DNA from: Escherichia coli | GTDB lineage: Bacteria; Pseudomonadota; Gammaproteobacteria; Enterobacterales; Enterobacteriaceae | Direction: 5' to 3' (one strand) | NCBI RefSeq assembly: GCF_016026235.1 | Contig: NZ_CP065613.1 | DNA: 64,000 nt | Part shown: positions 1 to 64,000 of the stretch, piece by piece | Position numbering within the stretch: the stretch's first letter is position 1 | How the letters are laid out: the number at the start of each line of letters is the position of its first letter | Made by a program: the position numbers and the translations under genes | Notes under the pieces: generated by a model | The model's input: only the letters and a program-made list of their open reading frames with translations | What the model was told of the DNA's origin: nothing | Database searches by the model: none

Positions 1-367
1 CAATATCATCTTTTTCTGACCGCAATGCCGTCGGTGGCGTCTTCAGAGAACCAGTAATTCTTCCCGGTAGCTTTCCTTTGTAGGTTATCCACACATTCTG
101 CGCCTCTAAAATTATGGGGCGCTTTTCCGGCGACTGCTCATCCCCTTCACATAACCCGGCAGCAACATCCAGGAATACCTGTCTGATTCTCATTCTGGCC
201 GCTGCCTCATAAAACTCCAGCGCGGCACCTTCAACACGGTCCAGCGAGATGTCCAGGTCAAAAATTTCACCGTCAAAGCGTTTTTTGTCCCGTAACGCTA
301 AAGTTACCGCAACTTTATTCTCAAAATTGCGGATCCCTTTCACAATCAGTTCATAGTTTTGTGTCAT
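1..367 (-). CDS. DUF826/YdfR-like prophage protein; the 5' part starts at 367 and the ORF runs off the left edge of the window
   Basis: Hand translation from ATG (complement of 365-367) gives MTQNYELIVKGIRNFENKVAVTLALRDKKRFDGEIFDLDISLDRVEGAALEFYEAAARM..., with no stop before the window edge. It closely resembles Qin prophage YdfR as I recall it. It lies directly downstream of the holin. Confidence 0.5.
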   Translation of the reverse strand, partial: MTQNYELIVKGIRNFENKVAVTLALRDKKRFDGEIFDLDISLDRVEGAALEFYEAAARMRIRQVFLDVAAGLCEGDEQSPEKRPIILEAQNVWITYKGKLPGRITGSLKTPPTALRSEKDDI

Positions 368-371
368 TGAA

Positions 372-587
372 TTACTCTCCCCGCGCAGCCTTACGCTTGT
401 CTTCTCTTATTTTGAAATACAGGTTAGTCAGATATGTCAGCAGCCCAAACAGCAGACTCCCCAGCACGCCTATTGCCGCCCACTGAGACGGGGAAACCCT
501 GTCCAGCAACTGCAGGAACCAGTAGCCCGTTCCCACCGCTGACGTGGTGTATGACACACCTGTTGTGATTTTTTCCATCTGGTCCAT
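372..587 (-). CDS. Class II holin (phage 21 S-type pinholin), 71 aa
   Basis: [71 protein letters not shown] matches the S21 holin pattern. It has two TM segments, a charged C-terminus and a dual-start Met1/Met4 motif. I trimmed it from the 106-aa track ORF. Confidence 0.8.
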
Positions 588-894
588 ACCCCGTCTCCCG
601 TTATCCGGAAGCTGACAACAATAAAAAAGCCACCAGTTAACTACTGATGGCTCTGATAACTCATGCAAGCGTCTCAGACGATCCACTGACACTACCGGTG
701 AGTTTAACGATACCTTCCATTTGACTGGCTCACTTTTTATGATGATGCCGGTGCATTTATCTCCAGCACCAGACTTTCTATCTCAACGCCATACGTTGCA
801 TTTTTGGTAATATCCGTCAGCGTCAGTGCATTTAGTCCCACTGCCAGACTGTCTTTTATGGCCTGGAATGCCGGGCCAGTACGATGACGTAGTA

Positions 895-1083
895 TCACTC
901 CGGCTCAGTTGCACCACTGACCACCACATCACCTTCTGCTGCAATCGCCTGCATCAGGGTATAAGGGGTTATGGCCACCGGACTACCAAACGGCTGCCAG
1001 CCCTCTTTCAGTTTATGTGTCAGCTTTTCCGCAAGATCTGACGGCGGCGCCGCCCTGACAACATCATAGTGTTTAAATGCCAT
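895..1083 (-). CDS. Small phage protein, DUF1737-like
   Basis: MAFKHYDVVRAAPPSDLAEKLTHKLKEGWQPFGSPV... contains the EGWQP(L/F)G motif typical of DUF1737 proteins found upstream of lambdoid lysis cassettes. An alternative start lies at 1098. Confidence 0.5.
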   Translation of the reverse strand: MAFKHYDVVRAAPPSDLAEKLTHKLKEGWQPFGSPVAITPYTLMQAIAAEGDVVVSGATEPE

Positions 1084-1343
1084 GGTTCTTTCCACCATCT
1101 AAAAAATAATTCTTTAAAATACCTGACATGTAATACAGAAAAAGCACAAAACCATACATTAAATAAAAACCTGATTATCAAGCAGATATGCATGGATAAA
1201 CTACAAGACGAGATATAAACCACCCTGCATTTAAATAAACAATAAACAACATCAGAAAAATAATTCTGCTCTATGGTTTACATTCAAAAATATCATTTAT
1301 ACTTTTCAGAACATCACCAGCAAGACATAAACAAGGAAACTAA

Positions 1344-1679
1344 ATGAAGTGGATTGTGATTGATACAGTTATCCAGCCATCATGCGGAATATCTTTTTCA
1401 GTCATATGGAGTAAAATAAAATTAATAATCTGGTATCAATCGGATGCTTTCTTACCTCCTGAAAGTATATTTACACTGACTCACACAGGCATCATGCTCA
1501 ATAACAAAGTGCTACCTGTAACCATTTACAACGTAGTACCATTCAATAAAACATTCTGGAATTTAATCAAAAACAGCCAGGAATGCCCTACAAATACAGA
1601 TAACGTATTGAATGAATGCTTTAATAACCGTTGCACTCTGCAAATATGTCCTTATGGACTAAAACAACAAAGTCCATAA
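1344..1679 (+). CDS. Hypothetical 111-aa protein (AT-rich moron, orientation opposite to late transcription)
   Basis: Complete ORF preceded by AAGGA 8 nt upstream and by a promoter-like TTTACA-17nt-TACTTT (about 1288-1316). An 11-bp-stem inverted repeat (ccttatggact/agtccataagg) spans the stop codon. I recognise no homologue. Confidence 0.4.
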
Positions 1680-1699
1680 GGAGTTTACTCACATCTGAC

Positions 1700-1735
1700 A
1701 AAATCAATATAAACAGCCCCTCCGGAGAGGGGCTG
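1700..1735 (-). terminator. Rho-independent terminator candidate in the late leader
   Basis: Hairpin cagcccctc-cgga-gaggggctg (1714-1735). On the minus strand it is followed by TTTATATTGATTTT. Confidence 0.45.
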
Positions 1736-2054
1736 GAGAGTGGCGCTATGTGCCATTGCATGGTGCCGGGTGCCTCCCGGTGAATTCAGTACCAGCACCT
1801 GAATCCGCGATTATCCCATATACCTACTCGCTGATTGCCCCTCCGCACAGGGGGATTCACCATGCCAGTTTCTTTTAACAAACTCCCCGCAAACCAGACA
1901 ACAGTCAACCGCCTGAATTGTGAAGTATTTAAAAATTTCTCCCGCTAACTGATACCCGGCTAACAGTCTGGCGTTTTCTTTTTCAGCAACGGGAAAGCAA
2001 CAACCCTGTTATCGTGTCGTCTGCTCTTCCTGATAAGCTAATGGCGGTTTGTGA

Positions 2055-2130
2055 TGGTGGCCCTTGCTGGATTTGAACCAGCGACCTGGCGATTATGAGT
2101 CGCTCGCTCTCACCACTGAGCTAAAGGGCC
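2055..2130 (-). tRNA. tRNA with CAU anticodon, ileX/ileZ-like (tRNA-Ile2, lysidine type) or Met
   Basis: The reverse complement GGCCCTTTAGCTCAGTGGTGAGAGCGAGCGACTCATAATCGCCAGGTCGCTGGTTCAAATCCAGCAAGGGCCACCA folds as a 76-nt cloverleaf. It has an encoded CCA end and the anticodon loop CTCATAA. It is very similar to E. coli ileX as I recall it. Confidence 0.85.
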
Positions 2131-2167
2131 GGGAGCAGAATAATAACGGTCCGTAATTAATTCCGCA

Positions 2168-2194
2168 ATAAAAAACCCGCTCGGCGGCGGGTTG
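2168..2194 (-). terminator. tR'-like intrinsic terminator downstream of PR'
   Basis: The minus strand reads AACCCGCCGCCGAGCGGGTT followed by TTTTTATT. Confidence 0.6.
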
Positions 2195-2240
2195 TAGAAA
2201 CTCTTCTAACGTCAGGCATAAAACGCCCATAGTTATGACG

Positions 2241-2268
2241 AATTTACCACAGATTCCGGAAAAATCAA
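2241..2268 (-). promoter_or_regulatory. PR'-like late promoter (Q-dependent antitermination site region)
   Basis: The minus strand reads TTGATT-16nt-TAAATT immediately after the Q stop codon. TAAATT equals the lambda PR' -10 element. Confidence 0.5.
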
Positions 2269-2273
2269 CCTTG

Positions 2274-3095
2274 TTACCTAGTTACCTTTTTTAACTGCCG
2301 CTCAGCCCATGCTTCTTCAATATCAAACCGGGTCACCAGCGCATCATAGAATTTCTTAACTGTTTTTTCCCATGACGCGCGTGTTATCTGGTTTGTCACC
2401 TCGCATATAGCATTAAATGCCTCCGTTGATGGTAGTCTTTCATAGCCACGACCACCACAACGCTGGCAGTCTCTGATAACAGGCATACCACGTTTTACCG
2501 ACTCTTCACGATGAATGGCGACACCACGCCCACGGCAATCCTTACAGGCGGTGGAAACCTCACCCTTTCCGCCACACTCCGGACAGGCAACTTTTACCAC
2601 CTCCCTGACTTTTTTCCATTCTTCCCAGTAAGACGGATACACACCTTTCGTACACTTTGCCCATACCGGCGGCTTACCATCCGGATACTGGACCTTGTTT
2701 GTAAAAACTACGCTTTCAATAAATTTTTCCCCATAGCAACAAGGGCACTGCTTTTTACTCGCTGCGCTGCGGGCATAATCCTCAAAAGCGTACGAAGCCA
2801 TAATGCGCATCACTACCGGTTTTATTTCTGCCGGAAGTTTTCTCAACGCCGCCACACGATCGCACCGACTGAGTGCATAATCAGCCAGTAATTCTGTTGC
2901 CCGCGCCCTGTCATTCATACTGATGCCCATTTTCCCCAGGAACGCAGAAAACCCCATCTCAGCCCGATTCTGTGTCATGCCCTGCGCGGCCATCACATCA
3001 GTGATACTCAGCGCATCTTTTGACGTTGAGGCCGATGCATCGGTCAGGCAAGGGGATTTTGGGGAGTAGTATTTCGGTAAATCTTCCAGTTTCAT
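2274..3095 (-). CDS. Late antiterminator Q (Phage_antitermQ family, zinc-finger type)
   Basis: N-terminal YYSPKSP...DVMAAQGM and C-terminal YDALV...KKVTR are hallmarks of the family. It has repeated CxxCxGxG motifs. The ATGA overlap with rusA and the position upstream of PR'/tR' also fit. Confidence 0.8.
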   Translation of the reverse strand: MKLEDLPKYYSPKSPCLTDASASTSKDALSITDVMAAQGMTQNRAEMGFSAFLGKMGISMNDRARATELLADYALSRCDRVAALRKLPAEIKPVVMRIMASYAFEDYARSAASKKQCPCCYGEKFIESVVFTNKVQYPDGKPPVWAKCTKGVYPSYWEEWKKVREVVKVACPECGGKGEVSTACKDCRGRGVAIHREESVKRGMPVIRDCQRCGGRGYERLPSTEAFNAICEVTNQITRASWEKTVKKFYDALVTRFDIEEAWAERQLKKVTR

Positions 3096-3466
3096 TTTTT
3101 GACCTGCTCTTCATGCATTATGGGGTAAATCTTCACCCCCAGACGTCCTCCAGATACTGGCTGACCACGAACGATATTGATTTCATCAAACTGCTCATCG
3201 TCCATTAACACTCCCGCATGTGTCAGTGCATCCAGTGGTGCTTTCAGGATATTGTCCAGGTCACGACGGCGCTTATCCGGTGGCTCTGCAATAATCTTTA
3301 TCGCCAGTCTTCCGGACAGGCTTAATTTCAGTCGCTGCTGACGGACAATAAGCGCCACATCCCGGCGATAACGCTCACCGGCTTTTGATACAAAATATGT
3401 GTTGTCACGACGTCGCCAGTAAGTATTCACCGTCGGCGGATAAGGTAAAATAAACTCATGGCGCAT
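3092..3466 (-). CDS. rusA: Holliday junction resolvase RusA
   Basis: PYPPTVNTYW... DKRRRDLDNILKAPLDALTHAGVLMDDEQ matches the RusA catalytic DxD/K region. Confidence 0.85.
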   Translation of the reverse strand: MRHEFILPYPPTVNTYWRRRDNTYFVSKAGERYRRDVALIVRQQRLKLSLSGRLAIKIIAEPPDKRRRDLDNILKAPLDALTHAGVLMDDEQFDEINIVRGQPVSGGRLGVKIYPIMHEEQVKK

Positions 3467-3723
3467 CAGCGCAGCACCTCCTGCACCAGTTTTTCAAACT
3501 TTCCGACTCTGGTTTCCAGCTCTGCCACACAGTCCACCAGCTCATCTACTGCTTTCTGTGCGCGATGCTTCGCCTGCATCAGTTCCCGAAGCGCGGGTAC
3601 CATATCTTTACGGATAGCATCTTTTGTTATGCCCGTTTTTTCGAGTTGTTCAGCATGACGCAGCATTTCCTGCGCGTGTTTACGCAATTGTTCAGGGGTA
3701 AAAGTCATTGTCTGGTTGTTCAA
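3466..3723 (-). CDS. Hypothetical coiled-coil phage protein (85 aa)
   Basis: ORF translationally coupled at both ends (TGATG and ATGA overlaps) within the PR operon. Confidence 0.5.
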   Translation of the reverse strand: MNNQTMTFTPEQLRKHAQEMLRHAEQLEKTGITKDAIRKDMVPALRELMQAKHRAQKAVDELVDCVAELETRVGKFEKLVQEVLR

Positions 3724-4817
3724 AAGAAACGCTCCATCTTACTGCTGTCAGTTCGTTTATTACTGTATCTGCGCGGATTGCCGGGCTTCATGGGAGTGGA
3801 AAGCACCCGTGCACTTTCCTGGTCCACAGGCAGAAAATGTCCGTTATAAAAACGCCGGTAAATCGTTCCCAGAGAACCGTTACGTTGTTTCGTGATATTG
3901 ATTTCTGCGATGCCCCTGGCCTGCGTATCCGGGTTGTACACTTCATCCCTGTAAAGCATCAGAATGATGTCTGCATCCGCCTCTATTTCTCCGGAATTTT
4001 TCAGGTCTGAGTTCATGGGACGTTTATTGGGTCTGGACTCCACACCGCGGGAGAGCTGGCTCAGCGCAATCAACGGAAAACCACCGGATTTTGCCAGGCC
4101 TTTAAGCCCCTTTGAGATTTCACCCACGGCAAGGTCATGACGCCCCGTGGTTCGGGTTTTTATCAGCCCGAGATAATCAACCACCACCAGCGCCGTTTCC
4201 GGATGTTTAATCAGATGGTGTTTCGTTGTTGCGCATATCTCATCAATGGTCAGGTTCGCCTGGTCCACCATCCAGATATTGCGCCCGGTCATCCGCCCCA
4301 CCCCTTGTGAGAAACGCGCCCAGTCTTCATCTTCAAAGTGAGCCACAGATTTCAGGCGTGATACTGGCATCCCTCCAGCCGCAGACACCATACGTTCACC
4401 AATCTGGATGTTCGCCATCTCCATGGTGAACAGAAGCACACCATGCCCCTGCTCAGTCACCTTGTCGATGATGTCCAGCGCAAGTTCGGTTTTCCCCATC
4501 GAAGGACGAGCCGCAATAAATACCAGGTCGCCGGGCTCCATGCCGCCTGTTTTTGCGTCCAGTTCATCAATACCGGTCATCAACGTCCTGGATTTCTCCA
4601 GTCCCTGATTCCGGCATTCAACACGCTCAACCACCTCCGGAAGCACATCATCAATATGTACCGACTGAATAACGCCCTTTTCCGTCGACAATGAGGCCAT
4701 CATGTTCTGTGCATCCTTAAGAGCATCTTCAGCTGCTTCACAGGTATGCGCATTGAGGTAGCCTGAGTTTAACGGACACTCCTTCCTGAAATAGAATGGC
4801 ATCAGAAGGAGCTAATA

Positions 4818-5120
4818 ATGAGCAGAAAAAACCAACGTTACTCTAAAGAGTTCAAAGCCGAAGCTGTCAGAACGGTTCTTGAAAATCAACTTTCGATCAG
4901 TGAAGGCGCTTCCCGATTATCCCTTCCTGAAGGCACTTTAGGACAATGGGTTACCGCCGCCAGAAAAGGGCTCGGTACTCCTGGTTCCCGCACGGTGGCT
5001 GAACTGGAATCTGAAATTCTGCAACTGCGTAAGGCGTTAAATGAAGCTCGCCTTGAGCGAGATATATTAAAAAAAGCAACAGCGTATTTTGCACAGGAGT
5101 CGCTGAAAAATACGCGTTAA
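4818..5120 (+). CDS. IS600 OrfA (HTH transposase subunit)
   Basis: 100 aa, MSRKNQRYSKEFKAEAVR..., an IS3-family OrfA. It has Asn5 where the other two copies have Thr. Confidence 0.9.
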   Translation: MSRKNQRYSKEFKAEAVRTVLENQLSISEGASRLSLPEGTLGQWVTAARKGLGTPGSRTVAELESEILQLRKALNEARLERDILKKATAYFAQESLKNTR

Positions 5121-5155
5121 TCGAACAATGGCGACAACAATTTCCCATTGAAGCG

Positions 5156-5974
5156 ATGTGTCAGGTATTTGGTGTATCCAGGAGCGGTTATTACAACTGG
5201 GTACAGCATGAACCCTCAGACAGAAAACAAAGTGATGAGCGGCTAAAACTGGAGATTAAGGTGGCACATATCCGCACTCGCGAAACATATGGAACCCGGC
5301 GGCTCCAGACGGAGCTGGCAGAGAATGGCATCATCGTTGGTCGTGACCGACTGGCACGTCTTCGTAAGGAGCTAAGGCTACGCTGTAAGCAGAAACGCAA
5401 GTTCAGAGCGACTACGAACCCGAACCACAATCTGCCAGTTGCGCCAAATCTGCTGAACCAGACGTTCGCTCCTACAGCACCAAATCAGGTCTGGGTGGCG
5501 GACCTGACGTATGTTGCCACACAGGAGGGATGGTTGTACCTCGCTGGCATCAAAGATGTTTATACGTGCGAAATTGTCGGCTACGCCATGGGAGAGCGCA
5601 TGACAAAAGAGCTGACAGGTAAAGCCCTGTTTATGGCGCTCAGGAGCCAGCGCCCACCTGCCGGGCTAATCCACCACTCTGATCGAGGTTCACAGTACTG
5701 CGCATACGATTACCGGGTCATACAGGAGCAGTCTGGTCTGAAAACATCAATGTCGCGTAAAGGTAACTGTTACGACAACGCTCCGATGGAAAGCTTCTGG
5801 GGAACGCTGAAAAATGAGAGCCTGAGCCACTATCGTTTTAATAACCGGGATGAAGCCATCTCAGTAATACGGGAATACATTGAGATTTTCTACAATCGTC
5901 AGCGTCGTCACTCTCGTCTGGGGAATATCTCCCCGGCAGCCTTCAGGGAAAAATATCATCAGATGGCTGCTTAA
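5156..5974 (+). CDS. IS600 OrfB (DDE integrase domain; expressed as an OrfAB fusion by -1 frameshift)
   Basis: 272 aa carrying the rve-type motifs VWVADLTY, HSDRGSQY and DNAPMESFW. Confidence 0.9.
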   Translation: MCQVFGVSRSGYYNWVQHEPSDRKQSDERLKLEIKVAHIRTRETYGTRRLQTELAENGIIVGRDRLARLRKELRLRCKQKRKFRATTNPNHNLPVAPNLLNQTFAPTAPNQVWVADLTYVATQEGWLYLAGIKDVYTCEIVGYAMGERMTKELTGKALFMALRSQRPPAGLIHHSDRGSQYCAYDYRVIQEQSGLKTSMSRKGNCYDNAPMESFWGTLKNESLSHYRFNNRDEAISVIREYIEIFYNRQRRHSRLGNISPAAFREKYHQMAA

Positions 5975-6374
5975 AAAAAGAACAAATGGTAGTGTCCGCT
6001 ATTGCCAGTACACCTCACATCGCGTAATTTCTGTAATGCCTCGTTCAGTGTTTTTTCTGCATCGCGCAGTGCGGCATTGCGCCGCAACGCTGCAACATAG
6101 TGCTCCAGTGAAGACTTCACCCAGGTTTTACGCCCGGTATCAGTAATCACCGGGGCAAGTTCTGGCATCTCATTGCACAACAGCACAGGATCAATCACGC
6201 CGGACACACGGGCCTGTCTGCAGATGCCTGTGTAGATATCCCGGTACGGTCGTACAGAAAAAACGTCCGCCGGTAGTGTGGCCAGAATATCCATCACTTC
6301 AGGATCTGCTCCGCGCAGAAAGAACGCGCCGATGACAGCGCCTTCAAGGTCATCGTTACGCCATACTGGAGTTG

Positions 6375-7253
6375 TCATGCAGCCACACCTCTGATACGAG
6401 AACGGTAACTGGGCCAGTTAAACGACAACCAGTTGCGTCCCCCGTCTGTGATCCTGTCGGCAATTCGGGGACTGATGAACGCCCACAACTCTTCCGGTGA
6501 GAGGTTACTGATCAGAATGGTGGGCAAGATACTTTCGTACCTGGCGTTGATAATTTCCTGCAAAATAGCCATTTCAGCCGCGCTGCCAAACTGAACGCCA
6601 ACTTCGTCGATGATCAGCAAATCCATTGACGCATAACGCTCAATAACTTCATCCGCTGTTTTTTCGCTGTCATTCCGCCAGCAATTTTTCACAGCACGGG
6701 TAAGGCGCATCACGTCGGTGATCTCCACACTGGCCAGATAGTTACGGATGATGTGTTTTGCCATAGCCACAGCCAGATGATTTTTTCCGGTACCACAACT
6801 GCCGGTCATAACAAGACTGGTACCGTTCTCCAGCATATCTGGCCAGTTCTCCGCATAGCGGCGACAGGCCGCAAGATTTCTGGCTGCGTCAGGATTAACC
6901 TCCAGATAATTATCAAACTCGCAGTCCCGAAAACGCAGGGCAATTCCGGCGTTATCAGTCAGCTCTTCCGCCTTGATGGACGACAGCTCCATGGTCAAAT
7001 CGTTGGCCTCAGCGATTAAGCAGTCAGGGCAGCATGAAATTTTTTCTCTGTCCTCGCCATTACGATCGCTCCACACCAGTATATGCGTGTGATATTCGCC
7101 ATGTTTTTCGCAATATCCGCGACCTTCACGCATCAGGCAGGAACGATAAGGCCATGGCTTTTCGCCCTTCTGAGCAAATGCAATCTCTGCCCGTAACTCA
7201 TCCATTCGCGCCTGTAGTCTTTTTTGTTGTTCACGCAGGTTAAACGTCATCAT
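6375..7253 (-). CDS. DnaC/IstB-like AAA+ helicase loader with N-terminal Cys-rich region
   Basis: Walker A is GSCGTGKNHLA and Walker B is LLIIDEVG. GAGGTGA lies upstream of the ATG at 7253, and an alternative GTG lies at 7262. It sits between the O-like and DnaB-like genes. Confidence 0.75.
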   Translation of the reverse strand: MMTFNLREQQKRLQARMDELRAEIAFAQKGEKPWPYRSCLMREGRGYCEKHGEYHTHILVWSDRNGEDREKISCCPDCLIAEANDLTMELSSIKAEELTDNAGIALRFRDCEFDNYLEVNPDAARNLAACRRYAENWPDMLENGTSLVMTGSCGTGKNHLAVAMAKHIIRNYLASVEITDVMRLTRAVKNCWRNDSEKTADEVIERYASMDLLIIDEVGVQFGSAAEMAILQEIINARYESILPTILISNLSPEELWAFISPRIADRITDGGRNWLSFNWPSYRSRIRGVAA

Positions 7254-7263
7254 CGCTGTCACC

Positions 7264-8172
7264 TCAGAATGTCAGTTTGTCACTGGATTTACCGAATTTG
7301 TCAGACATGGCTCCCAGGCCAGCCAGGACATCGACCTGTCGCTGTCGCCCACCTCCGGGAGCGGCTGGCTGTTGCCAGAAGTCTTCGAAGTGACGATCGG
7401 GTCCAAAGAACGTCGCTGCCTGCTTCACGAACTGTGTGCCGTTATTTCCTGTGGCACGTATCCAGGCGGCATACCGCTTCACGCCATCAAGCATGGTCTC
7501 CGGTTTTATTCCCTCCCTGATACGGGCTTTCCAGGCTTTGAAGGCTGCGGATTTTGAGTTACCACCAGCACGTTTTGGATATTCCTGCCAGGCCTGTTCA
7601 AATTCCGGTGAATATTCCTGTCGGGCAGAACGCGCTGGTGCAGACGCGTCAGCGGATGCGCCAATAGTGTTTTTACTCTCTGTAGTATTCTCTGAAGTAA
7701 TCTCTGTTGTATTCTCTGTAAGATCGAAATTGGTTTTCCCTTCTCCGCGGCGAGGGGTTTCCCGTGTCCGCGGTGAAGGCTTTCCCTCCTCCGCGAAATT
7801 GGGTTTTACAGTTTCCCGAAAACGGGTTTCCCCATTTCGGGAAAACTGATTGTTTTCATTGATAATTTCATTAAGGCGCTCACAATCTATACGGTAGAAC
7901 ATTTTGTGCTCAAGACGCTTGTTGGTTTCAACCAAAATGCCTCTGGACACAAGATGCTTACGCGCTACAGCCTGTTGTTCAAATGTAAGTCCGGTTTCGT
8001 GTTGTATCTCTTCACGCGTTTTATGTACGCCTTCCGCTGCATGTGCTTTATCCTGCCAGTAAAAAATCTGACCAAAGAAAATAACAGCGTGCGGACTTCC
8101 CATGTATTTAACGAGCCCAGGGTAATAAGCAACCGGATGTCCAAAATCGAGCAGAAGATCAGACGGACGCAT
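7264..8172 (-). CDS. Phage replication initiation protein (O-like / winged-helix N-terminal domain)
   Basis: Supported by its position upstream of the loader and helicase. The N-terminal region is wHTH-like, followed by an acidic/Thr-rich linker and the C-terminal motif YPKRAGGNSKSAAFKAWKARI. GGGAGG lies 5 nt upstream of the ATG at 8172. Confidence 0.55.
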   Translation of the reverse strand: MRPSDLLLDFGHPVAYYPGLVKYMGSPHAVIFFGQIFYWQDKAHAAEGVHKTREEIQHETGLTFEQQAVARKHLVSRGILVETNKRLEHKMFYRIDCERLNEIINENNQFSRNGETRFRETVKPNFAEEGKPSPRTRETPRRGEGKTNFDLTENTTEITSENTTESKNTIGASADASAPARSARQEYSPEFEQAWQEYPKRAGGNSKSAAFKAWKARIREGIKPETMLDGVKRYAAWIRATGNNGTQFVKQAATFFGPDRHFEDFWQQPAAPGGGRQRQVDVLAGLGAMSDKFGKSSDKLTF

Positions 8173-8392
8173 AGCCACCTCCCAGGCGTTTAAACATTTT
8201 TCCGGACTGAAACGCCACCAGCGGATAACTCAGGGTATGAGTACGTCCCTGAACCTGGCAGACAACCTTCTGGCTTTCTGTATTGACCAGGCAAACCCGC
8301 AGAACGTGGCCGTTGCTGGTGGTGAACCACTGCCCCACTCGGGGGCAACGGTTGTATCGGTGATACAGGGAATTAACGATGCGGCGAATCAT
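8159..8392 (-). CDS. Small phage protein, DUF4222-like (77 aa)
   Basis: ATGA coupling to the upstream Rha gene. GQWFTTSNGHVLRVCLV... follows the same pattern as the ORFs at 9977-10153 and 17560-17802. Confidence 0.4.
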   Translation of the reverse strand: MIRRIVNSLYHRYNRCPRVGQWFTTSNGHVLRVCLVNTESQKVVCQVQGRTHTLSYPLVAFQSGKMFKRLGGGYASV

Positions 8393-8952
8393 GGACGCAC
8401 CTCCTTGTCAGAACCATTCAGCCTGGAATCAACAAGTGCAGCACCAAAAACAGCATCACCTACACGGTCGTACAGTTTGCTGGCCAGCGGAGATTCAACA
8501 GCCTTAAGCATTGGGTAAAGCTGGCTTGTCCAGATTTGATGGATTTCACGCAAATGCAGGTATACGCCTCTGGCGTTTTGTGCGACAGATGACATGTCAG
8601 CCGCACCAGCTCCTGATAAGCTCCTCTCCATCTGGTTAAAGGCATTGATGTATGCCTCTTTGAACCGGGCGGCACGTTTACCAGTGAAGCCCATAGCAAG
8701 GAAGGCGAAGCCGTCGCGGGTGATTTGGTAGCAGGGAAGTTTGCGAGTACCGCCGTTGGGCTGGCGTACCAAAATTGATGTCTCCGCAAAATTGCGGGCA
8801 CAAAACTCTGGAGAACAATCCAAAATGCGGATCTTTTTCAGAACATCGTCATGACGTTTAGAGAAGAAGTTGGCAACAGCCAGGGATGAAGTAACAGCCT
8901 GACCATCAACGATGGCAATTTCAGGTTGAGTGAGGGTTGGGATCGTAGCCAT
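8389..8952 (-). CDS. Phage regulatory protein Rha family (187 aa)
   Basis: MATIPTLTQPEIAIVDGQAVTSSLAVANFFSKRHDDVLKKIR... has the Rha N-terminal signature. AAGAGG lies upstream of the ATG at 8952. It is only the 3' third of the 620-aa track ORF. Confidence 0.75.
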   Translation of the reverse strand: MATIPTLTQPEIAIVDGQAVTSSLAVANFFSKRHDDVLKKIRILDCSPEFCARNFAETSILVRQPNGGTRKLPCYQITRDGFAFLAMGFTGKRAARFKEAYINAFNQMERSLSGAGAADMSSVAQNARGVYLHLREIHQIWTSQLYPMLKAVESPLASKLYDRVGDAVFGAALVDSRLNGSDKEVRP

Positions 8953-9306
8953 GATGGCAGCCTCTTTGGTGATTTTTAATAACTCACCACCAAAGCTTCT
9001 CACGGCAATAGGTGGTGAGACGTACAGGGGTGAGAAACCGGTCACCAAAGAACCCGGCCCAACCGAAGTTGGCCCTGCACGCCCCACCATAATTTGGGCG
9101 TAATGCTGCTCATGACACAAAAAAACCGCAAGAGCGCGGTTGTGCGCTTTGGTGAATTCCGGGTTCTCACGCCCGGCACCCGCTTTATAAGGTGCGGAGA
9201 CAGTGTAACGTCCCGAAATTGCAGAATCAATATCAAAATGTTGTAGCTGTGGACAACGCGAAGCCTTGTTGTTATTGTTTACAACAAGAACCAGAGGAAG
9301 CTTTAA

Positions 9307-9594
9307 ATGCCATCCAGACTGTATAAACAGTTCATCCGTCATCTCGGTGAATCTGAATACATACGAATCCGCATATGGGAAGTGGAGCCTGCTGTATTGG
9401 GTAGCCAGCACAACTACAAATACAGCATGGCTTATGTCGTTGATGGCATGTGTGTGATGCGTTACGACAACGAACGGGGTAAAGGCGATCACAAACACAT
9501 TGGTAGTCAGGAAGTCAGCACCAGCTTTGTCACCATTGAACAACTGCTCGCTGATTTTCTGGCTGACGTTGAATCCATCCGCAGAGGTATCTGA
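9307..9594 (+). CDS. TumE-like (DUF6516) putative toxin, 95 aa
   Basis: KYSMAYVVDGMCVMRYDNERGKGDHKHIG...FVTIEQLLADFLADVESIR matches the DUF6516/TumE pattern (YDNERGKGDH.H) as I recall it. Confidence 0.6.
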   Translation: MPSRLYKQFIRHLGESEYIRIRIWEVEPAVLGSQHNYKYSMAYVVDGMCVMRYDNERGKGDHKHIGSQEVSTSFVTIEQLLADFLADVESIRRGI

Positions 9595-9595
9595 C

Positions 9596-9955
9596 ATGAG
9601 AACCGTAACAATCCGAATCGAGTCAATGGATAATTTCACGGCTGATGTGCTGTCTGCGTTCCAGGAAGCAGCTACCGGAGCAAAAGCAACCAGAGAAAAC
9701 GTTATTTCATTTCCTGACTGGCAAATGATGCATAAGGTACTGACACCAAAACGCATGGACATTCTGATGGCAATGACTGGTGCCGGAGAAATGTCCATCC
9801 GAAAAATTGCAGCCCTGGTTGGACGTGATGTAAAAAGCGTGCATACTGACGTGACCGCACTCATCAGCAACGGTTTACTGGAAAAAAGCGAGCGCGGAAC
9901 GTCATTCCCGTATGACGACATCCACTTTGATTTTACGCTGGGCAAGGCGGCGTAA
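9596..9955 (+). CDS. HTH DNA-binding protein, TumA / COG4190-like putative antitoxin (119 aa)
   Basis: The ATG lies 1 nt after the upstream stop codon. MRTVTIRIESMD...LTPKRMDILMAMTGAGEMSIRKIAALVGRDVKSVHTDVTALISNGLLEK is a winged HTH. Confidence 0.6.
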   Translation: MRTVTIRIESMDNFTADVLSAFQEAATGAKATRENVISFPDWQMMHKVLTPKRMDILMAMTGAGEMSIRKIAALVGRDVKSVHTDVTALISNGLLEKSERGTSFPYDDIHFDFTLGKAA

Positions 9956-9976
9956 TTTTTCGTATATACCGTGCCG

Positions 9977-10153
9977 TCATTCCGGCGGCGCTTCACACTC
10001 CACAAAATCACGCCTGAACAACCACAACGGGCTGAAACATTCGTACGGATAGCCGTCACGCAGGTAAATGACTCGCTGCGTTTCAGACTCCCAGCGTATA
10101 ACGTGGACACGACGCCCCCTTCCGTCACGGAACCAGCGATTGAGGACTTGCAT
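9977..10153 (-). CDS. Small phage protein, DUF4222-like (58 aa, below the ORF-track cutoff)
   Basis: Hand translation gives MQVLNRWFRDGRGRRVHVIRWESETQRVIYLRDGYPYECFSPLWLFRRDFVECEAPPE. It lies directly downstream of the second Rha-type gene. Confidence 0.5.
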   Translation of the reverse strand: MQVLNRWFRDGRGRRVHVIRWESETQRVIYLRDGYPYECFSPLWLFRRDFVECEAPPE

Positions 10154-10172
10154 AAATTACCCGTAAACATTG

Positions 10173-10886
10173 TCACACCTTCCAGCCAGTAGCCTGAAAC
10201 AGGCCCATTCTCGGGTGATACCAGCGGGTACCACGCTGAACGGCACCACACATCATGTGATGAAACGCCTTCAGAAACGGTTCCACAGCAACAATTTCAC
10301 GACGTGCCAGTAATCCATCTGGCGTCAAAAATTCATGAGTGTCTGTCGGGATGTTGTATGCATTTACAAGCGTGCGACATTTCGCATCTGACATACCGGT
10401 TTTTGCTTTCAGCTGGCGATATCCGGCATAGCCCTCTCGAATGGTACCCTTTTTGATTTGCTCAACTGTTTCGGCTACGTGGCTGATTTTTTCTTCCACC
10501 TGAGTGATCCGTTTCTGCTGACGAACAGCCTCGAGCGCCATTGCGGCCACCATTTCGATTTCGCTCATTGGTTTGCGGATCTGTTCTTCCAGTTCGCGCC
10601 AGCGATCTACCAGGCGAGCAGTGAATTCAGGACAGAGCTGTGCGACGACAATGATGCTGTCGCGCTTACCTTGTTCTCCTTCAAACAGGTAATGCTCATA
10701 TTGAACTTTAAAACCTAAGTTATTGATTCTTTCGGAAACCTCAATTTGAGGAGACCGGACAACGCCACCTTTGGCTAATGTTTCAATAGTGCGTTTCACA
10801 TTGTCATGACGCTTACCCACCAGTTCTGCGATCTCAACGCTGGTCATGGATGCTTTGTCGTTAAAAATTGCGGTGTTCACTGCCAT
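10173..10886 (-). CDS. Rha-family regulator / antirepressor-like protein
   Basis: MTSVEIAELVGKRHDNVKRTIETLAKGGV... is a Rha-type N-terminus, followed by a coiled-coil and a KilAC-like C-terminus. The start is uncertain (ATG 10886, GTG 10880 or track start 10922), and AAGGAG lies adjacent. Confidence 0.7.
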   Translation of the reverse strand: MAVNTAIFNDKASMTSVEIAELVGKRHDNVKRTIETLAKGGVVRSPQIEVSERINNLGFKVQYEHYLFEGEQGKRDSIIVVAQLCPEFTARLVDRWRELEEQIRKPMSEIEMVAAMALEAVRQQKRITQVEEKISHVAETVEQIKKGTIREGYAGYRQLKAKTGMSDAKCRTLVNAYNIPTDTHEFLTPDGLLARREIVAVEPFLKAFHHMMCGAVQRGTRWYHPRMGLFQATGWKV

Positions 10887-10999
10887 CTCCTTACGGATAA
10901 ATTCTTTTAAGATTCCGCACATTCGTACTTGTTGGTGCCGAACCTTCCTTCAGTTATCCTTTTGATCCCTATAAACAAAAGAACCAAAGGAGGTTCGAC

Positions 11000-11293
11000 A
11001 TGAAAGTTCAGGCCGTTGGTTTATTCTGGTTTCGCGATGCGATTCAGTATCATGAGCTCAAAAATATTTTTACTGATGCTGATGTGCTCTCCGACAGTTA
11101 CACCGAGTGGAAACACGACGCTGAAAAATTGATTAAGCGTGTCGAAAGAAGCGGGCAACGAGTTATTAAAGTTGAAGCGGATACAGCCGAGTTCATCACC
11201 TGGTGTACAAGCGAAGGCATTGGACTCAATGCCGAAGGTAGAATGCAGTTCGCATCCTTTAAGGCTTACCAACAACTTCTCAGCGAACGCTAA
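11000..11293 (+). CDS. Hypothetical 97-aa protein (moron antisense to the PR operon)
   Basis: Strong RBS in AAAGGAGGTTCGACATG. The composition is protein-like. An 8-bp-stem hairpin at 11300-11324 follows the stop codon. Confidence 0.55.
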   Translation: MKVQAVGLFWFRDAIQYHELKNIFTDADVLSDSYTEWKHDAEKLIKRVERSGQRVIKVEADTAEFITWCTSEGIGLNAEGRMQFASFKAYQQLLSER

Positions 11294-11363
11294 TGTGATT
11301 GGGGCAATCGAAATTGTTGCCCCATCGTATTTAATAGTTATTTTTTCGCTCATATCACCACCA

Positions 11364-11573
11364 TCACTTCTCATCCTCTGTGTGCGCTAAGCTTGGATGT
11401 GTATATGGAATGTTCGGATCCAGATGGCAGAGAATGGCAACATCCTCCGGAACGCCCCGCGTTTTCCACTTTCCAACTCCCTGACTACCACGAGGCTTTC
11501 CTTTCTTTGGGAACCTGCGGCCAATAGCGGCATTGGTTTTAAATTGAGTTTTTAATATTTCATAAAGGGTCAT
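11364..11573 (-). CDS. Cro-like regulator (YdaS/Cro HTH family), 69 aa
   Basis: Divergent from the cI-like gene across a 110-bp operator region. First gene of the rightward (minus-strand) operon. GSQGVGKWKTRGVPEDVAILCHLD resembles the YdaS-type HTH. Confidence 0.65.
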   Translation of the reverse strand: MTLYEILKTQFKTNAAIGRRFPKKGKPRGSQGVGKWKTRGVPEDVAILCHLDPNIPYTHPSLAHTEDEK

Positions 11574-11684
11574 TCTTTAGCCTCACACCGGATACTCTGT
11601 TATCCAAGAATGTTAAACATGAGAATCCAAAGTATCAAGATATTCTGTTACTTTAGTATCAGCAGCCATGAAAGGAGAAGAAAA

Positions 11685-12341
11685 ATGAAATCTTTAGGTG
11701 AACGGCTAATCAACGCACGACAAAAAGCTGGGTTAACGCAAGATGCGTTGGCTAAAAAAGCAGGGGTCACCAGAGTTGCAATCAGTAAAGCCGAGCAAGG
11801 CCTTACAAAAAGTTTCAACGGTGACACCCTTTTTAAAGTCGCAGCTGCACTGCAGTGTTCACCGCAGTGGCTTCAGAACGGAGATGAGAAAGGTAAGCAT
11901 TGGGAAAATAATGTTAAGAGTTGCCCCCAGAGGGACACAGCACACTCTTACCCTGTAATTAACTGGGTTCAGGCAGGATTATTCACAACTGCAGGTGATG
12001 ACTACAACATGTATGATCAGGATAACTGGAGGCATTCTGTAAAATACGCTGGTGAGAGGGGGTTCTGGCTGGAAGTGCACGGAGACTCAATGACTTCGCC
12101 TATAGGAATAACATTTCCTGAAGGAATGTCGATCCTTGTCAACCCAGATAAAGAAGTTTTTTCAGGGTGTTACGTCATTGCCAGAAAAAAATCCACCAAT
12201 GAAGCAACATTCAAAAAATATATTTCTGAAATGGGAAAGGCGTTTCTAAAGCCCCTTAATCCACAATACCCAATCATAGAAATGGACAATGATTGCGAAA
12301 TAGTAGGCGTTGTGGTTGATGCCAGATGGGATATTTTCTGA
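11685..12341 (+). CDS. CI-like prophage repressor (N-terminal Xre HTH + S24 LexA-type autopeptidase)
   Basis: The HTH is LTQDALAKKAGVTRVAISKAEQG. The S24 motifs are a VQAG cleavage-site-like segment, GDSMTSP and FKKY. The RBS is AAAGGAGAAGAAAAATG. Trimmed from the track start at 11610. Confidence 0.85.
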   Translation: MKSLGERLINARQKAGLTQDALAKKAGVTRVAISKAEQGLTKSFNGDTLFKVAAALQCSPQWLQNGDEKGKHWENNVKSCPQRDTAHSYPVINWVQAGLFTTAGDDYNMYDQDNWRHSVKYAGERGFWLEVHGDSMTSPIGITFPEGMSILVNPDKEVFSGCYVIARKKSTNEATFKKYISEMGKAFLKPLNPQYPIIEMDNDCEIVGVVVDARWDIF

Positions 12342-12443
12342 CCAGATACAAAATACAAAAAGAAACCTAAGTATCAAAAACACTTGCAACACCTTGATAC
12401 CTTAGTTACCATAAAACAAAGTTCGTAACTGAGGTATCATCTC

Positions 12444-12893
12444 ATGATCAATAAAGCTACAACTCTTGACTGTCTCGAAGAACTGAAAAACCTCGGCAGC
12501 CTCATTACACTAATAGCAAAAGCAACGGCAGATGCTACGCTCTCTAGCGATATAGAGTCATGCGCAGGACTGGCATGGGATATGACAAATAGCATATCCA
12601 GAAAGCTATCGTCAGCAATGCTTTTACAGAACAAAAATTCTGCAATCAACAACCGCCTTCGCACCCAACGCGAAGCCTGCGGCTTAACAACAGCCGAACT
12701 CGCCAGGCTGCTCGATCTCGATGAAGAAATTATCATCCAGTGGGAGAGCGGAGAGTATGAACCAACTATCAGTATGCTTATCCCACTGGCAAATATTCTT
12801 GGCTGCGATCCGATGTGGCTGTTAACTGGTGAGGTTACTCCTCCGGAGCAACCAAAAAGTGAGGAGCAGCAACACCATGACGCATCTCAATAA
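12444..12893 (+). CDS. Xre-family HTH protein with an 65-aa N-terminal extension
   Basis: The C-terminal half NNRLRTQREACGLTTAELARLLDLDEEIIIQWESGEYEPTISMLIPLANILGCDPMWLLTGE is a canonical HTH_3 domain. Confidence 0.6.
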   Translation: MINKATTLDCLEELKNLGSLITLIAKATADATLSSDIESCAGLAWDMTNSISRKLSSAMLLQNKNSAINNRLRTQREACGLTTAELARLLDLDEEIIIQWESGEYEPTISMLIPLANILGCDPMWLLTGEVTPPEQPKSEEQQHHDASQ

Positions 12894-13095
12894 GTTTGCC
12901 CCTTATCTCGCGAAGCTCTTCTACGGAAGAACCAATACCAATGGTGACATAATCGCCGCTTCGCCCCTCAAGGTACATGCGAACATTTTTATCAATCATT
13001 GCGGAAACAGTCTCAATATGAAAACACTTCTGAGACTCGCTATATAGCAGAACATATAAGTCAGCTGAGGAAGCCATGAAAAAGTTCGAAAACAT
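12835..13095 (-). CDS. Hypothetical 86-aa protein
   Basis: GGAGA lies 6 nt upstream of the ATG at 13095. The composition is protein-like (LYVLLYSESQKCFHIETVSAMIDKN...). It converges on and overlaps the 3' end of 12444-12893. Confidence 0.4.
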   Translation of the reverse strand: MFSNFFMASSADLYVLLYSESQKCFHIETVSAMIDKNVRMYLEGRSGDYVTIGIGSSVEELREIRGKLIEMRHGVAAPHFLVAPEE

Positions 13096-13288
13096 AACTG
13101 TTCTCCATGTTGATGACTTTGATTATACAAACCCGGAACTTCTCCCGGAGGTTGTAAAGGCAATAGATGTTGCCGATATAGTGATTAGAGGAAAGAGAAT
13201 TGTCAAAAACAGGCTCGCATGTACTTCAGGAGCAATGACAGAAACAACCTCACAGCAAGATGATTGGAGCCTGATTCATTTGCGGTAA
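13076..13288 (+). CDS. Hypothetical 70-aa protein
   Basis: GAGGAA RBS upstream of the ATG. Its 5' end overlaps the 5' end of the minus-strand ORF, so one of the two may be spurious. Confidence 0.4.
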   Translation: MKKFENITVLHVDDFDYTNPELLPEVVKAIDVADIVIRGKRIVKNRLACTSGAMTETTSQQDDWSLIHLR

Positions 13289-13503
13289 ATGTTTATCATT
13301 TATTGCATGCAACACAGGTGTTACATACGTCCAGTAATAACGAAACAAAAACACTTGGCAGTGAAATTCTGAATTTTGCATGTGAATATGCAAAAACCGC
13401 TGTTGAAAAAGAATTAGCGCAATAACAACAAATATGCCCTGAACGTTTATTGCGGTTTTATCGCCGGGGATTGTTACAACCTTAATCCACAGGAGGCTTT
13501 ATT

Positions 13504-13617
13504 ATGACTTTTATAAAGAATATGGCATCACACAAGACCGCCAGCCTTATTGCACAATACGGTGAAAATTACATGCATATTGCCTGCTTATTTCTGCGTA
13601 AAGCATACGGGAAATAA
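13504..13617 (+). CDS. Hypothetical 37-aa peptide
   Basis: Strong RBS in CACAGGAGGCTTTATTATG. It ends 3 nt before the next start codon. Hand translated as MTFIKNMASHKTASLIAQYGENYMHIACLFLRKAYGK. Confidence 0.3.
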   Translation: MTFIKNMASHKTASLIAQYGENYMHIACLFLRKAYGK

Positions 13618-13620
13618 CAA

Positions 13621-13980
13621 ATGACACATGAACCCATTAATACATATCGTCGCCGTATAGCTGTTGCGGCACTCCATCGAATAAAACGTAAAACAGGTAG
13701 TGATCTGCTTATTGTTGACCTTCTGGATGGGAACATTACGACCATAGAAATAACAGAACAGTTTATAAACCAGTTGCTGTTGCGCTTTGAAGGTATTACC
13801 CGTGGTGAATTGGGTCGAGTGGAGGGTGAAACAGAAATCCGAACTGCATACCAGAATGCTATCGGGATTAATCAACATACTGAATACCAGGCTGAAACCG
13901 GAAAGTTAATTATAGACAACCTTTTACAAGAGGTTATTGATTACGCGAAAGAAAAATATATCAGCGGAGGAATTAACTGA
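13621..13980 (+). CDS. Hypothetical early-left operon protein (119 aa)
   Basis: ORF with TGATG coupling to the next gene. Not recognised. Confidence 0.5.
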   Translation: MTHEPINTYRRRIAVAALHRIKRKTGSDLLIVDLLDGNITTIEITEQFINQLLLRFEGITRGELGRVEGETEIRTAYQNAIGINQHTEYQAETGKLIIDNLLQEVIDYAKEKYISGGIN

Positions 13981-14195
13981 TGGCTAATTTATCCCCTGTA
14001 TCTGTTGTGCACGAAAAAGTGCAGATCGTTATGACAATTGAAAATGGCCAGGTAACAGATGTCTGCAAAGTCCGCGATGGAGAGCTGATTGCCAGCATGG
14101 ATACATTCATACGGCTGGCAGAAAGAGCGGGGTATCAGATAACAGCACCTGCTCAGGAGGAAACCAGTGACATTAACAGCAACACGAATTCCTGA
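13980..14195 (+). CDS. Hypothetical protein (71 aa)
   Basis: Its start codon overlaps the upstream stop codon. Not recognised. Confidence 0.45.
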   Translation: MANLSPVSVVHEKVQIVMTIENGQVTDVCKVRDGELIASMDTFIRLAERAGYQITAPAQEETSDINSNTNS

Positions 14196-14385
14196 GTGGG
14201 TCCACCAGCAGGCGTTGCTGGTCCTGCGGCGGTACAGATGCCGACGTATATTCCCGCATCGGATACAGCGCAACGGATATCTCAGTCTGAAGGTTAACCG
14301 TCGCTGGCGGCTGTTATCGAAAGACGACGGCCGGAACTGGGAAGTAATGAGTCATGAACGTTATTCGGGGGAAATAAAGAAATGA
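14167..14385 (+). CDS. Hypothetical basic protein (72 aa)
   Basis: ORF with a GTG start that overlaps the previous gene by 29 nt. The start is uncertain. Confidence 0.4.
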   Translation: MTLTATRIPEWVHQQALLVLRRYRCRRIFPHRIQRNGYLSLKVNRRWRLLSKDDGRNWEVMSHERYSGEIKK

Positions 14386-14531
14386 TCGACAACCGCACCG
14401 CCAGCGCCATTGACCAGGCATTACAGAAACATGATACACCCGTCGGCCCGTTATTTTTTGTAACACGCCACGAAAGAACAAAAAATGCCTCACCCGAAAA
14501 ACGGCAATTCGTTACCTGGCATTCTTTATGA
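14382..14531 (+). CDS. Hypothetical 49-aa protein
   Basis: ATGA overlaps at both ends. Hand translated as MIDNRTASAIDQALQKHDTPVGPLFFVTRHERTKNASPEKRQFVTWHSL. Confidence 0.35.
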   Translation: MIDNRTASAIDQALQKHDTPVGPLFFVTRHERTKNASPEKRQFVTWHSL

Positions 14532-14773
14532 CCACCCGCGCTTTTGAACGTTCAGGATTCCGACAACGCCATCCTGACAAGCGTTTTATCTTCAACGGGA
14601 ATGAGATATGGAAACGTGGAGAATCAACCACAGAGTATACCCGCGCACACCAGCGAACAATCAGACGACTGCGCAGACTCATCGCCAGGAAACAGTATAC
14701 AGAAAAATGGTTCAGAAAATATGACACATGGAGCGCCGGATATTACGAACTGATGGCAACAAAACCATTCTGA
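14528..14773 (+). CDS. Hypothetical basic protein (81 aa)
   Basis: ATGA-coupled ORF in the same chain of small genes. Confidence 0.45.
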   Translation: MTTRAFERSGFRQRHPDKRFIFNGNEIWKRGESTTEYTRAHQRTIRRLRRLIARKQYTEKWFRKYDTWSAGYYELMATKPF

Positions 14774-14833
14774 CGTAAACGAAATTAACCATGACGCAAT
14801 TAAATAAGGCAAGCCGAATACATCAGGAGGACC

Positions 14834-15022
14834 ATGAACATTTATTTCAGAATAGTTATATCACTGGCAATTATCGCATGTATTTACGGATTAATCGTTC
14901 CGGCCCTCATATCAATGAAGGATACGGTAGCAGTGATTTCTGGCTTTGCTCTGGCGTGTCTGACCCCGCCCTGCATTTATGCCATTTATAAGGGTCTTTC
15001 TTTCCCCAGGAGGGAAAAATGA
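14834..15022 (+). CDS. Small two-TM membrane protein (62 aa), partner of the SPFH gene
   Basis: RBS in CAGGAGGACCATG. Two hydrophobic helices. ATGA overlap with the downstream SPFH gene. Confidence 0.55.
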   Translation: MNIYFRIVISLAIIACIYGLIVPALISMKDTVAVISGFALACLTPPCIYAIYKGLSFPRREK

Positions 15023-15820
15023 AAAAAACAATTGCGCTTGTTTTCGCGGTCAGTCTGGCTGTCTTCGGACTTGTAGGTTGCGATCGCGTTGAACCAGGTA
15101 ATGTGGGTATCAAAGTCAACAAACTGGGCGACGACAAAGGTGTCGGTGAAGTGGTCGGTGTTGGTCGCTACTGGACTGGCTGGAATACTGAAGTTTACAT
15201 TTTCCCGACCTTCAAGCAAATGAAGACCTACGATGAACCGTTCAGTTTCCAGATGAGTGACGGCACAACCATCGGCTATCACATCGGCGTGGCCTACAAA
15301 GTTGATCCATCCAAAGTTACCACGGTGTTTCAGACTTACCGCAAAGGCGTGGATGACATTACCAACACCGACCTGCGCCAGAAGATCGCCGACGCACTCA
15401 ATCGGCTGGCCAGCAAAATGACCACCGACAAATTTATTGACGGCGGCAAGTCTGAACTACTGGATGCCGCACTTAAAGACATTCAGGAAGAGATGACACC
15501 CATCGGCATTCAGGTAATGAGCCTCTCTTATGTAGGTAAACCGGAATACCCTCCAACCGTTATCGACAGCATTAACGCCAAAGTCACGGCAAACCAGAAA
15601 ACCCTGCAGCGCGAACAGGAAGTCAAGCAACGTGAAGCGGAGGCCAACATGCTACGTGCGGAAGCTGCCGGACAGGCTGATGCCATTCGAACAAAAGCCC
15701 AGGCAGAAGCCGATGCCATTCGTTTACGCGGCGAAGCTCTACGCCAGAACCCAGGCGTCATGGAGCTGGAAGCCATCAACAAGTGGAACGGTACACTGCC
15801 GCAATACATGACCAGTGGTG
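15019..15820 (+). pseudogene. SPFH/band-7 (prohibitin-like) lipoprotein, 3' end cut by IS600
   Basis: The lipobox is LVGC after the signal peptide. An SPFH core is followed by an Ala/Glu-rich coiled coil. IS600 begins at 15821, and the frame then reads through into unrelated sequence after the IS. Confidence 0.75.
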
Positions 15821-15884
15821 TGAGGTAGCCTGAGTTTAACGGACACTCCTTCCTGAAATAGAATGGCATCAGAAGGAGCTAATA

Positions 15885-16187
15885 ATGAGCAGAAAAACCC
15901 AACGTTACTCTAAAGAGTTCAAAGCCGAAGCTGTCAGAACGGTTCTTGAAAATCAACTTTCGATCAGTGAAGGCGCTTCCCGATTATCTCTTCCTGAAGG
16001 CACTTTAGGACAATGGGTTACCGCCGCCAGAAAAGGGCTCGGTACTCCTGGTTCCCGCACGGTGGCTGAACTGGAATCTGAAATTCTGCAACTGCGTAAG
16101 GCGTTAAATGAAGCTCGCCTTGAGCGAGATATATTAAAAAAAGCAACAGCGTATTTTGCACAGGAGTCGCTGAAAAATACGCGTTAA
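15885..16187 (+). CDS. IS600 OrfA
   Basis: Identical to copy 3 OrfA, starting MSRKTQ.... Confidence 0.9.
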   Translation: MSRKTQRYSKEFKAEAVRTVLENQLSISEGASRLSLPEGTLGQWVTAARKGLGTPGSRTVAELESEILQLRKALNEARLERDILKKATAYFAQESLKNTR

Positions 16188-16222
16188 TCGAACAATGGCG
16201 ACAACAATTTCCCATTGAAGCG

Positions 16223-17041
16223 ATGTGTCAGGTATTTGGTGTATCCAGGAGCGGTTATTACAACTGGGTACAGCATGAACCCTCAGACAGAAAACAAAGT
16301 GATGAGCGGCTAAAACTGGAGATTAAGGTGGCACATATCCGCACTCGCGAAACATATGGAACCCGGCGGCTCCAGACGGAGCTGGCAGAGAATGGCATCA
16401 TCGTTGGTCGTGACCGACTGGCACGTCTTCGTAAGGAGCTAAGGCTACGCTGTAAGCAGAAACGCAAGTTCAGAGCGACTACGAACCCGAACCACAATCT
16501 GCCAGTTGCGCCAAATCTGCTGAACCAGACGTTCGCTCCTACAGCACCAAATCAGGTCTGGGTGGCGGACCTGACGTATGTTGCCACACAGGAGGGATGG
16601 TTGTACCTCGCTGGCATCAAAGATGTTTATACGTGCGAAATTGTCGGCTACGCCATGGGAGAGCGCATGACAAAAGAGCTGACAGGTAAAGCCCTGTTTA
16701 TGGCGCTCAGGAGCCAGCGCCCACCTGCCGGGCTAATCCACCACTCTGATCGAGGTTCACAGTACTGCGCATACGATTACCGGGTCATACAGGAGCAGTC
16801 TGGTCTGAAAACATCAATGTCGCGTAAAGGTAACTGTTACGACAACGCTCCGATGGAAAGCTTCTGGGGAACGCTGAAAAATGAGAGCCTGAGCCACTAT
16901 CGTTTTAATAACCGGGATGAAGCCATCTCAGTAATACGGGAATACATTGAGATTTTCTACAATCGTCAGCGTCGTCACTCTCGTCTGGGGAATATCTCCC
17001 CGGCAGCCTTCAGGGAAAAATATCATCAGATGGCTGCTTAA
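16223..17041 (+). CDS. IS600 OrfB
   Basis: Identical to copy 1 OrfB. Confidence 0.9.
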   Translation: MCQVFGVSRSGYYNWVQHEPSDRKQSDERLKLEIKVAHIRTRETYGTRRLQTELAENGIIVGRDRLARLRKELRLRCKQKRKFRATTNPNHNLPVAPNLLNQTFAPTAPNQVWVADLTYVATQEGWLYLAGIKDVYTCEIVGYAMGERMTKELTGKALFMALRSQRPPAGLIHHSDRGSQYCAYDYRVIQEQSGLKTSMSRKGNCYDNAPMESFWGTLKNESLSHYRFNNRDEAISVIREYIEIFYNRQRRHSRLGNISPAAFREKYHQMAA

Positions 17042-17150
17042 AAAAAGAACAAATGGTAGTGTCCGCTATTGCCAGTACACCTCAGTGCCAATACACCATT
17101 TATCCAGATTAAATAACTTATATGCCCGGCAGGCCGCCGGGCTAAGGGAA

Positions 17151-17528
17151 ATGCAGATGAACACCCAGAATACTCAACCGCAAATAATGAACTATGACCC
17201 GAATCTGACGTCATGCGGACGCATGGCAAAACAAACCGTTCGATTAACTTTCGGACTATGGGAATACCGCGAAACATTCGAAGTTACTGTCGGCGGCAAT
17301 CTGACCGGACTGGATGTTATCAGTTGCGCTATTGAAAGCCTGTACGCAACGCTGCCTTATGAAGAAGTCGAGGATGAGCGAACAGGGGAAACAGATATCA
17401 TGGCCACCATTAATATTGGCGAACTGATATGTCAGGATGAAGACCTGTCCGGAGAGCTCTGGCTTGCCGGGATGCTTATCTCAGCAGAAATTATCAGTAT
17501 TGAACCCGCTACAAACATACGGCTCTGA
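17151..17528 (+). CDS. Hypothetical acidic prophage protein (about 125 aa)
   Basis: AAGGGA RBS, with ATG at 17151 or 17157. It is the 3' part of a track ORF that begins artificially inside IS600. Confidence 0.5.
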   Translation: MQMNTQNTQPQIMNYDPNLTSCGRMAKQTVRLTFGLWEYRETFEVTVGGNLTGLDVISCAIESLYATLPYEEVEDERTGETDIMATINIGELICQDEDLSGELWLAGMLISAEIISIEPATNIRL

Positions 17529-17559
17529 AGTTCTCACTATTCAGAGAGCAGGAGAAAAA

Positions 17560-17802
17560 ATGTTCGCTTTGATTAATCAGGGACAACTGTATACCGACAG
17601 TGCCGGTTACCCGGTAAAAATTATTCGCTGCATAAACAACACTGTGTTGTACAGAAGAATGGATGGGCGAACACAGTCAGTAAAAATAAACGATTTCAAT
17701 GAACTGTTTGAACGGATCGATCACCAGGAATACCGACAAATTCTGGCAGAAACAGAGCAGGAAGCTCATCTGAAAAAATTACGGGCCATGAAAAGGAAGT
17801 AA
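17560..17802 (+). CDS. Small phage protein, DUF4222-like (80 aa)
   Basis: RBS in GCAGGAGAAAAAATG. Sequence MFALINQGQLYTDSAGYPVKIIRCINNTVLYRRMDGRTQSVKINDFNELFERI. Confidence 0.5.
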   Translation: MFALINQGQLYTDSAGYPVKIIRCINNTVLYRRMDGRTQSVKINDFNELFERIDHQEYRQILAETEQEAHLKKLRAMKRK

Positions 17803-17805
17803 AGA

Positions 17806-17952
17806 ATGAATAAAGCGTTTGAGCTATGGGTACGCCAGCGTTACGGCAATCGCTATGACCTGACGCGAGATGTTGACGGTTTCTACTGTCGTGAAATTGT
17901 GAAACGAATGTTTGAAGTGTGGTGCCACTGCCGTGGGCTGAGTGTTGTGTGA
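17806..17952 (+). CDS. Hypothetical 48-aa protein
   Basis: Hand translated as MNKAFELWVRQRYGNRYDLTRDVDGFYCREIVKRMFEVWCHCRGLSVV. It fills the gap before xis. Confidence 0.3.
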   Translation: MNKAFELWVRQRYGNRYDLTRDVDGFYCREIVKRMFEVWCHCRGLSVV

Positions 17953-17960
17953 GGTAATGC

Positions 17961-18197
17961 ATGGGCAATGTGATTCAACTGGCTCCCAATGAATGGGTTT
18001 GTGAAAGCGTTCTTATCGCAATTACCGGGCTCAAACCAGGCACAATTCTCCGAGCCCGGAAAGAATGCTGGATGGTAGGAAGAGAGTATATTCACGTATC
18101 ACCAGACGGTAATCCAAAGCCATCCAGCGAATGTATGTATAACAGAAAAGCAATAGATGCCTGGGTCTCTTCAATGAAAAACAAACAACCTGGGTGA
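17961..18197 (+). CDS. xis: Excisionase (Xis-like)
   Basis: 78-aa ORF immediately upstream of int. It resembles excisionase-family wHTH proteins. Confidence 0.6.
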   Translation: MGNVIQLAPNEWVCESVLIAITGLKPGTILRARKECWMVGREYIHVSPDGNPKPSSECMYNRKAIDAWVSSMKNKQPG

Positions 18198-19476
18198 TTT
18201 AATGCCATGAAGTATGTAAGCTCGTATCGCTCTTGGGCGTCTGGAGGTATCAATGGATAAAGTCAAATATCCAACAGGCGTCGAAAACCACGGTGGCACA
18301 TTACGCATCTGGTTTAATTTTAAAGGTAAACGTGTCAGGGAAAATCTTGGTGTCCCTGACACTGCCAAGAACAGGAAGATCGCCGGAGAGCTGCGGACAT
18401 CTGTATGTTTTGCCATTCGTACAGGAAATTTTGATTATGCTGCGCAGTTCCCTGACTCTCCTAACCTCAAGGCTTTTGGGGTAAATAAAAAAGAAATTAC
18501 GGTGAAAGAACTTGAAGAAAAATGGCTGGATCTGAAACGAATGGAAATCTCTGCAAATGCATTCAATCGCTATGAATCCATTGCAAGGATGATGGTTCCG
18601 AAGATTGGTGGCAACCGACTGGTATCAGCAGTGACCAAAGAGGAATTGCTGTATATCAGGAAAGATTTGCTGACCGGATACCAAAATCCAACAAAAGGTA
18701 AAGCTCCAGTAAAAGGACGAAGCGTTGTCACAGTAAATTATTACATGACAACAATCGCTGGAATGTTTCAGTTTGCTGCAGATCACGGTTACATAGAAGC
18801 AAATCCCTTCGAGGGAATTAAGCCTCTTAAAAGAGCCAGGGCAGAACCAGATCCGCTAACTCGTGACGAATTTATTCGCCTGATAGATGCTTGCCGGCAT
18901 CAGCAGACAAAAAACCTGTGGTCATTGGCTGTGTACACAGGAATGCGTCATGGTGAACTGGTCTCCCTGGCCTGGGAAGATATCGATCTGAAAGCAGGAA
19001 CAATTACTATCAGGCGCAATTATACGAAACTCGGTGAGTTCACTCTACCTAAAACTGAAGCAAGTACAAACAGGGTTGTGCATCTTATCCAGCCCGCTAT
19101 CAGTGTCCTGAAAAATCAGGCTGAAATGACAAGACTGGGTAAGCAGCACAACATCAAGGTTCAACTACGTGAATATGGACGTTCAGTAAATCATGAATGT
19201 ACTTTCGTATTTAACCCCCAGGTGGTTAGAAAAAGCAAACAGGTAGGTTTTATCTACAAGGTAGATTCCATTGGCGACTCATGGGAAACAGCCATTAAAC
19301 GTGCAGGCATCAGGCATCGAAAGGCATACCAGTCACGACACACTTATGCGTGCTGGTCATTATCTGCCGGAGCAAATCCAAGCTTCATTGCCAGCCAGAT
19401 GGGGCATGCAAGTGAGGTAGCCTGAGTTTAACGGACACTCCTTCCTGAAATAGAATGGCATCAGAAGGAGCTAATA

Positions 19477-19779
19477 ATGAGCAGAAAAACCCAACGTTAC
19501 TCTAAAGAGTTCAAAGCCGAAGCTGTCAGAACGGTTCTTGAAAATCAACTTTCGATCAGTGAAGGCGCTTCCCGATTATCCCTTCCTGAAGGCACTTTAG
19601 GACAATGGGTTACCGCCGCCAGAAAAGGGCTCGGTACTCCTGGCTCCCGCACGGTGGCTGAACTGGAATCTGAAATTCTGCAACTGCGTAAGGCGTTAAA
19701 TGAAGCTCGCCTTGAGCGAGATATATTAAAAAAAGCAACAGCGTATTTTGCACAGGAGTCGCTGAAAAATACGCGTTAA
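19477..19779 (+). CDS. IS600 OrfA
   Basis: 100 aa, identical in protein sequence to copy 2. Confidence 0.9.
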   Translation: MSRKTQRYSKEFKAEAVRTVLENQLSISEGASRLSLPEGTLGQWVTAARKGLGTPGSRTVAELESEILQLRKALNEARLERDILKKATAYFAQESLKNTR

Positions 19780-19814
19780 TCGAACAATGGCGACAACAAT
19801 TTCCCATTGAAGCG

Positions 19815-20633
19815 ATGTGTCAGGTATTTGGTGTATCCAGGAGCGGTTATTACAACTGGGTACAGCATGAACCCTCAGACAGAAAACAAAGTGATGAGCG
19901 GCTAAAACTGGAGATTAAGGTGGCACATATCCGCACTCGCGAAACATATGGAACCCGGCGGCTCCAGACGGAGCTGGCAGAGAATGGCATCATCGTTGGT
20001 CGTGACCGACTGGCACGTCTTCGTAAGGAGCTAAGGCTACGCTGTAAGCAGAAACGCAAGTTCAGAGCGACTACGAACCCGAACCACAATCTGCCAGTTG
20101 CGCCAAATCTGCTGAACCAGACGTTCGCTCCTACAGCACCAAATCAGGTCTGGGTGGCGGACCTGACGTATGTTGCCACACAGGAGGGATGGTTGTACCT
20201 CGCTGGCATCAAAGATGTTTATACGTGCGAAATTGTCGGCTACGCCATGGGAGAGCGCATGACAAAAGAGCTGACAGGTAAAGCCCTGTTTATGGCGCTC
20301 AGGAGCCAGCGCCCACCTGCCGGGCTAATCCACCACTCTGATCGAGGTTCACAGTACTGCGCATACGATTACCGGGTCATACAGGAGCAGTTTGGTCTGA
20401 AAACATCAATGTCGCGTAAAGGTAACTGTTACGACAACGCTCCGATGGAAAGCTTCTGGGGAACGCTGAAAAATGAGAGCCTGAGCCACTATCGTTTTAA
20501 TAACCGGGATGAAGCCATCTCAGTAATACGGGAATACATTGAGATTTTCTACAATCGTCAGCGTCGTCACTCTCGTCTGGGGAATATCTCCCCGGCAGCC
20601 TTCAGGGAAAAATATCATCAGATGGCTGCTTAA
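19815..20633 (+). CDS. IS600 OrfB
   Basis: 272 aa. It has one substitution relative to copies 1 and 2 (EQFGLK versus EQSGLK). Confidence 0.9.
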   Translation: MCQVFGVSRSGYYNWVQHEPSDRKQSDERLKLEIKVAHIRTRETYGTRRLQTELAENGIIVGRDRLARLRKELRLRCKQKRKFRATTNPNHNLPVAPNLLNQTFAPTAPNQVWVADLTYVATQEGWLYLAGIKDVYTCEIVGYAMGERMTKELTGKALFMALRSQRPPAGLIHHSDRGSQYCAYDYRVIQEQFGLKTSMSRKGNCYDNAPMESFWGTLKNESLSHYRFNNRDEAISVIREYIEIFYNRQRRHSRLGNISPAAFREKYHQMAA

Positions 20634-20844
20634 AAAAAGAACAAATGGTAGTGTCCGCTATTGCCAGTACACCTCAAAGTGCCCAGATGGTGTTCAATGT
20701 ATACGGAGCATGGATGACTGACAGCAATGCAGAACAGATCGCAATGCTGAATCAGAAGCTGGCAGATTATGTCCCAATGATGTCCCATGGTCACCAAAGT
20801 GACACAAGAGGCTTATTAAAATCAGTGAGTTAGCTTTTAATACC

Positions 20845-21585
20845 CGTCATGTTAACTGCGTGGAGGGCAACACCACGCTTTACGCCCTGCCGAAACCCGA
20901 GGTTGTCCTGCGCTGGCGTGAACAGACCACAGATGACTTCCGCTTCTGTTTTAAGTTTCCGGCGACCATTTCGCATCAGGCAGCATTACGACATTGCGAT
21001 GATTTAGTGACTGAATTTTTGACCCGCATGTCACCGTTGGCTCCGCGCATTGGGCAATACTGGCTGCAACTGCCTGCCACATTCGGCCCACGGGAGCTGC
21101 CTGCGCTTTGGCATTTTCTCGATTCTCTCCCTGGCGAATTTAATTATGGTGTGGAAGTCCGCCATCCACAGTTTTTCGCCAAAGGGGAAGAGGAACAAAC
21201 GCTTAATCGCGGTTTACATCAGCGCGGCGTTAATCGGGTGATTTTAGACAGCCGCCCGGTTCATGCAGCACGTCCACACAGTGAAGCTATTCGCGACGCT
21301 CAACGAAAAAAACCTAAAGTTCCGGTACATGCTGTACTGACGGCGACAAATCCGCTGATCCGTTTTATCGGTAGTGATGATATGACGCAAAACCGGGAAT
21401 TATTTCAGGTCTGGTTACAGAAATTAGCGCAGTGGCATCAGACCACTACGCCTTATCTTTTTTTACATACGCCAGACATTGCCCAGGCACCGGAACTGGT
21501 ACATACCCTGTGGGAAGACTTACGTAAAACGCTTCCAGAGATCGGAGCAGTTCCGGCTATTCCACAGCAATCTTCTCTTTTCTGA
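20845..21585 (+). pseudogene. yecE: yecE (DUF72) 3' portion, N-terminus removed by prophage integration
   Basis: R-H-V-N-C-VEGNTTLYALPKPEVVLRW... corresponds to residues from about 38 onward of K-12 YecE as I recall it. Upstream sequence is phage (the int stop codon is at 20831-20833). Confidence 0.8.
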
Positions 21586-21637
21586 ATTTGCCACCTATCA
21601 TAGACAGGTGCCATCGGCCATTTTAAAGGGAGTTTGT

Positions 21638-23782
<2,145 letters not shown>

Positions 23783-23796
23783 AGGTCTGGTATTAC

Positions 23797-23900
23797 TGCC
23801 GGATGCGGCATGAACGCCTTATCCGGCCTACAAAACCTTGCTAATTCAATATATTGCAGGGACTATGTAGGCCTGATAAGGCATAGCGCATCAGGCAGCT
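23797..23900. repeat. REP/BIME element (two inverted REP units)
   Basis: GCCGGATGCGGCATGAACGCCTTATCCGGCCTAC and TGTAGGCCTGATAAGGCATAGCGCATCAGGCAG lie between the convergent genes cmoB and torZ. Confidence 0.85.
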
Positions 23901-23947
23901 TTACGTTTGCATAACCTCTGCGCCCGTTTCCGGGCGCTATTCACGTC

Positions 23948-26377
23948 TTACGCCTGAACAGCTGGCTGATCAAACGCCGTTAACTTCGGTGCGTTACCCG
24001 TATATTTTTCGATATACACCAGCGCAGAGTTACCGGCACAGGCATTTGCCAGCTGCGAGCTGGGGATATCCGCCGTTAACACGTTCGCACTGCCGTTTTT
24101 ACACAAGCCATTTTCCAGATCTGGCCATGCACCTTCATGCACGCATACCACGCCTTTTTTGATCCCGTCAGTCACCACCGCGCCTGTCAGAATCTGACCA
24201 CGTTTGTTCCAGACACGCACCAGATCACCATTCGCAATACCAAAGCGAGCAGCATCTTCGGCGTGAATAGTGATCGGTTCACGATCGGCAACCGCATATT
24301 TTTTACGCAGTTGCGCATAGTTAAGCTGACTGTGTAAACGGTGTGCCGGATGTGCGGTCAGAAGCTGTAACTGCTTCTCGTCGGCGGTACCTTTCCACTC
24401 ATCAGGCGCAAGCCAGGTTGGGTGTGCCGGGCAATCCTTATAGCCAAATTTTTCCAGCGTTTTGGAGTAAATCTCAATTTTGCCGCTTGGCGTACCCAGC
24501 GCATTTTTCACCGGATCGGCGCGGAAATCACCATAACGAACATACTGTTCGTTCTTCTCGCTGCGGCGCATTTCGATCAGTTTATTTTGCTGCCAGAAGG
24601 CATTAAACATTGGCATAGTGACGCGTTGCGCACGGGCACCTTTCTGAGCGGCATCATAGAAAAATTTCAGCCACGCCATTTCATCTTTACCTTCGGTATA
24701 GATCTCTTTTCCGCCAGGTTTCAGTAATTCAGCAAGATCGGCAAACACGTCAAAATCGTTACGCGCTTCAAATTGCGGAGCGACAGCCTGCTTCATCGGC
24801 ACAATATGCTGGTTGCTGTAATCACCGGTCATCGTCAAGTCATTGCGCTCAAACGATGTGGTGATCGGTAATACGATATCTGCATGTTTAGCAGCTGCAG
24901 TCCAGTAGCATTCAGAAACGACGATCATCTCCGGTTTCTGCCATGCTTTGATCAGACGATTAGTATCCTGGTGATGGGTAAAGTTACCGCCACCCGCCCA
25001 CCAGATCATTTTGATATTCGGATACGTTTGTTCTTTACCGTTATGCTGATATTTGCCACCAGGATTTTCCAGCGCATCGACGATACGGGCAACAGGAATC
25101 GCCGTCATTCCGCCATCATCAGCGGCCTCGCTGGCATGTCCGGCAATCGCCGCAGACATTTCCGGCAGCACGCCGCCAACACGCGTCGGGTTGCCACCGT
25201 TGGAGTAATGATAAGAGAAACCAAAACCGCCGCCCGGTGTACCAATCTGCCCTAACATCGCCGCCAGCGTCACCAGCATCCAGTGTTTCTGTTCACCATA
25301 TTGCTGGCGCTGAATTCCCCAGCCTGCCATCAGCATTGTGCGATTCGCCGCCATCAGTTCAGCGAGTTTGACTATCTGCGCTTCCGGTACGCCAGTAATT
25401 TCCGCCGCCCAGGCCGCGCTCTTCGGAGTATTATCGCTCTTACCTGTCAGATATTCTTCAAACTGCGGATACCCGGTGGTGTATTTTTCAAGGAACACTT
25501 TATCGTGTTTGCCTTGTGTCATCAGGGTATGCGCAATCCCTAACATCAGTGCCACGTCGGTGCCCATATTCGGCGCGATCCAGGTGGCATTATCGCCAAA
25601 GAACTCGATGGTTTCGGAGCGGATAGGATCAATGGCAATCACTGGTTTGCCAGATTTTTTCAGCTGATGGAAGTATTCCAGCCCTTGCTCATCGGTACTG
25701 CTCCAGGCAATTTTTAAGGTATTCAGCGGGTTCATCCCCCACAGCACCACAACCTGGCTGTTTTCCAGAATCAGCGGCCAGGAGGTCTGCTGTTCATACA
25801 CCTCTACAGAACCAACCACATGCGGCATGATCACCTGTGCTGCCCCGGTTGAATAATCGCCGCTATGCCCGGAATAACCGCCCGCGAGGTTCATATAACG
25901 TTGCAGTAAGGTTTGCGCTTTATGCAACACGCCAGAAGAGCGCCAGCCGTAAGATCCGGCAAAAATGGCCGATGGTCCGTTAGCTTTACGAATACGATCG
26001 TGTTGCTCATGAATCAGTTTTAATGCTTGTTCCCAGCTCACCTGTACATAGGTATCTTCGCCTCGACCTTTCGCCGGTTGCAGTGGATTATCGAGATAGC
26101 TTTTTCTCACCATCGGATGCTGAATACGCGCCGTGGTGTGTACCTGATCCGCCGCCGTAGACTGTAAGGAGTTCGGTATGGTTTTCGCCAGCGCGCCTGT
26201 CGAAGAAACAATATTGCCGTCCTTCACTTCTACGTTCATCGCTCCCCAACGTCCCGCGGTGAGGATTTTACCGCCCTTCTCTTCTGCCCATGCGGGTAGC
26301 GGTGCTGCCGATGTCACCACCAGCGCTCCAGCGGCAATACCGCTGTGTTTAATAAATTCACGTCTTGTTAATGTCAT
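23948..26377 (-). CDS. torZ: Periplasmic TMAO/biotin-sulfoxide reductase TorZ (BisZ), molybdopterin enzyme
   Basis: The Tat signal is [20 protein letters not shown]. 809 aa. GGGAGGAAG RBS. Confidence 0.95.
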
Positions 26378-26401
26378 AACTTCCTCCCTGATCAACGAGG
26401 A

Positions 26402-27502
26402 TCACTGTTTCTCGGTAATATCTTTGGCGTTGTACTGGAAATACCGCGTTAAAATGTCCAGTTCGTTTTCGCTCATGCTGGTTCGTGCCCCCATTCCTTT
26501 GGCAATGGACGGCCACGCATTGACGGTGTAATGGTCGGCGGCAATAGGGGCATGACAACCAGCGCAATAGGTATCGTCAAGTTTTTCAGCGTATTGCCAT
26601 AGCGGTTTACGGTCCGCTAATGCGGGGACGGTAAGCGCACCCTGTAAAGACGCCTGACGCCATTGATTGCCGTATTCGTCAGCCTGCCATTCCCCGTTTA
26701 CCGTGAGCGCCTTGATACCTTCTTCACTTAATGTGGCTAGCGCCAGCCGTTGACCTGCCGCCAGGTAGAGCGTGTTTTCACTGCCCTGCATTTGATAACC
26801 CTGCAACAGAACGATCGGCTGTTTGCCACTGGCATCAACGACGGTGAGATCGGTACCAGGATTCACGGTAGCCAGCTCGCCTATGCGAGAAGTTTTGAAA
26901 GGATAAATATGTGCGCCATTAGTCACTGAAGTAGCGGCCTGACTTTCCAGCTCATGCGCCGCGTTGTCATCCATTTTTATTTCTGGCGGAAAATGGGCAA
27001 TGCCTTTATGACAATCGATACAGGTTTCGCCGCCCTTTTGTGCTTTGTTATGCATTTTCTGCGCAGATTCACTTTGCGAGGCAATATCCATGGCATCAAA
27101 AGAATGGCAACTACGGCACGTTGCAGAGTCAGTTGCTTTTAATTCTTTCCATACTGTTTCGGCCATTTCCTGGCGATGAGTTTCGAACTTATCGTCACTG
27201 TCTATTTTGCCGCTAACAAATTCATGATAAATATCTTTAGATGCTTTTAATTTAGCAAATAAATAATCCATTCCTGACTTTGGAATATGGCAATCGGCAC
27301 ATTCCGCACGTATCCCTTTCTGGTTCGTAAAGTGGACAGTTCCCTGATATTCCTCAAAAGGTTTACTCATCGAGTGGCAGGAAAGGCAAAATGCTGTATC
27401 CGACGTTTTATGTAAGGCTTTTTGCGCCAGTAATAACCCGCCGCCACCAACCACAACCGCTATCAGCAAAAACAATAACCCAATGCGTTTTTTCCCTCGC
27501 AT
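26402..27502 (-). CDS. torY: Membrane-anchored pentahaem c-type cytochrome TorY
   Basis: Multiple CxxCH motifs and an N-terminal TM anchor, plus synteny. Confidence 0.95.
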
Positions 27503-27810
27503 AGATTCCTCTAATTAAATTACTGGACACCGAAATCATTGTATAATTAAATATACAACGAATTAACCGCTTGCATAATTAGGCACAACACTGCCTGAAA
27601 TAATCGATAAAGAATATGATTTATTACAATGTAATCATTAATTGCTAAGGAATAACCCAGTTGCTATTTAGAATGTATAGTTATCAGTTTTAGTAATTTA
27701 AATCCCATAATTAATGTGAATATATAAAATATTTTTAGCACAACGCTATGTTCACTGTCACCCGCTCAACAGATCACGGTAATCGTTCGTTTTTTATACT
27801 GTTCAGGGAT

Positions 27811-27843
27811 AAAAAAAGGCCCCTGTTGAAATTGCAGGGGCCT
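27811..27843 (-). terminator. cutC intrinsic terminator
   Basis: The minus strand reads AGGCCCCTG-loop-CAGGGGCCT followed by TTTTTTT. Confidence 0.7.
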
Positions 27844-27889
27844 GGTACGAGCAAGCATCATATTGGGCGACATGATGCAACGGTAAAAA

Positions 27890-28645
<756 letters not shown>

Positions 28646-28649
28646 TTAA

Positions 28650-29216
28650 TTACGCCGACTGCTCGCTGGCAACGATCTCTTCAATGGACCACGGATGAAA
28701 CTTAATAGTTGTTTTGCCATCGGTGACCGCCAGCGTCGGATTCGGTAATCGCTCATGCTCACCTTTTGGCGAACTGGTTTTCACTGAGATCCCCGGTAGG
28801 CTGAGTCCTTCATCAGAAAGCAATGCCAGCGCACGGGCATTCAGCGTTTCTGGATCACCCGGCAGAACGATTTCAATATGTTCCCAACCTTCGTGTGGGT
28901 AACGTTTTTCCCCGGGCCACGGTAGCTCCACAATAGAAAACTGCCAGTGCGCAACCTGTACCGGTTCATGCAATTTAAACAGACAAATCGGTCTGCCATT
29001 GATCATATTTTCTGACAAAAGCTCGCCACACTGTTCAAAACCGCGACGCCAGCGCTCAGCAGTGGCGTTTTGATGGCAACGCAAAGAAATGTGATCGGCA
29101 GTCAGCGGAGTGATATCCAACCCCAGACGGCGGGAGAGTTCATCTAATGCGTGGGTAAATCGCGGTAAATCCGATGCAATATCCTGCAGCTCGTCGATAG
29201 ATTGCCAGTTCGCCAT
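28650..29216 (-). CDS. yecM: YecM (VOC-fold protein)
   Basis: MANWQSIDELQDIASDLPRF..., 188 aa. Confidence 0.9.
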   Translation of the reverse strand: MANWQSIDELQDIASDLPRFTHALDELSRRLGLDITPLTADHISLRCHQNATAERWRRGFEQCGELLSENMINGRPICLFKLHEPVQVAHWQFSIVELPWPGEKRYPHEGWEHIEIVLPGDPETLNARALALLSDEGLSLPGISVKTSSPKGEHERLPNPTLAVTDGKTTIKFHPWSIEEIVASEQSA

Positions 29217-29431
29217 AATCACTCTTCGTCTTTCAGTAAAAGCGATAATTTACCCTGTTGCCCTGCGCCAACCAACCGCTGATTTCACGCCGCTTCTGAT
29301 GCAATAGTGAAAACGGCAATACGCCACGCGCACGTTGCTGACGAAAACAGCCATTTGCAGTATACTCCCGCCCTAATTTCTTTAACTGGTGCGGGCAATT
29401 TTTGCTCGCTTCATCAATGTAAGGTATTCCG

Positions 29432-31165
29432 GTGAATATTCAGGCTCTTCTCTCAGAAAAAGTCCGTCAGGCCATGATTGCGGCAGGCGCGCCTGCGGAT
29501 TGCGAACCGCAGGTTCGTCAGTCAGCAAAAGTTCAGTTCGGCGACTATCAGGCTAACGGCATGATGGCAGTTGCTAAAAAACTGGGTATGGCACCGCGAC
29601 AATTAGCAGAGCAGGTGCTGACTCATCTGGATCTTAACGGTATCGCCAGCAAAGTTGAGATCGCCGGTCCAGGCTTTATCAACATTTTCCTTGATCCGGC
29701 ATTCCTGGCTGAACATGTTCAGCAGGCGCTGGCGTCCGATCGTCTCGGTGTTGCTACGCCAGAAAAACAGACCATTGTGGTTGACTACTCTGCGCCAAAC
29801 GTGGCGAAAGAGATGCACGTCGGTCACCTGCGCTCTACCATTATTGGTGACGCAGCAGTGCGTACTCTGGAGTTCCTCGGTCACAAAGTGATTCGCGCAA
29901 ACCACGTCGGCGACTGGGGTACTCAGTTCGGTATGCTGATTGCGTGGCTGGAAAAACAGCAGCAGGAAAACGCTGGTGAAATGGAACTGGCTGACCTTGA
30001 AGGTTTCTACCGCGACGCGAAAAAACATTACGATGAAGATGAAGAGTTCGCCGAGCGCGCACGTAACTACGTGGTAAAACTGCAAAGCGGTGACGAATAT
30101 TTCCGCGAGATGTGGCGCAAACTGGTCGACATCACCATGACGCAGAACCAGATCACTTACGATCGTCTCAACGTGACGCTGACCCGTGATGACGTGATGG
30201 GCGAAAGCCTCTACAACCCAATGCTGCCAGGAATTGTGGCGGATCTCAAAGCCAAAGGTCTGGCAGTAGAAAGCGAAGGGGCGACCGTCGTATTCCTTGA
30301 TGAATTTAAAAACAAGGAAGGCGAACCGATGGGCGTGATCATTCAGAAGAAAGATGGCGGCTATCTCTACACCACCACTGATATCGCCTGTGCGAAATAT
30401 CGTTATGAAACACTGCATGCCGATCGCGTGCTGTATTACATCGACTCCCGTCAGCATCAACACCTGATGCAGGCATGGGCGATCGTCCGTAAAGCAGGCT
30501 ATGTACCGGAATCTGTACCGCTGGAACACCACATGTTCGGCATGATGCTGGGCAAAGACGGCAAACCGTTCAAAACCCGCGCGGGTGGTACAGTGAAACT
30601 GGCCGATCTGCTGGATGAAGCCCTGGAACGTGCACGCCGTCTGGTGGCAGAAAAGAACCCGGATATGCCAGCCGACGAGCTGGAAAAACTGGCTAACGCG
30701 GTTGGTATTGGTGCGGTGAAATATGCGGATCTCTCCAAAAACCGCACCACGGACTACATCTTCGACTGGGACAACATGCTGGCGTTTGAGGGTAATACCG
30801 CGCCATACATGCAGTATGCATACACGCGTGTATTGTCCGTGTTCCGTAAAGCAGAAATTGACGAAGAGCAACTGGCTGCAGCTCCGGTAATCATCCGTGA
30901 AGATCGTGAAGCGCAACTGGCAGCTCGCCTGCTGCAGTTTGAAGAAACCCTCACTGTGGTTGCCCGTGAAGGTACGCCGCATGTGATGTGTGCTTACCTG
31001 TACGATCTGGCCGGTCTGTTCTCTGGCTTCTACGAGCACTGCCCGATCCTCAGCGCAGAAAACGAAGAAGTGCGTAACAGCCGTCTGAAACTGGCACAAC
31101 TGACAGCGAAGACGCTAAAGCTGGGTCTGGATACGCTGGGTATTGAGACAGTAGAGCGTATGTAA
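29432..31165 (+). CDS. argS: Arginine--tRNA ligase
   Basis: 577 aa with a GTG start. Has the HVGH (HIGH-class) motif and a KMSK-like region. Recognised sequence. Confidence 0.97.
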
Positions 31166-31183
31166 TCGATTTTTCGTGAGAGT

Positions 31184-31220
31184 AAAGCCTGATCAGGGTT
31201 ACCTGATCAGGCTTTTTTAT
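31184..31220 (+). terminator. argS intrinsic terminator
   Basis: AAGCCTGATCAGG-GTTA-CCTGATCAGGCTT followed by TTTTTATT. Confidence 0.8.
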
Positions 31221-31341
31221 TGCCATCTAAATGTATTCTGAAAATGGACATGCCATTGTTTTCTGACTGTTGGATAAGAGGCCAGAAGCGTAATATCCGG
31301 CCCCAGGGAAACGATAACGGTTGAATTTAAGGAATACCGCA

Positions 31342-31830
31342 GTGTTTAAATTTCTTGTATTAACATTAGGCATTATCTCTTGCCAGGCTTACGCAGAAGA
31401 TACGGTTATAGTAAACGACCATGACATTTCAGCCATCAAAGATTGTTGGCAAAAAAATTCAGATGATGATACTGACATTAACGTGATCAAATCATGCCTG
31501 CGACAAGAATACAATCTCGTCGATGCGCAATTAAATAAAGCCTATGGTGAAGGTTATCGTTATATAGAACAAGTGCCACGCACAGGTGTAAAAAAACCTG
31601 ATACCGAACAACTTAACTTGCTTAAAAAATCACAGCGAGCCTGGCTGGATTTTAGGGACAAAGAATGTGAATTAATCCTTTCAAATGAGGACGTTCAGGA
31701 TTTAAGTGCCCCTTATTCTGAATCAGAATGGCTCTCATGTATGATCATACAGACCAATACGCGAACTCGCCAGTTGCAGCTATACCGTAACTCTGAAGAT
31801 TTTTATCCAAGCCCTTTGACAAGAGGATAA
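31342..31830 (+). CDS. yecT: Periplasmic DUF1311 protein YecT
   Basis: A GTG start gives the 162-aa form. Has a signal peptide. The track ORF starts 7 codons earlier at TTG. Confidence 0.85.
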   Translation: MFKFLVLTLGIISCQAYAEDTVIVNDHDISAIKDCWQKNSDDDTDINVIKSCLRQEYNLVDAQLNKAYGEGYRYIEQVPRTGVKKPDTEQLNLLKKSQRAWLDFRDKECELILSNEDVQDLSAPYSESEWLSCMIIQTNTRTRQLQLYRNSEDFYPSPLTRG

Positions 31831-31949
31831 TTCACATCTTTTTGGCATGTTTTGTTGCAAGCTATTCCTGATAAATAATTGCAACAAGACATCGAGCCTT
31901 TTTCACTGAGTTATTAAACATACTCGCGAGCGCGTAATTTTTTTGTCCT

Positions 31950-32342
31950 TCAGCGATAATTCACAATCACTTCATTACGTTGTACCTTTAGCGGTGGAAT
32001 TAACCGCCCACCGCCTGGCACTTCCCAGATAAATCGCAACGGTTCTGCTGCCGCTATACCGGAAAAGGCCACGGTGGTTCCGCTCTGCCCCTCTAATTCG
32101 ACACAACGAGATTGCGAACACAAGCGAACCCGCAGTCCTGAAGGTGTCGGGCCGATAAGCTGATAACGCCACGCTACCAGCGTCATCAATCCTGAAGCAG
32201 GTTGTCGCGTAGAAAGAGGCGCAGACGACATCGACTCACCGCGATGATTTAGCGTAATTCCTACACTACTTGCCTGCCACATCCCCTCCCCGGCGGCTTG
32301 CACCAGCAGCGGAAACAATAATATTGCTAATAAGGTTCTCAT
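31950..32342 (-). CDS. flhE: Flagellar protein FlhE
   Basis: 130 aa, recognised, last gene of the flhBAE operon. Confidence 0.95.
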   Translation of the reverse strand: MRTLLAILLFPLLVQAAGEGMWQASSVGITLNHRGESMSSAPLSTRQPASGLMTLVAWRYQLIGPTPSGLRVRLCSQSRCVELEGQSGTTVAFSGIAAAEPLRFIWEVPGGGRLIPPLKVQRNEVIVNYR

Positions 32343-34420
32343 TATTTGCCGCCAATTGTCGCCGTCATGCGGATATGTCGGTTATCAGACAGTTCCAGAT
32401 TCGACAGGACCACTAACTGCGGCAAGCTGCGGCGCAGGAAGCGAGACAATAATGGTCGCAGCGCGTGGTTCACCAACAATACTGGCGGCGCACCCAGCAT
32501 CTCCTGACGGGATAGCGCTTCCTGAGTTTGCGCCAGTAAACGATCCGCCAGCCCTGGCTCCAGTCCTCCCCCGCCCTGCAGCGCCTGTAGTAACAAACGT
32601 TCCAGCGGTGTATCGAGGCCAATAACATGGACTTCATCTTTGCCAGGAAACCACTGCTGGGTAATCGCCCGTCCCAACGCCACGCGCACGACGGCGGTTA
32701 ATTCATGTGGATCGCTTTGGATGGGCGCATGTTCCGCCAGCGTTTCGAGAATGGTGCGCATATCGCGAATCGGTACTTTTTCATCGAGGAGATTTTGCAG
32801 CACTTTATGCAGTGTGGTGAGCGTGACGACGCCAGGAACGAGATCTTCCGTCAGCTTTGGCATCTCCTGGGCGACGCGATCCAACAGCTGTTGCGCCTCC
32901 TGACGACCAAACAGCTCTGCGGCATGCTGGCTAATGAGGTGGTTAAGATGCGTTGCTACCACCGTGCTGGCCTCAACCACTGTGTACCCCTGAATCTGCG
33001 CCTGTTCTTTTAGCGCACTTTCAATCCAGATAGCATTCAGGCCAAATGCCGGATCGACGGTCGCCTCACCAGGTAACGTCCCGGCAGCGGTACCAGGGTT
33101 AATTGCCAGCCAGCGCCCCGGATAAGCATCACCACTGCCAATCTCTACGCCTTTCATCAAAATACGATAACGTGCCGGTTGCAGATCCATATTGTCGCGA
33201 ATGTGCACCACCGGCGGCAAGAAGCCCATTTCCTGAGCAAATTTCTTACGAATACTACGAATACGGCCCAGCAACTCGCCATCTTGTTGGAAATCAACCA
33301 TCGGGATCAGTCGATAACCCACTTCCATTCCCAGAGAATCTTCCAGTTGTACATCGTTCCACGTCGCTTCTACAACGGTATTATTCTCTGCCATTTTTAC
33401 CGGTTTGGGTTCGGCAGGCGCTTTTTGTTCGCGTCCGCGTATCCACCAGGCCAGCCCGAGCAATCCGGCAGTGAACAGCAAAAATACCAGGTTCGGCATT
33501 CCAGGCACCAGGCCGAGTAAACCGAGCACGGCGGCGCTTAACAACATAACGCTTGGGTTACTGAAAAGCTGATTCACCATCTGCTCGCCAACATCCTGAT
33601 CGGTGCTGACACGCGTAACGATGACCCCCGCGGCGGTAGAAATCACCAGCGCCGGAATTTGTGCCACCAGACCGTCGCCAATGGTCAATAGCGTATAACT
33701 TTCCGCCGCGTGTCCCATGCTCATGCCATGTTGCAGCACGCCGACCAGCAACCCGCCGACAACGTTAATGACCATGATGAGGATCCCGGCGATGGCATCG
33801 CCGCGAACAAACTTACTTGCCCCGTCCATTGAGCCGTAAAAATCGGCTTCCTGAGTGACTTCGGAGCGGCGTTTTTTCGCCTCATCTTCACCAATCAATC
33901 CGGCGTTAAGGTCGGCGTCAATCGCCATCTGCTTACCCGGCATACCATCGAGAACAAAGCGCGCACCCACTTCTGCGATACGCCCGGCACCTTTGGTAAT
34001 GACCATAAAGTTGATGATCACGAGAATGACAAACACCACGATACCGATAGCGAAATTGCCACCAACGAGGAAGTGACCGAACGCTTCGACCACCTTCCCT
34101 GCCGCCGCTGCGCCGGTATGCCCTTCCATCAAAATGATACGGGTTGAAGCCACGTTAAGTGCCAGACGCAACAGCGTGGTAAACAACAGAATGGTCGGAA
34201 ACGCAGCAAACTCGAGCGTGCGCTGGGTAAACATCGCCACCAGCAACACCATGATCGACAAGGCAATATTGAAGGTAAACAACAGGTCGAGTATGAATGC
34301 GGGCAGTGGCAGCACCATCATCGACAAGATCAACAGGATCAAAATCGGTCCGGCAAGGATCTGCCATTGTGTCGATTTCAGGTTTGCGGGCAGGCGCAGC
34401 ATCGCGGCCAGATTACTCAT
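32342..34420 (-). CDS. flhA: Flagellar export apparatus protein FlhA (intact, 692 aa)
   Basis: Starts MSNLAAMLRLPANLKSTQWQ. Its start codon overlaps the ancestral flhB stop codon. Confidence 0.95.
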   Translation of the reverse strand: MSNLAAMLRLPANLKSTQWQILAGPILILLILSMMVLPLPAFILDLLFTFNIALSIMVLLVAMFTQRTLEFAAFPTILLFTTLLRLALNVASTRIILMEGHTGAAAAGKVVEAFGHFLVGGNFAIGIVVFVILVIINFMVITKGAGRIAEVGARFVLDGMPGKQMAIDADLNAGLIGEDEAKKRRSEVTQEADFYGSMDGASKFVRGDAIAGILIMVINVVGGLLVGVLQHGMSMGHAAESYTLLTIGDGLVAQIPALVISTAAGVIVTRVSTDQDVGEQMVNQLFSNPSVMLLSAAVLGLLGLVPGMPNLVFLLFTAGLLGLAWWIRGREQKAPAEPKPVKMAENNTVVEATWNDVQLEDSLGMEVGYRLIPMVDFQQDGELLGRIRSIRKKFAQEMGFLPPVVHIRDNMDLQPARYRILMKGVEIGSGDAYPGRWLAINPGTAAGTLPGEATVDPAFGLNAIWIESALKEQAQIQGYTVVEASTVVATHLNHLISQHAAELFGRQEAQQLLDRVAQEMPKLTEDLVPGVVTLTTLHKVLQNLLDEKVPIRDMRTILETLAEHAPIQSDPHELTAVVRVALGRAITQQWFPGKDEVHVIGLDTPLERLLLQALQGGGGLEPGLADRLLAQTQEALSRQEMLGAPPVLLVNHALRPLLSRFLRRSLPQLVVLSNLELSDNRHIRMTATIGGK

Positions 34421-35561
34421 GGGTCGGTTTCTCGTTAATAAAATCCAGGGCTTCCGGCACCGGAAGATGAGTAGGTTGTACAGGGCGCTGTCCACCAGCC
34501 AGACGCCAGCGTTTCAGTTGCCAGACCTAGGCCAGCACTTCCGCCACCGCGGCGTACAGTTGACCCGGGATTTGTTGACCAATCTCCGCATGTCGATACA
34601 GCGCTCGCGCCAGCGGCGGCGCTTCAAGCGTCGGGACGTTATTTTCAGCGCCAATTTCACGAATGCGCAGCGCGACCAGCCCTGCACCTTTAGCGACCAC
34701 TTTCGGTGCGCTCATTTTGTTTTCGTCATACTGCAACGCTACCGAATAGTGGGTCGGGTTATTGACAATGACATCCGCTTTCGGCACATCGGCCATCATC
34801 CGACGCCGTGCAGCCGCTCGCTGCATCTGACGGATCCGCCCTTTAACATGGGGGTCGCCTTCGCTTTGTTTGAACTCATCACGAATATCCTGCCGCGACA
34901 TACGCAGCTTTTTCAGGTGGCTGAAGATTTGGAAAAAGACGTCAAATCCCACCATTGGAATGACACCAAGCACCACCAGCAGTGCGCATAGCCCTACCAG
35001 ATCCATCGCATTACCCATGGCGGTAATCGGAGACTCGGCCATTAAGCGCATCATCTGCGGCCAGTGATGCCAGAGAAAAAACCCCGTCACGCTGCCAACC
35101 AGGATGGTTTTCAAAATTGCTTTAAGTAACTCCGCGCCAGTCTGTGCCGAGAACATCCGTTTAATGCCCGGTAGCGGGTTGAGTTTGGAAAACTTCGGCT
35201 GCAAGGATTTGCCGCTAAATACCAGCCCTCCCAGCATGACCGGAGAAATGAGCGCCACCAGCACCACGCAGCTAATCAGCGGTAGCAGCGCCAGCATGGC
35301 TTCTCTGATCAGCAGAATAAACTGCCCGAGGATCAGATTCGGGTCATTGATAATACTGTGATCAAAATGCAGCCCAGCGGAGAGCATGCCCGACAATCGA
35401 CGGGCCAGGGACACACCGCCAAACCAGATAACACACACGCCCACCAGCAAAATCAGCAGTGAAGTCAGTTCACGGGAACGTGGGATTTGCCCCTCTTCCC
35501 GCGCTTTTTCTAGTCGGTGAGGTGTGGGGGCTTCTGTTTTGTCGTCGCTCTCGTCAGACAC
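34413..35561 (-). pseudogene. flhB: flhB with premature amber codon (344 of about 382 codons translated)
   Basis: The ORF ends ...AAVAEVLA-TAG at 34527-34529. The same frame continues VWQLKRWRLAGGQRPVQPTHLPVPEALDFINEKPTHE to the ancestral TAA at 34413-34415. Confidence 0.9.
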
Positions 35562-35796
35562 GTCGCCAATCCTGGAAAGAGTATTAAGCGTAAATGATGC
35601 CAGAGCGCAAAGCGTTCAATGGTTTGAGTAAGGGGCAAAACCGGCGGGATTTAGGACGTTTATGCAAAAATAGGTTCAGTTGCAGAACGTTTTGCGAACC
35701 ATTTTCCAGTTCTGATATTTAGCCATTTAGCCTATAGAATCGCCCACCGCCTCTCTGTTAGTTTGCTAATAATTAAATTATTACAAAGGTGATCAA

Positions 35797-37305
35797 ATGG
35801 AATGGCAACAATTGCTTAACTGCAACCGTCGGAAAGATAATCTAAAAAAAACCAACATAGCATTTTTACATCCCCTTGCTAGCGGAAGACAAGAGATCGA
35901 ACGGGATTACGACCGATTACTTTTTGCTGCGCCAACTCGTCGCCTTGCGGATAAAACACAAGTTTTCCCGTTAGATCAAAATGACAGCATACGGACGAGA
36001 CTGACTCATTCTCACGAAGTAGCAAACTTTGCTCGCGGAATAGGAATGAGACTCGCTTTCGAGATGAAGGAGCACATCTTTGGCGAAATACCCACGGGGA
36101 TTGTCGTTGAACGCGACGTTCCTGCTCTGTTAGCAGCGATCGGACTGGCACACGATCTCGGTAATCCACCATTTGGGCATCAAGGTGAAGCAGCGATGCG
36201 CGCATGGTTTAATAAAAATCTTCCAGGTCTTCTTGATAAAGAAGTAAACAGCGAAATATATAACGACTTTCTGCAATTTGATGGAAACTCACAAACCCTG
36301 CGCCTGGTTACCAAATTACAAATTATTAACGATAACTTTGGTCTGAATTTGACCTATGCCACGCTGGCTGCACTGATCAAATATCCCCGAGCTTCATATT
36401 CATCGGACAAACATTGGAAAAAGCACGGTTTTTTCTATTCTGAGCATGAGGTTGTCATGGATGTCTGGCAGCAAACGGGCCTTGGCGTACCAGGTAATGA
36501 TGCCGGTTGCCGCCACCCATTTACCTGGATAATGGAAGCTTGCGACGATATTGCCTACTCTGTGCTTGACGCAGAAGATACCATCAAGAAAGGATTTGCC
36601 TCATACCAGGATTTGCGTGATTTTTTGATGTCACAATCCGGGGCGAACGATGTAATTGAAAATGTTATTAAAGCTGTAGAGGCCAAAAATGACGCCTGGA
36701 AAGAGCAAAGAAATGCACTTTCACCGGCAGAAATTAATGAACTCAGTATGCAAATGTTCAGAGTGTATGCCACCAGTGCATTGATTAATGCCGTAGTAGA
36801 AGCCTTTCGCGAACAATTACCCACGCTGATGCAGCGTGACTGCCCGTTCAAAGATTTAATCTCGCAAAGCAAAGGTCACGCCCTCTGCACTGCCCTGAAA
36901 ATGTTCGACCGAACACGAGGCTACCTTCATCGTTCAGTCTTGCAACTGGAACTTAGGGGGTCTAATTACATTACTAACTTGATGGATATGCTCTGGATTG
37001 GCATCCATGGACACAAAACAAAGAAAGAACGAGACGGAGAACGCGAGTCCGCGTCTGCAGATAACCTTTTTGTTTCTCGTGAAGAATACCTGTCGGATAC
37101 TCCCTTTGGTCGCTATGCTTACGGGACAATATCTGAAAATTATCGCCGTGTGTTTGAAGATCCCGCCAATACACTCCCTGTTCTTTATAAAGAAGCGCAG
37201 TTGCTTACCGACGCAATCTCAGGCATGACGGATAGTTATTTAATGCGCCTTCACGATGAGCTAAAATCACTGTATGAATGTGGTCTCAAACACCCAACAG
37301 CTTGA
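35797..37305 (+). CDS. Dgt-family dNTP (dGTP) triphosphohydrolase paralogue, HD domain, 502 aa
   Basis: Motifs are collinear with E. coli Dgt: RRLADKTQVFPL, RTRLTHSHEV, AHDLGNPPFGH, FDGNSQTLRL, PFTWIMEACDDIAY and ISGMTDSY. The RBS is AAGGTGATCAAATG. The region is AT-rich relative to its flanks. Confidence 0.85.
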   Translation: MEWQQLLNCNRRKDNLKKTNIAFLHPLASGRQEIERDYDRLLFAAPTRRLADKTQVFPLDQNDSIRTRLTHSHEVANFARGIGMRLAFEMKEHIFGEIPTGIVVERDVPALLAAIGLAHDLGNPPFGHQGEAAMRAWFNKNLPGLLDKEVNSEIYNDFLQFDGNSQTLRLVTKLQIINDNFGLNLTYATLAALIKYPRASYSSDKHWKKHGFFYSEHEVVMDVWQQTGLGVPGNDAGCRHPFTWIMEACDDIAYSVLDAEDTIKKGFASYQDLRDFLMSQSGANDVIENVIKAVEAKNDAWKEQRNALSPAEINELSMQMFRVYATSALINAVVEAFREQLPTLMQRDCPFKDLISQSKGHALCTALKMFDRTRGYLHRSVLQLELRGSNYITNLMDMLWIGIHGHKTKKERDGERESASADNLFVSREEYLSDTPFGRYAYGTISENYRRVFEDPANTLPVLYKEAQLLTDAISGMTDSYLMRLHDELKSLYECGLKHPTA

Positions 37306-38026
37306 ACAGCGTATCGCCGATTTTTTTACGCTTAGTGATGAGCATAAGAAAGCCAGAGTATTACTTGATACTCTGGCCTGTTCCTGTCCGGCCTGGATTT
37401 TTGGCGGGATGGTGCGTGACTTAGGCTTGTTTGGCGTCGAAGGATTCTCTTCAGACCTTGATATCGTCATCGGTCGCTCGCGTGAGGAACTCTTCCAGAC
37501 ATTGGCTGAACTGCCCGTCAAACAACTGCGTTTTAATAAGTTTGGTGGGATCCGTTTTCGTTATCACGACTTCGAATTTGATATCTGGAACCTCAATGAG
37601 ACATGGGCATTTCGGGAAAAACTTATATTTTGTGAGGATGAATCAAGTCTGTTAAACACTACGCTAATGAGTTGGGATGCCGTGCTCTATGATCTACGTA
37701 GTGAAAAAATTATCAGTAAAGATAATTATTTGACCGATTTAAATCGCAGACATCTTGAACTTGTTCTTCATACTAACCCCAATCCAAGCGGTTCGGTAAC
37801 GAAGATTTTACGCACTATTTTTACTAAGCAGGTAAAGAGTTTAGGGCCGGAACTCTGTCATTTCTTGCACCATGAACTGACGAAAAAACGTTATGAAGTA
37901 TGGCATCACTACGATGTACTGCACTACCAATCATCGTCATTTTCTCGTTCACAATTTAATGCATTGATAAATTTACTGGCGCAACAATCACGCTTCGCTG
38001 ATCTAAAATTATCAAACTACAAATAA
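37274..38026 (+). CDS. Pol-beta superfamily nucleotidyltransferase (CCA-adding/poly(A)-polymerase head-like), 250 aa
   Basis: FGGMVRDLGLFGVEGFSSDLDIVI carries the GG-x-VRD...DxD motif, with a further acidic DFEFDIW strand. It overlaps the dGTPase gene by 32 nt on the same strand. There is no strong RBS. Confidence 0.65.
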   Translation: MNVVSNTQQLEQRIADFFTLSDEHKKARVLLDTLACSCPAWIFGGMVRDLGLFGVEGFSSDLDIVIGRSREELFQTLAELPVKQLRFNKFGGIRFRYHDFEFDIWNLNETWAFREKLIFCEDESSLLNTTLMSWDAVLYDLRSEKIISKDNYLTDLNRRHLELVLHTNPNPSGSVTKILRTIFTKQVKSLGPELCHFLHHELTKKRYEVWHHYDVLHYQSSSFSRSQFNALINLLAQQSRFADLKLSNYK

Positions 38027-38113
38027 CCATCCTCCACGTACTCCCTGAACGAAACCCGCCACCCTGCTATCGGCCTGGCATCATCGCGCAGGCCGAAGTT
38101 CAGGCAATACAAA

Positions 38114-38758
38114 TCAAAATCCAAGACTATCCAACAAATCGTCCACCTGATCCTGACTGGCTACCACACCGGCTTTGCTGGTATCGACCTGAGGTCCATT
38201 AAGCAAACTCTGGTTTTCACGTTTTGGACGCGACTCCTGTTCCGGGATGTTTTCCAACAGCACCATCAGCAACTGGCGTTCGATCTCCTGAATGACATCC
38301 ATCATCCGCTTAATGACCTGCCCGGTGAGATCCTGAAAATCCTGCGCCATCATGATTTCCAGCAGTTGCGCGTTAGTAAAGCTGGTATGCGCGGGTACAT
38401 CTGCCAGAAATTGTCGTGTATCTGTTACCAGTTCACGGGCGTCGGCAAGGTCAATCGGATCGGCAAACCAGTCATCCCAACGTTGGGTTAACGCTTTTGC
38501 TGATTTCTCCATTTGATCCTGATGCGGTTGTGACGCCTCAACACTGTTCAGCGCCCGCTCCGCAGCCTGGGCGGTCATCTGCACAACATAGTACAAACGA
38601 TCGCGCGCATCGGGGATGGCTTCCGCCGCTTCGGCAATGGCCTGATCCAGCCCCAGTTCCCGCAAACTGTCGCGCAGCATACGCGTCAGGCTGCCGATGC
38701 GCGCAATGATATCGCCAGCTGAATGCTCGTCAGCAGGTTTGATTGATGGTTGCATCAT
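38114..38758 (-). CDS. cheZ: CheY-P phosphatase CheZ
   Basis: [24 protein letters not shown]..., 214 aa. Confidence 0.95.
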
Positions 38759-38768
38759 AGTCGCATCC

Positions 38769-40222
<1,454 letters not shown>

Positions 40223-40224
40223 CG

Positions 40225-41085
40225 TTAATCCTTACTTAGCGCATACACCGTCTGACCACGCAGCGTGAAGCGGCGCTCAAGGTGGCTAAAGTTTTCAGAG
40301 TGACCCGCAAACAGCAATCCGTCGGGTTTAAGGAGCGGAACAAAGCGGCGCAAAATCTCCTGCTGGGTATTTTGATCGAAGTAGATCATGACGTTACGAC
40401 AGAAGATCGCATCAAACGGCCCCGGCACGGTGTACTGTTTCGCCAGTAAATTCAGCGGGGCAAAATCAACATAGTTCGCCAGCTCCTGACGCACGCGTAC
40501 CAGCCCTTCATGCGGTCCCGTCCCTCGCATGAAATACCGTTGCAGTTGCTGCGGCGTCAGGTTTTTCAACTCTTCATGGCGATAAATACCGCTTCTGGCT
40601 TTTTCCAGCACTTCGGTGTCGATATCGCTGGCAAACACTTTCCAGCGTCCGGGCGCGGTGCCCAATGTGTCAGCCAGCGTCATCGCAATGCTGTATGGCT
40701 CTTCGCCGGTTGAAGCCGCCGCGCTCCATACGCGATACTCGCCAGAACGGCGACGTGCGTGATCCGCGAGCAGAGGGAAATGATGTGCCTCACGGAAAAA
40801 TGCCGTCAGATTCGTGGTCAGCGAATTGATAAACGCCTGCCACTCACCGCTGTGCTGATTAGATTCCAGCAAGTTCAGATAATGACCGAAATCCGTCAGT
40901 CCCAGCGAACGCAAACGACGAACCAGTCGGTTGTAAACCATGTCGCGTTTATGATCGGCCAGGACGATCCCGGCTCGTTGATAGATCAATTGACTTATCC
41001 GCCGAAAATGCGCGTCGGAAAGCGCCAGGCGCTCGGTCATCTGTAACAATAAAGACGTTTGCCCACAGGGCAGAGATGAAGTCAT
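40225..41085 (-). CDS. cheR: Chemotaxis methyltransferase CheR
   Basis: 286 aa, recognised. Confidence 0.95.
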
Positions 41086-41103
41086 AGCGCCTTCTCAATC
41101 ACT

Positions 41104-42705
41104 TCAGGATACCACTGGCGCAATTTGTAACTGCGCCGACTCATGTCGTGCTACTTCATGTTCTTCAAGGGTAAATACCGCCACACGCGACGAAAGATGG
41201 TCGGCCTGATTCGCCAGTTGTTCCGTTGCCACCGCCGCTTCTTCTACCAGCGAGGCGTTCTGCTGAGTCACCTGATCCATCTGGCTGACAGCCTGTGCAA
41301 CCTGCTCAATCCCCCGCTGTTGTTCTTCCGACGCAGAGGCAATTTCTCCCATAATGTCGTTCACGCGGGTCACCGAACTGACAATATCGATCATGGTCGC
41401 GGCGGCGTTATTCACCAGTTTCGAACCCTGCTGGACACGATTGACTGACTCTTCGATCAGCCCTTTGATCTCTTTTGCTGCCTGCGCGCTACGGCTGGCA
41501 AGATTGCGCACTTCACCTGCCACTACCGCAAAACCACGCCCCTGCTCTCCGGCGCGAGCCGCTTCCACTGCCGCATTCAGGGCCAGAATATTGGTCTGGA
41601 AAGCAATTCCGTCGATAACGCTGATAATGTCGCCAATTTTTTGCGAGCTGGTGGCGATCTCCTGCATGGTGTGAGTCATGGTACTGACCTGAACACCGCC
41701 CGCCTGCGCCGTTGTCGCGGCATTTTTTGCCAGTTCCGACGCCTGTCGTGCGTTATCGGCGTTTTGCCCTACCGTGGCGGTTAATTGCTCCATACTGGCG
41801 GCCGTTTGTGCCAGCGATGCCGCCTGCTGTTCGGTACGACTTGAGAGATCGTTATTGCCTGCGACAATCTCCGCGATACCAATGTGCATCTCCTGGCTTC
41901 CCTTACGCACATCACTTACCGTCCCACGCAAAGCCTGCTGCATGGTCTTCAGACTGGCAAAAATGGCGGTGATCTCATTACGACCATATACCGCAATCGG
42001 ACGCGCCAGATTACCCGCAGCAATGCTGTCAAAATGGCTACCAATAATGGCCAGTGGTTGAACAATCATCTTGCGCGTCCACCACAGCGCACTGCTGATG
42101 TAGATTGCCGCAACAATAATCATGCTGATAAACACCAGCGCCGAAATCTGATAGTTACGCTGACTTTGCGCACTGGCGGCTTCCAGCACATGGTTGATCT
42201 CCAGCTGCCAGGCCTCAAAGTTAACGTCAAACGCATTCTGTGATCCCTGCACCGGCGCAGTGAGGAAATCCGAAAGTTGATTACTTTCAAGCCAGGTCGC
42301 CTGATGTTCGAGATCGTTGTGCCAGCGGGCAAAACTTTTCTCCGTCTCTTTTTGCAATGCCCTGACGTGCTCGTTGCCCGCAGTCATCGCCATAAAACTT
42401 TTAAACAGCGTGGTGGATTGCGTCAGACTGGCGCGCACCGTCGTCATCAACGTTTTAATGTCATCCGCCGGATAGCTAAGTGCCGTCAGAGTGCCCGCTT
42501 TGTTCAGCGCGGTACTGGCCTGTAACATTACCGCCCGAGTTTGCGCTAATGCCGCACGTTGCTGATTGCTCTGCTCGACCTGATTCAGTCGTTGCAAATC
42601 GTCGCGAAATGCCCAAAAAGACATGCCGTTACTGCCAATCTGCAAGATCCCGCAGAGAATCAAAATTAAAAACAGCGTGGTCGAAATTCGAATACGATTA
42701 AACAT
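41104..42705 (-). CDS. tap: Methyl-accepting chemotaxis protein IV (dipeptide) Tap
   Basis: MFNRIRISTTLFLILILCGILQ..., 533 aa, with HAMP and MCP signalling domains. Confidence 0.95.
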   Translation of the reverse strand: MFNRIRISTTLFLILILCGILQIGSNGMSFWAFRDDLQRLNQVEQSNQQRAALAQTRAVMLQASTALNKAGTLTALSYPADDIKTLMTTVRASLTQSTTLFKSFMAMTAGNEHVRALQKETEKSFARWHNDLEHQATWLESNQLSDFLTAPVQGSQNAFDVNFEAWQLEINHVLEAASAQSQRNYQISALVFISMIIVAAIYISSALWWTRKMIVQPLAIIGSHFDSIAAGNLARPIAVYGRNEITAIFASLKTMQQALRGTVSDVRKGSQEMHIGIAEIVAGNNDLSSRTEQQAASLAQTAASMEQLTATVGQNADNARQASELAKNAATTAQAGGVQVSTMTHTMQEIATSSQKIGDIISVIDGIAFQTNILALNAAVEAARAGEQGRGFAVVAGEVRNLASRSAQAAKEIKGLIEESVNRVQQGSKLVNNAAATMIDIVSSVTRVNDIMGEIASASEEQQRGIEQVAQAVSQMDQVTQQNASLVEEAAVATEQLANQADHLSSRVAVFTLEEHEVARHESAQLQIAPVVS

Positions 42706-42750
42706 CAACGCTCCCCATCAGGCGGCAATGACCGCGTTAGTAAATACTCG

Positions 42751-44412
42751 TCAAAATGTTTCCCAGTTTGGATCTTGTTCAGCAATTCGCAGTCGTGGCT
42801 GTGCCGGTGGTTGCTCACTGGCAGGACGGGATGGTGTTTGCGGTTTATTGGTGAGTGGGCTGGCTGCCAGACGGAACGCGGAAACCGCTTGCGTTAAACG
42901 ACTCGCCTGTTCTTCCAGCGCAGCGGCGGCGGCAGCTGATTCCTGCACCAGCGATGCGTTCTGTTGCGTGACGCGATCCATTTCCGAAACCGCCAATGCG
43001 ACTTGATCGATGCCACGGCTCTGTTCATCCGATGCCGATGCAATCTCGCCCATAATGTCAGTCACGCGAGTGACAGCATTGACGATATTGTTCATTGTTT
43101 CCCCGGCGCTTTCGACCAGCACCGAACCGGTATCAACGCGTGCGACGGAGTCTTCAATGAGGGCTTTGATCTCTTTTGCCGCTTGGGCGCTGCGACTGGC
43201 AAGATTACGCACTTCACCCGCCACCACGGCAAAACCACGGCCCTGTTCACCCGCACGCGCGGCTTCAACCGCGGCATTCAGCGCGAGGATATTAGTCTGG
43301 AAGGCAATACCGTCGATAACGCTGATAATGTCGGCAATTTTCTTCGAACTATCGGCGATCTCATGCATCGTTTTCACTACGCCATCCACCACTTTGCCGC
43401 CGTGCTGGGCGGTGTCGGAGGCACTTTGCGCCAGTTGCGAGGCCTGGCGGGCGTTATCGGCGTTTTGCTTCACTGTCGCGGTGAGCTGCTCCATGCTGGC
43501 GGCAGTTTCTTCCAGCGCGGATGCCTGCTGTTCAGTACGGGAGGAAAGATCGGTGTTGCCCGCCGCAATTTCACGGGTACCGGCATAGATGGCATCTGAA
43601 CCTTCGCGGACATGAGTGACGGTGTCAGTCAAAGAGCGTTGCATATGTGAAACGCTCTGCGCCAGGTCGCCCATTTCACTGCGCCCGTCAATGGTCAGGG
43701 TATTCGCCAGGTTACCACCGGCGATTTCGCGAATGTGAGCAATAATTTTTGCCAGCGGAGTAAGCAACATACGGCGAATGCCGTACCACGCCACCAGCAG
43801 AATCAATACCACCACCAGCGCGATAACCGCCAGTTGCCACTGGGCAAATCGGTAATCATCTGCGTTGTCAGTGACGATATCGCGATACAGTTTTTCACTG
43901 CTGAGGGCGTACTGAGCAAACGCTTCGCCCATTGCATTTTGCATTCCCTGGGTTGGCTGAGCGAAATAAGCTCCAGTATTGCCATAATCTAGATAATCAA
44001 TCAGTTCAGTTAACGCTGTGTAATAGTTTTTATATTTTTCATCAATATTACGACTGGTAGCGACCATTTCAGGTAACGGTGCCATGCTTTTGAATTTTTT
44101 ATAATGCGTCGCTGCCTGCGCCAATGTTTTCCTGGCGCTATCGAGCAATTCAACTTTGGCGTTACTTTGTTGATTGGAGGAATCCATCATCATCCGCACC
44201 GCTGAACGACTCAGGTTAATGCGCGTTTGCAGCATTAAATCCCAGGTTGACGTCAGCTCGCCCTGCTGTTCCCGTAATTGATTGGAAACCACAAAGCTCT
44301 TCTGGCTATGGTGAAGGGAAGAAAAAAACAGACTGCCGGAAATAAGCTGTAACAGTGCGAATACCCCCAGCACCATTACCAACAGCGTGACTACGCGGAT
44401 ACGGTTAATCAT
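42751..44412 (-). CDS. tar: Methyl-accepting chemotaxis protein II (aspartate) Tar
   Basis: [22 protein letters not shown]..., 553 aa, ending in NWETF. Confidence 0.95.
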
Positions 44413-44443
44413 AAGGCACCTTCCTGAAAACAAGTTGATCTCG

Positions 44444-44470
44444 TTATCGGCAAGAAGGGGGGAAACTTTA
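44444..44470 (-). promoter_or_regulatory. Sigma-28 (FliA) class III promoter of the tar-tap-cheRBYZ operon
   Basis: The minus strand reads TAAAGTTT-11nt-GCCGATAA, a perfect match to the FliA consensus, about 30 nt upstream of the tar start codon. Confidence 0.8.
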
Positions 44471-44501
44471 TTGCTGATGCCACCCGCCGCGAAATTGAAA
44501 T

Positions 44502-44530
44502 AAAAAACCCGATGCGCAGATCATCGGGTT
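44502..44530 (-). terminator. Terminator of the motAB-cheAW operon
   Basis: The minus strand reads AACCCGATG-loop-CATCGGGTT followed by TTTTTTATTT. Confidence 0.75.
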
Positions 44531-44556
44531 CATTTCAATTGAGGAAATCGGGAGAA

Positions 44557-45060
44557 TTACGCCACTTCTGACGCCGCGCTATCTAACAGCGCCATCTCTT
44601 CGCTGTTCAGCAGTTTTTCGATGTTCACCAGAATCAACATACGGTCGCCCAGTGCGCCCAGTCCAGTGAGATATTCTGTTGAAAGCGTCACGGCAAACTC
44701 TGGTGCCGGACGAATTTGCTCCGCCGTCAATGAAAGCACGTCTGAAACGCCGTCAACCACGATGCCGACCACCCGCTGTCCGAGATTCAGGACGATAACT
44801 ACCGTGTTGTCGTTATAGTCCACATCCACCTGGCTGAACTTAATTCGTAAGTCAACAATCGGCACAATAACGCCGCGCAGATTCGTGACGCCTTTGATAA
44901 ACGCTGGCGTGTTCGCAATCCGTGTTACCTGATCGTAGCCACGGATCTCCTGCACTTTCAGGATATCAATACCGTACTCTTCATCACCAAGGGTAAATAC
45001 CAGAAATTCCTGGCCTGACGGCTCGCTGGCCAGCTTTGTTACATTCGTCATACCGGTCAT
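44557..45060 (-). CDS. cheW: Chemotaxis coupling protein CheW
   Basis: 167 aa, recognised. Confidence 0.95.
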
Positions 45061-45080
45061 ATTGTTACCTTTTTACTCAT

Positions 45081-47972
<2,892 letters not shown>

Positions 47973-48235
47973 GCTTCCTCGGTTGTCGTCTGTTGTTGCG
48001 GATTTTTCACCGCACGCACATGCTCTTCCAGTTCAATAAACGACGGACGTTCGCTGGAATAGAGCGTTTTGCGACCAAACTCAACGGCGATAGGCGGTGC
48101 GTAACCGTTCAGATTAGAAAGCAGAGTGACTTTGACGCACTGCATCATTTTGCTGGTTTCGGCGCTTTTCTGACGTAAAACACTCGCTAATGGGGAAATA
48201 AATCCGTAAGCCAATAAAATGCCGAGGAAAGTCCC

Positions 48236-49528
48236 CTGAGGAATCCCCAGAAAACAAGACAGGCATAGTGAGATGTGATCTAATTGATTGTGCTAACAAT
48301 TTCAAGGAGATCACCACTATGCCTGCACGTTCATTATGCCAAAATTTCCTTAACAACATACTGGCCCCTTTGCATCTTTACCGTCAAAAATCACTGATTG
48401 ACGCAACTAATGCTGTAATAAATGGCGCTTCCCTCACACTTACCAGTATCGGGCGTCATTTAACCGGTACGGCATCAGTTAAAAACAAAATAAAGCGGGT
48501 GGATCGACTGTTGGGGAATCGACATTTGCAAAATGAGGTTTCCACCATTTTTCAGCGAATTACCCAAAAGATTACGCGGGGAATGTCTCGTGTTGTGATA
48601 CTCATTGACTGGAGTGCTTATCATGCCTCTCGTTTTCAGCTTTTGCGGGCAAGCCTGGCATGTGACGGGCGTTCTTTACCGTTGATGAGTTGTGTCGTTC
48701 CATCATCACAGACAGCGAATGCAGATGTACATGAGCGTTTTCTGGAATCGCTTGCTGAGTGCTTTTCCCCCGGGACTGATGTCATTGTTATTACAGATGC
48801 CGGTTTTCAGGGGCGATGGTTCCAACAGCTCCGCTCCCGTGGCTGGACCTATATTTGCCGGGTACTGGGCAATCATTATTACAATGTTGGTAATGGCTGG
48901 GAAAAGGTGTCGGACTCAGGCACAAAAGCATCAACGACAGCAATTTATTTAGGTGAAGGCCTGCTGGGTCGAGATAAAAATGCACAACATGAAGGGCATT
49001 TTTATCTTTATAAAAGTAAGCCTAAAGGTCGTTGATTTAAACGCTCGAAGGAAAGAGCAACCAGACCATCGGTGACGGCTAAAGCTCGTACTGCCGGGAA
49101 ATCACCATGGTTTATTTTCACAAACAGTACTGAGTTCTCGCCAAAACAGGTAATGAAATTATACAGCCGTAGAATGCAAATTGAGCAAAATTTCAGGGAT
49201 GAAAAAATCCTCGCTGGGGATTTGGACTACGGTTTGGTGCCAGTCATTCATCCGGGCGGGTCACGGTATTGAGTCTGATCGCAACATTAGCCAGTATCAT
49301 TATGTGGTTAAGCGGTTTCAGCCTGGAAAACAAAGGGATACATCATAAATATCAGGCAAATACAGTGAAGCACAGGCGAGTCATCTCGTTATTAAAACTG
49401 GCGGAGAATGTGATTCGACATTCTCCACTCATACTAAACACACTGTCACTTGACGCAGGGCTGAAAGTTCTACAGCAACGGTATACCAATATGATAATGG
49501 TTTACTAAATTTTCTGGGGATCCCTCAG
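48236..49528 (+). mobile_element. IS10-like element (IS4 family), about 1293 bp, with defective transposase
   Basis: Terminal inverted repeats are CTGAGGAATCCCCAGAAAA and TTTTCTGGGGATCCCTCAG (1 mismatch), resembling IS10 ends. The flanking direct repeat GGAAAGTCC(C) at 48226-48235 and 49529-49538 is consistent with a 9-bp duplication, with a 1-nt boundary ambiguity. Confidence 0.9.
48268..49508 (+). pseudogene. IS10-type DDE transposase with an in-frame TGA and a frameshift
   Basis: Collinear with the IS10 transposase (IKRVDRLLGNRHL, ILIDWS, VITDAGF, YSRRMQIEQNFRDEK). An in-frame TGA lies at 49033-49035. The frame changes near the A6 run at 49202-49207, after which PRWGFGLRFG... continues in the +2 frame. 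Confidence 0.85.
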
Positions 49529-50227
49529 GGAAAGTCCCCACCATCGCATGTGCGATAAGCGCACCCAGCTCGGCGGCAGGACGATCGGCTGAACCTAACG
49601 CGTGAACGACCCCCATTACAGCCGCGACAATACCAAACGCCGGAAGTGAGTCCCCGACCAGCGCCAGACTGTTCGCCGGGACTTCTGCCTCGCTTTCGTG
49701 CGTCTCAATCTCTTCATCCATCAGGGCTTCGATTTCGAAGGTGTTCATATGACCGCTGATAATCAGACGCAGATAATCGACGATAAAATCAAGCATGACG
49801 CTATCCGCGAGGATGCGTGGGTAGCTGGCGAAGATCTCGCTCTCACGGGGATTTTCAATATCACGTTCCAGCGAAAACATCCCCATCTGCCGCGATTTCG
49901 CCATCAACCGATAAAGCAGAGCCAGCAGATCCATATACATTGCTTTGGTGTATTTGGAGCGACGAAACAGCAACGGCAGCGCTTTCAGCGTGCCTTTAAT
50001 CGCTTTGCCATTATTGCCGACGATAAACGACCCAATCCCTGCACCGGCAATAATCACCAGTTCAGCGGGTTGATAGAGTGCTCCAAGGCTTCCACCGGTC
50101 ATCAAATAACCGCCGAAAACTGTACCGAGAACAACCAGGTAACCTAATAAGATAAGCACGACATCATCCTTCCACTGTTGACCATGACAGGATGTTCAGT
50201 CGTCAGGCGTTAACGCGCGATTGGGGC

Positions 50228-50259
50228 AAAAAAAAGCAGCGGTACGTCGTTACCGCTGC
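50228..50259 (-). terminator. flhDC operon terminator
   Basis: The minus strand reads GCAGCGGTAACGACGTACCGCTGC followed by TTTTTTTT. Confidence 0.75.
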
Positions 50260-50285
50260 TGGAATGTTGCGCCACACCGTATCAG

Positions 50286-50864
50286 TTAAACAGCCTGTAC
50301 TCTCTGTTCATCCAGCAGTTGTGGGATAATATCGGCAGGATTCTGGGAAAGTTTACGTCTTTTTACTGCCCGGGATGGCGGTTGACATAAGCTGCAGGCA
50401 AAGCTGCCAACAGGCTGGTGAGCGTGGGTAATAAAATTGCCGCCGCAGCAGTTGCAGCTGGAAAGTTGCAGTAATCCACTTTCAACAAACCGCACCAATG
50501 TCCAGGCACGGGTTAATGCCAGCAGTGGTCCTTCTTCTGCTTGTGGGCACTGTTCAAGGTATAAACGGTAGGCTTTGATCACCGCATCGACGCCATTACA
50601 CAAACCTGTTTTCAGTAAAAACTGCCATGCATTACAGAACATCGAAGCATGAACGTTTTGTTCCCAGGTCATAAACCAGTCGGTTGAGAATGGCAGCATG
50701 CCTTTCGGCGGTGGGCTTCCGCGCAGTTCTTTATAAAGTTTTATCAGGCGTCCGCGACTTAACTGTGTTTCGCTTTCCAGCATCTGCAAACGAGCGCCCA
50801 GGGTGATCAATTCCATTGCCAGCTGAATATCCCGCGCTTCCTGAACAATGCTTTTTTCACTCAT
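50286..50864 (-). CDS. flhC: Flagellar master regulator subunit FlhC
   Basis: 192 aa, intact, with a zinc-binding Cys cluster. Confidence 0.95.
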
Positions 50865-50866
50865 GA

Positions 50867-51217
50867 TCAGGCCCTTTTCTTGCGCAGCGCTTCTTCAGGC
50901 TGATTAACATCATTCAGCAAGCGTGTTGAGAGCATGATGCCGGTATGAATTTGCTGGAGATCGTCAACGCGGGAATCTTGCGTCAACTGAGTAATCGTCT
51001 GGTGGCTGTCAAAACGGAAGTGACAAACCAGTTGATTGGTTTCTGCCAGCTTAACCATTTGCGGAAGAGTCAGTGCCGCTAACGTTGTCGCCATTTCTTC
51101 ATTTATGCCGAGACGAAACATAGCGGACGCTTTGTCCTGAACAATCAAACGCTGTGCAAGTAGTAAATATGACAAGTTGATGTCATAAATGTGTTTCAGC
51201 AACTCGGAGGTATGCAT
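50867..51217 (-). CDS. flhD: Flagellar master regulator subunit FlhD
   Basis: [24 protein letters not shown]..., 116 aa. The track ORF starts 3 codons earlier at GTG. Confidence 0.95.
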
Positions 51218-51996
51218 TATTCCCACCCAGAATAACCAACTTTATTTTTATGCGGTTTCACCGCACCCCGTGATGTCGCCGGGAAGCCCCAGTAAAAAAT
51301 AATTAGTATTAGAATAGTTGCGATAAGCTGCAATAAGCAGAACCACCTTTTTGGTTTAATATGTCCTTACAAATAGAAATGGGTCTTTACACTTATCTAA
51401 GATTTTTCCTAAATCGACGCAACTGTACTCGTCACTACACGCACATACAACGGAGGGGGGCTGCGATTTTCAATAATGTGTGATGCAGATCACACAAAAC
51501 ACTCAATTACTTAACATAAATGTATAAGTCATACTTTTGTTTTGGGTGTATTTCAATCTGTTAAAAAGTTTTTCGCTACGCTAGCAAGCAAAAATGAAAC
51601 AGGAATAATCGAAATGGGATGTTGCGCACAGTTAAAATAACTCACCGTAAATAATCATCTGCTATAAATAATCACTTTCATGCAATACCAGATAAGCTAT
51701 TTTTAAACAGACACTTACCGCACAACAAACTAATTAAATACAAAGAAAGGCAACAATCAACTTAATGTTAATGAAATGTTTTACATATATTAACCACTTG
51801 TTTAATGCGGAGAATCAGTACACTATTTTCTTATAATTACATTTGAAATTATATGATCACCGGGAGTGATTGATTAATTGTCTTTACTAATAATCAAACT
51901 AATATTTACCTGTTTGACCGAGTTGGGATTGCGTCGTTTCTCCATTAGGAGTAAAGCTTTAATGTCACCTGAAGTTCACAGAATAAGGAACAGGTT

Positions 51997-52425
51997 ATGA
52001 GCTATAGCAATATTCTTGTCGCTGTTGCGGTTACACCGGAAAGTCAGCAACTGCTGGCAAAAGCGGTATCTATCGCCAGGCCAGTAAAGGGACACATCAG
52101 TTTAATTACTCTCGCTTCCGACCCGGAAATGTACAATCAATTAGCCGCGCCGATGCTTGAAGATTTACGCAGCGTGATGCAAGAAGAAACGCAAAGCTTT
52201 CTTGATAAGTTAATTCAGGATGCGGGGTATCCCGTTGACAAGACGTTTATTGCCTACGGTGAGTTAAGCGAACATATTCTGGAAGTATGTCACAAACATC
52301 ATTTCGATTTGGTGATTTGCGGTAATCACAATCACAGTTTCTTTTCGCGAGCATCCTGCTCGGCGAAAAGAGTTATTGCCTCAAGTGAGGTCGATGTGCT
52401 GTTAGTTCCACTTACGGGAGATTAA
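51997..52425 (+). CDS. uspC: Universal stress protein C
   Basis: 142 aa, recognised (yecG). Confidence 0.9.
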   Translation: MSYSNILVAVAVTPESQQLLAKAVSIARPVKGHISLITLASDPEMYNQLAAPMLEDLRSVMQEETQSFLDKLIQDAGYPVDKTFIAYGELSEHILEVCHKHHFDLVICGNHNHSFFSRASCSAKRVIASSEVDVLLVPLTGD

Positions 52426-52431
52426 CCGCTC

Positions 52432-55787
<3,356 letters not shown>

Positions 55788-55798
55788 ACTCTCCTTAC

Positions 55799-57313
55799 TC
55801 AGGCAACAGCCTGGCTGACTTTAGGCATCGCAAGGCTCAGTGCCTGACGCTCATCTGCCTGCTCGTGTAACAATTCACCGGCGATTTCACCTTCCCGCAT
55901 CACCACAATCCGGTCGGCAACGCCGAGGACTTCAGGTAAGTCGCTGGAGGCAAACAGCACCGCCACACCCTGCGCCGCCAGCGCATAAATCACGTTGTAA
56001 ATTTCATGCTTAGCCCCAACATCAATGCCGCGCGTAGGTTCATCCAGCAAAATGACCTTCATCTCTTCCGATAACCAGCGGCCCAGAATGGCTTTTTGCT
56101 GATTTCCGCCTGAGAGATTCATGATCAGTTGCTCAGCGCCCGGCGTTTTGATGTTGAGCGAACGAATGTGCTGATCGGCATTGTTTTCTTCCCAACCGTT
56201 GTTGATTACACAACCGCCGAGCACATGTTTACGTCTGGCACTGATGTTGATATTGTCGCGAACGGAGTGCACGGGAATAATGCCTTCCGCTTTGCGATCT
56301 TCCGGGCAGAGCATCATGCCTGCGGCAATGGCGTGGCTCGGTTTACTAATATCGATCGGCTGTTGGTCGATATAAACCTGACCGGCGGTGATTTGCGTCC
56401 CGCCAAACAAGCCTTTCATTAATTCGCTACGCCCCGCCCCTACCAGACCAAACAGCCCAACAATTTCACCACTGCGAACCGCCAGACTTATTGGCGTACG
56501 CACGCCTGGTGCTTTCACAGCATCAAGACGCAGGCGCTCCTCGCCATAACTACGAGGTTGCCAGCCGTAGATATCGCCAATGTCGCGCCCGACCATCGCC
56601 TGCACCAGCGCGTCGTGGTCAACCTGCTGCATATCGGTAAAGGTTTTGACATAACGTCCATCTTTAAAGACAGTGATGGCATCGCTGAGGGCAAATATTT
56701 CTTCCATACGGTGAGAAACGTATAAGATCACCCGCCCCTCTTTTCGCAGTTCACGAATAACGCGGAAAAGATTGTCGATTTCGCGGGCAGAAAGGGAGCT
56801 GGTTGGCTCATCAAAGGCGATAATTTTAGCGTTACGCGCCAGCGCCTTGGCGATTTCAACCATCTGCCACTGACCAATGGAGAGATATTTCAGCGGCGTG
56901 TCCGGGTCAATATCCATACCAAGATGTTTAAGTTGTAAACCCGCCTCATAATTCAGCAATGAGCGATTCACAATGCCGCCTTTATGCGGCAGCTGGCCGA
57001 GATAGATGTTTTCCGCGACGGTCATTTCCGGCACGAGATGCAGTTCCTGGTAAATAATCGCCACACCCGCGTTAAGTGCTGCGGTCGTGTCGGAAAAGGA
57101 CATTTCCTGCCCATTAATCACTACAGAACCCGTGGTTGGCGCATAGTTGCCGCTGAGGATTTTTAAGAGAGTTGATTTTCCTGCGCCATTTTCACCCATC
57201 AACGCATGAACCTGACCGGCATAGCAGTCAAAACTAATATCCGTCAGCGCCTTAACGCAGGGAAACGTTTTACCGATGCCGCGAAATGAGAGATACGGGG
57301 TAGACTGTTGCAT
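55799..57313 (-). CDS. araG: Arabinose ABC transporter ATPase
   Basis: [17 protein letters not shown]..., 504 aa, with duplicated ABC motifs. Confidence 0.95.
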
Positions 57314-57382
57314 AACGTCTCCGTGAATCACTGGTCGTTCACACCCCCTCTGCATCATGCAGAGGGGAATTTTTCCGGCAAA

Positions 57383-58372
57383 TTACTTACCGCCTAAACC
57401 TTTTTTCTCCAGTTCTTCTTTAAAGTTGTCACGCGTGATCAGCACCACGTCGGTAACTTCGGTAAATTTTGGCGGTTCAACGTCTTTTGCTACCCAGTTG
57501 TAAAGCATTTCGCTGGATTTATAGCCATGTACGTCCGGGCTTGGCAGCAGGGAACCGTAGAAGCCGGTTGCCTGTGCTTTAGACAGTTCGCTCACCGCAT
57601 CCACACCGTTAATGCCAATGCCGATGATATCGGCAGCTTTAAAGCCCTGACCTTCCGTCGCGCGTACGCCGCCCAGCACGGTGCTGTCGTTCATACCGAC
57701 GATCAGCCAATGTTTAACTTCCGGATGTTGAACCAGCATTGAGTTGGCAGCGTCAAATGCCCCCGGGATGTCGTTAGATTTGGTAGGTACCTGATAAATT
57801 TGTTTTTCCGGGAATCCTGCAGCTTTCAGTGCGTCCATAGAACCCGTTGTACGGCGGCGGGCGGTATCCAGTTCGTTGGCGGTAATCGCCATCACCGCGC
57901 TTTCTTTGACATCCCAGCCACGTTTCTGCATCTCTTTATACAGTTCCTGGCCCTGACGTTCGCCAATTTTAGTCGCCGCCATCATCACCAGAGGAACGGT
58001 ATCCATTGGCTTACCTTTGGCGTTAACAAACTGGTCATCCACGGCAATGACTTTCATATCGTAGCCACGCGCTTTCGCGACGATGGCAGAGCCGAGTTTG
58101 GGGTCCGGAGTACAAATAACGAAACCTTTTGCGCCACTGGCAGCCAGGCTGTCGATCGCGTTCAATGTTTTTTCGCCATCCGGCACGGCAATCTTAATAA
58201 CCTCAAACCCTAAATCCTTCCCGGCTTTATCGGCAAACTTCCATTCGGTCTGGAACCACGGCTCTTCCGGTTGCTTCACCAGAAAACCGAGCTTCAGGTT
58301 CTCCGCCATAGCGGATTGTGACATAACGGCTGCCAGACCAATGGCTGCCAGGGCTTTAGTAAATTTGTGCAT
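57383..58372 (-). CDS. araF: Arabinose-binding periplasmic protein
   Basis: MHKFTKALAAIGLAAVMSQSAMA signal peptide, 329 aa. Confidence 0.95.
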   Translation of the reverse strand: MHKFTKALAAIGLAAVMSQSAMAENLKLGFLVKQPEEPWFQTEWKFADKAGKDLGFEVIKIAVPDGEKTLNAIDSLAASGAKGFVICTPDPKLGSAIVAKARGYDMKVIAVDDQFVNAKGKPMDTVPLVMMAATKIGERQGQELYKEMQKRGWDVKESAVMAITANELDTARRRTTGSMDALKAAGFPEKQIYQVPTKSNDIPGAFDAANSMLVQHPEVKHWLIVGMNDSTVLGGVRATEGQGFKAADIIGIGINGVDAVSELSKAQATGFYGSLLPSPDVHGYKSSEMLYNWVAKDVEPPKFTEVTDVVLITRDNFKEELEKKGLGGK

Positions 58373-59168
58373 GGTTCTCTCCAGCTTTAGTGTCGTTTTG
58401 TGTAGGGCAAAAACGAATGACATTCGTTAAATTAATCGGAAAACAAAGCATTACCTTTTAACTAAAAGATAAGTGACCGTGTTGACATAGTTTTAGCGAG
58501 AAATTAATTCTCCATAGGAGAGCAATATCACATCGCAGAATTACAGTGAGAACGTGCATAAATTTAGCGGGAAAAGACATAAGGGAAAGCCAATTTGTCA
58601 GACAAATTGTCGAATGCACAGCAGATTAATCCATAAGATTAGCCTGGAAATCCTTGTTGTCTTTGGTACCCATGCGGGATGTCTTCTTTTTAACCAGTCA
58701 ATAGGCCGCATTACCTGGCGTTGAGTTTTTGAAATGGTGTAATAACCGCAACTCAAAGATGTGGAAAATGCACGTCATTCATTTCGTCATTAATTATCAC
58801 TGTGCTCATTAATTAACATAACACGTATAATGAGAGCCATCTCGCAAAAATGAAAAAACGTTTTATAAAATCATCACTTCATCATGAATTCAAATTCATT
58901 GATTAATATCAACAAGATACAAAAAGCACTATCATTAAAATTCATTGCAGTTACATTGATTTCATCAATGAAATGTAAAAATATATAAACTTGATGATTT
59001 AAGCATTTTCTTATACCCGTTCAGACGTTATTCTTATTTCAGATCATCGTCAGAATTGACTCCACGATCACATTTCGGACCGGCAGAAAGGAATTATTCT
59101 GCAAACAGTAATTATGGTGTTTTGATTTATCTTGCACCTCTCCACTTCTGGATATAAGGATATTAGGT

Positions 59169-59672
59169 ATGGCAACCGCTGGAATGCTTCTCAAACTCAA
59201 CTCTCAAATGAACCGCGAGTTTTACGCATCCAATCTCTACCTTCACCTGAGTAACTGGTGTTCTGAACAGAGTCTGAACGGCACCGCCACTTTCCTTCGC
59301 GCCCAGGCACAGAGTAATGTGACCCAAATGATGCGCATGTTTAACTTTATGAAGAGTGTCGGCGCTACCCCCATCGTTAAAGCCATTGATGTTCCCAGTG
59401 AAAAACTGAACTCTCTGGAAGAACTGTTCCAAAAAACGATGGAAGAATACGAGCAACGTTCTAATACGTTGGCACAGTTAGCCGATGAAGCGAAAGAACT
59501 GAATGATGATTCAACCGTCAATTTCCTGCGCGATCTGGAAAAAGAACAGCAGCATGATGGTCTGTTGCTGCAAACCATTCTTGATGAAGTGCGCAGTGCG
59601 AAACTTGCGGGTATGTGCCCTGTGCAGACCGACCAACATGTTCTGAATGTCGTGTCACACCAGCTGCATTGA
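59169..59672 (+). CDS. ftnB: Ferritin-like protein FtnB
   Basis: 167 aa, recognised (yecI). Confidence 0.9.
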
Positions 59673-59750
59673 TCATCATCGGCGCTAATGCATTGCGCCG
59701 ATGAAGGTTTTGAGAAACCGCTGCCTCATCTGTTTGAAGCAGCGGTTTTT

Positions 59751-60002
59751 TTAATGGGATTCACCCTGTGGGGTAAACTTGAGTTCAATAAGCGCGATGG
59801 CTTTTTGGATTGCCCGCATGGTGACCGGGTCTGCGGCGGCGGGATGGTTAGTAAAGTCGATATTCTTCAGCTGACTGGACATTTTTTCACGAACTTCAAC
59901 GGGCGCGATTACATCGAGAACATCCAGAATTTGTTTGATAACCAACTGGCAAGCAACCACATCAGAAACCAGTTCCTGATCGGCATTCAGCGGCTGGGAC
60001 AT
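59751..60002 (-). CDS. yecJ: DUF2766 protein YecJ
   Basis: 83 aa, recognised, plus synteny. Confidence 0.8.
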
Positions 60003-60116
60003 CGTAAACTCCTGATAGCATTTTGAAAGCCGTTATAGTAGCGGCTTCACATCTTCAGCGATAGTCACATCCACCGTCATCAGGACACAAAAAAACCTGC
60101 CGGAGCAGGTTTTTTG

Positions 60117-60203
60117 TTATCGGAACATATTGCCTGGCGGTACGTCTTTGAACGTCTTGCAATAGTTATTGAACATACTTTTCAGGATTTTGCGCAGTTT
60201 CAT
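60117..60203 (-). CDS. azuC: Small protein AzuC (28 aa) within the AzuCR dual-function RNA
   Basis: Hand translation gives MKLRKILKSMFNNYCKTFKDVPPGNMFR. The hairpin plus T-run terminator AAAAAACCTGCCGGAGCAGGTTTTTTG lies at 60089-60116. Confidence 0.8.
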   Translation of the reverse strand: MKLRKILKSMFNNYCKTFKDVPPGNMFR

Positions 60204-60465
60204 CGCGGCACTCCGACCATTTGTTATACAGGTGTTATTGTCTTTGCGCTTATAATATGACAACCATCACAAAAATCAATCTTTATGTGATACAAATCAC
60301 ATAAATACCCCTTTAATGTTATAAAAATGATAATCAAAAAACAGCCCCCCTATTTCTGACACCTACAGATGGCAAGAAATAGCGCCTGCCAGGCGTCTTT
60401 TCCGGCCATTGTCGCAGCGCTGTAACGCGTAAAATAGTGCTTTCTCTTACTCTTCTGGCTGGACC

Positions 60466-60789
60466 ATGAGACTTCTGATTCTGACTCTTTCATTAATAAC
60501 GCTGGCGGGGTGTACGGTTACTCGCCAAGCCCATGTGAGCGAAGTTGACGCGGCAACAGGTATTGTACGGTTGGTTTATGACCAGGCTTTTTTGCAGCAT
60601 GCCCATACCGATCGTTATGTCAGTCGCGGGATCGCCGATCGCGCATGCCAGCAGGAAGGCTATACCCACGCGATCCCCTTTGGTCAGCCAGTAGGCAACT
60701 GTAGCCTTTTTGCGGGTTCCTTATGTTTGAATACGGAATTCACTTTGTCATATCAGTGCCATCATTCCGCCTTCCCTGTCTTTCTCTAA
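60466..60789 (+). CDS. yecR: Lipoprotein YecR
   Basis: The lipobox is LAGC. 107 aa, recognised. Confidence 0.85.
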   Translation: MRLLILTLSLITLAGCTVTRQAHVSEVDAATGIVRLVYDQAFLQHAHTDRYVSRGIADRACQQEGYTHAIPFGQPVGNCSLFAGSLCLNTEFTLSYQCHHSAFPVFL

Positions 60790-60959
60790 ATATTTTAATC
60801 AGCGAGGGGATCTTCGCTGATTAAATAAATAGCGGTAATGCGTTTTATTCCCATTCGTATTTTTAATAATTGAAGTTTATATTTTACCTTTTGCAAATAA
60901 TAAAATAACAAATTATAGTGACGCCACAGCAACAAATATAACCTTTGTGGAGCACTATC

Positions 60960-61457
60960 ATGCTGAAACCAGAAATGATTGAAAAACTTAATGAGCAGAT
61001 GAACCTGGAACTGTACTCTTCACTGCTTTATCAGCAAATGAGCGCCTGGTGCAGCTATCATACCTTCGAAGGTGCTGCCGCGTTCCTGCGCCGTCACGCC
61101 CAGGAAGAGATGACGCATATGCAGCGTCTGTTTGATTACCTGACTGATACCGGCAATTTACCGCGTATTAATACCGTTGAATCTCCGTTTGCTGAATATT
61201 CCTCACTTGATGAATTATTCCAGGAAACCTATAAACACGAACAATTAATCACCCAGAAAATTAACGAACTGGCTCATGCTGCAATGACCAATCAGGACTA
61301 CCCAACATTTAATTTCCTGCAATGGTATGTTTCTGAGCAGCATGAAGAAGAGAAACTGTTCAAATCGATTATTGATAAATTAAGCCTGGCAGGCAAAAGC
61401 GGCGAAGGTCTGTATTTTATCGACAAAGAACTCTCTACCCTCGACACACAAAACTAA
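60960..61457 (+). CDS. ftnA: Ferritin FtnA
   Basis: [21 protein letters not shown]..., 165 aa. Confidence 0.95.
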
Positions 61458-61494
61458 TGCTCTCCGGCGGCAGGTTTACTGCCGCCGTTTCAAA

Positions 61495-61734
61495 TCAGTG
61501 ACGGCAAATCTTACTCTGATCGGTCGAAAAACCGTCTTTCGAAGGTATAAATTTGCCTTTTGCTGCCAGAAACGCTACCAGCTCTCCCGCTGTCATCCCT
61601 TCTGCCGAGCAGGTGTGAAAACGTGCCTGTTCACCAAAACGCGCTTTAATCGCAGCTTCCAGACTGGCATGCGTATATTGCTCGCCTGATTCAATCATCA
61701 TATTTAACACTTCATGACCGTGAATAGAGTCCAT
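61495..61734 (-). CDS. yecH: DUF2492 metal-binding protein YecH
   Basis: 79 aa, recognised. Confidence 0.85.
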   Translation of the reverse strand: MDSIHGHEVLNMMIESGEQYTHASLEAAIKARFGEQARFHTCSAEGMTAGELVAFLAAKGKFIPSKDGFSTDQSKICRH

Positions 61735-61924
61735 CGTCCCTCCTCAAAAAAAGCCTAGCGTAGCGATTGCCGCTTATGAAGACTTTGCGCCAGCGCAGGA
61801 CTGAATGCTTTTTATTGTACATTTATATTTACACCATATGTAACGTCGGTTTGACGAAGCAGCCGTTATGCCTTAACCTGCGCCGCAGATATCATTCATA
61901 AAGATCGTCAGGACAGAAGAAAGC

Positions 61925-63136
61925 GTGAAAAACAGAACCCTGGGAAGTGTTTTTATCGTGGCGGGAACCACAATTGGCGCAGGCATGCTGGCAATGCCGC
62001 TGGCTGCGGCCGGTGTTGGTTTTAGCGTTACGTTAATCTTGTTGATTGGGCTTTGGGCGTTGATGTGCTACACGGCGCTATTACTGCTGGAGGTGTACCA
62101 GCATGTTCCGGCAGATACCGGTCTGGGCACGCTGGCAAAACGCTATCTGGGACGCTACGGTCAATGGCTGACGGGCTTCAGTATGATGTTCTTAATGTAT
62201 GCTCTGACTGCGGCATACATCAGCGGTGCCGGTGAATTGTTGGCCTCCAGCATCAGCGACTGGACAGGTATTTCAATGTCGGCAACCGCTGGCGTGCTGT
62301 TGTTCACTTTTGTTGCCGGTGGCGTGGTTTGTGTTGGAACATCGCTGGTCGATTTATTTAACCGTTTTCTGTTCAGCGCCAAAATTATTTTTCTGGTGGT
62401 GATGCTGGTATTGCTGCTACCGCATATTCACAAAGTGAATCTTTTAACCCTGCCGTTGCAACAGGGGCTGGCTCTGTCAGCAATCCCGGTGATTTTTACC
62501 TCATTTGGTTTTCACGGTAGCGTGCCGAGTATTGTCAGCTATATGGATGGCAACGTTCGTAAGCTACGCTGGGTGTTTATAACCGGTAGTGCGATCCCCC
62601 TGGTGGCATATATTTTCTGGCAGGTGGCAACGCTTGGTAGCATTGATTCAACAACCTTTATGGGATTGCTGGCTAATCATGCTGGATTAAACGGGCTGTT
62701 ACAGGCGTTACGCGAAATGGTGGCCTCTCCGCATGTTGAGCTGGCAGTGCATTTATTTGCTGATTTAGCCCTCGCCACGTCATTTCTCGGCGTTGCGTTA
62801 GGCTTATTTGATTATCTGGCTGATTTATTTCAGCGTTCAAATACCGTTGGTGGACGGTTGCAAACTGGTGCAATTACCTTTCTGCCGCCGTTGGCGTTTG
62901 CACTGTTTTATCCACGAGGATTTGTGATGGCGCTGGGTTACGCCGGTGTGGCGCTGGCGGTACTGGCATTGATTATCCCTTCGCTGTTGACCTGGCAAAG
63001 CAGAAAGCACAATCCTCAGGCGGGTTACCGGGTGAAAGGTGGTCGTCCGGCGCTGGTGGTGGTGTTTCTCTGTGGTATTGCTGTGATTGGCGTGCAATTT
63101 TTGATTGCGGCAGAGTTGTTACCAGAAGTGGGGTGA
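61925..63136 (+). CDS. tyrP: Tyrosine-specific transporter TyrP
   Basis: GTG start, 403 aa, polytopic, recognised. Confidence 0.95.
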
Positions 63137-63197
63137 TCAGATAGCCTCAAATTCCTTATTGGGTGCCAGAATTAACGCTGACACCCAATTTGACCTC

Positions 63198-63863
63198 TTA
63201 ATGCAGGCAGCACTGCTTAAATTTCTTACCACTACCGCACGGGCAAGGATCGTTACGCCCCGGTTTCTCTTCTGCTTTGATCGGTTGCTGAACAGCTTTT
63301 TCCTGCGGATGCGCCATCCAGTACGCATGTAGATCAAGCGCCGCCAGTCGAATGGCATCTACGCTCTCTTCAAACGCTTCTGGCGACATTTTCTCTACCC
63401 GCTCGAAGTTTTCCTCAGTACCGTGCAGCGCAATCGCCTCCAGCGCTGGTTTTAACGAATCGGGCAACGTTGACCAGTCAGAAAGTGCCACGCCCCGCAT
63501 ATAGCCAAAGCACCACTCCTCAACAATCGTCAGCTCGCTGCCATCAACTTCTCGCAAGCCGAATAACGGCTCAAACTGCTCCGGGAATTCGTTCAGACGC
63601 TCTGCGGTATCGGCCATATGTTGAAAAGCCAGGTTCATAAAGCGCGTCATCTCTTTCTCTGACGCCCAGCGCGGCACATAGTCAGCCCCACCCCACACGG
63701 CAACCAGCCACTGTGCCGGTTCAATCTCTTGCGGAGAACTCAACACCGCCGTCAATAAACCGTCCAGCTCCGCCACATCAAGGATGGCGTGGTCAGTGTT
63801 GTATTTGGTCAGAATATCGTCCAGCCATTCCAACTCACTTTCGTTTAACGGTCCCGTTTTCAT
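63198..63863 (-). CDS. yecA: UPF0149/SEC-C motif protein YecA
   Basis: 221 aa, with the C-terminal motif [16 protein letters not shown]. Confidence 0.93.
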
Positions 63864-64000
63864 ACGCTTTTCCTTGTGGATCTCAACTCGCCAGCACCTA
63901 TCTTACATGCCGGTCCGTATCAGAGATACTTTTTGAGTGGCTTTGCCGGTGATTAAAAATTAAGGAGGGTGTAACGACAAGTTGCAGGCACAAAAAAACC

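Follow-up and report, generated by a model that had tools for sequence, protein, structure and literature searches.

The segment described here lies between the late antiterminator gene Q and the lysis genes of a prophage in yecE, within a stretch of 64,000 nucleotides of Escherichia coli DNA (hereafter, the window). The phage late region was confirmed to lie on the minus strand, in the order Q, a PR'-like promoter, the terminator tR', a tRNA-Ile2 gene and then the DUF1737 and holin genes. The features that an earlier sequence-only reading had listed were all present at the positions given. In the direction of late transcription, the segment contains:

2274 to 3095, minus strand: Q late antiterminator, 273 aa, QuuQ/YdfT-like, with a DnaJ-type CxxCxGxG zinc module
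2241 to 2268, minus strand: candidate PR' (TTGATT at 2268-2263, 16 nt, TAAATT at 2246-2241)
2165 to 2193, minus strand: tR' intrinsic terminator (7-bp stem, 6-nt loop, TTTTTTATT)
2055 to 2130, minus strand: tRNA-Ile2, anticodon CAU, ileZ/ileX type (ARAGORN; Rfam tRNA, 72.5 bits)
1960 to 2001, minus strand: 3' remnant of a DUF3927 gene with the junction of a 713-bp deletion (2000/2001), from alignment with 042 and CFT073
1705 to 1894, minus strand: STnc100-family sRNA gene (Rfam RF02076), terminated by the hairpin at 1714-1735
1344 to 1679, plus strand: iraL, 111 aa, assigned from identity to CFT073, NCBIfam, a PDB match and dN/dS
1275 to 1343, plus strand: iraL sigma-70 promoter and 5' UTR, on which the CFT073 5' RACE end was mapped
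895 to 1098, minus strand: DUF1737 gene (Pfam PF08410, 62.2 bits), which opens the series of late-operon ORFs beyond the moron region
372 to 692, minus strand: class II (P21 S-type) holin (Pfam PF04971, 110 bits, residues 40-102)

The Q product matched Pfam PF03589 (183.7 bits) and PF00684 (28.4 bits), and its homologues in 042 and CFT073 are annotated as 'antitermination protein'. The candidate PR' begins 5 nt past the Q stop codon, with a strong terminator ∼48 nt downstream. The two hexamers of this promoter are indeed found after Q, as had been proposed, but they match the consensus at 8 of 12 positions, lie under the threshold of the promoter scan and are absent from its list; across the region, two promoter-like sites were found against 3.3 expected. 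PR' is a candidate called here by its position and not by the strength of its sequence, and may be active. Terminator-like sites numbered four against 1.2 expected, and tR' consists of a hairpin (2193-2174 on the minus strand) followed by TTTTTTATT, with a predicted energy of -11.2 kcal/mol. In CFT073, IS200C directly follows the T-run of tR', whereas the window lacks this element. To our knowledge, no qut consensus has been defined for a Q of this type. The PF03589-type Q, the tR' hairpin and the tRNA bear out the suggestion that the layout is lambdoid and like that of the Stx phages.

The tRNA agreed at all 76 positions (100%) with the tRNA-Ile found in Stx2c phage 2851 and matched K-12 ileX at 68 of 76 positions (89.5%), compared to 52 of 77 (67.5%) for metT and likewise 67.5% for metU. 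It has the acceptor pairs C4-G69 and C5-G68, as does ileX, while metT has U4-A69 and A5-U68. Ikeuchi et al. in 2005 are said to have found that these two C-G pairs are determinants for TilS. The homologues in 042 and CFT073 are called tRNA-Ile by PGAP. The comparison supports the earlier assignment of the CAU tRNA to the Ile2 type and not to Met, and the molecule would read AUA after lysidine modification.

Between Q and DUF1737 (1099-2273), iraL is the sole ORF of at least 50 aa; since there is no other, this interval carries no stx, in agreement with the absence of an Stx-like ORF reported earlier. The interval from the tRNA to STnc100 is 160 bp (1895-2054). The position of stx, between the tRNAs and STnc100, is empty in the window, and alignment indicates that its content was removed by a 713-bp deletion. 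The segment absent relative to 042 and CFT073 holds a tRNA-Arg and the 5' part (most) of the DUF3927 gene, and in 042 an 8-bp repeat, CAACAACC, is present at both of its ends. An exact-match search for the junction in a collection of species-representative genomes found nothing, a result that is uninformative because each species is said to be represented there by a single genome and GTDB places Shigella within E. coli. Further along the late operon, the holin gene probably encodes 71 aa from an internal Met (372-587), and the annotations of 042 and CFT073 each contain a 'class II holin' of 216 nt. GC content is 27.8% in 1099-1343, 34.5% in the iraL ORF and 49.6% in 1680-2054, against 49% for the window, so that the AT-rich tract noticed earlier is present but extends over ∼600 bp instead of ∼900 bp. 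The yecE gene is truncated, and the prophage bears marks of decay, namely IS600 copies and a truncated DnaB-like helicase gene. Among complete E. coli genomes, none matched 80% or more of positions 1-12000, and the IS600 copies, three in number, may point to a Shigella or EIEC background.

The STnc100 gene matched its Rfam model over the full length (RF02076; 132.4 bits against a gathering score of 47, E = 4e-30, model positions 1-206 of 206). It ends in a 9-bp hairpin (1714-1735) and a U-run (-20.3 kcal/mol), and the T-run is present on the minus strand only. This hairpin had been recognized as a second terminator-like element, and it exists, but the STnc100 gene, whose terminator it is, had been overlooked. 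STnc100 is convergent with iraL, its terminator abutting the iraL stop codon, and it also lies beside an ira gene in CFT073, 042, phage 640R1 and Stx2c phage 2851; in all four and in the window, the ira stop codon is 10-25 nt from the STnc100 terminator. A promoter scan of the minus strand upstream of STnc100 gave no sigma-70 site. Alignment of four STnc100 copies revealed a conserved upstream block, TCACAATTC...TTGAC.GTTG.CTGG, with no consistent -10, and the sRNA may be processed out of longer transcripts. As in the STnc100/PasD family of prophage sRNAs (RF02076; bioRxiv 10.64898/2026.05.13.724894), the match covers the entire model and the gene lies in a prophage late region; its position in the window is the one that, in Stx2 phages, follows stx2 at a distance of 75 nt. 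STnc100 has been found by RT-qPCR in STEC vesicles (PMC12370729), and no target or function has been established for it (PMC12370729; bioRxiv 10.64898/2026.05.13.724894).

We then turn to the gene on the opposite strand. As judged from its sequence, the plus-strand ORF of 111 aa at 1344-1679 is iraL, encoding an anti-adaptor of RssB. Its product was identical at 111 of 111 residues to IraL of E. coli CFT073 (WP_000871291.1), aligned over residues 1-110 of 111 with NCBIfam NF007393 (the IraM model; 162 bits, with the cut-off at 121) and matched PDB 8TWD, the structure of IraM bound to RssB (E = 9e-32). The sequence-only reading had described an orphan ORF, a description that identity to the characterized CFT073 protein (PMC4045071) overturns. 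To separate IraL from IraM, a coding region has been required to match CFT073 iraL along its full length at 95% identity or more (PMC4045071), and the ORF falls on the IraL side (111/111 aa, vs 62% identity to K-12 IraM). All five Cys residues (positions 14, 81, 92, 97 and 102) are invariant in K-12 IraM and in the phage 2851 paralogue, and dN/dS values of 0.10-0.16 for iraL against these two paralogues showed strong purifying selection across the paralogues. [quoted passage not shown] The remaining four changes are conservative (T13S, L75I, H63N and I64V) and all fall in the clusters facing the linker and the C-terminal domain of RssB. The ORF is conserved in other genomes: of 5426 complete E. 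coli genomes, 1445 carried the iraL locus, which in 1418 of these matched at ≥95% identity and was always annotated as an anti-adapter protein.

The control sequences of iraL are also those of CFT073. A -10 element, TATACT, lies at 1298-1303, the -35 is inside GGTTTACA (1275-1282), and a Shine-Dalgarno sequence, AAGGA, is found at 1333-1337, 6 nt ahead of the ATG. The 5' RACE end of the CFT073 iraL mRNA, ACATCACCAGCAAGGCATAAACAAGGAAACCA (PMC4045071), maps to 1311-1342 with 30 of 32 nucleotides identical and 2 mismatches, which would place the transcription start at 1311 and give a 5' UTR of 33 nt. From -100 to +33, 131 of 134 positions (98%) are identical to CFT073; the three substitutions are at -1, +15 and +31, and two of them are common to 042. 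An AT-rich, oppositely oriented moron with its own sigma-70 promoter and ribosome-binding site, as first proposed, is therefore real.

[quoted passage not shown] By extension from this literature, in which the protein is identical, the product would be expected here too to bind RssB and stabilize RpoS, and we infer that iraL is expressed in this strain. The region is very probably the stretch from Q to the lysis genes of a defective lambdoid prophage in yecE, with iraL as a moron expressed in the lysogen. Transcription of iraL would run rightward from position 1311, opposing the phage late operon; IraL would bind the adaptor RssB, so that RpoS (sigma-S) is not handed to the ClpXP protease, and blocking of RssB would raise RpoS during exponential growth.

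The island in potB of CFT073 that carries iraL (Hryckowian et al., 2014; PMC4045071) is the closest known system, with an identical protein, the same promoter, transcription start and 5' UTR, and likewise Q, tRNA-Ile2, STnc100, an iraL on the opposite strand, DUF1737 and holin as neighbors. The window differs in the prophage site (yecE and not potB), in lacking the 713 bp with tRNA-Arg and DUF3927 as well as the IS200C at tR', and in the three substitutions between -1 and +31. Stx2c phage 2851 (FM180578) has a similar order, in which Q, a short terminated leader, tRNA-Ile2, STnc100, an IraM/IraL paralogue on the opposite strand and the lysis genes follow one another. It carries stxAB and three tRNAs, however, as against no stxAB and one tRNA in the window, and its Q is of a different type, with no BLASTP similarity to the window Q. 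The phage 2851 paralogue, which is unannotated in FM180578, is 73.6% identical to the window IraL. The gene order in phage 2851 (tRNAs, stx2cAB, STnc100, then the paralogue) indicates that an ira gene forms a separate module next to stx and can be present together with it, and the ORF is accordingly not an occupant of the stx slot, as had been supposed.

Of the other explanations for the gene, one is that it is intact but silent prophage cargo, kept off, for instance, by H-NS acting on the AT-rich DNA or by convergent transcription of STnc100, with no role in this strain. In favor of this reading are the defects of the prophage (IS600 insertions and a shortened helicase gene), the 27.8% GC of the DNA upstream of iraL, and the repression of K-12 iraM by H-NS. 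We nevertheless regard silence as very unlikely, since the intact ORF, Shine-Dalgarno sequence and promoter match alleles that are active in CFT073 and S. sonnei, selection across the paralogues is strongly purifying, and CFT073 iraL is active despite an IS200 that disrupts the adjoining late region.

A highly improbable alternative is that the gene is the equivalent of K-12 iraM, dependent on PhoPQ and induced by Mg2+ starvation, and not of the constitutive log-phase IraL type. The two proteins belong to one NCBIfam family, the PGAP annotation reads 'IraM', and K-12 IraM (YcgW; PDB 8TWD, PMC10844676) shares with IraL its family, NF007393, its length class and five Cys residues, in addition to the 62% identity. 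The promoter region of K-12 iraM is unrelated, however, and that gene is located next to e14 and has neither Q nor a tRNA nor STnc100 as a neighbor. Upstream of the ATG, alignment of K-12 iraM with the window iraL was not convincing, so that a control region common to the two cannot be claimed; the window DNA there agrees with the promoter of CFT073 iraL at 98% of positions. [quoted passage not shown] The confinement of RssB-contact changes to the linker and C-terminal-domain clusters argues for the IraL type as well.

That the ORF is an unknown lysogenic-conversion or virulence gene which replaced stx and is driven strongly by the late promoter on induction is scarcely credible, for although it sits between Q/PR'/tR'/tRNA and the lysis genes, in the general region where Stx phages carry toxin genes, and is of 34.5% GC in a window of 49%, its protein is identical to characterized IraL, it is antisense to the late transcript, the phage 2851 paralogue coexists with stx2c downstream of STnc100, and log-phase cells express it from a promoter of its own without induction (PMC4045071). 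Read-through from PR' cannot make iraL mRNA because of this antisense orientation, and the high expression on induction that had been anticipated is unlikely.

The arrangement of PR' and tR' would give a short RNA in lysogens, and resembles that of lambda 6S/StxS (PMC7547250) in having a constitutive-looking promoter and a strong terminator within ∼70 nt, directly after Q. A role for this RNA as a StxS-like activator of rpoS was rejected, there being no signal in BLASTN or RNAduplex. Compared by BLASTN with the phage 2851 DNA between Q and the tRNA, the sequence gave only a 31-nt patch (87% identity), situated in the upstream flank of the tRNA, beyond which it has no homology to the StxS region. 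RNAduplex pairing of the 41-nt unstructured part with the K-12 rpoS leader was predicted at -24.9 kcal/mol, compared to -23.5 ± 2.8 kcal/mol for shuffled sequences, 28% of which did equally well; the predicted pairing is no better than for shuffled sequence. Longer inputs of the two RNAs to duplexfold gave uninterpretable giant loops.

With iraL taken as a lysogen-expressed moron, its conserved convergence with the late operon could represent a lysogeny/lysis switch for RpoS control, with a link through codon supply besides, although we consider this proposal, drawn from gene arrangement, unlikely. In the lysogen, iraL would be freely transcribed and late transcription would halt at tR' and the STnc100 terminator; upon induction, Q-modified polymerase would pass both terminators and cross iraL in antisense, turning IraL off. 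AUA accounts for 6 of the 13 Ile codons of iraL, and the adjacent AUA-reading tRNA could aid its translation. Neither the switch nor the codon-supply idea has a prior report in the cited literature.

The components themselves, that is iraL, tRNA-Ile2 of the ileZ type, STnc100 and the Q/PR'/tR' layout, have all been described previously, and the locus is in this sense an ordinary one. The value of the analysis for annotation is that the ORF should be labeled iraL, an RssB anti-adaptor gene, and not an orphan or a candidate for the toxin slot, and that the hairpin at 1714-1735 should be assigned to the sRNA gene. Genes of the ira family emerge as recurrent neighbors of the stx slot, and Stx2c phages have such a copy that is not annotated; this provides context for studies of how lambdoid prophages tune the RpoS response of their host.

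The plus-strand ORF of 111 amino acids at 1344-1679, taken for an orphan gene in the sequence-only reading, is iraL, characterised in 2014, and the finding is therefore already known. The product is identical to IraL of CFT073 at 111/111 residues and 62% identical to K-12 IraM, matches NCBIfam NF007393 at 162 bits (cut-off 121) and aligns with the IraM chain of PDB 8TWD with an E-value of 9e-32. Homologous ORFs in E. coli genomes carry the PGAP label "anti-adapter protein IraM", and IraL was described as an IraM paralogue from UPEC CFT073, encoded on its potB prophage island (Hryckowian et al. 2014, PMC4045071). Every listed element was found, the late region of the prophage is on the minus strand, and the proposed Stx-phage-like late-control architecture holds up.

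Features of iraL and the late-control region
2274-3095, minus strand: Q (Pfam Antitermination protein Q, 183.7 bits)
2268-2241, minus strand: candidate late promoter PR', TTGATT-16-TAAATT
2193-2165, minus strand: terminator tR', a GC-rich 7-bp hairpin followed by TTTTTTATT
2130-2055, minus strand: tRNA with anticodon CAU
1894-1705, minus strand: STnc100-family sRNA gene (Rfam RF02076, full-length, 132.4 bits, gathering score 47)
1735-1714, minus strand: 9-bp hairpin
1344-1679, plus strand: iraL, 111 aa, five Cys
1298-1303, plus strand: iraL -10, TATACT
1275-1282, plus strand: iraL -35, within GGTTTACA
1098-895, minus strand: DUF1737 gene
within 692-372, minus strand: P21-S-type holin

The PR' hexamers match the consensus at just 8/12 positions and fall below the promoter-scan threshold, and PR' is a candidate assigned by position rather than by sequence strength. 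The AT-richness ascribed to some 900 bp here is real, but the strongly AT-rich part spans only ∼600 bp (GC 27.8% for 1099-1343, 34.5% for the ORF and 49.6% for 1680-2054). CFT073 carries an insertion directly 3' of the tR' T-run, an IS200C with its STnc490 RNA (L003, the CFT073 locus, 16567-17160), which parts PR'/tR' from the tRNAs; iraL of CFT073 is nonetheless experimentally active.

The earlier view of the ORF as a self-promoted moron is borne out, since both the mapped start and the promoter region match those of CFT073. The 5' RACE end of iraL mRNA, ACATCACCAGCAAGGCATAAACAAGGAAACCA (PMC4045071), could be placed at 1311-1342 with two mismatches, giving a 33-nt 5' UTR that is consistent with the complementing fragment "-100 to +33" of that study. 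This fragment is identical at 131/134 positions between the window and CFT073, differing at -1, +15 and +31; E. coli 042 has the same bases as the window at -1 and +31. An AAGGA Shine-Dalgarno sequence lies 6 nt upstream of the ATG. In phage vB_EcoS-640R1 the sequence TTTACA has a C-to-T change, which may be the "-35 point mutation" that PMC4045071 mentions for iraL2 of JJ1886.

Deletion of iraL lowers log-phase RpoS in both CFT073 and Shigella sonnei, RpoS stability returns when iraL is supplied under its native promoter, and in a two-hybrid assay IraL binds RssB through the RssB N-terminal domain only (PMC4045071). [quoted passage not shown] That study lists 14 contact residues of IraM, and ten are identical in IraL, including 5/5 contacts to the N-terminal domain; the conservative changes T13S, L75I, H63N and I64V fall in clusters touching the linker and C-terminal domain. 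This pattern, as far as residue comparison can indicate, fits the reported N-terminal-domain-only binding.

Of 5426 complete E. coli genomes, 1445 contain the 481-bp segment comprising promoter, ORF and terminator, 1418 of them at ≥95% identity. Among IraL, K-12 IraM and the paralogue of Stx2c phage 2851, dN/dS was 0.10-0.16, and iraL is under purifying selection. The five Cys residues (C14, C81, C92, C97 and C102) are invariant across the three proteins. Four of them (C81, C92, C97 and C102) fall in the C-terminal tail (1584-1649, IraL residues 81-102). The tail was removed to obtain the 8TWD structure, whose description calls it flexible and less conserved; this Cys-rich tail of IraL/IraM may be a metal-binding knuckle.

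The second terminator-like hairpin, at 1735-1714, is indeed a hairpin, but its T-run is on the minus strand only and it is the terminator of the STnc100 sRNA gene. STnc100 and iraL are convergent, with 25 nt between the iraL stop codon and the STnc100 3' end. The pair also occurs in CFT073, 042 and phage 640R1, and is absent at the K-12 iraM locus. A plus-strand ORF at 1750-1878, annotated by PGAP as a partial 'hypothetical protein' in 042 and CFT073 and as a 70-aa ORF in the record of phage 640R1, runs wholly antisense to STnc100; the call is probably spurious. In phage 640R1, STnc100 is duplicated in tandem between the tRNA and the IraL gene (4362-4550 and 4826-5019 of its locus, L005), indicating that the tRNA-to-ira slot is highly mosaic among otherwise similar prophages.

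The reading of the CAU tRNA as Ile2 holds up: the sequence is identical at 76/76 positions to the tRNA-Ile of phage 2851, 89.5% identical to K-12 ileX as against 67.5% to metT, and shares with ileX the C4-G69 and C5-G68 pairs absent in metT.

The placement of the ORF in the stx cargo slot does not stand. In phage 2851 the gene order is Q, tRNA-Ile, tRNA-Arg, tRNA-Arg, stx2cA, stx2cB, STnc100, IraL paralogue and lysis genes, and the stx position is thus between the tRNAs and STnc100. STnc100 begins 75 nt past stx2cB, and the intact paralogue (107 aa, 73.6% identical; plus strand of FM180578 locus L004, 5001-5324) lies just downstream of stx2cB, on the opposite strand and 10 nt from STnc100. By tblastn, IraL-like genes, mostly unannotated, were found in 46 phage records, 32 of them named Stx2-, Stx2a- or Stx2c-converting phages. 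The ira gene is a separate module that neighbours stx and coexists with it.

The true stx position in the window is a 160-bp remnant, 1895-2054. Against 042 and CFT073, the interval from STnc100 to the tRNA is shortened in the window by a clean deletion of 713 bp (junction 2000/2001; missing segment 4002-4714 of L001, the locus that carries it). The lost DNA holds a tRNA-Arg and the 5' portion of a small DUF3927 gene. In 042 the segment lies between copies of an 8-bp direct repeat, CAACAACC, which suggests a microhomology-mediated deletion.

Integration of the prophage in yecE was confirmed by a 5'-truncated yecE (20860-21585, plus strand; model positions 32-272 of 272) adjoining an IS600 and the integrase (18253-19425); cmoA, cmoB, cutC and argS lie beyond. 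The prophage is defective. A DnaB-like helicase gene (3720-4802) lacking the N-terminal ∼120 residues abuts an IS600 at about 4818, one of three copies in the window. Positions 1-12000 are not matched over 80% or more of their length by any complete E. coli genome, which may point to a background resembling Shigella or EIEC. Adjacent Rfam matches to C4 antisense RNA (83 bits) and isrK (64 bits) at 9008-9195, minus strand, lie within a mechanically called 620-aa ORF (8389-10251) with a Rha-like C-terminal part, and resemble an immunity (c4/ant) or anti-Q module of the P1/Gifsy type in the prophage early region. MicL, C0465 and ES036 are chromosomal sRNA genes and ordinary core-genome features.

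Insertion sequences and chromosomal sRNA genes
4818-5974, 16223-17041 and 19815-20633: IS600 copies (IS3 family)
27811-28118, minus strand: MicL, within cutC (Rfam, 370 bits)
44460-44537, plus strand: C0465 (Rfam)
23832-23874, plus strand: ES036 (Rfam)

High expression of the ORF on prophage induction had also been proposed. By inference from its orientation, antisense to the late operon, iraL cannot be expressed by Q-dependent read-through from PR', which if anything would work against it. This orientation and the log-phase activity published for the iraL promoter argue against induction-driven expression. AUA accounts for 6/13 Ile codons of iraL, and an AUA-reading tRNA lies alongside. It is conceivable, though we consider it unlikely, that the conserved convergent layout of iraL, STnc100 and the late operon, together with an AUA-rich iraL beside this tRNA, couples IraL output to the lysogeny/lysis state. 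Such regulatory coupling would be the sole unreported angle that the evidence leaves.

Follow-up and report, generated by a model that had tools for sequence, protein, structure and literature searches.

In an Escherichia coli sequence of 64,000 nucleotides, analysed as a whole and referred to here as the window, three copies of one insertion sequence lie close together in a single prophage, which raises the question of whether they arrived separately and of what they have left of the prophage. We consider it very probable that the arrangement goes back to three separate transpositions of IS600 into one phiP27-like prophage at yecE. The background would be the O143:H26 lineage of enteroinvasive E. 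coli (EIEC), with its expanded Shigella-type IS elements, and the net outcome would be an immobilised ('grounded') prophage.

The IS600 copies and their prophage

The prophage, the three elements and the segments between them are arranged as follows:
1-20862: phiP27-like lambdoid prophage, the part in the window; it runs off the left window end, and its right end is the att site in yecE (DUF72), at about 20862
4754-6017, plus strand: IS600 copy 1 (1264 bp), inside the prophage DnaB-type helicase gene and antisense to it
6018-15820: segment between copies 1 and 2 (9803 bp), with a DnaC-like loader, early genes, a CI-like LexA-family repressor, a TumE/HVO_A0114 pair, a ParE-like ORF and Rha/Ash genes
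15821-17084, plus strand: IS600 copy 2 (1264 bp), 9 codons short of the stop of an SPFH/Band_7 lipoprotein gene, in gene-sense orientation
17085-19412: segment between copies 2 and 3 (2328 bp), with DUF5406, DUF4222, excisionase and the 5' part of int
19413-20676, plus strand: IS600 copy 3 (1264 bp), in the integrase gene, after codon 387

A repeat finder and direct comparison both returned three direct copies whose identity ends exactly at these boundaries; the preliminary description of the locus, which had given three near-identical plus-strand copies of 1264 bp bracketing 9.8 kb and 2.3 kb, was exact to the base. Between pairs of copies there are 2, 3 and 3 SNPs, which fall at positions 78, 169, 232 and 980 of the element. 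Copy 1 has a private 78A that gives T5N in OrfA, copy 2 a private 169T that is silent, and copy 3 has 232C and 980T, the latter giving S306F (Ser to Phe at residue 306 of the fused OrfAB), while positions 169 and 232 change no protein. The SNPs confirm both substitutions previously read from the translations, Thr5Asn in OrfA of copy 1 and Ser to Phe in OrfB of copy 3. S306F is also found in the IS600 of another strain.

Within the elements the coding features are:
4818-5120, plus strand: orfA of copy 1 (100 aa, HTH_Tnp_1)
15885-16187 and 19477-19779, plus strand: the equivalents of this orfA in copies 2 and 3
5069-5076, plus strand: A7G slippery run of copy 1, read A_AAA_AAA in the orfA frame
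5156-5974, plus strand: orfB of copy 1 (272 aa from its ATG; frame open from 5057), with an rve DDE integrase-core domain
16223-17041 and 19815-20633, plus strand: the equivalents of this orfB in copies 2 and 3

A -1 slip at the A7G run, which lies where it had been placed before, is predicted to join orfA to orfB into an OrfAB of 385 aa; a hairpin is predicted just downstream (about 5078-5118; z = -2.35), and RefSeq annotates a 'programmed frameshift' on a near-identical IS600 copy. The fused OrfAB matches NF033516 (transpos_IS3) with 413.8 bits, against a cut-off of 160 bits, over profile positions 1-369 of 369, and the Pfam domains found on the proteins are HTH_Tnp_1, HTH_21, rve, rve_2 and rve_3. 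The ends are imperfect inverted repeats of the TG...CA type (TGAGGT... and ...ACCTCA), in which 18 of the first 30 positions of the left end match the reverse complement of the right end. Over 1264/1264 bp the copies are 99.8% identical to many features that RefSeq names 'IS3-like element IS600 family transposase', and they are 99.76-99.84% identical to an IS600 copy of E. coli RMDEC332. By length, identity, an orfA/orfB pair with an A7G -1 site, an HTH and rve DDE transposase and the 3-bp target duplications described below, we assign the elements to IS600 of the IS3 family, and apart from the four SNPs, two of them protein-changing, nothing substantive sets them apart from annotated IS600. 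IS600 was first described in Shigella sonnei. Matches to it are present in 3486 of 5426 complete E. coli genomes, and its expansion in EIEC and Shigella has been described (PMC7373316).

Both phage phiP27 and the intact prophage of RMDEC332 have the same gene order between Q and int and the same yecE/yecN/cmoAB/torZY flank, and the lysis and terminase genes continue leftward of the IS600 region. With phiP27, an Stx2e phage at yecE, and with other Stx phages at yecE, the prophage shares the integration site (yecE/DUF72) and the integrase; with phiP27 it also shares the order Q, helicase, DnaC-like loader, early genes, repressor, SPFH lipoprotein, xis and int. The identity to phiP27 is about 93% across the aligned 39% of the query. 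Compared with phiP27 and RMDEC332 the prophage is a mosaic of blocks of 83-99% identity and some stretches that do not align. In contrast to phiP27, the part of the prophage in the window has no stx gene and carries a small low-GC ORF (1344-1679) between tRNA and holin, where phiP27 has stx2e; the early region differs mosaically, and only here are there three IS600 insertions.

Target sites and interrupted genes

The target-site duplications and gene fragments around the three copies are:
3720-4753, minus strand: helicase 3' fragment with the DnaB_C domain
3720-4802, minus strand: hybrid ORF that starts at an ATG within the IS left end
4751-4753 and 6018-6020: left and right CAT of copy 1
5971-6378, minus strand: ORF of 135 aa reading from the helicase 5' fragment into the IS right end
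6018-6378, minus strand: helicase 5' fragment with the DnaB N-terminal domain (about 120 native residues)
15019-15820, plus strand: SPFH/Band_7 lipoprotein, native residues 1-267; in its interrupted form the ORF gains Val-Arg and ends at 15828
15818-15820 and 17085-17087: left and right GTG of copy 2
about 17088-17116, plus strand: displaced last 9 lipoprotein codons and stop
18253-19412, plus strand: integrase codons 1-387 (Arm-DNA-bind_2, Phage_integrase); the interrupted ORF ends at 19425 with an added Glu-Val-Ala
19410-19412 and 20677-20679: left and right AAG of copy 3
20680-20833, plus strand: displaced integrase 3' end, codons 388-437 and stop, with the presumed catalytic Tyr395

Each copy was said to keep a 3-bp duplication of its own (CAT, GTG and AAG), and the comparison with IS-free relatives proposed at the time bears this out. 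All three sites are uninterrupted, with each triplet single, in phiP27 and in the prophage of RMDEC332 (EIEC), and AAG is single also in strain ATM460 of the same lineage. Removal of the IS and one triplet at each site gives intact ORFs of 463, 276 and 437 aa. Judged by triplets and empty sites, all three copies are primary insertions with true 3-bp duplications. The further claim that no recombination between copies has occurred since insertion holds in part, since a deletion between copies that became fixed is ruled out by the intact duplications, whereas gene conversion, or an amplification that later collapsed, would be compatible with them.

The gene hit by copy 1 was correctly named as a DnaB-type helicase. 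The restored protein of 463 aa has both domains, DnaB at residues 9-86 and DnaB_C at residues 177-422 (245 bits), its phiP27 and RMDEC332 orthologues are annotated as replicative DNA helicase, and the TIGR00665 and phage_DnaB models give strong helicase matches, which lie below the equivalog cut-offs. Copy 1 splits the gene after about residue 120, so that the two domains now lie on separate fragments. Having separated the N-terminal and ATPase domains, copy 1 would probably block phage replication and, with the Q antiterminator downstream of it in one rightward operon, would probably weaken late-gene activation as well. On the other hand, the C-terminal fragment might be expressed via the hybrid ORF at 3720-4802, which counts against a loss of function.

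The SPFH lipoprotein gene was likewise correctly named. The restored protein of 276 aa has a Band_7 domain at residues 23-209 (108 bits), its N-terminus, MKKTIALVFAVSLAVFGLVGC, closes with an LVGC lipobox as read from the sequence, and the phiP27 gene L05 is annotated 'lipoprotein'. Copy 2 lies after residue 267 of 276, beyond the Band_7 domain, and exchanges the 9 C-terminal residues for Val-Arg; domain and lipobox are upstream of the insertion and intact in the interrupted gene. The statement that each copy disables a key phage function is therefore apt for two of the three, the helicase and the integrase, but not for this accessory gene, which loses 9 residues outside Band_7. Copy 2 may act mainly by polarity on the downstream xis-int genes.

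For copy 3 the target is indeed the integrase, as the restored protein of 437 aa has the domains of a tyrosine integrase, Arm-DNA-bind_2 at residues 7-70 and Phage_integrase at residues 202-395 (profile positions 3-165 of 172). The cut after residue 387 falls ahead of Tyr395, presumed to be the nucleophile because of the GH(x9)Y spacing and of where the Pfam profile ends, and splits the GH-x9-Y395 motif. Copy 3 strips 50 C-terminal residues including the presumed catalytic tyrosine from the integrase, and the prophage's own integrase should therefore no longer be able to excise it.

Order of arrival and competing accounts

The window is 100% identical over positions 1-29425 to the NCTC assembly GCA_900449985.1, and its identity to the EIEC strain ATM460, where the two align, is 99.97% up to site 3 and 100% beyond it. 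ATM460 is O143:H26 and was assembled from PacBio plus Illumina reads (PMC8354535). Strain 4608-58 (JTCO01), also O143:H26 (PMC4319576), has the copy 2 junction. We take the host to belong to the O143:H26 lineage of EIEC, the serotype being read from near-identity to these named strains and not from the window itself.

The copy 1 junction is found in GCA_900449985.1 and GCA_001907535.1, and ATM460 and GCA_031665325.1 have the IS right end with the right junction of copy 1; copy 2 is present in ATM460, 4608-58 and at least five further assemblies. ATM460 has copies 1 and 2 together with an intact int of 437 aa, and the copy 3 site is empty also in GCA_031665325.1. As its site is empty in these two strains, copy 3 is the youngest and arrived later, in a sub-lineage, whereas copies 1 and 2, being common to related strains, are earlier, in either order.

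One alternative is that a single founder IS600 in the prophage gave rise to the other two by short-range transposition. Such local hopping would explain why 16 kb of prophage hold three copies and the following 43 kb of chromosome in the window none, why all share one orientation and why they are only 2-3 SNPs apart. However, the base at position 980 is T in copy 3 and in an IS600 of RMDEC332, an unrelated strain, but C in copies 1 and 2. A derivation of copy 3 from either of them is therefore unlikely, and the allele points to a different donor for copy 3. Furthermore, a fourth, independent IS600, flanked by a repeated CAT, lies at another site in the RMDEC332 prophage of the same type, which shows that this prophage type collects IS600 repeatedly, and the insertion tolerance of prophage DNA is enough to explain the enrichment. 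Although copies 1 and 2 could be parent and daughter, we find local hopping unlikely as an account of all three.

Even less likely, in our judgement, is that the IS-bearing segments came ready-made, with the phage or by homologous recombination from an IS-bearing prophage, in which case the duplications would record events in another genome. Lambdoid prophages do recombine often, and this one is a mosaic. On the other hand, with its helicase split and its integrase truncated, a phage would hardly be able to infect and lysogenise, so that copies 1 and 3 must post-date lysogeny, and the empty site 3 of ATM460, between flanks of 99.97-100% identity, shows insertion in situ within the lineage. Copy 2, in an accessory gene, could have inserted before lysogeny.

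IS copies are a classic source of mis-assembly, and short-read contigs of the lineage break at every IS600, but we can practically dismiss mis-assembled, collapsed or misplaced repeats, since private SNPs and a matching duplication of its own mark each copy, the junctions recur in three independent long-contig assemblies (GCA_900449985.1, ATM460 and GCA_031665325.1), and several short-read contigs that end inside the IS pass into it from unique flank at sites 1, 2 and 3.

Fate of the prophage and of the IS-flanked segments

With three separate insertions as the preferred reading, the earlier conclusion that the prophage 'can neither excise nor replicate' is reasonable as far as the phage's own products are concerned. 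It goes too far in that complementation in trans and excision of the IS are both compatible with the data. Int and Xis from other prophages could act in trans, which counts against a loss of mobility, and IS3-family elements can be excised precisely where an IS-excision enhancer is present, so that in the STEC serotypes where this was described such insertions can be reversed (PMC9397093). Prophage grounding by IS elements has been described (PMC6379469), and what we see is already known biology, an ordinary route of prophage decay in Shigella-like bacteria that involves no new mechanism, element or gene family. In EHEC O157:H7 EDL933, with IS indels in 12 prophages, IS3-family elements likewise gather in prophages, inactivate phage genes and vary between strains, although the IS elements and the pathotype are others (PMC6379469).

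The insertions might instead be read as a selected, stepwise domestication and not as neutral decay, in which copy 1 would first have removed replication and late-gene activation, with copy 2 polar on xis-int, and the integrase would have followed later. We think this improbable. If it were true, the 9.8-kb segment with its immunity and toxin-antitoxin genes would have been locked in place, and, bracketed by direct IS600 copies, it could be a deletable, amplifiable or even transposable cassette. Beyond annotation the locus has little importance, but it offers a clean and well-dated case of the IS expansion in EIEC and Shigella grounding prophages, with the helicase and accessory-gene insertions lineage-wide and the integrase insertion later, in a sub-lineage. 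The three insertion sites can serve as markers of the O143:H26 EIEC lineage.

As direct repeats, the copies are an expected spot for structural variation and for breaks in short-read assemblies. Directly repeated IS copies in the stx region of S. dysenteriae 1 are reported to be substrates for deletion and amplification. The work invoked as this precedent in the preliminary description (McDonough and Butterton, 1999) exists and concerns that region, which secondary sources describe as IS-flanked, with IS600 upstream of stx. That the present copies are ready substrates for such events is real in principle, but in all three long-contig assemblies from this lineage the order of the locus is undeleted and unamplified; the check covers both segments in the NCTC assembly and, as ATM460 and GCA_031665325.1 are without copy 3, only the 9.8-kb segment in those two. 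The Stx prophage of S. dysenteriae type 1 (Svab et al., 2021; PMC7819885) is similarly lambdoid, in a Shigella-like background and defective in association with IS elements. It differs in its position at sapC-ychK, as opposed to yecE, in its toxin cargo, which is absent here, and in being a 13.5-kb remnant without most structural genes, whereas the prophage genes in the window are otherwise intact.

IS600 copies and their host prophage

A repeat finder recovers a single direct-repeat family with three members in the window, starting at 4754, 15821 and 19413, and the likeness among the three ends exactly at the borders listed here. Direct comparison confirms what the preliminary description had reported of their coordinates, size and strand and of two amino acid differences, Thr5Asn in OrfA and Ser to Phe in OrfB, and the A7G run also lies where it had been placed.

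IS600 copies, with the reading frames of copy 1
4754-6017, plus strand: IS600 copy 1, 1264 bp by direct comparison
15821-17084, plus strand: IS600 copy 2, 1264 bp by direct comparison
19413-20676, plus strand: IS600 copy 3, 1264 bp by direct comparison
4818-5120, plus strand: orfA of copy 1, overlapping the orfB frame
Open from 5057, ATG at 5156, stop at 5974, plus strand: orfB frame of copy 1
5069-5076, plus strand: A7G run of copy 1, the slippery site

Four element positions vary among the copies: position 78 is A in copy 1 only, giving T5N in OrfA; 169 is T in copy 2 only and 232 is C in copy 3 only, the protein staying the same in both cases; and 980 is T in copy 3 only, changing Ser to Phe at residue 306 of the fused OrfAB. 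The termini are imperfect inverted repeats (TGAGGT... / ...ACCTCA), and the copies match many RefSeq features named "IS3-like element IS600 family transposase" over their full length at 99.8% identity. In conceptual translation, a -1 slip at A_AAA_AAA would yield a 385-aa OrfAB with the domains HTH_Tnp_1, HTH_21 and rve, spanning the entire NCBIfam IS3-transposase model (413.8 bits, cut-off 160), and a hairpin is predicted right 3' of the slippery run (z = -2.35 against shuffles). Run and predicted hairpin fit the usual IS3-family layout, and frameshifting is predicted; RefSeq puts a "programmed frameshift" on the IS600 copy of a neighbouring strain. Among complete E. coli genomes, 3486 of 5426 have IS600 matches, 1613 of these with a near-full-length copy, and a genome may have up to 43 IS600 places.

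A lambdoid prophage sits in yecE (DUF72); the first 20.9 kb of the window cover its early and regulatory half, and yecN, cmoA, cmoB, torZ and torY come next. Its gene order (holin, DUF1737, a small ORF, a tRNA, Q antiterminator, RusA, helicase, DnaC-like loader, early genes, CI-like repressor, SPFH lipoprotein, xis and int) is the same as in phage phiP27 and the prophage of E. coli RMDEC332, and the prophage runs on leftwards out of the window, where L012 has lysis genes and terminase. Shigella and EIEC lie inside the one E. coli species cluster of GTDB. The insertion junctions are common to two named strains, ATM460 (O143:H26, phylogroup E, EIEC clade 1; PMC8354535) and 4608-58 (O143:H26; PMC4319576), and we conclude from this that the window belongs to, or is nearly identical to, the EIEC O143:H26 lineage.

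A 111-aa ORF of low GC (0.345) lies at 1344-1679 on the plus strand, between the holin gene (372-692) and the prophage tRNA, in the spot where phiP27 and the Stx phages have stx; the precomputed annotation assigns it to PF11183 (PmrD), and hmmscan gave no Pfam match at E <= 0.001. The tRNA, at 2055-2130 on the minus strand, is the sole one in the window and adjoins phiP27-aligning DNA. ARAGORN calls it tRNA-Met (CAT), and by position it corresponds to the phiP27 gene annotated tRNA-Ile (ileZ); presumably the usual explanation holds, namely that the CAT anticodon is read as Ile after lysidine modification.

Primary insertion and order of arrival

Each copy is bordered by its own triplet, CAT/CAT for copy 1, GTG/GTG for copy 2 and AAG/AAG for copy 3. 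As uninterrupted comparators we used the RMDEC332 prophage and phage phiP27, in both of which all three sites are uninterrupted and the triplet is single. This bears out the earlier reading of three primary insertions, each with its own 3-bp duplication; a triplet already doubled in the uninterrupted prophage, which would have spoken against it, was not seen. When each IS is removed in silico together with one triplet, single ORFs are restored for the helicase (463 aa), the SPFH lipoprotein (276 aa) and the integrase (437 aa), and the three targets are thus as first described. No target-site motif is common to the four IS600 sites compared in this prophage type, a number too small for a test; at site 2 the sequence on the right, GCCAATACACCA, is loosely like the right end of the IS, GCCAGTACACCTCA.

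That the copies are assembly artefacts can be rejected, since the same junctions recur in other assemblies. Positions 1-29425 of the window are 100% identical to contig UGFA01000005.1 (the NCTC assembly GCA_900449985.1); ATM460, sequenced with PacBio (reads SRX8173280) plus Illumina, and GCA_031665325.1 contain copy 2 in full and, of copy 1, the right end with its junction, each where the window has it; and contigs from several short-read assemblies cross from unique flank into an IS end, with sites 1-3 all represented. The locus-bearing contigs UGFA01000005.1 (411,807 bp) and JAALAC010000003.1 (421,407 bp) are unclosed, at about 0.41-0.42 Mb. The former stops <6 kb left of the window, within the late region of this prophage, which suggests an unresolved repeat there.

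The same assemblies give an order of arrival. ATM460 and GCA_031665325.1 are 99.93-99.97% identical to the window over the stretch that starts within copy 1, takes in copy 2 and reaches site 3; there they have no IS600, AAG occurs once and the 437-aa integrase is intact. Because site 3 is empty in both, copies 1 and 2 are older and shared, and copy 3 arrived later within the lineage. The T at 980 of copy 3 is also found in the IS600 of the unrelated RMDEC332, and copies 1 and 2 have C; this argues for a different IS600 copy, rather than copy 1 or 2, as the probable donor of copy 3. RMDEC332 has its own IS600 in the yecE prophage (18261-19524 of that locus, corresponding to about 14835 of the window), flanked by CAT repeats; this fourth site is upstream of the SPFH gene, and the helicase, SPFH and int genes of RMDEC332 are all intact. 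Given this independent insertion, we conclude that this prophage type has collected IS600 repeatedly. The window holds three IS600 copies in the prophage part and none in the next 43 kb of chromosome, an apparent enrichment within the window.

After position 21245, beyond the yecE remnant, GCA_031665325.1 departs from the window (from 14961 of its locus) and continues with an IS21 (istA/istB), beyond which lie genes for phage tail proteins (Dit-like, tape measure). This points to a rearrangement of the locus, associated with IS21, in that genome.

Effects on the phage genes

The preliminary description held that each copy disables a key phage function. This stands for the helicase and the integrase, but the SPFH gene is an accessory gene in which only the C-terminal nine residues are replaced. 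In the restored helicase the DnaB N-terminal domain spans 9-86 and DnaB_C 177-422, and copy 1 parts the two after about residue 120. Copy 3 cuts the integrase after residue 387, within the motif ...MGHAS/AQMVFNVY395 (slash, point of insertion), and the Pfam catalytic-domain match reaches residue 395. Judging by the motif, Tyr395 would be the nucleophile, and tyrosine recombinases that lack their tyrosine nucleophile have no catalysis. Copy 2 inserts after residue 267 of 276 of the SPFH protein, well clear of the Band_7 domain (23-209), and swaps the C-terminal ANTPFIQIK for VR; its effect may be greater through polarity on the downstream xis and int. Copy 1 is antisense to its operon, with RusA and Q downstream of it, so that, by the logic of lambdoid operons, it is likely to be polar on Q and hence on the late genes. 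We infer, on what we consider sound grounds, that the prophage would be able neither to replicate nor to excise by its own products, a loss that is open to complementation in trans. IS excision is possible where an IS-excision enhancer is present (PMC9397093).

A hybrid 360-aa ORF (3720-4802, minus strand) has its ATG within the left terminus of copy 1 and runs into the DnaB_C part. A promoter scan of the IS left end found no outward promoter for it; the sole promoter-like site, at 4769-4797, points inward, and the number of hits did not exceed that in shuffled sequence.

In element, behaviour and consequence the case is a textbook instance of what is already known. IS600 is one of five IS expanded across all Shigella species and EIEC lineages (PMC7373316), prophage inactivation and decay through IS has been described in S. 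dysenteriae 1 and EHEC (PMC6379469), and deletions in the virulence plasmids of EIEC have been attributed to pairs of IS600 (PMC7283534). The small added value here is the ordering of the insertions within a lineage. A selected, stepwise domestication of the prophage, with an immunity and toxin-antitoxin cassette bracketed by IS600, seems to us very improbable.

Recombination between copies

The copies bracket segments of 9803 bp and 2328 bp, in agreement with the 9.8 and 2.3 kb first given. Matching duplications are intact on every copy, which for this genome excludes a fixed deletion between copies; the SNPs private to each copy speak against recent gene conversion among them. To this extent the claim of no recombination since insertion holds, but duplications and private SNPs would also be compatible with a past transient amplification. 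The copies could in principle recombine, as claimed, but no rearrangement is seen in the long-contig assemblies of the lineage, where the order is undeleted and single-copy in all three across the segments contained, that is, both segments in the NCTC assembly and the 9.8-kb segment only in ATM460 and GCA_031665325.1, which lack copy 3. The expected marks of such events can be stated from the flanks.

Flanks of the IS600 copies
Left flank of copy 1: ends ...GTATGCGCAT
Right flank of copy 2: begins GTGCCAATAC...
Right flank of copy 3: begins AAGTGCCCAG...

A junction ...CAGTGGTG-IS-CATCGCGTAA would mark a tandem duplication of the 9.8-kb unit, and passage from the left flank of copy 1 through one IS into the right flank of copy 2 or copy 3 would mark a deletion. 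The 9.8-kb segment (6018-15820) carries a CI-like LexA-family repressor, a TumE/HVO_A0114 toxin-antitoxin-like pair, a ParE-like ORF and Rha/Ash genes, and any deletion between copies 1 and 2 would take immunity and these modules together.

The parallel that had been drawn is with S. dysenteriae 1, whose stx region is reportedly the subject of McDonough and Butterton 1999, a reference confirmed as to title and citation. According to secondary sources, IS flank the stx region there, with IS600 upstream of stx and the site at sapC-ychK. The 64-kb window contains no stx gene or ORF, and its site is yecE, on which grounds we reject it as the S. dysenteriae 1 stx locus.

Elsewhere in the window, a 2.4-kb insert of GC 0.44 (35656-38099) separates flhB from cheZ and is missing from EIEC RMDEC332. 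It encodes a 502-aa dGTPase-like HD protein (35797-37305), which passes TIGR01353 at 284.7 bits and scores 183 on the anti-phage dGTPase model, below the cut-off of 400, and an overlapping 250-aa ORF (37274-38026) with no Pfam or NCBIfam match; the insert could be a two-gene defence module. The 300-nt direct repeat at 41234-41533 and 42935-43234 (72% identity, family D4) was rejected as a mobile element, since it corresponds to tap and tar, which are paralogous chemoreceptor genes. A 1292-bp IS4-family element (48237-49528) lies within motA, with an 11-bp duplication (ggaaagtcccc) and a truncated transposase ORF of 255 aa that covers 1-203 of the 340 positions of profile NF033591; its presence in motA agrees with the lost motility that is typical of EIEC and Shigella.

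Follow-up and report, generated by a model that had tools for sequence, protein, structure and literature searches.

Why two genes should run against the early-right operon of a lambdoid prophage, and how that operon tolerates them, are the questions raised by this locus. It lies in a 64,000-nucleotide stretch of Escherichia coli DNA (contig NZ_CP065613.1), referred to here as the window. The best explanation is that positions 9234-9990 form an autonomous cassette, probably carrying a toxin-first type II toxin-antitoxin (TA) operon of the TumE family, with the partner protein TumA autoregulated via two operators, O1 and O2. The identity of the pair is routine; homologues are already named in RefSeq. 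The context-dependent purge of stop codons from the strand opposite the cassette may be the more interesting result.

The gene pair

The first gene, tumE (9307-9594, plus strand), encodes a 95-aa TumE/DUF6516-family protein, the presumed toxin. Its product matches Pfam PF20126 with 56.9 bits (curated cut-off 23.4; E 2.1e-15) over profile positions 6-81 of 81, and it also matches phrog_16135. The first-pass annotation had recognised a DUF6516/TumE protein by its YDNERGKGDH-H core, and the Pfam match together with the core YDNERGKGDHKH in the ORF agrees with that reading. RefSeq labels the homologues "toxin-antitoxin system TumE family protein"; an NCBIfam profile search gave no model match for TumE in the library copy used. 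The second gene, tumA (9596-9955, plus strand), codes for 119 aa; its product belongs to the HVO_A0114 family of winged-HTH proteins and is presumed to act as antitoxin and autorepressor. It matches PF25212 with 87.2 bits (cut-off 27.6; E 6.5e-25). The profile search for DUF6516 and the HTH family, which had been proposed as a check, therefore exceeded both Pfam cut-offs. For the second gene the winged-HTH assignment stands, on the PF25212 match and a structure model. The statement that such proteins are annotated as antitoxins does not, RefSeq calling them "HVO_A0114 family putative DNA-binding protein". A literature search on HVO_A0114 returned nothing.

The two genes are tightly linked. The Shine-Dalgarno sequence of tumE is GAGGAA (9294-9299). 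Its stop codon TGA (9592-9594) is separated by a single c from the tumA ATG (9596), and the tumA Shine-Dalgarno sequence, AGAGG, lies within the 3' end of tumE. The flanking genes, a DUF4222 gene (9977-10153) and a Rha-family gene (8389-8952), are both on the minus strand. The coordinates and strands first given for the pair, and its position between minus-strand genes, were exact.

The arrangement is conserved. Immediately 3' of tumE and on the same strand, tumA is found in 78 of 80 GTDB species loci, the other two being contig ends. The partner is thus present in all 78 loci with enough DNA, and the pair is conserved as a unit, a point on which the first-pass annotation had staked its reading. 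The start codon of tumA typically lies only a few nt from the tumE stop, a 4-nt overlap being the commonest junction (35 of 79 loci). The module is rare, occurring in 17 of 5,426 complete E. coli genomes and one of 50,697 phage records. The pair is also found in satellites, in 71 plasmids and in chromosomes, and the cassette occupies another position, the nin region, in an Stx1c prophage. Accessory or defence-like genes neighbour related loci, among them BrnT/BrnA, HigB, a ParE-like protein and SIR2.

Relation to known toxin-antitoxin systems

Toxicity and neutralisation were demonstrated for six TumE-TumA pairs by Durairaj et al. (2023, Nature; PMC10584680). Translation inhibition, measured by 35S-Met incorporation, was shown for one of them, the TumE of Allochromatium tepidum (PMC10584680). 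The first-pass view that the family is only bioinformatically named therefore needs correction, with the limit that these experiments concern a different antitoxin class (PMC10584680). In the validated pairs (subcluster 1a) the antitoxin is a small unrelated protein encoded upstream, and cluster 1 has a RelB-like member (PMC10584680). The published TumE fold is alpha+beta, with two helices packing against an antiparallel sheet of seven strands, and the validated toxins are roughly 110-130 aa long, as estimated from synthetic fragments of 398-461 bp (PMC10584680). The literature search on TumE found nothing beyond this paper and its preprint.

The pair in the window shares with the validated systems a toxin-family domain with the YDNERGKGDHxH core, a bicistronic layout, a DNA-binding partner and carriage on mobile elements. 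It differs in three respects. First, the toxin gene precedes the antitoxin gene, opposite to the order that predominates in published systems. Second, TumE is partnered by an HVO_A0114 winged-HTH protein of 119 aa. Third, this TumE has 95 aa and is modelled with six strands and one helix, against seven strands and two helices in the published fold. Since the validated pairs rely on small antitoxins encoded upstream, whereas the HVO_A0114 protein is encoded downstream, the roles of toxin for ORF 9307-9594 and antitoxin for ORF 9596-9955 remain presumptive.

Reverse-order type II TA systems, in which the toxin gene is first, include HigBA, MqsRA and HicAB. The pair resembles these in its gene order, its HTH-bearing antitoxin and its palindromic operators overlapping the promoter. 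It is unlike them in that TumE has no sequence or fold relationship to their toxins, and in that the TumA DNA-binding domain is an ArsR/MarR-like winged helix whereas theirs is an Xre-type HTH. By the proposed mechanism, free TumE would stop growth by translation inhibition, as measured in the distant family member, and TumA would bind and neutralise it, probably through its N-terminal strand-helix (residues 1-30).

A genuine TumE-TumA system may have been selected in the prophage for anti-phage abortive infection rather than for mere addiction or stabilisation. TA systems that target translation often act by abortive infection. This favours the idea, as do the presence of the pair in prophages and satellites and the defence-like genes adjoining related loci. 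It is nonetheless rather doubtful. PADLOC-DB 2.0 has no model for the pair; its match to TumE is at chance level (E 0.045), and its matches to TumA are confined to the generic HTH regions of Csa3/CasR-type models. No phage-challenge data for the pair were found in the literature searched. In addition, the window prophage is probably cryptic, since IS600 lies within its helicase gene, and stabilisation fits equally well.

The structure models bear on whether this TumE is a toxin at all. The AF2 model of TumE (pLDDT 95) consists of six strands and a C-terminal helix. A PDB sequence search with TumE gave cupin matches at chance level (E 0.45) and no solved homologue, and a fold search with the model gave no catalytic fold match. 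Among 66 homologues G60, D61, H62 and H64 are invariant and the remaining core is mostly near-invariant. The wider polar motif, consisting of H35, K38, Y39, Y53, DNE and GKGDHKH, is invariant or nearly so, which suggests that it forms an active site. The AF2 model of TumA (pLDDT 80) is a generic winged HTH with a recognition helix at 79-91, and its nearest solved folds are CggR-DBD, ArsR/NolR/CadC and MarR; in a PDB sequence search the protein gave only a weak ArsR match (E 0.1).

The short, HVO_A0114-partnered TumE could be a non-toxic co-repressor or small ligand-binding partner, in which case the pair would be an autoregulated transcription-factor operon only. The coverage of a different antitoxin class by the published experiments is consistent with this, as are the shorter length of the protein, a model one strand and one helix short of the published fold, and the outcome of the fold search. 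We consider it unlikely. TA modules typically show strict pairing, overlapping or abutting genes and a spread over plasmids, prophages, satellites and chromosomes, as this pair does. The near-invariant polar motif points to an active site, and the Pfam match to the family of validated toxins is far above the cut-off.

Promoter and operators

A consensus scan placed a putative sigma-70 promoter, P_tumE, at 9250-9278 on the plus strand, with a -35 hexamer TGGACA (9250-9255) separated by 17 nt from an extended -10 element, TG-n-TATTGT (9273-9278). The -35 hexamer is a perfect TTGACA in two related loci, L002 and L005. Four TGTTGT/ACAACA half-sites, 14 bp apart, form two candidate operators over the -35 and -10 elements, with a spacing of 28 bp centre to centre. 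In O1 (9239-9258; TGTTGT-N8-ACAACG) the right arm overlaps the -35 hexamer. O2 (9265-9288), with the core TGTTGT-N8-ACAACA at 9267-9286, brackets the -10 hexamer. It corresponds to the inverted repeat CTTGTTGT-N8-ACAACAAG, which ends 18 nt before the tumE ATG. This repeat is unremarkable on its own, there being 11 inverted repeats of at least 7 nt within the same 1.3 kb; it gains significance because it is conserved across loci. The palindrome was also considered as a terminator or RNA hairpin. That was rejected, as a T-run is absent on both strands and the site lies 5' of the predicted transcription start.

The exact motif TG[TA]TG-N10-CA[TA]CA occurs within 100 nt 5' of tumE in 59 of 80 species loci. 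It occurs there 10.2 times per kb but only 0.014 times per kb elsewhere in the same loci, about a 700-fold difference. In 53 of the 80 loci a TTGAC[AC][AT]C, again within 100 nt 5' of tumE, is present, mostly as TTGACAAC, in which a -35 TTGACA merges with the right arm of the preceding palindrome. The operators are conserved from Enterobacterales through Alpha- and Betaproteobacteria to Acidobacteria. For O1 the arms are conserved and the spacer has diverged in L002 (the Stx1c-prophage copy), Pseudescherichia and Serratia.

The arms of the operators co-vary, as TGTTGT/ACAACA, TGTTGC/GCAACA or TGATGT/ACATCA. TumA residue 79, the first of the predicted recognition helix, is V or I in 47 of 47 TGTTG-type loci and F or M in 9 of 9 TGATG-type loci. 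TumA dimers would bind O1 and O2 via the winged HTH and thereby repress P_tumE, residue 79 contacting half-site position 3. The predicted specificity residue, V79 versus F/M79, pairs with T versus A at that position, and a direct swap is possible. The comparative evidence points to autoregulation of the operon through an operator at its promoter. The palindrome at 9265-9288, initially put forward as a good operator candidate, has gained from the comparison, as there are two palindromes over the -35 and -10 elements, conserved across phyla and co-varying with residue 79. For the TA field, the result is an explicit and deeply conserved promoter/operator layout for the HVO_A0114-partnered, toxin-first TumE class.

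Cassette limits and the neighbouring IsrK/C4 unit

The limits of the insertion were defined by an empty site in E. coli 2014C-4135 (L091). Homology with this prophage extends up to 9233 (...AATCAATAT) and resumes from 9991, with 10 nt between, giving a cassette of 757 bp (9234-9990). In the empty site the DUF4222 gene and the isrK promoter are immediate neighbours. In the window the DUF4222 gene (9977-10153, minus strand; PF13973, E 2.8e-15), the upstream neighbour in the minus-strand operon, has its last codons inside the cassette. On the plus strand an intrinsic-terminator-like hairpin (9933-9965) overlaps the tumA stop codon; it has an 8-pair stem, TTACGCTG...CGGCGTAA, followed by the T-run TTTTTCGTAT.

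Because a related prophage has the empty site, the module can be taken as an antisense insertion into the early-right operon of a lambdoid prophage, as had been proposed. Phage morons are autonomous accessory cassettes of lambdoid prophages. Judged by its discrete limits, its own putative promoter and terminator and its absence from a collinear relative, the cassette is such an autonomous "moron", sitting between two phage genes. It is unlike phage morons in that it runs against the host operon and that embedded enterobacterial copies have lost all stops from one antisense frame; we know of no description of such a purge for morons. The exact limits enable deletion or transplantation of the cassette.

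Next to the cassette, and outside it, lies an IsrK-like sRNA (9119-9195, minus strand), a full-length match to RF01394 with 63.6 bits (gathering 50). A minus-strand hairpin (9141-9124) followed by the T-run TTTTTGTG is its terminator. The hairpin that the first-pass annotation had placed at about 9119-9145 thus exists; instead of standing as an unassigned terminator past the module, it can be assigned to the IsrK-like sRNA, whose 3' end it forms. Next come a C4-like antisense RNA (9008-9094, minus strand; RF01695, 83.4 bits, gathering 45, full length) in the leader of a Rha/antirepressor-type gene, and the Rha-family gene itself (8389-8952, minus strand; PF09669, E 5.6e-27; phrog_821, phrog_995). 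The order of isrK-like sRNA and terminator, C4-like RNA and antirepressor-type gene is that of the Gifsy-1 IsrK-orf45-AnrP unit (PMC4825925) and of the P1 immI c4-icd-ant unit. In Gifsy-1 the upstream neighbour is antQ, whereas here it is the divergent tumE promoter. Another difference from the Gifsy-1 and P1 units is the leader, whose reading frame is open and in phase with the Rha gene.

The IsrK-like unit adjoins tumE also in L002, L003, L004, L009, L098 and L132. Such proximity would be expected if the pair were a regulatory accessory of the IsrK/C4-antirepressor unit and not primarily a TA system, TumA at O1/O2 controlling the divergent isrK promoter and TumE modulating TumA. In at least eight diverged lineages (the window, L002, L009, L098, L129, L132, L088 and L004) tumE is head-to-head with an isrK or C4 unit, and TumE identity among these linked lineages is down to 51%. 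The distance from the isrK 5' end to the tumE ATG is 112 nt in four (the window lineage with L003/L004, L009 and L098); for L002 it is 114 nt and for L132 103 nt. The centre of O1 lies upstream of that 5' end, at a distance of about 53 bp. The idea is nevertheless quite improbable. The pair and its operators occur without isrK/C4 in Pseudescherichia, Pantoea and Serratia chromosomes, in Salmonella lambdoid prophages and in the 71 plasmids. Conversely, the isrK unit is intact in the empty-site prophage that lacks the cassette. Moreover, O1 and O2 overlap the core of P_tumE and not that of the putative isrK promoter.

The open antisense strand

Opposite the cassette runs a stop-free minus-strand frame of 620 codons (8389-10251). 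It passes antisense through the whole cassette, isrK and C4, and continues in frame into the Rha gene; the DUF4222 gene is crossed in a different frame. An ATG at 10170, with the Shine-Dalgarno sequence AAGGTG, lies 2 nt after the stop of an upstream Rha-family gene. A family search with the part of the long ORF antisense to the cassette gave no match.

The cassette's antisense frame is without stops in ten diverged lineages, all of them enterobacterial and embedded in a phage or satellite between opposite-strand genes. Chromosomal and co-directional copies have 2-10 antisense stops, matching the prediction from codon usage. Flank strands were taken from called genes and hand-checked ORF maps, the automatic caller (150 loci) being unreliable, as it miscalled L005 and was misled by shadow ORFs. 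Synonymous shuffling within each gene gave P values of about 0.01-0.12 per lineage; it is a weak test because the codon pool of embedded copies has already been purged. It was replaced by codon resampling from the window's own usage.

It appears that phage- and satellite-embedded copies are under a further constraint, which keeps their antisense strand open. Most likely this makes the early polycistronic mRNA of the phage translatable across the cassette. A more specific version, offered tentatively, is that selection keeps one antisense frame stop-free as a "bridge ORF" of 0.7-2.1 kb, which would let ribosomes cross the backwards cassette on the early mRNA. This would preserve translational coupling and spare the antirepressor and replication genes further downstream from Rho-dependent polarity. 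At its start the bridge ORF often touches or overlaps the stop codon of the phage gene before it (ATGA or GTGA style), and at its end it adjoins or enters the phage gene that follows.

To our knowledge the stop-free opposite strand of embedded copies has been described by nobody. If the bridge explanation is true, it would represent an undescribed way for an operon to tolerate a convergent accessory cassette, and a clean natural case of an antisense frame selected for openness and not for protein sequence. Should the purge result from translation across the antisense insert, it has a wider bearing on the ways in which operons accommodate inserted cargo.

In the three nearest E. coli genomes the PGAP annotation omits TumE and stretches the Rha ORF to about window position 9342. 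That the long minus-strand ORF is a real gene and tumE and tumA its shadow ORFs, as this annotation and the open frame would have it, is extremely improbable and, as far as conservation can tell, already contradicted, since both genes are conserved across phyla and match curated Pfam families, non-embedded copies have antisense stops and the antisense part of the long ORF has no family match. The absence of TumE from these three closest annotations is a point at which the antisense purge bears on mis-annotation by gene callers.

The tumE-tumA gene pair

The two plus-strand genes proposed in the first-pass annotation, tumE (9307-9594, 95 aa, presumed toxin) and tumA (9596-9955, 119 aa, presumed antitoxin), are present in the sequence as described there. 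The tumE stop codon TGA (9592-9594) is followed by one base and then by the tumA ATG at 9596, and the pair is flanked by a minus-strand DUF4222 gene (9977-10153) and a minus-strand Rha-family gene (8389-8952). TumE matched the Pfam family TumE (PF20126, formerly DUF6516) with 56.9 bits against a cut-off of 23.4, and TumA matched HVO_A0114 (PF25212) with 87.2 bits against a cut-off of 27.6. These matches confirm the identification of a TumE-type protein with a winged-HTH partner, and the finding is real. Among 66 TumE homologues, residues G60, D61, H62 and H64 are invariant and H35, K38, Y39, Y53, D54, N55, E56, G58 and K59 nearly so. Aligned over 99% of its length, TumA has 100% identity to a protein on record from Shigella dysenteriae.

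The genes are conserved as a unit, as the toxin-antitoxin reading expects. A TumA homologue lies directly downstream of tumE, on the same strand, in 78 of the 80 retrieved species loci, the other two loci ending at contig edges. The predicted tumA starts cluster near the tumE stop, from a 4-nt overlap, the commonest spacing (35 of 79 loci), to a 10-nt gap. Among 5,426 complete E. coli genomes only 17 carry the module, and one of 50,697 records of a phage collection has it. Further copies lie in lambdoid prophages of Salmonella and Serratia, in integrase/AlpA satellites, at plain chromosomal sites between housekeeping genes, on 71 plasmids and at 76 loci in IMG/VR. Relatives were found in at least 594 GTDB species, and the family comprises about 2,000 clusters at 50% identity. 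Other genes of toxin-antitoxin or defence type lie near the cassette in the same prophages and satellites, coding for a ParE-like protein, HigB with an HTH protein, BrnT/BrnA and SIR2 (comparison loci with a tumE homologue, designated L: L003 10017-10211; L004 10561-10779; L087 7744-8471; L092 7622-8138; L105 1-83).

The earlier view of the family as one named by bioinformatics only is out of date, and the pair belongs to an already known, recently validated superfamily. Six gammaproteobacterial DUF6516 proteins arrest the growth of E. coli and are neutralised by their neighbours; the Allochromatium tepidum TumE lowers 35S-Met incorporation, and an RNase activity was proposed but is unproven (Durairaj et al. 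2023, PMC10584680). A literature search found this study as the only experimental work on the TumE family and nothing on HVO_A0114, the partner's family. The published pairs, of subcluster 1a, have small upstream antitoxins, RelB-like in one cluster, and toxins made from synthetic fragments of 398-461 bp, which by our estimate implies roughly 110-130 aa (PMC10584680). In contrast, the window pair has a 95-aa toxin first and a 119-aa winged-HTH partner downstream. An AF2 model of TumE (pLDDT 95) has six strands and a C-terminal helix, whereas the published fold has seven strands and two helices (PMC10584680); the modelled structure gives no mechanistic lead. Since the published pairs differ in these ways, toxicity, neutralisation and a translation target are extended to the window pair from family membership and toxin-antitoxin-like genetics, and are likely.

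Prophage context and limits of the cassette

The cassette lies in the immunity and early-right region of a lambdoid prophage. A plus-strand LexA-type repressor gene (HTH_3 + S24, about 11685-12341) is followed on the minus strand by a small divergent gene in the cro position (11364-11573), a first Rha-family gene (10173-10922), the DUF4222 gene adjoining the cassette and, beyond the cassette, the second Rha-family gene (8389-8952). Next come a gene in the replication-initiator position (7264-8178), for which a Pfam search gave no match and whose homologue is the RefSeq "LvrA C-terminal domain-related protein", a DnaC/IstB-like ATPase gene (6375-7262) and a DnaB-like helicase gene, all on the minus strand. 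The helicase gene is split by a 1,264-bp insertion (4754-6017) carrying IS3-family, IS600-like transposase ORFs (orfA 4818-5120, orfB 5156-5974). The flanking homology overlaps by 3 bp, which suggests a target-site duplication. Because of this insertion the prophage is probably replication-defective. A second plus-strand gene (11000-11293, 97 aa) likewise lies antisense in this early region, flanked by the cro-position gene and the first Rha-family gene; it corresponds to phrog_4753, of unknown function, and a Pfam search gave no match.

An empty site was found in E. coli 2014C-4135, which has collinear flanks and lacks the module. Its sequence is homologous to the window up to 9233 and again from 9991, the two parts being separated by 10 unrelated bases, and the 3' end of its DUF4222 gene directly adjoins the isrK promoter region. 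The insert is therefore 9234-9990, 757 bp, and these boundaries are new. The cassette contains the operators, a promoter, the two genes with Shine-Dalgarno sites and a terminator-like hairpin with a T-run (9933-9965), and by its sequence appears to hold all parts needed for an autonomous unit. Stx1c prophages carry a copy 77.7% identical over 9252-9996 at a different site, again antisense, in the nin region, flanked by an ORF6N gene and replication-side genes. This nin region also has a match to sRNA-Xcc1 (RF02221, 68.6 bits; L002, the Stx1c prophage locus, 3826-3916, minus strand).

Operators and promoter

The perfect 8-bp inverted repeat CTTGTTGT-N8-ACAACAAG at 9265-9288, earlier put forward as an autoregulatory operator, is present and is the promoter-proximal member of a pair of palindromes. 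The same 1.3 kb holds 11 inverted repeats of at least 7 nt; an 8-bp repeat is thus common by itself, and comparison with other loci is what gives it weight. The two predicted operators, O1 (TGTTGT-N8-ACAACG, 9239-9258) and O2 (TGTTGT-N8-ACAACA, 9267-9286), form four half-sites with 14-bp spacing. A consensus scan placed a -35 element, TGGACA (9250-9255), within the right arm of O1 and an extended -10 element, TATTGT (9273-9278), within the spacer of O2. In the Stx1c copy, Pseudescherichia and Serratia the operator arms are kept, the spacers have diverged and the -35 element is a perfect TTGACA. An exact TG[TA]TG-N10-CA[TA]CA lies within 100 nt of the tumE start in 59 of the 80 species loci, a density of 10.2 per kb near that start versus 0.014 per kb elsewhere in the same loci (559 kb). 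TTGAC[AC][AT]C occurs within 100 nt upstream of tumE in 53 loci, mostly as TTGACAAC, the -35 TTGACA fused to an operator arm.

The palindrome arms co-vary, being TGTTGC/GCAACA in Izhakiella and, in imperfect form (GCAGCA), in Pantoea, and TGATGT/ACATCA in several unrelated lineages. Among TumA alignment columns, residue 79 best tells TGTTG-type and TGATG-type loci apart; it is V or I in 47 of 47 of the former and F or M in 9 of 9 of the latter. In some pairs it is swapped in otherwise near-identical helices (GRDVKAVHGDV versus GRDMKAVHGDV). An AF2 model of TumA (pLDDT 80) is a winged HTH, nearest among solved folds to the CggR-DBD, ArsR/NolR/CadC and MarR domains, in which residue 79 opens the recognition helix (79-91). 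Together these comparisons are strong evidence that TumA would bind O1/O2-type sites. The predicted operator/promoter architecture and the putative specificity residue are new here. In most alpha- and betaproteobacterial loci (most non-enterobacterial loci among L011-L082) the predicted tumE start codon lies directly 3' of the second palindrome (region about -36 to -1 relative to tumE); the mRNA there may be leaderless, with the -10 inside the palindrome, or the start assignments may be too far upstream.

The neighbouring IsrK/C4 unit

Immediately left of the cassette, Rfam identified two full-length minus-strand RNAs, an IsrK-like sRNA (RF01394, 9195 to 9119, 63.6 bits) and a C4-like RNA (RF01695, 9094 to 9008, 83.4 bits), which precede the Rha/antirepressor-type gene 8389-8952 as its leader. 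A further match, to c4-a1b1 (9156-9208), was below threshold. The minus-strand hairpin and T-run that the first-pass annotation had noted near 9119-9145, just beyond the module, is indeed there, at 9141-9124; its identity is the terminator of the IsrK-like sRNA. The identity of this unit is new. In Gifsy-1, PisrK drives isrK-orf45-anrP, a fraction of the transcripts is read through the IsrK terminator, and the short IsrK acts in trans to activate translation of AnrP, an antirepressor-like protein (PMC4825925). The window unit keeps the same order and ends in a Rha-family gene. A candidate isrK promoter seen by eye just outside the cassette (-35 TTGATT, 9230-9225; -10 TTACAC, 9208-9203) is plausible, and is absent from the consensus-scan list. 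In some prophages and satellites, two to four isrK-C4-Ash/Rha units are arranged in tandem (L004 3876-5089; L098 and L100 1145-3889; L095 1831-2701).

Many diverged copies have tumE and an isrK or C4 unit in head-to-head orientation. The distance from the isrK 5' end to the tumE ATG is 112 nt in the window lineage (window, L003, L004), Izhakiella (L009) and Serratia (L098), 114 nt in L002 and 103 nt in L132, and the order DUF4222 / tumA-tumE / isrK-C4-Ash/Rha recurs with TumE identity down to 51%. The pair is also widespread without these RNAs. Because the order recurs and many copies lack the RNAs, the arrangement is read as long-standing co-inheritance at a preferred site. A minor alternative is a regulatory link to the isrK unit, with TumA acting on PisrK; since O1 and O2 lie inside the cassette and are present in loci without isrK, they are assigned to the tumEA unit.

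An open antisense frame across the cassette

The minus-strand frame codon-aligned with tumE is free of stops from 10251 to 8389 (620 codons). This "bridge" runs through the DUF4222 gene in another frame, the whole cassette, isrK and C4, and then enters the Rha gene in frame. Zero stops across the cassette were found in ten diverged lineages, all embedded between opposite-strand genes of enterobacterial phages or satellites: the window; L002; L085-87; L098-100 with L119; L088-90; L121; L129; L009 with L130; L104-105; and L132-134. These make nine clusters at 85% identity, the window and L002 lineages sharing one. Chromosomal or co-directional copies have 2-10 stops in that frame (L005-7 with L103; L008; L010; L012; three Serratia chromosomal loci; L092-94; L095-97 with L101), and the other two antisense frames have 5-18 stops across the same enterobacterial copies. 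One 85%-identity cluster holds both states: L088-90, embedded between Bro-N and primase-side genes, with 0 stops, and L106-107 and L122-128 with 3-5.

Codons were redrawn from window usage (37 ORFs, 13,042 codons) with the amino-acid sequence fixed. The expectation was 2.2-4.5 stops per cassette, in agreement with the non-embedded copies, and the probability of zero stops was 0.002-0.076 per lineage; Fisher combination of the ten lineages, which are not fully independent, gave p about 1e-9. This result supports selection on the open frame.

The bridge usually has operon-style junctions. In L088 an ATGA overlaps the Bro-N stop with GGAGG upstream, in L098 a GTGA overlaps the DUF4222 stop, and in L085 an ATGA overlaps the upstream stop and the bridge stop adjoins the next start. 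L129 has 4-nt overlaps at both ends, in a chain of DUF4222, bridge, 62 aa and a replication-initiator-like gene (HTH_36 + Phg_2220_C). In the window an ATG at 10170, 2 nt past the upstream stop, is accompanied by AAGGTG. A protein-family search with the part antisense to the cassette gave no match. Exceptions with opposite-strand flanks are a Pantoea satellite (3 stops) and an int-alpA / module / lipoprotein arrangement (5 stops); several distant low-GC viral contigs have 11-13. The purge of antisense stops in enterobacterial embedded copies is real, and its likeliest reason would be that phage early mRNA is translated across the cassette, to maintain coupling or to avoid polarity. This context-dependent open frame is new, and is the part worth following up.

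Consequences for annotation

PGAP omits TumE in the three closest E. coli genomes (99.8% identity) and stretches the Rha ORF as far as about window position 9342. In other genomes "ash family protein" or Rha ORFs are stretched over isrK and C4 into tumE; conflicting annotations are found in L001 (E. coli CFSAN029787) 5290-6243, the close E. coli genomes H2 and H3, L004 4115-5236 and L100 3110-4105. TumA appears in older records as "glycosyl transferase family 1". The Pfam family Phage_ASH ("Ash protein family", PF10554) maps to 9207-8920 on the minus strand, exactly the isrK and C4 region, and its frame runs on into the Rha gene, as also seen in L098, L009, L129 and L132. Either this leader has both an RNA and a protein product, or PF10554 was built on translated sRNA sequence.

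Follow-up and report, generated by a model that had tools for sequence, protein, structure and literature searches.

A conserved small-protein gene facing cro in the immunity region of a phiP27-like lambdoid prophage of Escherichia coli

The stretch of Escherichia coli DNA analyzed here, referred to as the window, comprises 64,000 nucleotides of contig NZ_CP065613.1 and includes a phiP27-like lambdoid prophage with its immunity region (for an overview see Table 1). Within this region, a plus-strand open reading frame of 97 codons, ORF97, is convergent with the gene in the cro position and with the PR-like promoter preceding it (11638-11610, minus strand), as proposed in an earlier note on this DNA, which had described ORF97 as opposing PR transcription. 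The gene for the CI-type repressor is located 392 bp 3' of ORF97 on the same strand, and the HTH protein encoded directly 3' of cI may represent a second regulator of the switch. The cro-position gene is 94-100% identical in loci of the phiP27 type. The early operon consists of cro, two Rha genes, an O-like and a DnaC-like gene, and no CP76-type CII was identified among its products by Pfam. As judged from the sequence, the first of the two Rha genes probably starts at the ATG at position 10886 and not at the longest-ORF start at 10922; this ATG is preceded by the Shine-Dalgarno sequence AAGGAG, and the RefSeq coding sequence of the SCU-105 homologue has a length of 708 bp.

The minus-strand early operon is interrupted by a second plus-strand cassette, which encodes a TumE/TumA-like pair and is situated between the two Rha genes at a distance of 1 kb from ORF97. 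A 620-aa ORF in this area (8389-10251, minus strand) is an artefact: it joins the second Rha gene, whose start is at 8952, to antisense sequence of TumE/TumA. A related TumE/TumA pair, 54% and 40% identical to that of the window, occurs in a metagenomic phage (locus L038, 3773-4391), where it is located about 600 bp upstream of an ORF97 homologue on the same strand. In addition, the window contains three copies of a 1,265-bp element which are 99.8-100% identical (4754-6017, 15820-17084 and 19412-20676, all on the plus strand). The element encodes ORFs of 100 and 272 aa and is IS3-family-like by layout alone. The prophage is probably IS-riddled or decayed.

Table 1. Features of the immunity region and its surroundings (positions are those of the window).
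Feature	Position	Strand	Evidence or remark
TumE toxin and TumA-like HVO_A0114 wHTH protein	9307-9955	+	Pfam: PF20126, E 2e-15 (TumE); E 1e-24 (wHTH)
Rha/Ant-type regulator, next early-operon gene	10173-10886	-	Pfam Phage_pRha; phrog_63
Segment missing from empty-site relatives, 475 bp	10892-11366		BLASTN break points against LC567842 and LC567819
Conserved 5' block of the cassette, 68 bp	10932-10999	+	Alignments; abrupt start at TTGGTGCCGAACC
Small 5-bp hairpin followed by a T-run	10981-10996	-	Scan; complement of the ORF97 RBS region
Shine-Dalgarno sequence AAAGGAGG of ORF97	10986-10993	+	Read directly; 6 nt 5' of the ATG
ORF97 coding sequence, 97 aa	11000-11293	+	294 bp, ATG start; PHROG 4753 member
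117-aa shadow ORF, not a gene	11021-11374	-	No family match; variability favours the plus frame
Conserved stem-loop directly after the ORF97 stop codon	11300-11324	+	Scan: 9 pairs (5 G-C), 7-nt loop
cro-position gene, 69 aa	11364-11573	-	phrog_4749; convergent with ORF97
PR-like sigma-70 promoter 5' of cro, TTGATA-17-TAACAT	11610-11638	-	Promoter scan; consensus match only
CI-type repressor	11685-12341	+	Pfam: HTH_3, E 1e-14; Peptidase_S24, E 1.1e-22; phrog_4
149-aa HTH protein, directly 3' of cI	12444-12893	+	phrog_4739 and phrog_4836 ('CII-like regulator'); DicA-like (NCBIfam)

The plus-strand ORF, its ribosome-binding site and the hairpin behind its stop codon, as described in the earlier note, are all present in the sequence, and ORF97 is coding and under purifying selection. 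Among eight close-family lineages, the variable columns were distributed over the plus-frame codon positions 1, 2 and 3 as 45/22/82, and pairwise dN/dS amounted to 0.03-0.19, with dS being near saturation. The core GGAG of the Shine-Dalgarno sequence was found unchanged in an alignment of nine divergent lineages. Taken together, the low dN/dS values, a full-length match to a PHROG profile and more than 1,100 homologous clusters (see below) place the plus-strand gene beyond chance.

The opposite possibility, namely that the 117-aa minus-strand ORF, read from 11374 to 11021 as part of the PR operon, is the actual gene and ORF97 a chance ORF, draws on the state of the antisense frame. This frame is open in close relatives of ORF97: in register (window 11021-11293), no stop codon occurs in any of five enterobacterial lineages (L003, L033, L035, L036 and L037), against about seven expected altogether on the basis of local codon usage. 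A minus-strand ORF has also been called by the annotators of the Elizabethkingia phage EKP1. However, the antisense frame is interrupted by stops in distant relatives, with one to three of them in distant members of PHROG 4753, and the start codon of the minus-strand ORF is not conserved among relatives. A minus-strand gene would, moreover, put the highest variability at plus position 1, which is not what the 45/22/82 distribution displays, and the minus-strand ORF yielded no family match in Pfam or PHROG, whereas the plus-frame product is modelled at a pLDDT of 95. The distribution of variability over the codon positions and the plus-frame dN/dS effectively refute the minus-strand ORF as a real gene, and we regard this reading as extremely improbable. 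The earlier note, which had dismissed the minus-strand ORF as poor and shadowed, was therefore correct on this point.

In phage EKP1 (L080, OM284015), the annotation places the antisense shadow ORF at 3564-3896 on the minus strand, and a tblastn search identified a PHROG 4753 homologue at 3501-3785 on the plus strand. Calling the shadow ORF in place of the PHROG 4753 gene is probably a recurring mis-annotation.

ORF97 is listed in RefSeq as hypothetical protein WP_000867914.1 and matched phrog_4753 over its full length (residues 1-97 on profile positions 1-97 of 97, E 3.8e-49). A profile search of 1.8 billion cluster representatives returned 1,133 relatives at E <= 0.001. The designation as an orphan gene in the earlier note thus had to be abandoned. 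ORF97 belongs to a catalogued family, and accessory cassettes in phage immunity regions are of a known kind; PHROG 4753 is ORF97's own family, from which it does not differ and which is itself without functional annotation. The gene is carried by 87 of 5,426 complete E. coli genomes. Its close relatives, with identities of 73-97% and a uniform length of 95-97 aa, occur in Escherichia, Klebsiella, Salmonella, Serratia and Pectobacterium, and a relative is also present in a Phytobacter prophage. Nearly all members of the family are stand-alone proteins of about 100 aa, apart from a few with tandem domain repeats (P0019, P0025 and P0038), and the longer or tandem members did not contain informative fused domains according to Pfam. 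Residues W10, D26, W37, G52, W68, C69 and R81 are near-invariant throughout the family.

Comparison to characterized families gave no indication of function. When 100 diverse homologues were analyzed, all of them were assigned to PHROG 4753 and none matched any Pfam family, and their source names are uniformly 'hypothetical protein' or similar. ORF97 itself has no significant match in Pfam or NCBIfam. Specifically, neither an HTH nor a DUF1870 match (Pfam, E <= 1), no defence-system family (PADLOC, E <= 1) and no CII or CP76 family (Pfam, NCBIfam and PHROG) was found, and Pfam, NCBIfam and PADLOC gave no signature of DNA binding, of an enzyme, a membrane protein, a toxin or a known defence system. 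Literature searches on WP_000867914, phrog_4753 and genes opposite cro/cII, and also on L13 of phage phiP27, returned nothing relevant.

To gain a view of the protein, its structure was modelled by AlphaFold2. Based on a deep alignment, the model reached a pLDDT of 95.2 and a pTM of 0.84, and it replaced a model from a shallow alignment (pLDDT 62), which was set aside. In the prediction, strand 5-10 is followed by helix 14-23, helix 34-50, strand 54-59, helix 62-72 and helix 78-96, and the model shows a small two-strand, four-helix alpha/beta domain without an HTH. Profile searches against the sequences of the PDB returned chance-level matches only. By topology, the model corresponds to the C-terminal domain of SO3848 from Shewanella oneidensis (PDB 2OX6), an Aca2/YdiL-like protein in which an N-terminal HTH is followed by an extended C-terminal domain built from a pair of parallel strands, one additional helix and another two helices at the C-terminus (PMC8434428). 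The residue correspondence between the two is inferred, the sequence identity is 11%, and SO3848 is itself without a known function. In contrast to SO3848, the ORF97 model starts directly with strand 5-10, and no three-helix bundle, as expected for the HTH of Aca2, YdiL or SO3848, precedes it. In Aca2 and YdiL, a small strand-helix-helix-strand module mediates dimerization (PMC8434428), and it is through this module that ORF97 may be likened to Aca2, the anti-CRISPR-associated repressor of phage ZF40, and to YdiL (DUF1870). As it has an SO3848-like C-terminal topology and lacks the HTH, ORF97 appears to match the dimer-forming part of these proteins that does not bind DNA. The model therefore suggests that the product is soluble and self-associating, like the C-terminal dimerization part of SO3848, and the tandem-repeat members of the family fit such a self-associating unit.

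The borders of the element became apparent upon comparison with related phages. Homology to the Stx phages LC567842 and LC567819 breaks at window position 10891 and resumes at 11367 (BLASTN). In both phages, cro overlaps the start of Rha, indicating that the insertion site is empty there. The 475-bp segment present in the window accordingly contains the cassette and, in addition, supplies Rha with a new ribosome-binding site and cro with a new 3' end. In phiP27, the closest sequenced phage, the same slot is occupied by an unrelated plus-strand gene, L13, encoding a 223-aa protein with a hydrophobic segment. Conservation across lineages starts at position 10932 and stops just past the stem-loop, so that the cassette of about 450 bp consists of a 68-bp leader with a strong Shine-Dalgarno sequence, the 294-bp ORF and the conserved stem-loop. 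Its spacing is constant: across lineages, the start of the left neighbour is located about 80 bp from the ATG of ORF97, and the stop codon of the cro-type gene about 75 bp past the stop codon of ORF97, and this was observed with Rha, with a CP76-type CII and with other genes in the left-hand position. Within E. coli, the same cassette adjoins several cro/cI (immunity) types.

Conservation in related prophages, which the earlier note had suggested as a check, gave a twofold answer, as close relatives carry the cassette, lack it or have another gene in its place, and the linkage of the cassette to cro and cI is retained in distant phages. Disruption of the ORF in close relatives, named in the same note as an argument against the gene, was found in two of 37 loci only (L026 and L031), in which the homologue has a nonsense codon at codon 36 or 37. 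A few further truncated or frameshifted variants exist in the databases. The gene is therefore dispensable, at least in resident prophages, yet is usually kept intact. At L031, the flanking genes are 99-100% identical to those of the window and the ORF97 allele is a different, disrupted one, a mismatch which suggests recombination within the cassette.

Like lysogen cargo or morons such as rexAB, bor and lom of lambda or L13 of phiP27, ORF97 constitutes a discrete opposite-strand insertion between two operon genes, and it shares with morons the patchy presence among relatives and a stem-loop 3' of the gene. As is typical for a moron, it is absent at the same junction in close relatives, i.e., the Stx phages and phiP27. 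It differs from typical morons in that a consensus scan did not recognize a promoter of its own, and in that its family retains cro and cI as neighbours across very divergent phages.

Signals for transcription and RNA structure were less clear than those for translation. A scan for sigma-70 consensus promoters gave no site 5' of ORF97, either in the window or in L003, L033 and L038, but weak or activator-dependent promoters may escape such a scan. Inspection of the leader by eye revealed no LexA box, no CII-type TTGC repeats and no sigma-54 motif. The stem-loop behind the gene, with a stem of about 9-10 bp, has a folding energy of -16.6 kcal/mol (z = -3.0 relative to shuffled sequences). Across nine lineages, 95.6% of the cells were paired, compared to 31-59% when the partners were slid, and two pairs were altered on both sides; a column-shuffle control did not reach significance, as the sequences vary little. 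The tail past the hairpin, TCGTATTTAA, is a poor U-tract in the window. A T-tail occurs in the E. coli lineage only and is absent in L003, L033 and L038, and hence the hairpin qualifies as terminator-like in the E. coli lineage and not in these three loci. The statement of the earlier note that the gene is strongly signalled thus holds for translation and not for transcription, as there is no consensus promoter and the terminator-like tail is restricted to a single lineage.

The leader carries a conserved inverted repeat, whose arms CGAACCTTCC (10939-10948) and GGAGGTTCG (10989-10997) bracket it. In the predicted consensus fold, the upstream arm pairs with the Shine-Dalgarno sequence and the ATG and could make both inaccessible. 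The covariation term for this fold was unfavourable, with double changes at two pairs only. At L036, both GAACC copies and the GGTTC arm of the leader are changed together, and these changes are not compensatory. On the opposite strand, the small hairpin with its T-run (10996-10981) recurs in L033 and L038. As its stem is weak, we infer rather than assign a function, which would be that of a weak, putative terminator-like site for PR transcripts.

The placement of the gene is retained far beyond its close relatives. Homologues with an identity of 27-40% are still convergent with a Cro-type gene and located upstream of a repressor gene on the repressor strand. In three metagenomic phages (L041, L043 and L044), a minus-strand gene for a CP76-type CII is followed by the plus-strand homologue, a minus-strand Cro-type gene and a plus-strand repressor gene, and a similar arrangement was observed at L040 and L042. 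At L003 and L035, the cassette is located exactly between the genes for a CP76 CII and a P22_Cro. In Burkholderia phage Bcep176, the homologue is gp17, one of the genes gp15-gp20, which share a strand; the last gene of this series encodes a repressor-like HTH protein, and the series is divergent from the CII-like gp14. Based on crude gene calls, the product of the first downstream neighbour was assigned by Pfam to YdaS at seven, to P22_Cro at six and to HTH_3 at three of 36 loci, and that of the second to Peptidase_S24 at 11 of 34. By means of a locally iterated HMM, a repressor-like HTH gene was detected 240-1150 bp downstream on the same strand at 22 of the 35 loci with enough sequence, and at least 14 of these 22 loci have a small minus-strand Cro-like gene in between. 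No conserved upstream partner gene emerged, as neighbours of 77-79 aa at L040, L041 and L043 are unrelated to each other and to gp15 and gp16 of Bcep176. The layout of a type II toxin-antitoxin system is likewise not apparent, as ORF97 stands alone on its strand within the window.

This comparison also bears on the position of ORF97 relative to cII. The earlier note had located it where cII would be expected, which may be read as a replacement of this gene. In the Stx relatives, however, cro leads straight into Rha, and relatives with a CP76-type CII carry both genes, with the cassette between cro and cII. ORF97 is therefore no stand-in for cII; judged by gene order, it is a separate element at the 3' end of cro on the repressor strand.

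Based on these results, we tentatively favour an interpretation in which ORF97, encoded on the lysogenic strand, is an accessory protein and not essential. It would be made when PR is quiet, self-associate and bind a generic protein partner. Expression is predicted to occur in the lysogen or during the establishment of lysogeny; as ORF97 opposes PR, it would be productively expressed mainly when PR is weak or repressed. The product would act by binding another protein and not DNA. Since the same cassette adjoins several different immunity types, the target would be a generic host factor or a conserved phage factor rather than a particular Cro or CI. The benefit would fall to the lysogenic state, either by stabilizing lysogeny or by protecting the lysogen. 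That the same minus-strand operon contains another plus-strand cassette, TumE/TumA, is a point in favour of an accessory cassette.

A more integral role is conceivable, in which ORF97 is the first gene of an establishment transcript and an activator-dependent, PRE- or pE-like promoter in the leader would read through ORF97, the stem-loop and anti-cro into cI. Production of a lysogeny-favouring protein would in this way be tied to lysogenic transcription and to interference with PR. The position of the cassette matches that of lambda PRE and 186 pE, with which it shares the site between cro (apl) and cII and the direction, antisense to cro and towards cI. In 186, the promoter pE, convergent with pR, is activated by CII and gives rise to CI and Int (PMC8538670). 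The loci with the cassette between CP76-type CII and P22_Cro (L003 and L035) and the similar ones (L041 and L043) agree with such a role, as does the gp15-gp20 run of Bcep176 divergent from its CII-like gene. The missing consensus promoter fits activator dependence, and read-through is plausible outside E. coli, since the hairpin lacks a U-tract there. On the other hand, the leaders of lambda PRE and 186 pE do not encode a protein upstream of cI. In the window, neither CII-type binding repeats nor a CII gene were found, and the stem-loop, which has a terminator-like tail here, may end the transcript. As the leader is conserved whatever the left neighbour and the early operon of the window lacks a CP76-type CII, one specific activator is unlikely. 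The cassette is also missing from close relatives that presumably still lysogenize, and nonsense alleles occur, rendering a role as an establishment gene rather unlikely. If, conversely, ORF97 were ordinary lysogen cargo for superinfection exclusion, defence or anti-defence, the junction would merely tolerate insertions and no role in the switch would be required. Such cargo would explain why the slot is filled by L13 in phiP27, why presence and absence vary among relatives, why the cassette is found with several immunity types, and why TumE/TumA occupies a similar plus-strand slot 1 kb away and also occurs near the homologue of L038. Nevertheless, there is no PADLOC match, the product is a single small soluble domain without enzymatic or membrane features, and cargo rarely retains its neighbours at about 30% identity across phages of Gamma- and Betaproteobacteria, and we consider plain cargo to be unlikely as well.

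The function may also be sought mainly at the level of DNA or RNA, with convergent transcription, the stem-loop and the minus-strand hairpin forming a tR1-like brake on PR read-through and the protein being secondary. The cassette occupies the place of lambda tR1 right after cro, its spacing to both neighbours is constant, the stem-loop is conserved and the terminator-like hairpin on the minus strand recurs at L033 and L038. This hairpin has only five pairs, however, and strong purifying selection on the protein, near-invariant Trp, Asp, Cys and Arg positions in a family of more than 1,100 clusters and a confidently predicted fold all argue for the protein, so that a function mainly of the nucleic acid appears very doubtful.

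The preferred interpretation as an accessory protein leaves some tension with the deep linkage to cro and cI, which is unusual for ordinary cargo and speaks for a more integral part in the switch. The two options offered by the earlier note, a moron or a regulator of the lysis-lysogeny switch, hence remain the right pair, the former fitting the patchy cassette and the latter its persistent linkage to cro and cI. In a broader and, in our view, rather improbable version, PHROG 4753 would be an unrecognized, widely conserved switch accessory of temperate phages of Proteobacteria, an HTH-less SO3848/Aca2-like domain that modulates a regulator or a host factor, e.g., a protease or RecA, and thereby biases the decision towards lysogeny.

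On its own, ORF97 overturns nothing, being an annotated hypothetical protein of a catalogued family. The family, in turn, comprises more than 1,000 clusters without a Pfam model or any literature that we found, and combines a confident fold with a recurrent site facing cro. It is this family-wide placement next to cro that is worth an experiment, and PHROG 4753 provides a cheap and well-defined target to address whether lambdoid and 186-like switches hold an overlooked extra player.

Follow-up and report, generated by a model that had tools for sequence, protein, structure and literature searches.

The amber hotspots of lacI, which Coulondre, Miller, Farabaugh and Gilbert reportedly traced in 1978 to 5-methylcytosine in CCAGG and CCTGG, are the nearest precedent for the mutation in flhB described here. 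Very-short-patch repair by Vsr is said to curb such CCWGG hotspots (Lieb, 1991). The lesion in flhB resembles the lacI hotspots in that a TAG codon results when the inner cytosine of a CCWGG site undergoes a G:C>A:T change, and both orientations occur in the same stretch of DNA, TGG>TAG in flhB and CAG>TAG in cheA. Unlike the lacI hotspots, which come from a laboratory forward-mutation spectrum, the flhB mutation became fixed in nature in a gene that was decaying, and here we infer the methylation. That CCWGG is a hotspot of G:C>A:T change at the methylated base is well known (PMC13250602, PMC3527292). Between closely related natural isolates, methylation at C5 goes with cytosine mutation rates about 8-fold higher at Dcm sites and 8- to 50-fold higher for methyltransferases overall, according to Cherry (2018, J Bacteriol 200:e00371-18) as relayed in passages of PMC9520237 and bioRxiv 10.1101/2021.01.19.427316. 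To the extent that these passages describe the study, our data agree with it in that the C>T excess lies among very recent SNPs and affects both Dcm sites and C5 targets of a restriction-modification system, here by about 53-fold at CCWGG and about 41-fold at CCSGG. They differ from it, as relayed, in that they comprise one 40-kb sample from one lineage, that the Dcm estimate reaches the upper end of the published values and that the link to the SsoII system is to a sister strain only.

The window, that is the whole 64-kb stretch of DNA that was analysed, contains a minus-strand motility block ordered flhD-flhC-motA-motB-cheA-cheW-tar-tap-cheR-cheB-cheY-cheZ, which is followed by two inserted genes in the opposite orientation and then by flhB-flhA-flhE. 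The flhB frame (34413..35561, minus strand, positions transferred from the flhB annotation of NZ_CP065615.1) spans 382 codons and a stop, opens with GTG at 35561 and is interrupted at codon 345 by an in-frame TAG at 34529-34527 that lies within the palindrome CCTAGG (34526..34531). On the coding strand the surrounding codons read ...GAA GTG CTG GCC TAG GTC TGG CAA CTG AAA CGC TGG..., so that the product ends after 344 aa with ...AAVAEVLA. Past the amber codon the frame stays open (VWQLKRW...PTHE) up to the native TAA at 34415-34413, leaving a remnant of 37 codons and the stop (34413..34526, minus strand) that full-length homologues still contain and that is now untranslated. The original prediction had described this arrangement, a TAG in CCTAGG after ...AEVLA with the normal C terminus onward in frame, and the sequence and its open reading frame agree with it exactly. 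CCTAGG occurs only twice in the window, at the amber codons of flhB and cheA.

The closest complete genome is that of E. coli FDAARGOS_943 (NZ_CP065615.1), which is collinear with the window from 20677 to 64000 at more than 99.9% identity. It is rich in IS600, IS1 and ISEc60 and has a plasmid bearing phoC and a fragment of an IpaH-like E3 ligase, and on the strength of this IS content and plasmid we regard it as Shigella-like or enteroinvasive in character. Over the 1401 nt from 34300 to 35700 it differs from the window at a single position, 34528, where it has a coding-strand G that yields GCC TGG GTC (Trp345) and the pentamer CCTGG, in GCTGGCCTGGGTCTGGC. The more distant genome NZ_OZ282453.1, used as outgroup, has G at this site too. 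Since relative and outgroup agree, and since 5,386 complete E. coli genomes lack the TAG allele, the ancestral coding-strand pentamer (34531-34527) was CCTGG, and the present palindrome derives from CCTGGG. The change in flhB is thus a coding-strand G>A, a G:C>A:T transition that replaces Trp345 (TGG) by TAG (34527..34529, minus strand; mutated base 34528). On the plus strand the ancestral site read AGACC[C]AGGCC, and the base opposite the mutated G is the inner C of CCAGG on the other strand, the very base that Dcm methylates. The ancestral state TGG (Trp) in CCTGG, which the original prediction had assumed, is borne out by alignment with the intact alleles of the closest relative and the outgroup and by the one-mismatch matches in other E. 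coli genomes; likewise, the G>A change that it had attributed to deamination of an inner 5-methylcytosine on the opposite strand falls at a position, 34528, that belongs to the computed set of Dcm targets. Its designation of CCTGG as a Dcm (CCWGG) site holds as sequence context, with the proviso that Dcm may not be the sole enzyme responsible.

Twenty contigs, drawn from assemblies and read sets that are independent of one another (for example GCA_001907535.1, SRR3578993 and SRR30892832), encode the exact 344-aa FlhB product and are 100% identical to the window or one SNP apart; the product also has a deposited protein record (STM86623.1). At least three independent assemblies of the window's lineage have the TAG allele, and contig UGFA01000005.1 (GCA_900449985.1, an NCTC-type assembly) is identical to the window over 20.8 kb, including the IS600 in the prophage integrase. 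The amber codon is fixed in a sequenced clone, and its recurrence in several independent assemblies and read sets shows that no sequencing error created it. An 81-nt probe with the TAG at its centre finds at best one-mismatch matches, and none that is exact, among the 5,386 complete E. coli genomes. A degenerate-pattern scan of species-representative genomes, a set of GTDB representatives that does not include the source genome, gave only a chance match in a planctomycete MAG, and the amber codon thus occurs in no other species of that set. FlhB proteins of 345 aa labelled 'Shigella' in the same 90% cluster looked like related truncations; they are truncated at the N terminus, retain Trp345 and represent unrelated lesions.

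It is very likely that the flhB amber arose by deamination of 5-methylcytosine at the ancestral CCTGG/CCAGG site and was then fixed in the lineage as its motility regulon decayed. In this scheme a 5-methylcytosine on the non-coding strand would have deaminated to thymine, the resulting T:G mismatch would have escaped very-short-patch repair, presumably through a failure of that repair, and replication would have fixed it as a G:C>A:T change that turned TGG (Trp345) into TAG. The change would fall on the short branch leading to an IS-rich, Shigella-like or enteroinvasive-type E. coli lineage, and its fixation would have accompanied the decay of a regulon in which motA has an IS and cheA a frameshift and an amber codon. 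The cytosine in flhB would have been methylated in vivo by the chromosomal Dcm, possibly together with a plasmid-borne SsoII-type CCNGG methyltransferase. Both dcm and vsr sit outside the 64-kb window; they are seen to be intact in the closest relative, FDAARGOS_943, which encodes a complete Dcm (472 aa; PF00145 together with the N-terminal domain typical of Dcm) and a complete Vsr (156 aa, PF03852), alleles that each occur on at least 1000 contigs. Dcm methylation in the window's strain has indirect support from the mutation spectrum. The prophage region of the window yielded no C5-methyltransferase, and a prophage methyltransferase of FDAARGOS_943, considered as a C5 source, proved to be an enzyme of the N6/N4 type. 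The ancestral state, the direction of the change, its exact match to the base targeted by methylation and a lineage-wide excess of about 50-fold that extends to synonymous sites are direct observations. A single historical mutation is never assignable to one cause with certainty. The mechanism itself is classical and already known, and flhB offers a clean natural example of it rather than a new one.

The lineage-wide excess emerges when all differences between the window and its relative are polarised with the outgroup NZ_OZ282453.1 across an alignment of 40,561 sites. Twelve substitutions fall on the window's branch, 11 of them GC>AT, and four of these 11 lie on Dcm inner cytosines, namely the synonymous C>T changes in yecN (Thr71, T71T; 21850, minus strand) and tar (Gln410 CAG>CAA, Q410Q; 43183, minus strand) and the nonsense changes flhB W345* and cheA Q579*. 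Dcm inner-cytosine positions make up 218 of the 20,326 G:C pairs (1.07%), which gives a rate ratio of 53 (95% range 12-207, p=4e-6). The original prediction had suggested counting nonsense mutations in CCWGG-derived contexts against expectation and had named the classical amber-hotspot mechanism; the comparison over these 40.6 kb reveals a strong excess, and together with the ancestral context it supports the mechanism. Because two of the four changes are synonymous, the excess reflects mutation bias and not selection for gene loss alone. Nonsense codons point the same way: flhB has 34 sites at which a GC>AT change creates a stop, and only codon 345 is a Dcm-target base, while three of the 45 such sites in cheA are Dcm targets and its amber codon is one of the three, so that the joint chance of both genes being hit on Dcm-target sites is 0.002. 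Two controls lack the excess. None of the five GC>AT changes on the sister branch is at CCWGG, and among older transitions relative to the outgroup only 1 of 373 lies on a Dcm inner cytosine, so that the hotspot is invisible at this deeper divergence. Perhaps the CCWGG sites that survive are enriched for those at which C>T is selected against, in which case the hotspot would be visible only among very young, unfiltered mutations. The strong GC>AT bias of the branch (11 of 12) also raised the possibility of alkylation-type mutagenesis, which we dismissed because the base before a mutated G is not preferentially a purine. CpG dinucleotides account for five of the seven non-Dcm GC>AT changes against 29% expected, a marginal and post hoc excess in which two of the five are CCSGG sites.

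How far do other explanations account for the flhB amber? With GC>AT making up 11 of 12 substitutions on the branch, an ordinary G:C>A:T change, by replication error or deamination of an unmethylated cytosine, could have fallen in CCWGG by chance; one coincidence in a context of 1% of sites is conceivable, and where only one event is considered its chance is roughly 2-12%, according to how large the fold-elevation really is. Yet four independent changes fell on 1.07% of the G:C pairs (p=4e-6), and both nonsense mutations, in flhB and in cheA, chose rare Dcm-target sites (0.002), which makes chance an improbable account of the amber. An artefact, or an allele imported by recombination, is effectively refuted for flhB, and its probability is negligible: nothing in the data on flhB favours it, the TAG recurs in several independent assemblies and read sets, it is missing from 5,386 E. 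coli genomes that might have been donors and the flanks are those of the closest relative. Import is further argued against by the scatter of the substitutions on the window's branch and by their nearly uniform direction; it is conceivable for the cheA amber, of which the same allele exists in five unrelated genomes. The size of the excess poses a different question, because it surpasses the roughly 8-fold value published for Dcm, as relayed in passages of PMC9520237 (p=0.008), and methylation by Dcm in its ordinary form may not be the whole cause. A lineage-specific defect in vsr, a loss or weakening of very-short-patch repair that renders Dcm sites unusually mutable, would fit a rate ratio of about 53 (12-207) and the sister branch, on which none of the five GC>AT changes of FDAARGOS_943 is at CCWGG. 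Against this stand the intact vsr of the closest relative, the lack of significance of the difference between window and sister (Fisher p=0.10) and the recent changes in CCSGG, which a vsr defect leaves unexplained, and we regard such a defect as unlikely.

These recent changes at the inner cytosines of CCSGG, a context without Dcm methylation, point to a possible second source of methyl groups. They include a lineage-specific G>A at the inner-cytosine position of a CCCGG upstream of flhD (51291; CCNGG and not Dcm), a G>A in CCGGG on the FDAARGOS_943 branch (47722) and a G>A in CCCGG specific to GCA_001907535.1 (39537), besides a lineage-specific C>A at the inner cytosine of a CCGGG (57259, minus strand; araG Gly19Cys) and an unpolarised SNP in CCCGG at 15008. 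Three of the 13 non-Dcm GC>AT events in the clade (51291, 47722 and 39537) are thus CCSGG changes on 0.72% of the G:C pairs (p=1e-4), an elevation of about 41-fold, and whole CCNGG takes seven of 17 GC>AT events (p=1e-8); the CCNGG hypothesis was formed post hoc and the counts are small. Given the CCSGG changes in the spectrum, we searched for a CCNGG-specific C5-methyltransferase. The plasmid NZ_CP065617.1 of FDAARGOS_943, of the ColE1 type and 5,815 bp long, encodes a C5-methyltransferase of 379 aa and, in divergent orientation, a type II endonuclease. The endonuclease is identical at 304 of 305 residues to R.Ecl18kI (PDB 2fqz), a CCNGG enzyme (PMC2577355), and the exact sequences of the two proteins are named M.SsoII (MTS2_SHISO) and R.SsoII in the sources. 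M.SsoII methylates CCNGG at its inner C (PMC6100179). These sites include CCWGG. Methyltransferase and divergent endonuclease are essentially identical to the SsoII, Ecl18kI and Kpn2kI CCNGG systems, which also reside on small ColE1-type plasmids (PMC6100179, PMC2577355); the module belongs to a relative and lies outside the window, and its mutagenic role is putative. The module is uncommon: a set of 72,556 plasmids holds about 34 full-length copies of it. A look-up of the endonuclease in 24 of 475 index blocks listed ten places, none of them a sample of the window's lineage; the inner-cytosine changes in CCSGG within that lineage (51291, 39537, 57259 and 15008) are indirect support for its presence there.

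From the CCSGG changes in the clade and the SsoII plasmid in the relative, it follows that either Dcm or M.SsoII, or the two together, may have supplied the methyl group at flhB. It is possible, although we would not count on it, that the same chemistry involved this other or additional enzyme, with the SsoII methyltransferase raising CCNGG mutation by added methylation, by enzyme-promoted deamination or by shielding the T:G mismatch from Vsr, and that the flhB amber is in part a by-product of a mobile restriction-modification system. We treat this as a refinement rather than as the principal result. The three CCSGG events among 13 (p=1e-4), the C>A at 57259 and the SNP at 15008 in the same context, the rarity of an SsoII/Ecl18kI-type module that happens to be on a 5.8-kb plasmid of the relative, the known specificity of M.SsoII (PMC6100179) and a CCWGG excess above the 8-fold typical of Dcm all speak for such a contribution. 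On the other side, the plasmid is seen in the sister strain FDAARGOS_943 only, and this strain, SsoII-bearing as it is, has no CCWGG changes; Dcm alone nearly saturates the methylation of CCWGG and leaves little room for more, the counts are low and the hypothesis is post hoc. A bolder version is more tentative and, in our estimate, doubtful: SsoII plasmid and Dcm together would make the inner C of every CCNGG a hotspot of about 40- to 50-fold, accounting for some 40% (7/17) of recent G:C>A:T changes, and a selfish defence element would thereby measurably speed the nonsense decay of flhB and cheA as the host adapts. If this were true, a mobile restriction-modification system would be linked to how fast reductive evolution proceeds in enteroinvasive E. 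coli of this lineage, and whether a mobile CCNGG methyltransferase adds to hotspot load and gene decay in this lineage is a question worth following.

In Salmonella, suppressors of fliK are reported to have been mapped to flhB by Williams et al. in 1996, and the fate of the C-terminal tail of FlhB bears on what the amber codon does. The loss of 38 of 382 residues and the retention of the NPTH autocleavage motif, both part of the original prediction, are confirmed by computation, which places NPTH at residues 268-271. The 344-aa product scores 457.5 bits against the TIGR00328 flhB profile (cut-off 349), matches PF01312 (Bac_export_2) and covers positions 1-339 of the 348 of TIGR00328, so that the last nine are gone along with the proline-rich tail. 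With the equivalog NF009117 it scores 545, below the cut-off of 712, and it is shorter than the full-length 382 aa. Salmonella FlhB proteins 1-350, 1-355 and 1-360 remain functional, with changed control of hook length, according to Inoue et al. (2019), as cited in a passage of PMC7771051. In the terms of that passage, the truncation described here resembles the Salmonella proteins, which still export and alter the substrate-specificity switch, in that the proline-rich C-terminal tail is lost and NPTH is kept; it differs from them, so far as the passage goes, in that 1-344 is six residues shorter than the shortest protein tested, and in that the strain is non-motile for other reasons. Partial function of FlhB(1-344) is plausible on these grounds, and the protein would be at best partly functional. 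Downstream, flhA (32342..34420, minus strand; 692 aa) is intact, and a 692-aa FHIPEP gene is called in the contigs of the lineage. The flhA ATG natively overlaps the flhB stop (ATGAGTAA) and is now 106 nt downstream of the premature stop, so that translational coupling of flhA to flhB is probably lost.

Shigella and enteroinvasive E. coli lose motility convergently, by IS insertions, deletions and point mutations in the flagellar operons. The present lineage and its sister follow this pattern with different lesions, the window having motA::ISEc60, the cheA 4-bp deletion and amber and the flhB amber, and FDAARGOS_943 having fliR::IS1 and a cheZ frameshift. The element in motA is an IS4-like ISEc60 (48237..49528), identified through the annotation of the matching element, and is an independent motility lesion. 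Taken with the 4-bp deletion and the amber of cheA, it indicates that motility is disabled independently of flhB. The second CCTAGG of the window (45308..45313, minus strand) marks the cheA amber, Gln579 CAG>TAG (codon 45311-45309, mutated base 45311), again at a Dcm inner cytosine, 10.8 kb from the flhB amber and lineage-specific with respect to the closest relative; the same context had been claimed for it in the original prediction. The allele also occurs in five unrelated complete E. coli genomes. A large share of this lineage's newest point mutations, two gene-killing ones included, thus falls on about 1% of its G:C pairs, and methylation-target sites can bias the order in which genes decay. 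Such sites also give rise to recurrent, homoplasic SNPs that can mislead phylogenies, as the recurrence of the cheA amber in unrelated strains illustrates. As a further observation on cheA, absent from the flhB entry of the original prediction, the 4-bp deletion (TACC on the plus strand as aligned, between 46241 and 46242; feature at 46238..46245, minus strand) frameshifts the gene upstream of the amber codon and leads to a stop soon after.

Across the aligned part of the window (20677-64000), G:C>A:T changes make up 11 of the 12 substitutions on the window's branch, as against 5 of 10 on the branch of its closest relative, the sister strain E. coli FDAARGOS_943. Inner cytosines of CCSGG, the CCNGG site that lies outside Dcm specificity, have recently mutated at window positions 51291, 57259 and 15008, with further changes of this kind in GCA_001907535.1, an assembly of the window's own lineage (window position 39537), and in the FDAARGOS_943 chromosome NZ_CP065615.1 (window position 47722). 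These cytosines took 3 of 13 GC>AT changes, far above expectation for sites that represent only 0.72% of G:C pairs. A possible source of methylation besides Dcm is the SsoII/Ecl18kI CCNGG restriction-modification system, known here from the relative's plasmid NZ_CP065617.1 (1-5815), a 5.8-kb, mobilisable ColE1-type replicon that carries its genes; the encoded methyltransferase is 379 aa long and the endonuclease is identical to PDB 2fqz at 304 of 305 residues.

CpG sites also appear among the non-Dcm G:C>A:T changes on the window's branch more often than expected (5/7 vs 29%), but this excess is marginal, and the CCSGG cases seem to account for only part of it. The hotspot at methylation sites is not visible at the roughly 1.3% divergence that separates the window from the outgroup NZ_OZ282453.1: among 373 older transitions between the two (window 20852-64000), only one falls on a Dcm inner cytosine and two on a CCSGG inner cytosine. 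It is possible that survivorship of constrained sites underlies this invisibility.

The two amber alleles differ in their distribution. The exact 81-mer containing the cheA amber codon (codon 579, in CCTAGG at 45308-45313) is found in five other, unrelated complete E. coli genomes, while the same search of complete E. coli genomes revealed no such counterpart for the flhB amber. One carrier is NZ_CP027591.1 (strain 2014C-3011), whose cheA is annotated with an 'internal stop' and whose background is 1.2% divergent and free of the window's 4-bp deletion. The allele in these unrelated genomes reflects either recurrent mutation at the same Dcm site or recombination. Since the 4-bp deletion (46238-46245) shifts the reading frame upstream of the amber codon, cheA in the window has suffered two independent inactivating lesions.

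Insertion sequences are accumulating independently in the two sister lineages. An IS4-like ISEc60 (48237-49528) interrupts motA in the window and is missing from this site in the closest relative, whereas IS1 copies in araF and ftnB occur only in FDAARGOS_943 (window 58125-59438 region compared with NZ_CP065615.1). The 1-bp difference in cheZ (38329) is a frameshift of the relative, the window's cheZ being intact (214 aa), and a 3-bp indel in cmoB (22918; GCA, + strand as aligned) separates the two strains.

Common to the window, FDAARGOS_943 and NZ_OZ282453.1 is a two-gene insert on the + strand between flhB and cheZ (35797-38026). It encodes a 502-aa dGTPase-like HD protein (PADLOC dGTPase, 1e-70) that scores below the NCBIfam anti-phage dGTPase cut-off, and an overlapping 250-aa ORF without a match in Pfam, NCBIfam or PADLOC.

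The first part of the window (1-20676) is occupied by a degraded lambdoid prophage that encodes a Q-like antiterminator, RusA, a DnaB-like helicase, replication proteins, a cI-like repressor and a Band_7 protein, along with a tRNA-Met (2055-2130). Three IS600 copies interrupt it (4753-6017, 15817-17085 and 19408-20677), the third truncating the integrase gene (18253-19425).

Follow-up and report, generated by a model that had tools for sequence, protein, structure and literature searches.

A gene pair in an accessory flhB–cheZ island of Escherichia coli is very probably a Clover anti-phage system

Identity of the gene pair

An AT-rich island between flhB and cheZ of an Escherichia coli chromosome very probably encodes the Clover anti-phage system, in the form of cloA (35797–37305, + strand) and cloB (37274–38026, + strand). 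Positions are those of the window, the whole 64,000-nt stretch of contig NZ_CP065613.1 that was analysed. Homology to Clover proteins, conserved catalytic and ligand residues, a nucleotidyltransferase fold, strict linkage of the two genes, accessory spread and purifying selection were all observed in the present analysis. If the products behave like their published relatives, CloB of the window allele would make p3diT, CloA would respond to dTTP, and T5-like phages would be blocked.

The cloA/cloB pair is already known: the system was described and mechanistically solved in 2025–2026. Clover was presented by Yamaguchi et al. in a preprint of July 2025 (bioRxiv 2025.07.09.663793; PMC12265719), where it was defined as a dNTPase-NTase operon, and a Nature 2026 version of that paper (PMC13078526) is cited by a 2026 review. 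The first-pass annotation of this DNA, which had found no named system that fits the pair, is overtaken on this point, as the pair corresponds to CloA/CloB of these papers.

As published (PMC12265719), CloA assembles as a four-leaf octamer and is, alone, an inactive HD-domain dGTPase. Dmp and NrdAB enzymes encoded by T5-like phages reshape the nucleotide pool, and dTTP rises; the active site is completed once dTTP occupies an allosteric pocket where the two CloA subunits of a dimer meet, and the activated enzyme hydrolyses dGTP, so that phage DNA replication is starved (PMC12265719). Without infection, CloB links two thymidine nucleotides to form p3diT (5′-triphosphothymidyl-3′,5′-thymidine; m/z 785.1), which occupies a neighbouring CloA pocket so that more dTTP is required for activation, and self-poisoning is thereby prevented (PMC12265719). 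The published EC50 for dTTP and IC50 for p3diT are ~15 µM and ~7.6 µM. The Clover operons of Salmonella and E. coli H5 protected >10,000-fold against T5-like phages; defence was lost in HD mutants of CloA, and D71A/D73A mutants of CloB were toxic (PMC12265719). This biochemistry was published for the Salmonella and E. coli H5 proteins and, for CloB, also the Xanthomonas protein (PMC12265719). The first-pass guess that the nucleotidyltransferase (NTase) regulates the hydrolase via a signalling nucleotide is thus what the Clover papers showed experimentally, and of its two other guesses, neither that the NTase nucleotidylylates the hydrolase nor that it acts on a nucleic acid is backed by these papers.

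The E. coli H5 operon used in the published assays (IMG genes 2719124844 and 2719124845) measures 2,200 bp, against 2,230 bp for the pair in the window, and the two alleles are therefore not the same. The H5 length fits a pair of the type seen at locus L056 (492 + 250 aa). This type was absent among 5,426 complete E. coli genomes, and its FlhB is only ~83% identical to the FlhB of the window.

An AT-rich accessory island between flhB and cheZ

The inserted island (35656–38099, 2,444 bp, assigned to no strand) has the flhB promoter region on one side and the cheZ stop codon on the other. Its junctions were defined by reading the window against the empty site of an E. coli genome without the insert (L002), and it was found to stand in place of a spacer of ~94 bp that is present there. 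In E. coli K-12, flhB and cheZ are neighbours with only a short terminator/promoter spacer between them. From the flhB start (35561, − strand) to the cheZ stop (38114, − strand) the gap was 2,552 bp in the window and 201 bp in L002, in keeping with the distance of ~2.5 kb that had been noticed earlier. The two ORFs were found exactly as first described, at 35797–37305 and 37274–38026 on the same strand with a 32-nt overlap.

The GC content was 0.38–0.50 inside the insert and 0.52–0.59 in the flanks, so its description as an AT-rich island holds. The gene pair itself had a GC content of 43.8% versus 51.7% for 10 kb of flank on each side, and in 57/57 loci the pair was lower in GC than its own flanks. 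When the locus was aligned to other E. coli, the flanks were matched in 5,386 of 5,426 complete genomes and the insert was present in 106. The island is accessory in E. coli, not core, as had been proposed, and the alternative of ordinary core genes fails.

The ORF list of the island contained no integrase or transposase, and a repeat search found no direct or inverted repeats at its boundaries. Since the island ends are repeat-free, transposition and site-specific integration were rejected as routes of insertion. A scan of 35000–38800 against Rfam at a permissive threshold gave no match.

Both flanking genes lie outside the system. On the left, flhB (34413–35561, − strand) carries a premature stop (W345*), its ORF in the window ending at 34527 after 344 aa; this stop is due to one G-to-A difference from strain FDAARGOS_943, which changes TGG to TAG. 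On the right, cheZ (38114–38758, − strand) is intact and encodes 214 aa from the methionine of MMQPSIKP; the annotation of strain A2 has this same gene of 645 nt (214 aa) as protein phosphatase CheZ. The host genome appears degenerate, with several copies of IS600 besides the nonsense codon in flhB.

Could the pair be a housekeeping or metabolic dNTP-pool module, that is, a regulated Dgt paralogue with no role in immunity? The Pseudomonas pair adjoins nrdAB, and in Enterobacteriaceae the pair has a conserved chromosomal position without mobility genes, both as expected of such a module. The Pectobacterium pair points the same way, being found in the order erpA-btuF-mtn, pair, degP-cdaR, the position of the housekeeping dgt in E. 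coli K-12. Against this, only 2% of E. coli genomes carry the pair, its AT content exceeded that of its flanks at every locus examined, the Salmonella and Vibrio pairs sit in islands with integrases and IS elements, and the Salmonella and E. coli H5 systems protect >10,000-fold against phage (PMC12265719). We therefore regard a purely metabolic role as very unlikely, and Clover is retained as the identity of the pair.

CloA, the probable dGTPase effector

The cloA product (ORF A, 502 aa) was assigned as the Clover effector, an HD-domain dGTP triphosphohydrolase, from its TIGR01353, PADLOC and PDB matches. HD and HD_assoc domains were found in it. The protein passed TIGR01353 (284.7 bits, cut-off 152.35) and matched the PADLOC dGTPase model at 1e-70. 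It failed both NF003429, the equivalog model for housekeeping Dgt (PRK04926; 271.2 bits, cut-off 405), and NF041026, the antiphage_dGTPase model (183 bits, curated cut-off 400). All five Dgt motifs picked out by eye in the first-pass annotation (RTRLTHSHEV, HDLGNPPFGH, FDGNSQ, IMEACDDIAY and ISGMTD) were present in the translation, and its view of ORF A as a Dgt-family dGTPase unlike the housekeeping Dgt agrees with the TIGR01353 and NF003429 scores (for the latter, 271 versus 405 bits).

A PDB sequence search with ORF A retrieved the Salmonella CloA cryo-EM structures 9p8s–9p8v (E = 2.8e-189). Each of these consists of eight chains of one 473-residue protein, the Salmonella CloA octamer, and their codes immediately precede 9P8W, which the Clover paper gives as its SpdGTPase entry. 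ORF A matched the SpdGTPase structure (9p8w) at E = 2e-24 and E. coli Dgt (4x9e) at E = 2e-38. The identity between ORF A and Salmonella CloA was 61%.

The six catalytic residues of CloA were all kept: the metal ligands H71, H119, D120 and D250 (Salmonella H69, H117, D118 and D242) and the HE dyad H128 and E131 (Salmonella H126 and E129). Alignment to Salmonella CloA showed the dGTP contacts kept at 8/8 positions. As judged from sequence, the predicted p3diT pocket is identical to that of Salmonella (T25, R29, R34, D37, R38, F41, N75, N181, Q311 and R314) at nine of ten residues, only T25 being replaced (L27), and the predicted dTTP pocket (R47, D61, Q172, K256, S418, N420, A444, T449 and Y452 in Salmonella) at all nine.

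Three residues named in the Clover paper were not kept, namely T25 (L27 here), which contacts the p3diT phosphodiester, Q427 (D455) and H263 (Q271). Q427 stabilises the suppressed state of CloA, and H263 serves in tetramer stacking (PMC12265719). At the octamer interface, R46 was kept and H263 was not. Relative to Salmonella, CloA of the window has insertions of 12 aa at 407–418 and 8 aa at 426–433, which lie ~13 to 40 residues N-terminal of the dTTP-contacting S446 and N448. These insertions near the dTTP pocket might, speculatively, reset the activation threshold.

The PADLOC dGTPase match and the HD and HD_assoc domains would also suit a stand-alone, constitutively active anti-phage dGTPase of the SpdGTPase type, with ORF B as an unrelated neighbour. 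However, ORF A fell far below the NF041026 cut-off, its match to 9p8w was weak compared with that to CloA, and the residues of the predicted p3diT and dTTP pockets are kept. In addition, ORF B is fixed beside ORF A (52/53 loci including CloA remnants; see below), and published CloA is inactive by itself (PMC12265719). A stand-alone enzyme is thus highly improbable, and ORF A is treated as CloA in what follows.

CloB, a predicted p3diT synthase

The cloB product (ORF B, 250 aa) was assigned by homology and modelling as the Clover regulatory nucleotidyltransferase and predicted p3diT synthase. It aligned with Salmonella CloB over its full length at 35% identity (E = 4e-55). D61-L-D63 of ORF B aligned with the published catalytic D71-I-D73, and D103 with the third carboxylate; the active-site pattern of CloB, [D/E]h[D/E]...h[D/E]h, was thus present. 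Among 22 homologues, G44, G45, R48, D49, S60, D61, D63 and D103 were invariant (GG..RD...SDxD...D).

Profile searches with ORF B (PADLOC, Pfam and NCBIfam) gave only sub-threshold PolyA_pol and PcnB hints, the score against PF01743 (PolyA_pol) being 16.5 bits, below the Pfam threshold of 23, and a PDB sequence search gave no match. An AlphaFold2 model of ORF B was obtained with a pLDDT of 91.5. In a fold search with this model, the best solved structures were class II CCA-adding enzymes (E = 7e-9, TM ~0.55 on the query), of which only the head and neck aligned with the CloB model. Such a fold suits dinucleotide synthesis, because this family adds nucleotides to a 3′-OH without a template. The weak PF01743 match, the invariant motif and the CCA-adding-enzyme-like fold together uphold the earlier reading of ORF B as a Pol-beta-type nucleotidyltransferase.

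Linkage, decay and selection

Co-occurrence of the genes was checked at 53 CloB loci, spread over gamma-, alpha- and beta-proteobacteria and one Alicyclobacillaceae MAG. A CloA gene, intact or remnant, was found directly upstream of CloB in 52 of them. A full-length or near-full-length CloA homologue lay directly upstream on the same strand at 50 loci, including two (L004 and L011) where CloA was broken into two pieces. A 51st (L024) had the C-terminal part of CloA at the contig start; as for the remaining two, L033 had a CloA stub, and at L031 the contig ends before CloA. CloB also directly followed CloA in four further loci, from Salmonella, Vibrio, Pseudomonas and Pectobacterium. These results indicated that the dGTPase and the nucleotidyltransferase form a fixed unit, as had been supposed.

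In the window, cloA and cloB overlap by 32 nt (37274–37305, + strand). The overlap is also 32 nt in L056 and L057, and 47 nt in Salmonella. The 32-nt overlap suggests translational coupling of the two genes. Where the pair had decayed (L033, and probably L004 and L011), cloA was the broken gene and cloB was intact.

Compared with the ST648 allele, dN/dS was 0.22 for cloA and 0.02 for cloB, indicating purifying selection on both genes. The window proteins differ from those of the common E. coli allele by twelve amino acids, none of them at a functional residue.

Cells that have CloA die when CloB activity is lost (PMC12265719), which is addiction-like. This, the loss of cloA with retention of cloB in decayed pairs, and an IS-rich host genome with a nonsense codon in flhB would fit a pair that persists in this genome mainly as a selfish addiction module akin to a toxin-antitoxin, or as a remnant in decay, and yields no useful defence. 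Yet cloA and cloB were both full length, their dN/dS values are those of genes under purifying selection, and 0/12 of the amino-acid differences fell on functional residues. We consider such a module or remnant most improbable, and a functional Clover system remains the preferred reading.

Origin of the flhB–cheZ copy and expression signals

At least five further named genera of enterobacteria were found to have Clover at this same flhB–cheZ position, with a nearly constant flhB–cloA spacer (232–248 bp). The silent-site divergence of the island was similar to that of its flanks. From the orthologous site in at least five genera, the constant spacer, the flank-like silent divergence and the lack of mobility genes, the flhB–cheZ Clover could be an old chromosomal resident of the Enterobacteriaceae rather than recent mobile-element cargo; we put this forward only tentatively, as a rather unlikely history. 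Clover and flank divergence were positively correlated over 14 syntenic loci (Spearman 0.54–0.70), but a cluster of close Pseudescherichia relatives dominates this correlation, which was therefore not taken as proof of vertical descent. If Clover is indeed an old resident, it would have been lost by most lineages, including 98% of E. coli, or have been transferred solely by recombination across the adjoining flagellar genes.

A candidate sigma-70-like promoter of cloA was seen at 35712–35740 (+ strand; CTGATA, 17 nt, TAGAAT; 9/12 consensus matches), 57 nt upstream of the start codon. Consensus hits in this region were fewer than in shuffled sequences, so it is only a candidate. Sequence blocks surrounding it (TTCCAG and TTTGTTAG) were also seen in this spacer in other genera. 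Inspection by eye around the left junction gave no reliable FlhDC or sigma-28 box. More speculatively, a divergent control region might be common to cloA and the class 2 promoter of flhBAE; Clover expression might then follow motility, and so be linked to the phages that motile cells encounter.

Between the converging cloB and cheZ, a stable RNA hairpin was predicted at 38044–38104 (assigned to no strand; −28.6 kcal/mol; z = −4.47 versus 200 shuffles), the outer stem of which spans the island junction. A terminator scan called no intrinsic terminator after cloB, and no T-run follows the hairpin. It is likely a terminator shared by cloB and cheZ.

Comparison with known systems

RefSeq calls the two genes "dgt" and "hypothetical protein", and PADLOC v2 models recognise the dGTPase half only. 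Relabelling them as cloA and cloB would yield a defence system with a known trigger (the rise in dTTP) and a known off-signal (p3diT). Some 2% of the complete E. coli genomes would gain this annotation, clinical strains of ST648 type among them. The pair opens no new question, the earlier idea being right and already answered in print. Small additions to Clover biology are its fixed flhB–cheZ location, free of mobility genes, in several genera of enterobacteria and a pattern of decay in which cloA is lost and cloB kept.

The window pair resembled Salmonella Clover in gene order, strand, the overlap of the genes and the catalytic aspartates of CloB. It differed in that CloA was 31 aa longer, including the 12- and 8-aa insertions at 407–433, and did not keep T25, Q427 and H263, and in that CloB was only 35% identical. 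The island around Salmonella Clover contains an integrase and IS elements, whereas the window copy has no mobility genes.

Stand-alone accessory dGTPases reportedly protect bacteria by depleting dGTP in phage infection (Tal et al., 2022). CloA of the window shares with such an enzyme (SpdGTPase, 9p8w) the HD dNTPase fold and the logic of dGTP depletion. SpdGTPase, however, is a single gene product, a hexamer active without a cue and mainly directed against T7 (PMC12265719), whereas ORF A has an obligate NTase partner. The housekeeping Dgt of E. coli has the TIGR01353 family and active-site motifs in common with ORF A but is distant to it, lies at another chromosomal locus and has no NTase partner.

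CloB has the GGxVRD...DxD signature of class II CCA-adding enzymes and poly(A) polymerase, and by analogy with CCA-adding enzymes may share template-free nucleotide addition to a 3′-OH. CCA-adding enzymes are ~400 aa long, while CloB has 250 aa and is without the tRNA-holding body and tail domains; the published CloB product is a dinucleotide, while CCA-adding enzymes and poly(A) polymerase produce extended RNA. As for Hailong and Panoptes/MISS, no sequence relationship of CloB to them was found (CloB had no PADLOC match), and their effectors, signals and triggers are unlike those of Clover. Their logic is nevertheless the same, in that the constantly made product of a nucleotidyltransferase, oligo-dA in Hailong and 2′,3′-c-di-AMP in Panoptes/MISS, holds an effector off (PMC12265719).

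Site, composition and distribution of the insert

Two overlapping ORFs on the plus strand, ORF A (35797–37305, 502 aa) and ORF B (37274–38026, 250 aa), lay between the minus-strand genes flhB (start 35561) and cheZ (stop 38114). In an E. coli locus lacking the insert (L002) flhB and cheZ were 201 bp apart, and both junctions, read against this empty site, delimited an insert of 2,444 bp (35656–38099) replacing a spacer of ~94 bp. The first-pass annotation's claim that two ORFs with a 32-nt overlap were inserted here was thus confirmed, as was its claim of a lower GC content: the gene pair had 43.8% GC and the flanks 51.7%, with values of 0.38–0.50 within the region and 0.52–0.59 beyond. A repeat search detected no direct or inverted repeats at the insert ends, ORF reading revealed no integrase or transposase ORF within the insert, and no Rfam family match to the region was found. 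The flanks were matched in 5,386 of 5,426 complete E. coli genomes but the insert in only 106, so it was accessory, as had been proposed, and not a pair of ordinary core genes; the site was otherwise essentially always empty in these genomes.

ORF A resembles the dGTPase CloA

ORF A scored above the TIGR01353 cut-off (284.7 versus 152 bits), was matched by the PADLOC dGTPase model at 1e-70 and contained all five of the Dgt motifs quoted earlier, and is a Dgt-family HD phosphohydrolase. It fell below the curated cut-off of the housekeeping Dgt equivalog NF003429 (271 versus 405 bits), in agreement with the earlier distinction from housekeeping Dgt, and below that of the stand-alone anti-phage dGTPase model NF041026 (183 versus 400 bits).

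PDB entries 9p8s–9p8v (eight chains per entry of a 473-residue dNTP triphosphohydrolase) matched ORF A at E = 2.8e-189. ORF A was 61% identical to Salmonella CloA, the hydrolase of the anti-phage system Clover, and kept all six of its metal ligands and HE dyad residues (H71, H119, D120, D250, H128 and E131) and all eight dGTP contacts. The predicted dTTP pocket was intact (9/9: R49, D63, Q175, K264, S446, N448, A473, T478 and Y481), and the putative pocket for p3diT (5'-triphosphothymidyl-3',5'-thymidine) was kept at nine of ten positions (T25 to L27). Salmonella Q427 and the tetramer-stacking H263 corresponded to D455 and Q271 in the window protein, which also had additional segments (407–418 and 426–433) shortly N-terminal of the dTTP-contacting S446/N448. 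These differences are within-family variation, with no defining feature failed.

ORF B resembles the nucleotidyltransferase CloB

ORF B gave a sub-threshold match to PF01743, the poly(A) polymerase head domain (E = 0.011), and none to the PADLOC models. A GG..RD...SDxD...D pattern, the Pol-beta nucleotidyltransferase signature, was invariant in an alignment of 22 homologues. The solved structures that best matched a confident AlphaFold2 model built from this alignment (pLDDT 91.5, pTM 0.88) were without exception CCA-adding or A-adding enzymes of class II (E = 7e-9; TM ~0.55 on the query). Such enzymes extend a 3'-OH in a template-independent manner; ORF B is ~150 residues shorter and so covers the head and neck alone. 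Motif and modelled fold together support the earlier assignment to a Pol-beta-type nucleotidyltransferase. Aligned over its full length, ORF B shared 35% identity with Salmonella CloB (E = 4e-55), and its D61/D63 aligned with the catalytic D71/D73 that were mutated by the authors of the Clover study.

The two genes are linked across bacteria

Relatives of ORF B were scanned with one genome per species, giving 53 loci from gamma-, alpha- and beta-proteobacteria, one Alicyclobacillaceae MAG and one Cyclobacteriaceae MAG. An ORF A homologue of full or nearly full length lay directly upstream on the same strand in 50 of them, including L004 and L011, where the CloA match was in two pieces. At a 51st locus (L024) the C-terminal part of ORF A stood at the contig start, at L031 the upstream side was cut by the contig end, and in a gammaproteobacterial MAG (L033, 814–1843) an intact CloB (263 aa) followed an 89-aa N-terminal CloA stub. 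The reverse search, from ORF A homologues, found a CloB partner downstream of them in Salmonella, Vibrio harveyi, Pseudomonas and Pectobacterium. The pair was lower in GC than its flanks at 57/57 loci (mean difference 10.8 points). ORF A and ORF B form a fixed unit, and the expectation that they would be linked elsewhere held.

Some neighbourhoods were recorded separately. In Pectobacterium brasiliense (L064/L065, 10001–12200) the pair lay between erpA-btuF-mtn and degP-cdaR, the spot that housekeeping dgt occupies in E. coli K-12; this location hints at a historical tie of the dgt locus to Clover. In Pseudomonas (L062/L063, 10001–16895) Clover adjoined and converged on host nrdB and nrdA, and RelB and Bro-N genes lay upstream. 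The adjacency may be coincidence; it deserves attention in that dNTP pools are what Clover senses and phage NrdAB is where escape mutations occur. In Salmonella (L060, 5489–8310) and Vibrio harveyi (L061, 12325–15317) Clover adjoined the same four genes, encoding a small protein, a nucleoside 2-deoxyribosyltransferase-like protein, a QueC-like protein and a ~222-aa protein. These genes may form a further system, for defence or DNA modification, that travels with Clover; both islands also carried integrases or resolvases.

The flhB-cheZ site in other Enterobacteriaceae

Clover was also present at the flhB-cheZ site of Citrobacter amalonaticus, Pseudescherichia, Enterobacter quasihormaechei, Atlantibacter, Pluralibacter and several further Enterobacteriaceae, at least five other named genera in total (loci L006–L016, L018, L056 and L057; Clover at ~8500–10750 in most). 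At this shared site CloB identity to the window protein went down to 41–73%, and a window-like flhB-cloA spacer of 232–248 bp occurred in five loci (four named genera and one MAG). The pattern resembles that of a long-term resident that is often lost, or of one exchanged by recombination via the flagellar genes on either side, and does not resemble that of mobile-element cargo. The correlation between divergence of Clover and of its flanks is confounded by close relatives.

State of the window copy

Both ORFs were full length, and the insert was 100% identical to those of FDAARGOS_943 and AHM8C160RI and ~98% identical to the common allele of ST648 and many other strains. Against the ST648 allele, dS and dN/dS were 0.043 and 0.22 for cloA, 0.093 and 0.02 for cloB, 0.051 and 0.05 for flhB, 0.051 and 0 for cheZ, and 0.035 and 0 for cheY. 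cloA and cloB are under purifying selection. Since their silent-site divergence resembled that of the core genes on either side, the island seems to have diverged along with its chromosomal surroundings and not to be a recent arrival. None of the 12 amino-acid differences from the ST648 allele fell at the listed functional residues.

A weak candidate sigma-70-like promoter preceded cloA by 57 nt. In the gap where cloB and cheZ converge, a stable hairpin (38044–38104; -28.6 kcal/mol, z = -4.5) had an outer stem crossing the island junction, with island CCTGAAC pairing with conserved cheZ-side GTTCAGG. At the empty site, these cheZ-side bases (ATCAGGC) appear to pair with upstream GCCTGAT; because that spacer supplies its own pairing partner, the cheZ-distal hairpin seems to be kept with and without the insert.

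Codon 345 of the window flhB (34527–34529) read TAG where FDAARGOS_943, whose flhB is otherwise identical, has TGG (W345*, last 38 residues lost). In that strain cheZ was frameshifted instead; these changes point to motility-gene decay in the lineage. The window also carried three copies of an IS600-like element (4754–6017, 15821–17084 and 19408–20677), sharing ~99% identity with the IS600 annotated in FDAARGOS_943, and the best matches to 1–25000 included enteroinvasive-type strains, e.g. CFSAN029787. A Shigella- or EIEC-like genome is the probable origin of the window.

Decay of the pair

In decayed pairs cloA was broken and cloB survived (L033, and probably L004 and L011). Decay seems to remove the toxic partner CloA first, which fits the published toxicity of CloA without CloB. 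In E. coli strain E17 (L067, 3001–4329), IS1 truncated cloA after ~620 nt and was directly followed by a partial otsA, with cloB and the genes between cloB and otsA deleted; E17 lost cloB along with most of cloA through this IS1 deletion.

Comparison with the published Clover system

Clover was described as an operon of a dNTPase (CloA) and an NTase (CloB) in >650 genomes, and the operons of Salmonella SA20044414 and E. coli H5 gave >10,000-fold protection against T5-like phages (PMC12265719). The dGTPase CloA has no activity by itself, and dTTP specifically turns it on; escape phages were mutated in Dmp or NrdAB, phage enzymes that raise dNTP levels; and inactivation of CloB was toxic to the cell (PMC12265719). 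A 2026 citing review gives the final paper as Nature 652:978. The preprint prints the CloA codes as 8P9S–8P9V and that of the stand-alone SpdGTPase as 9P8W (PMC12265719). We read the former as a transposition of 9p8s–9p8v, because of the SpdGTPase code and because the 9p8s-v sequence was nearly identical to the Salmonella protein P0108.

The recovered Salmonella operon was 2,203 bp, exactly the length in the paper; that of E. coli H5 is 2,200 bp and that of the window 2,230 bp. The window pair is a Clover system, and its allele is identical to neither tested operon; for this reason we infer from conservation, with high confidence, that it would function likewise in the window genome. The first-pass view that no named system fits did not stand, since Clover is a named system with structures and a known mechanism. 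Its reading of an accessory defence pair acting as one unit was correct in substance, and its suggestion that the NTase regulates the hydrolase through a signalling nucleotide agrees with the finding that the CloB product p3diT binds and inhibits CloA (IC50 ~7.6 uM; PMC12265719). Thus, the pair is already known and not a new system; the shared flhB-cheZ site and the cloA-first decay are additions to the published account of Clover.
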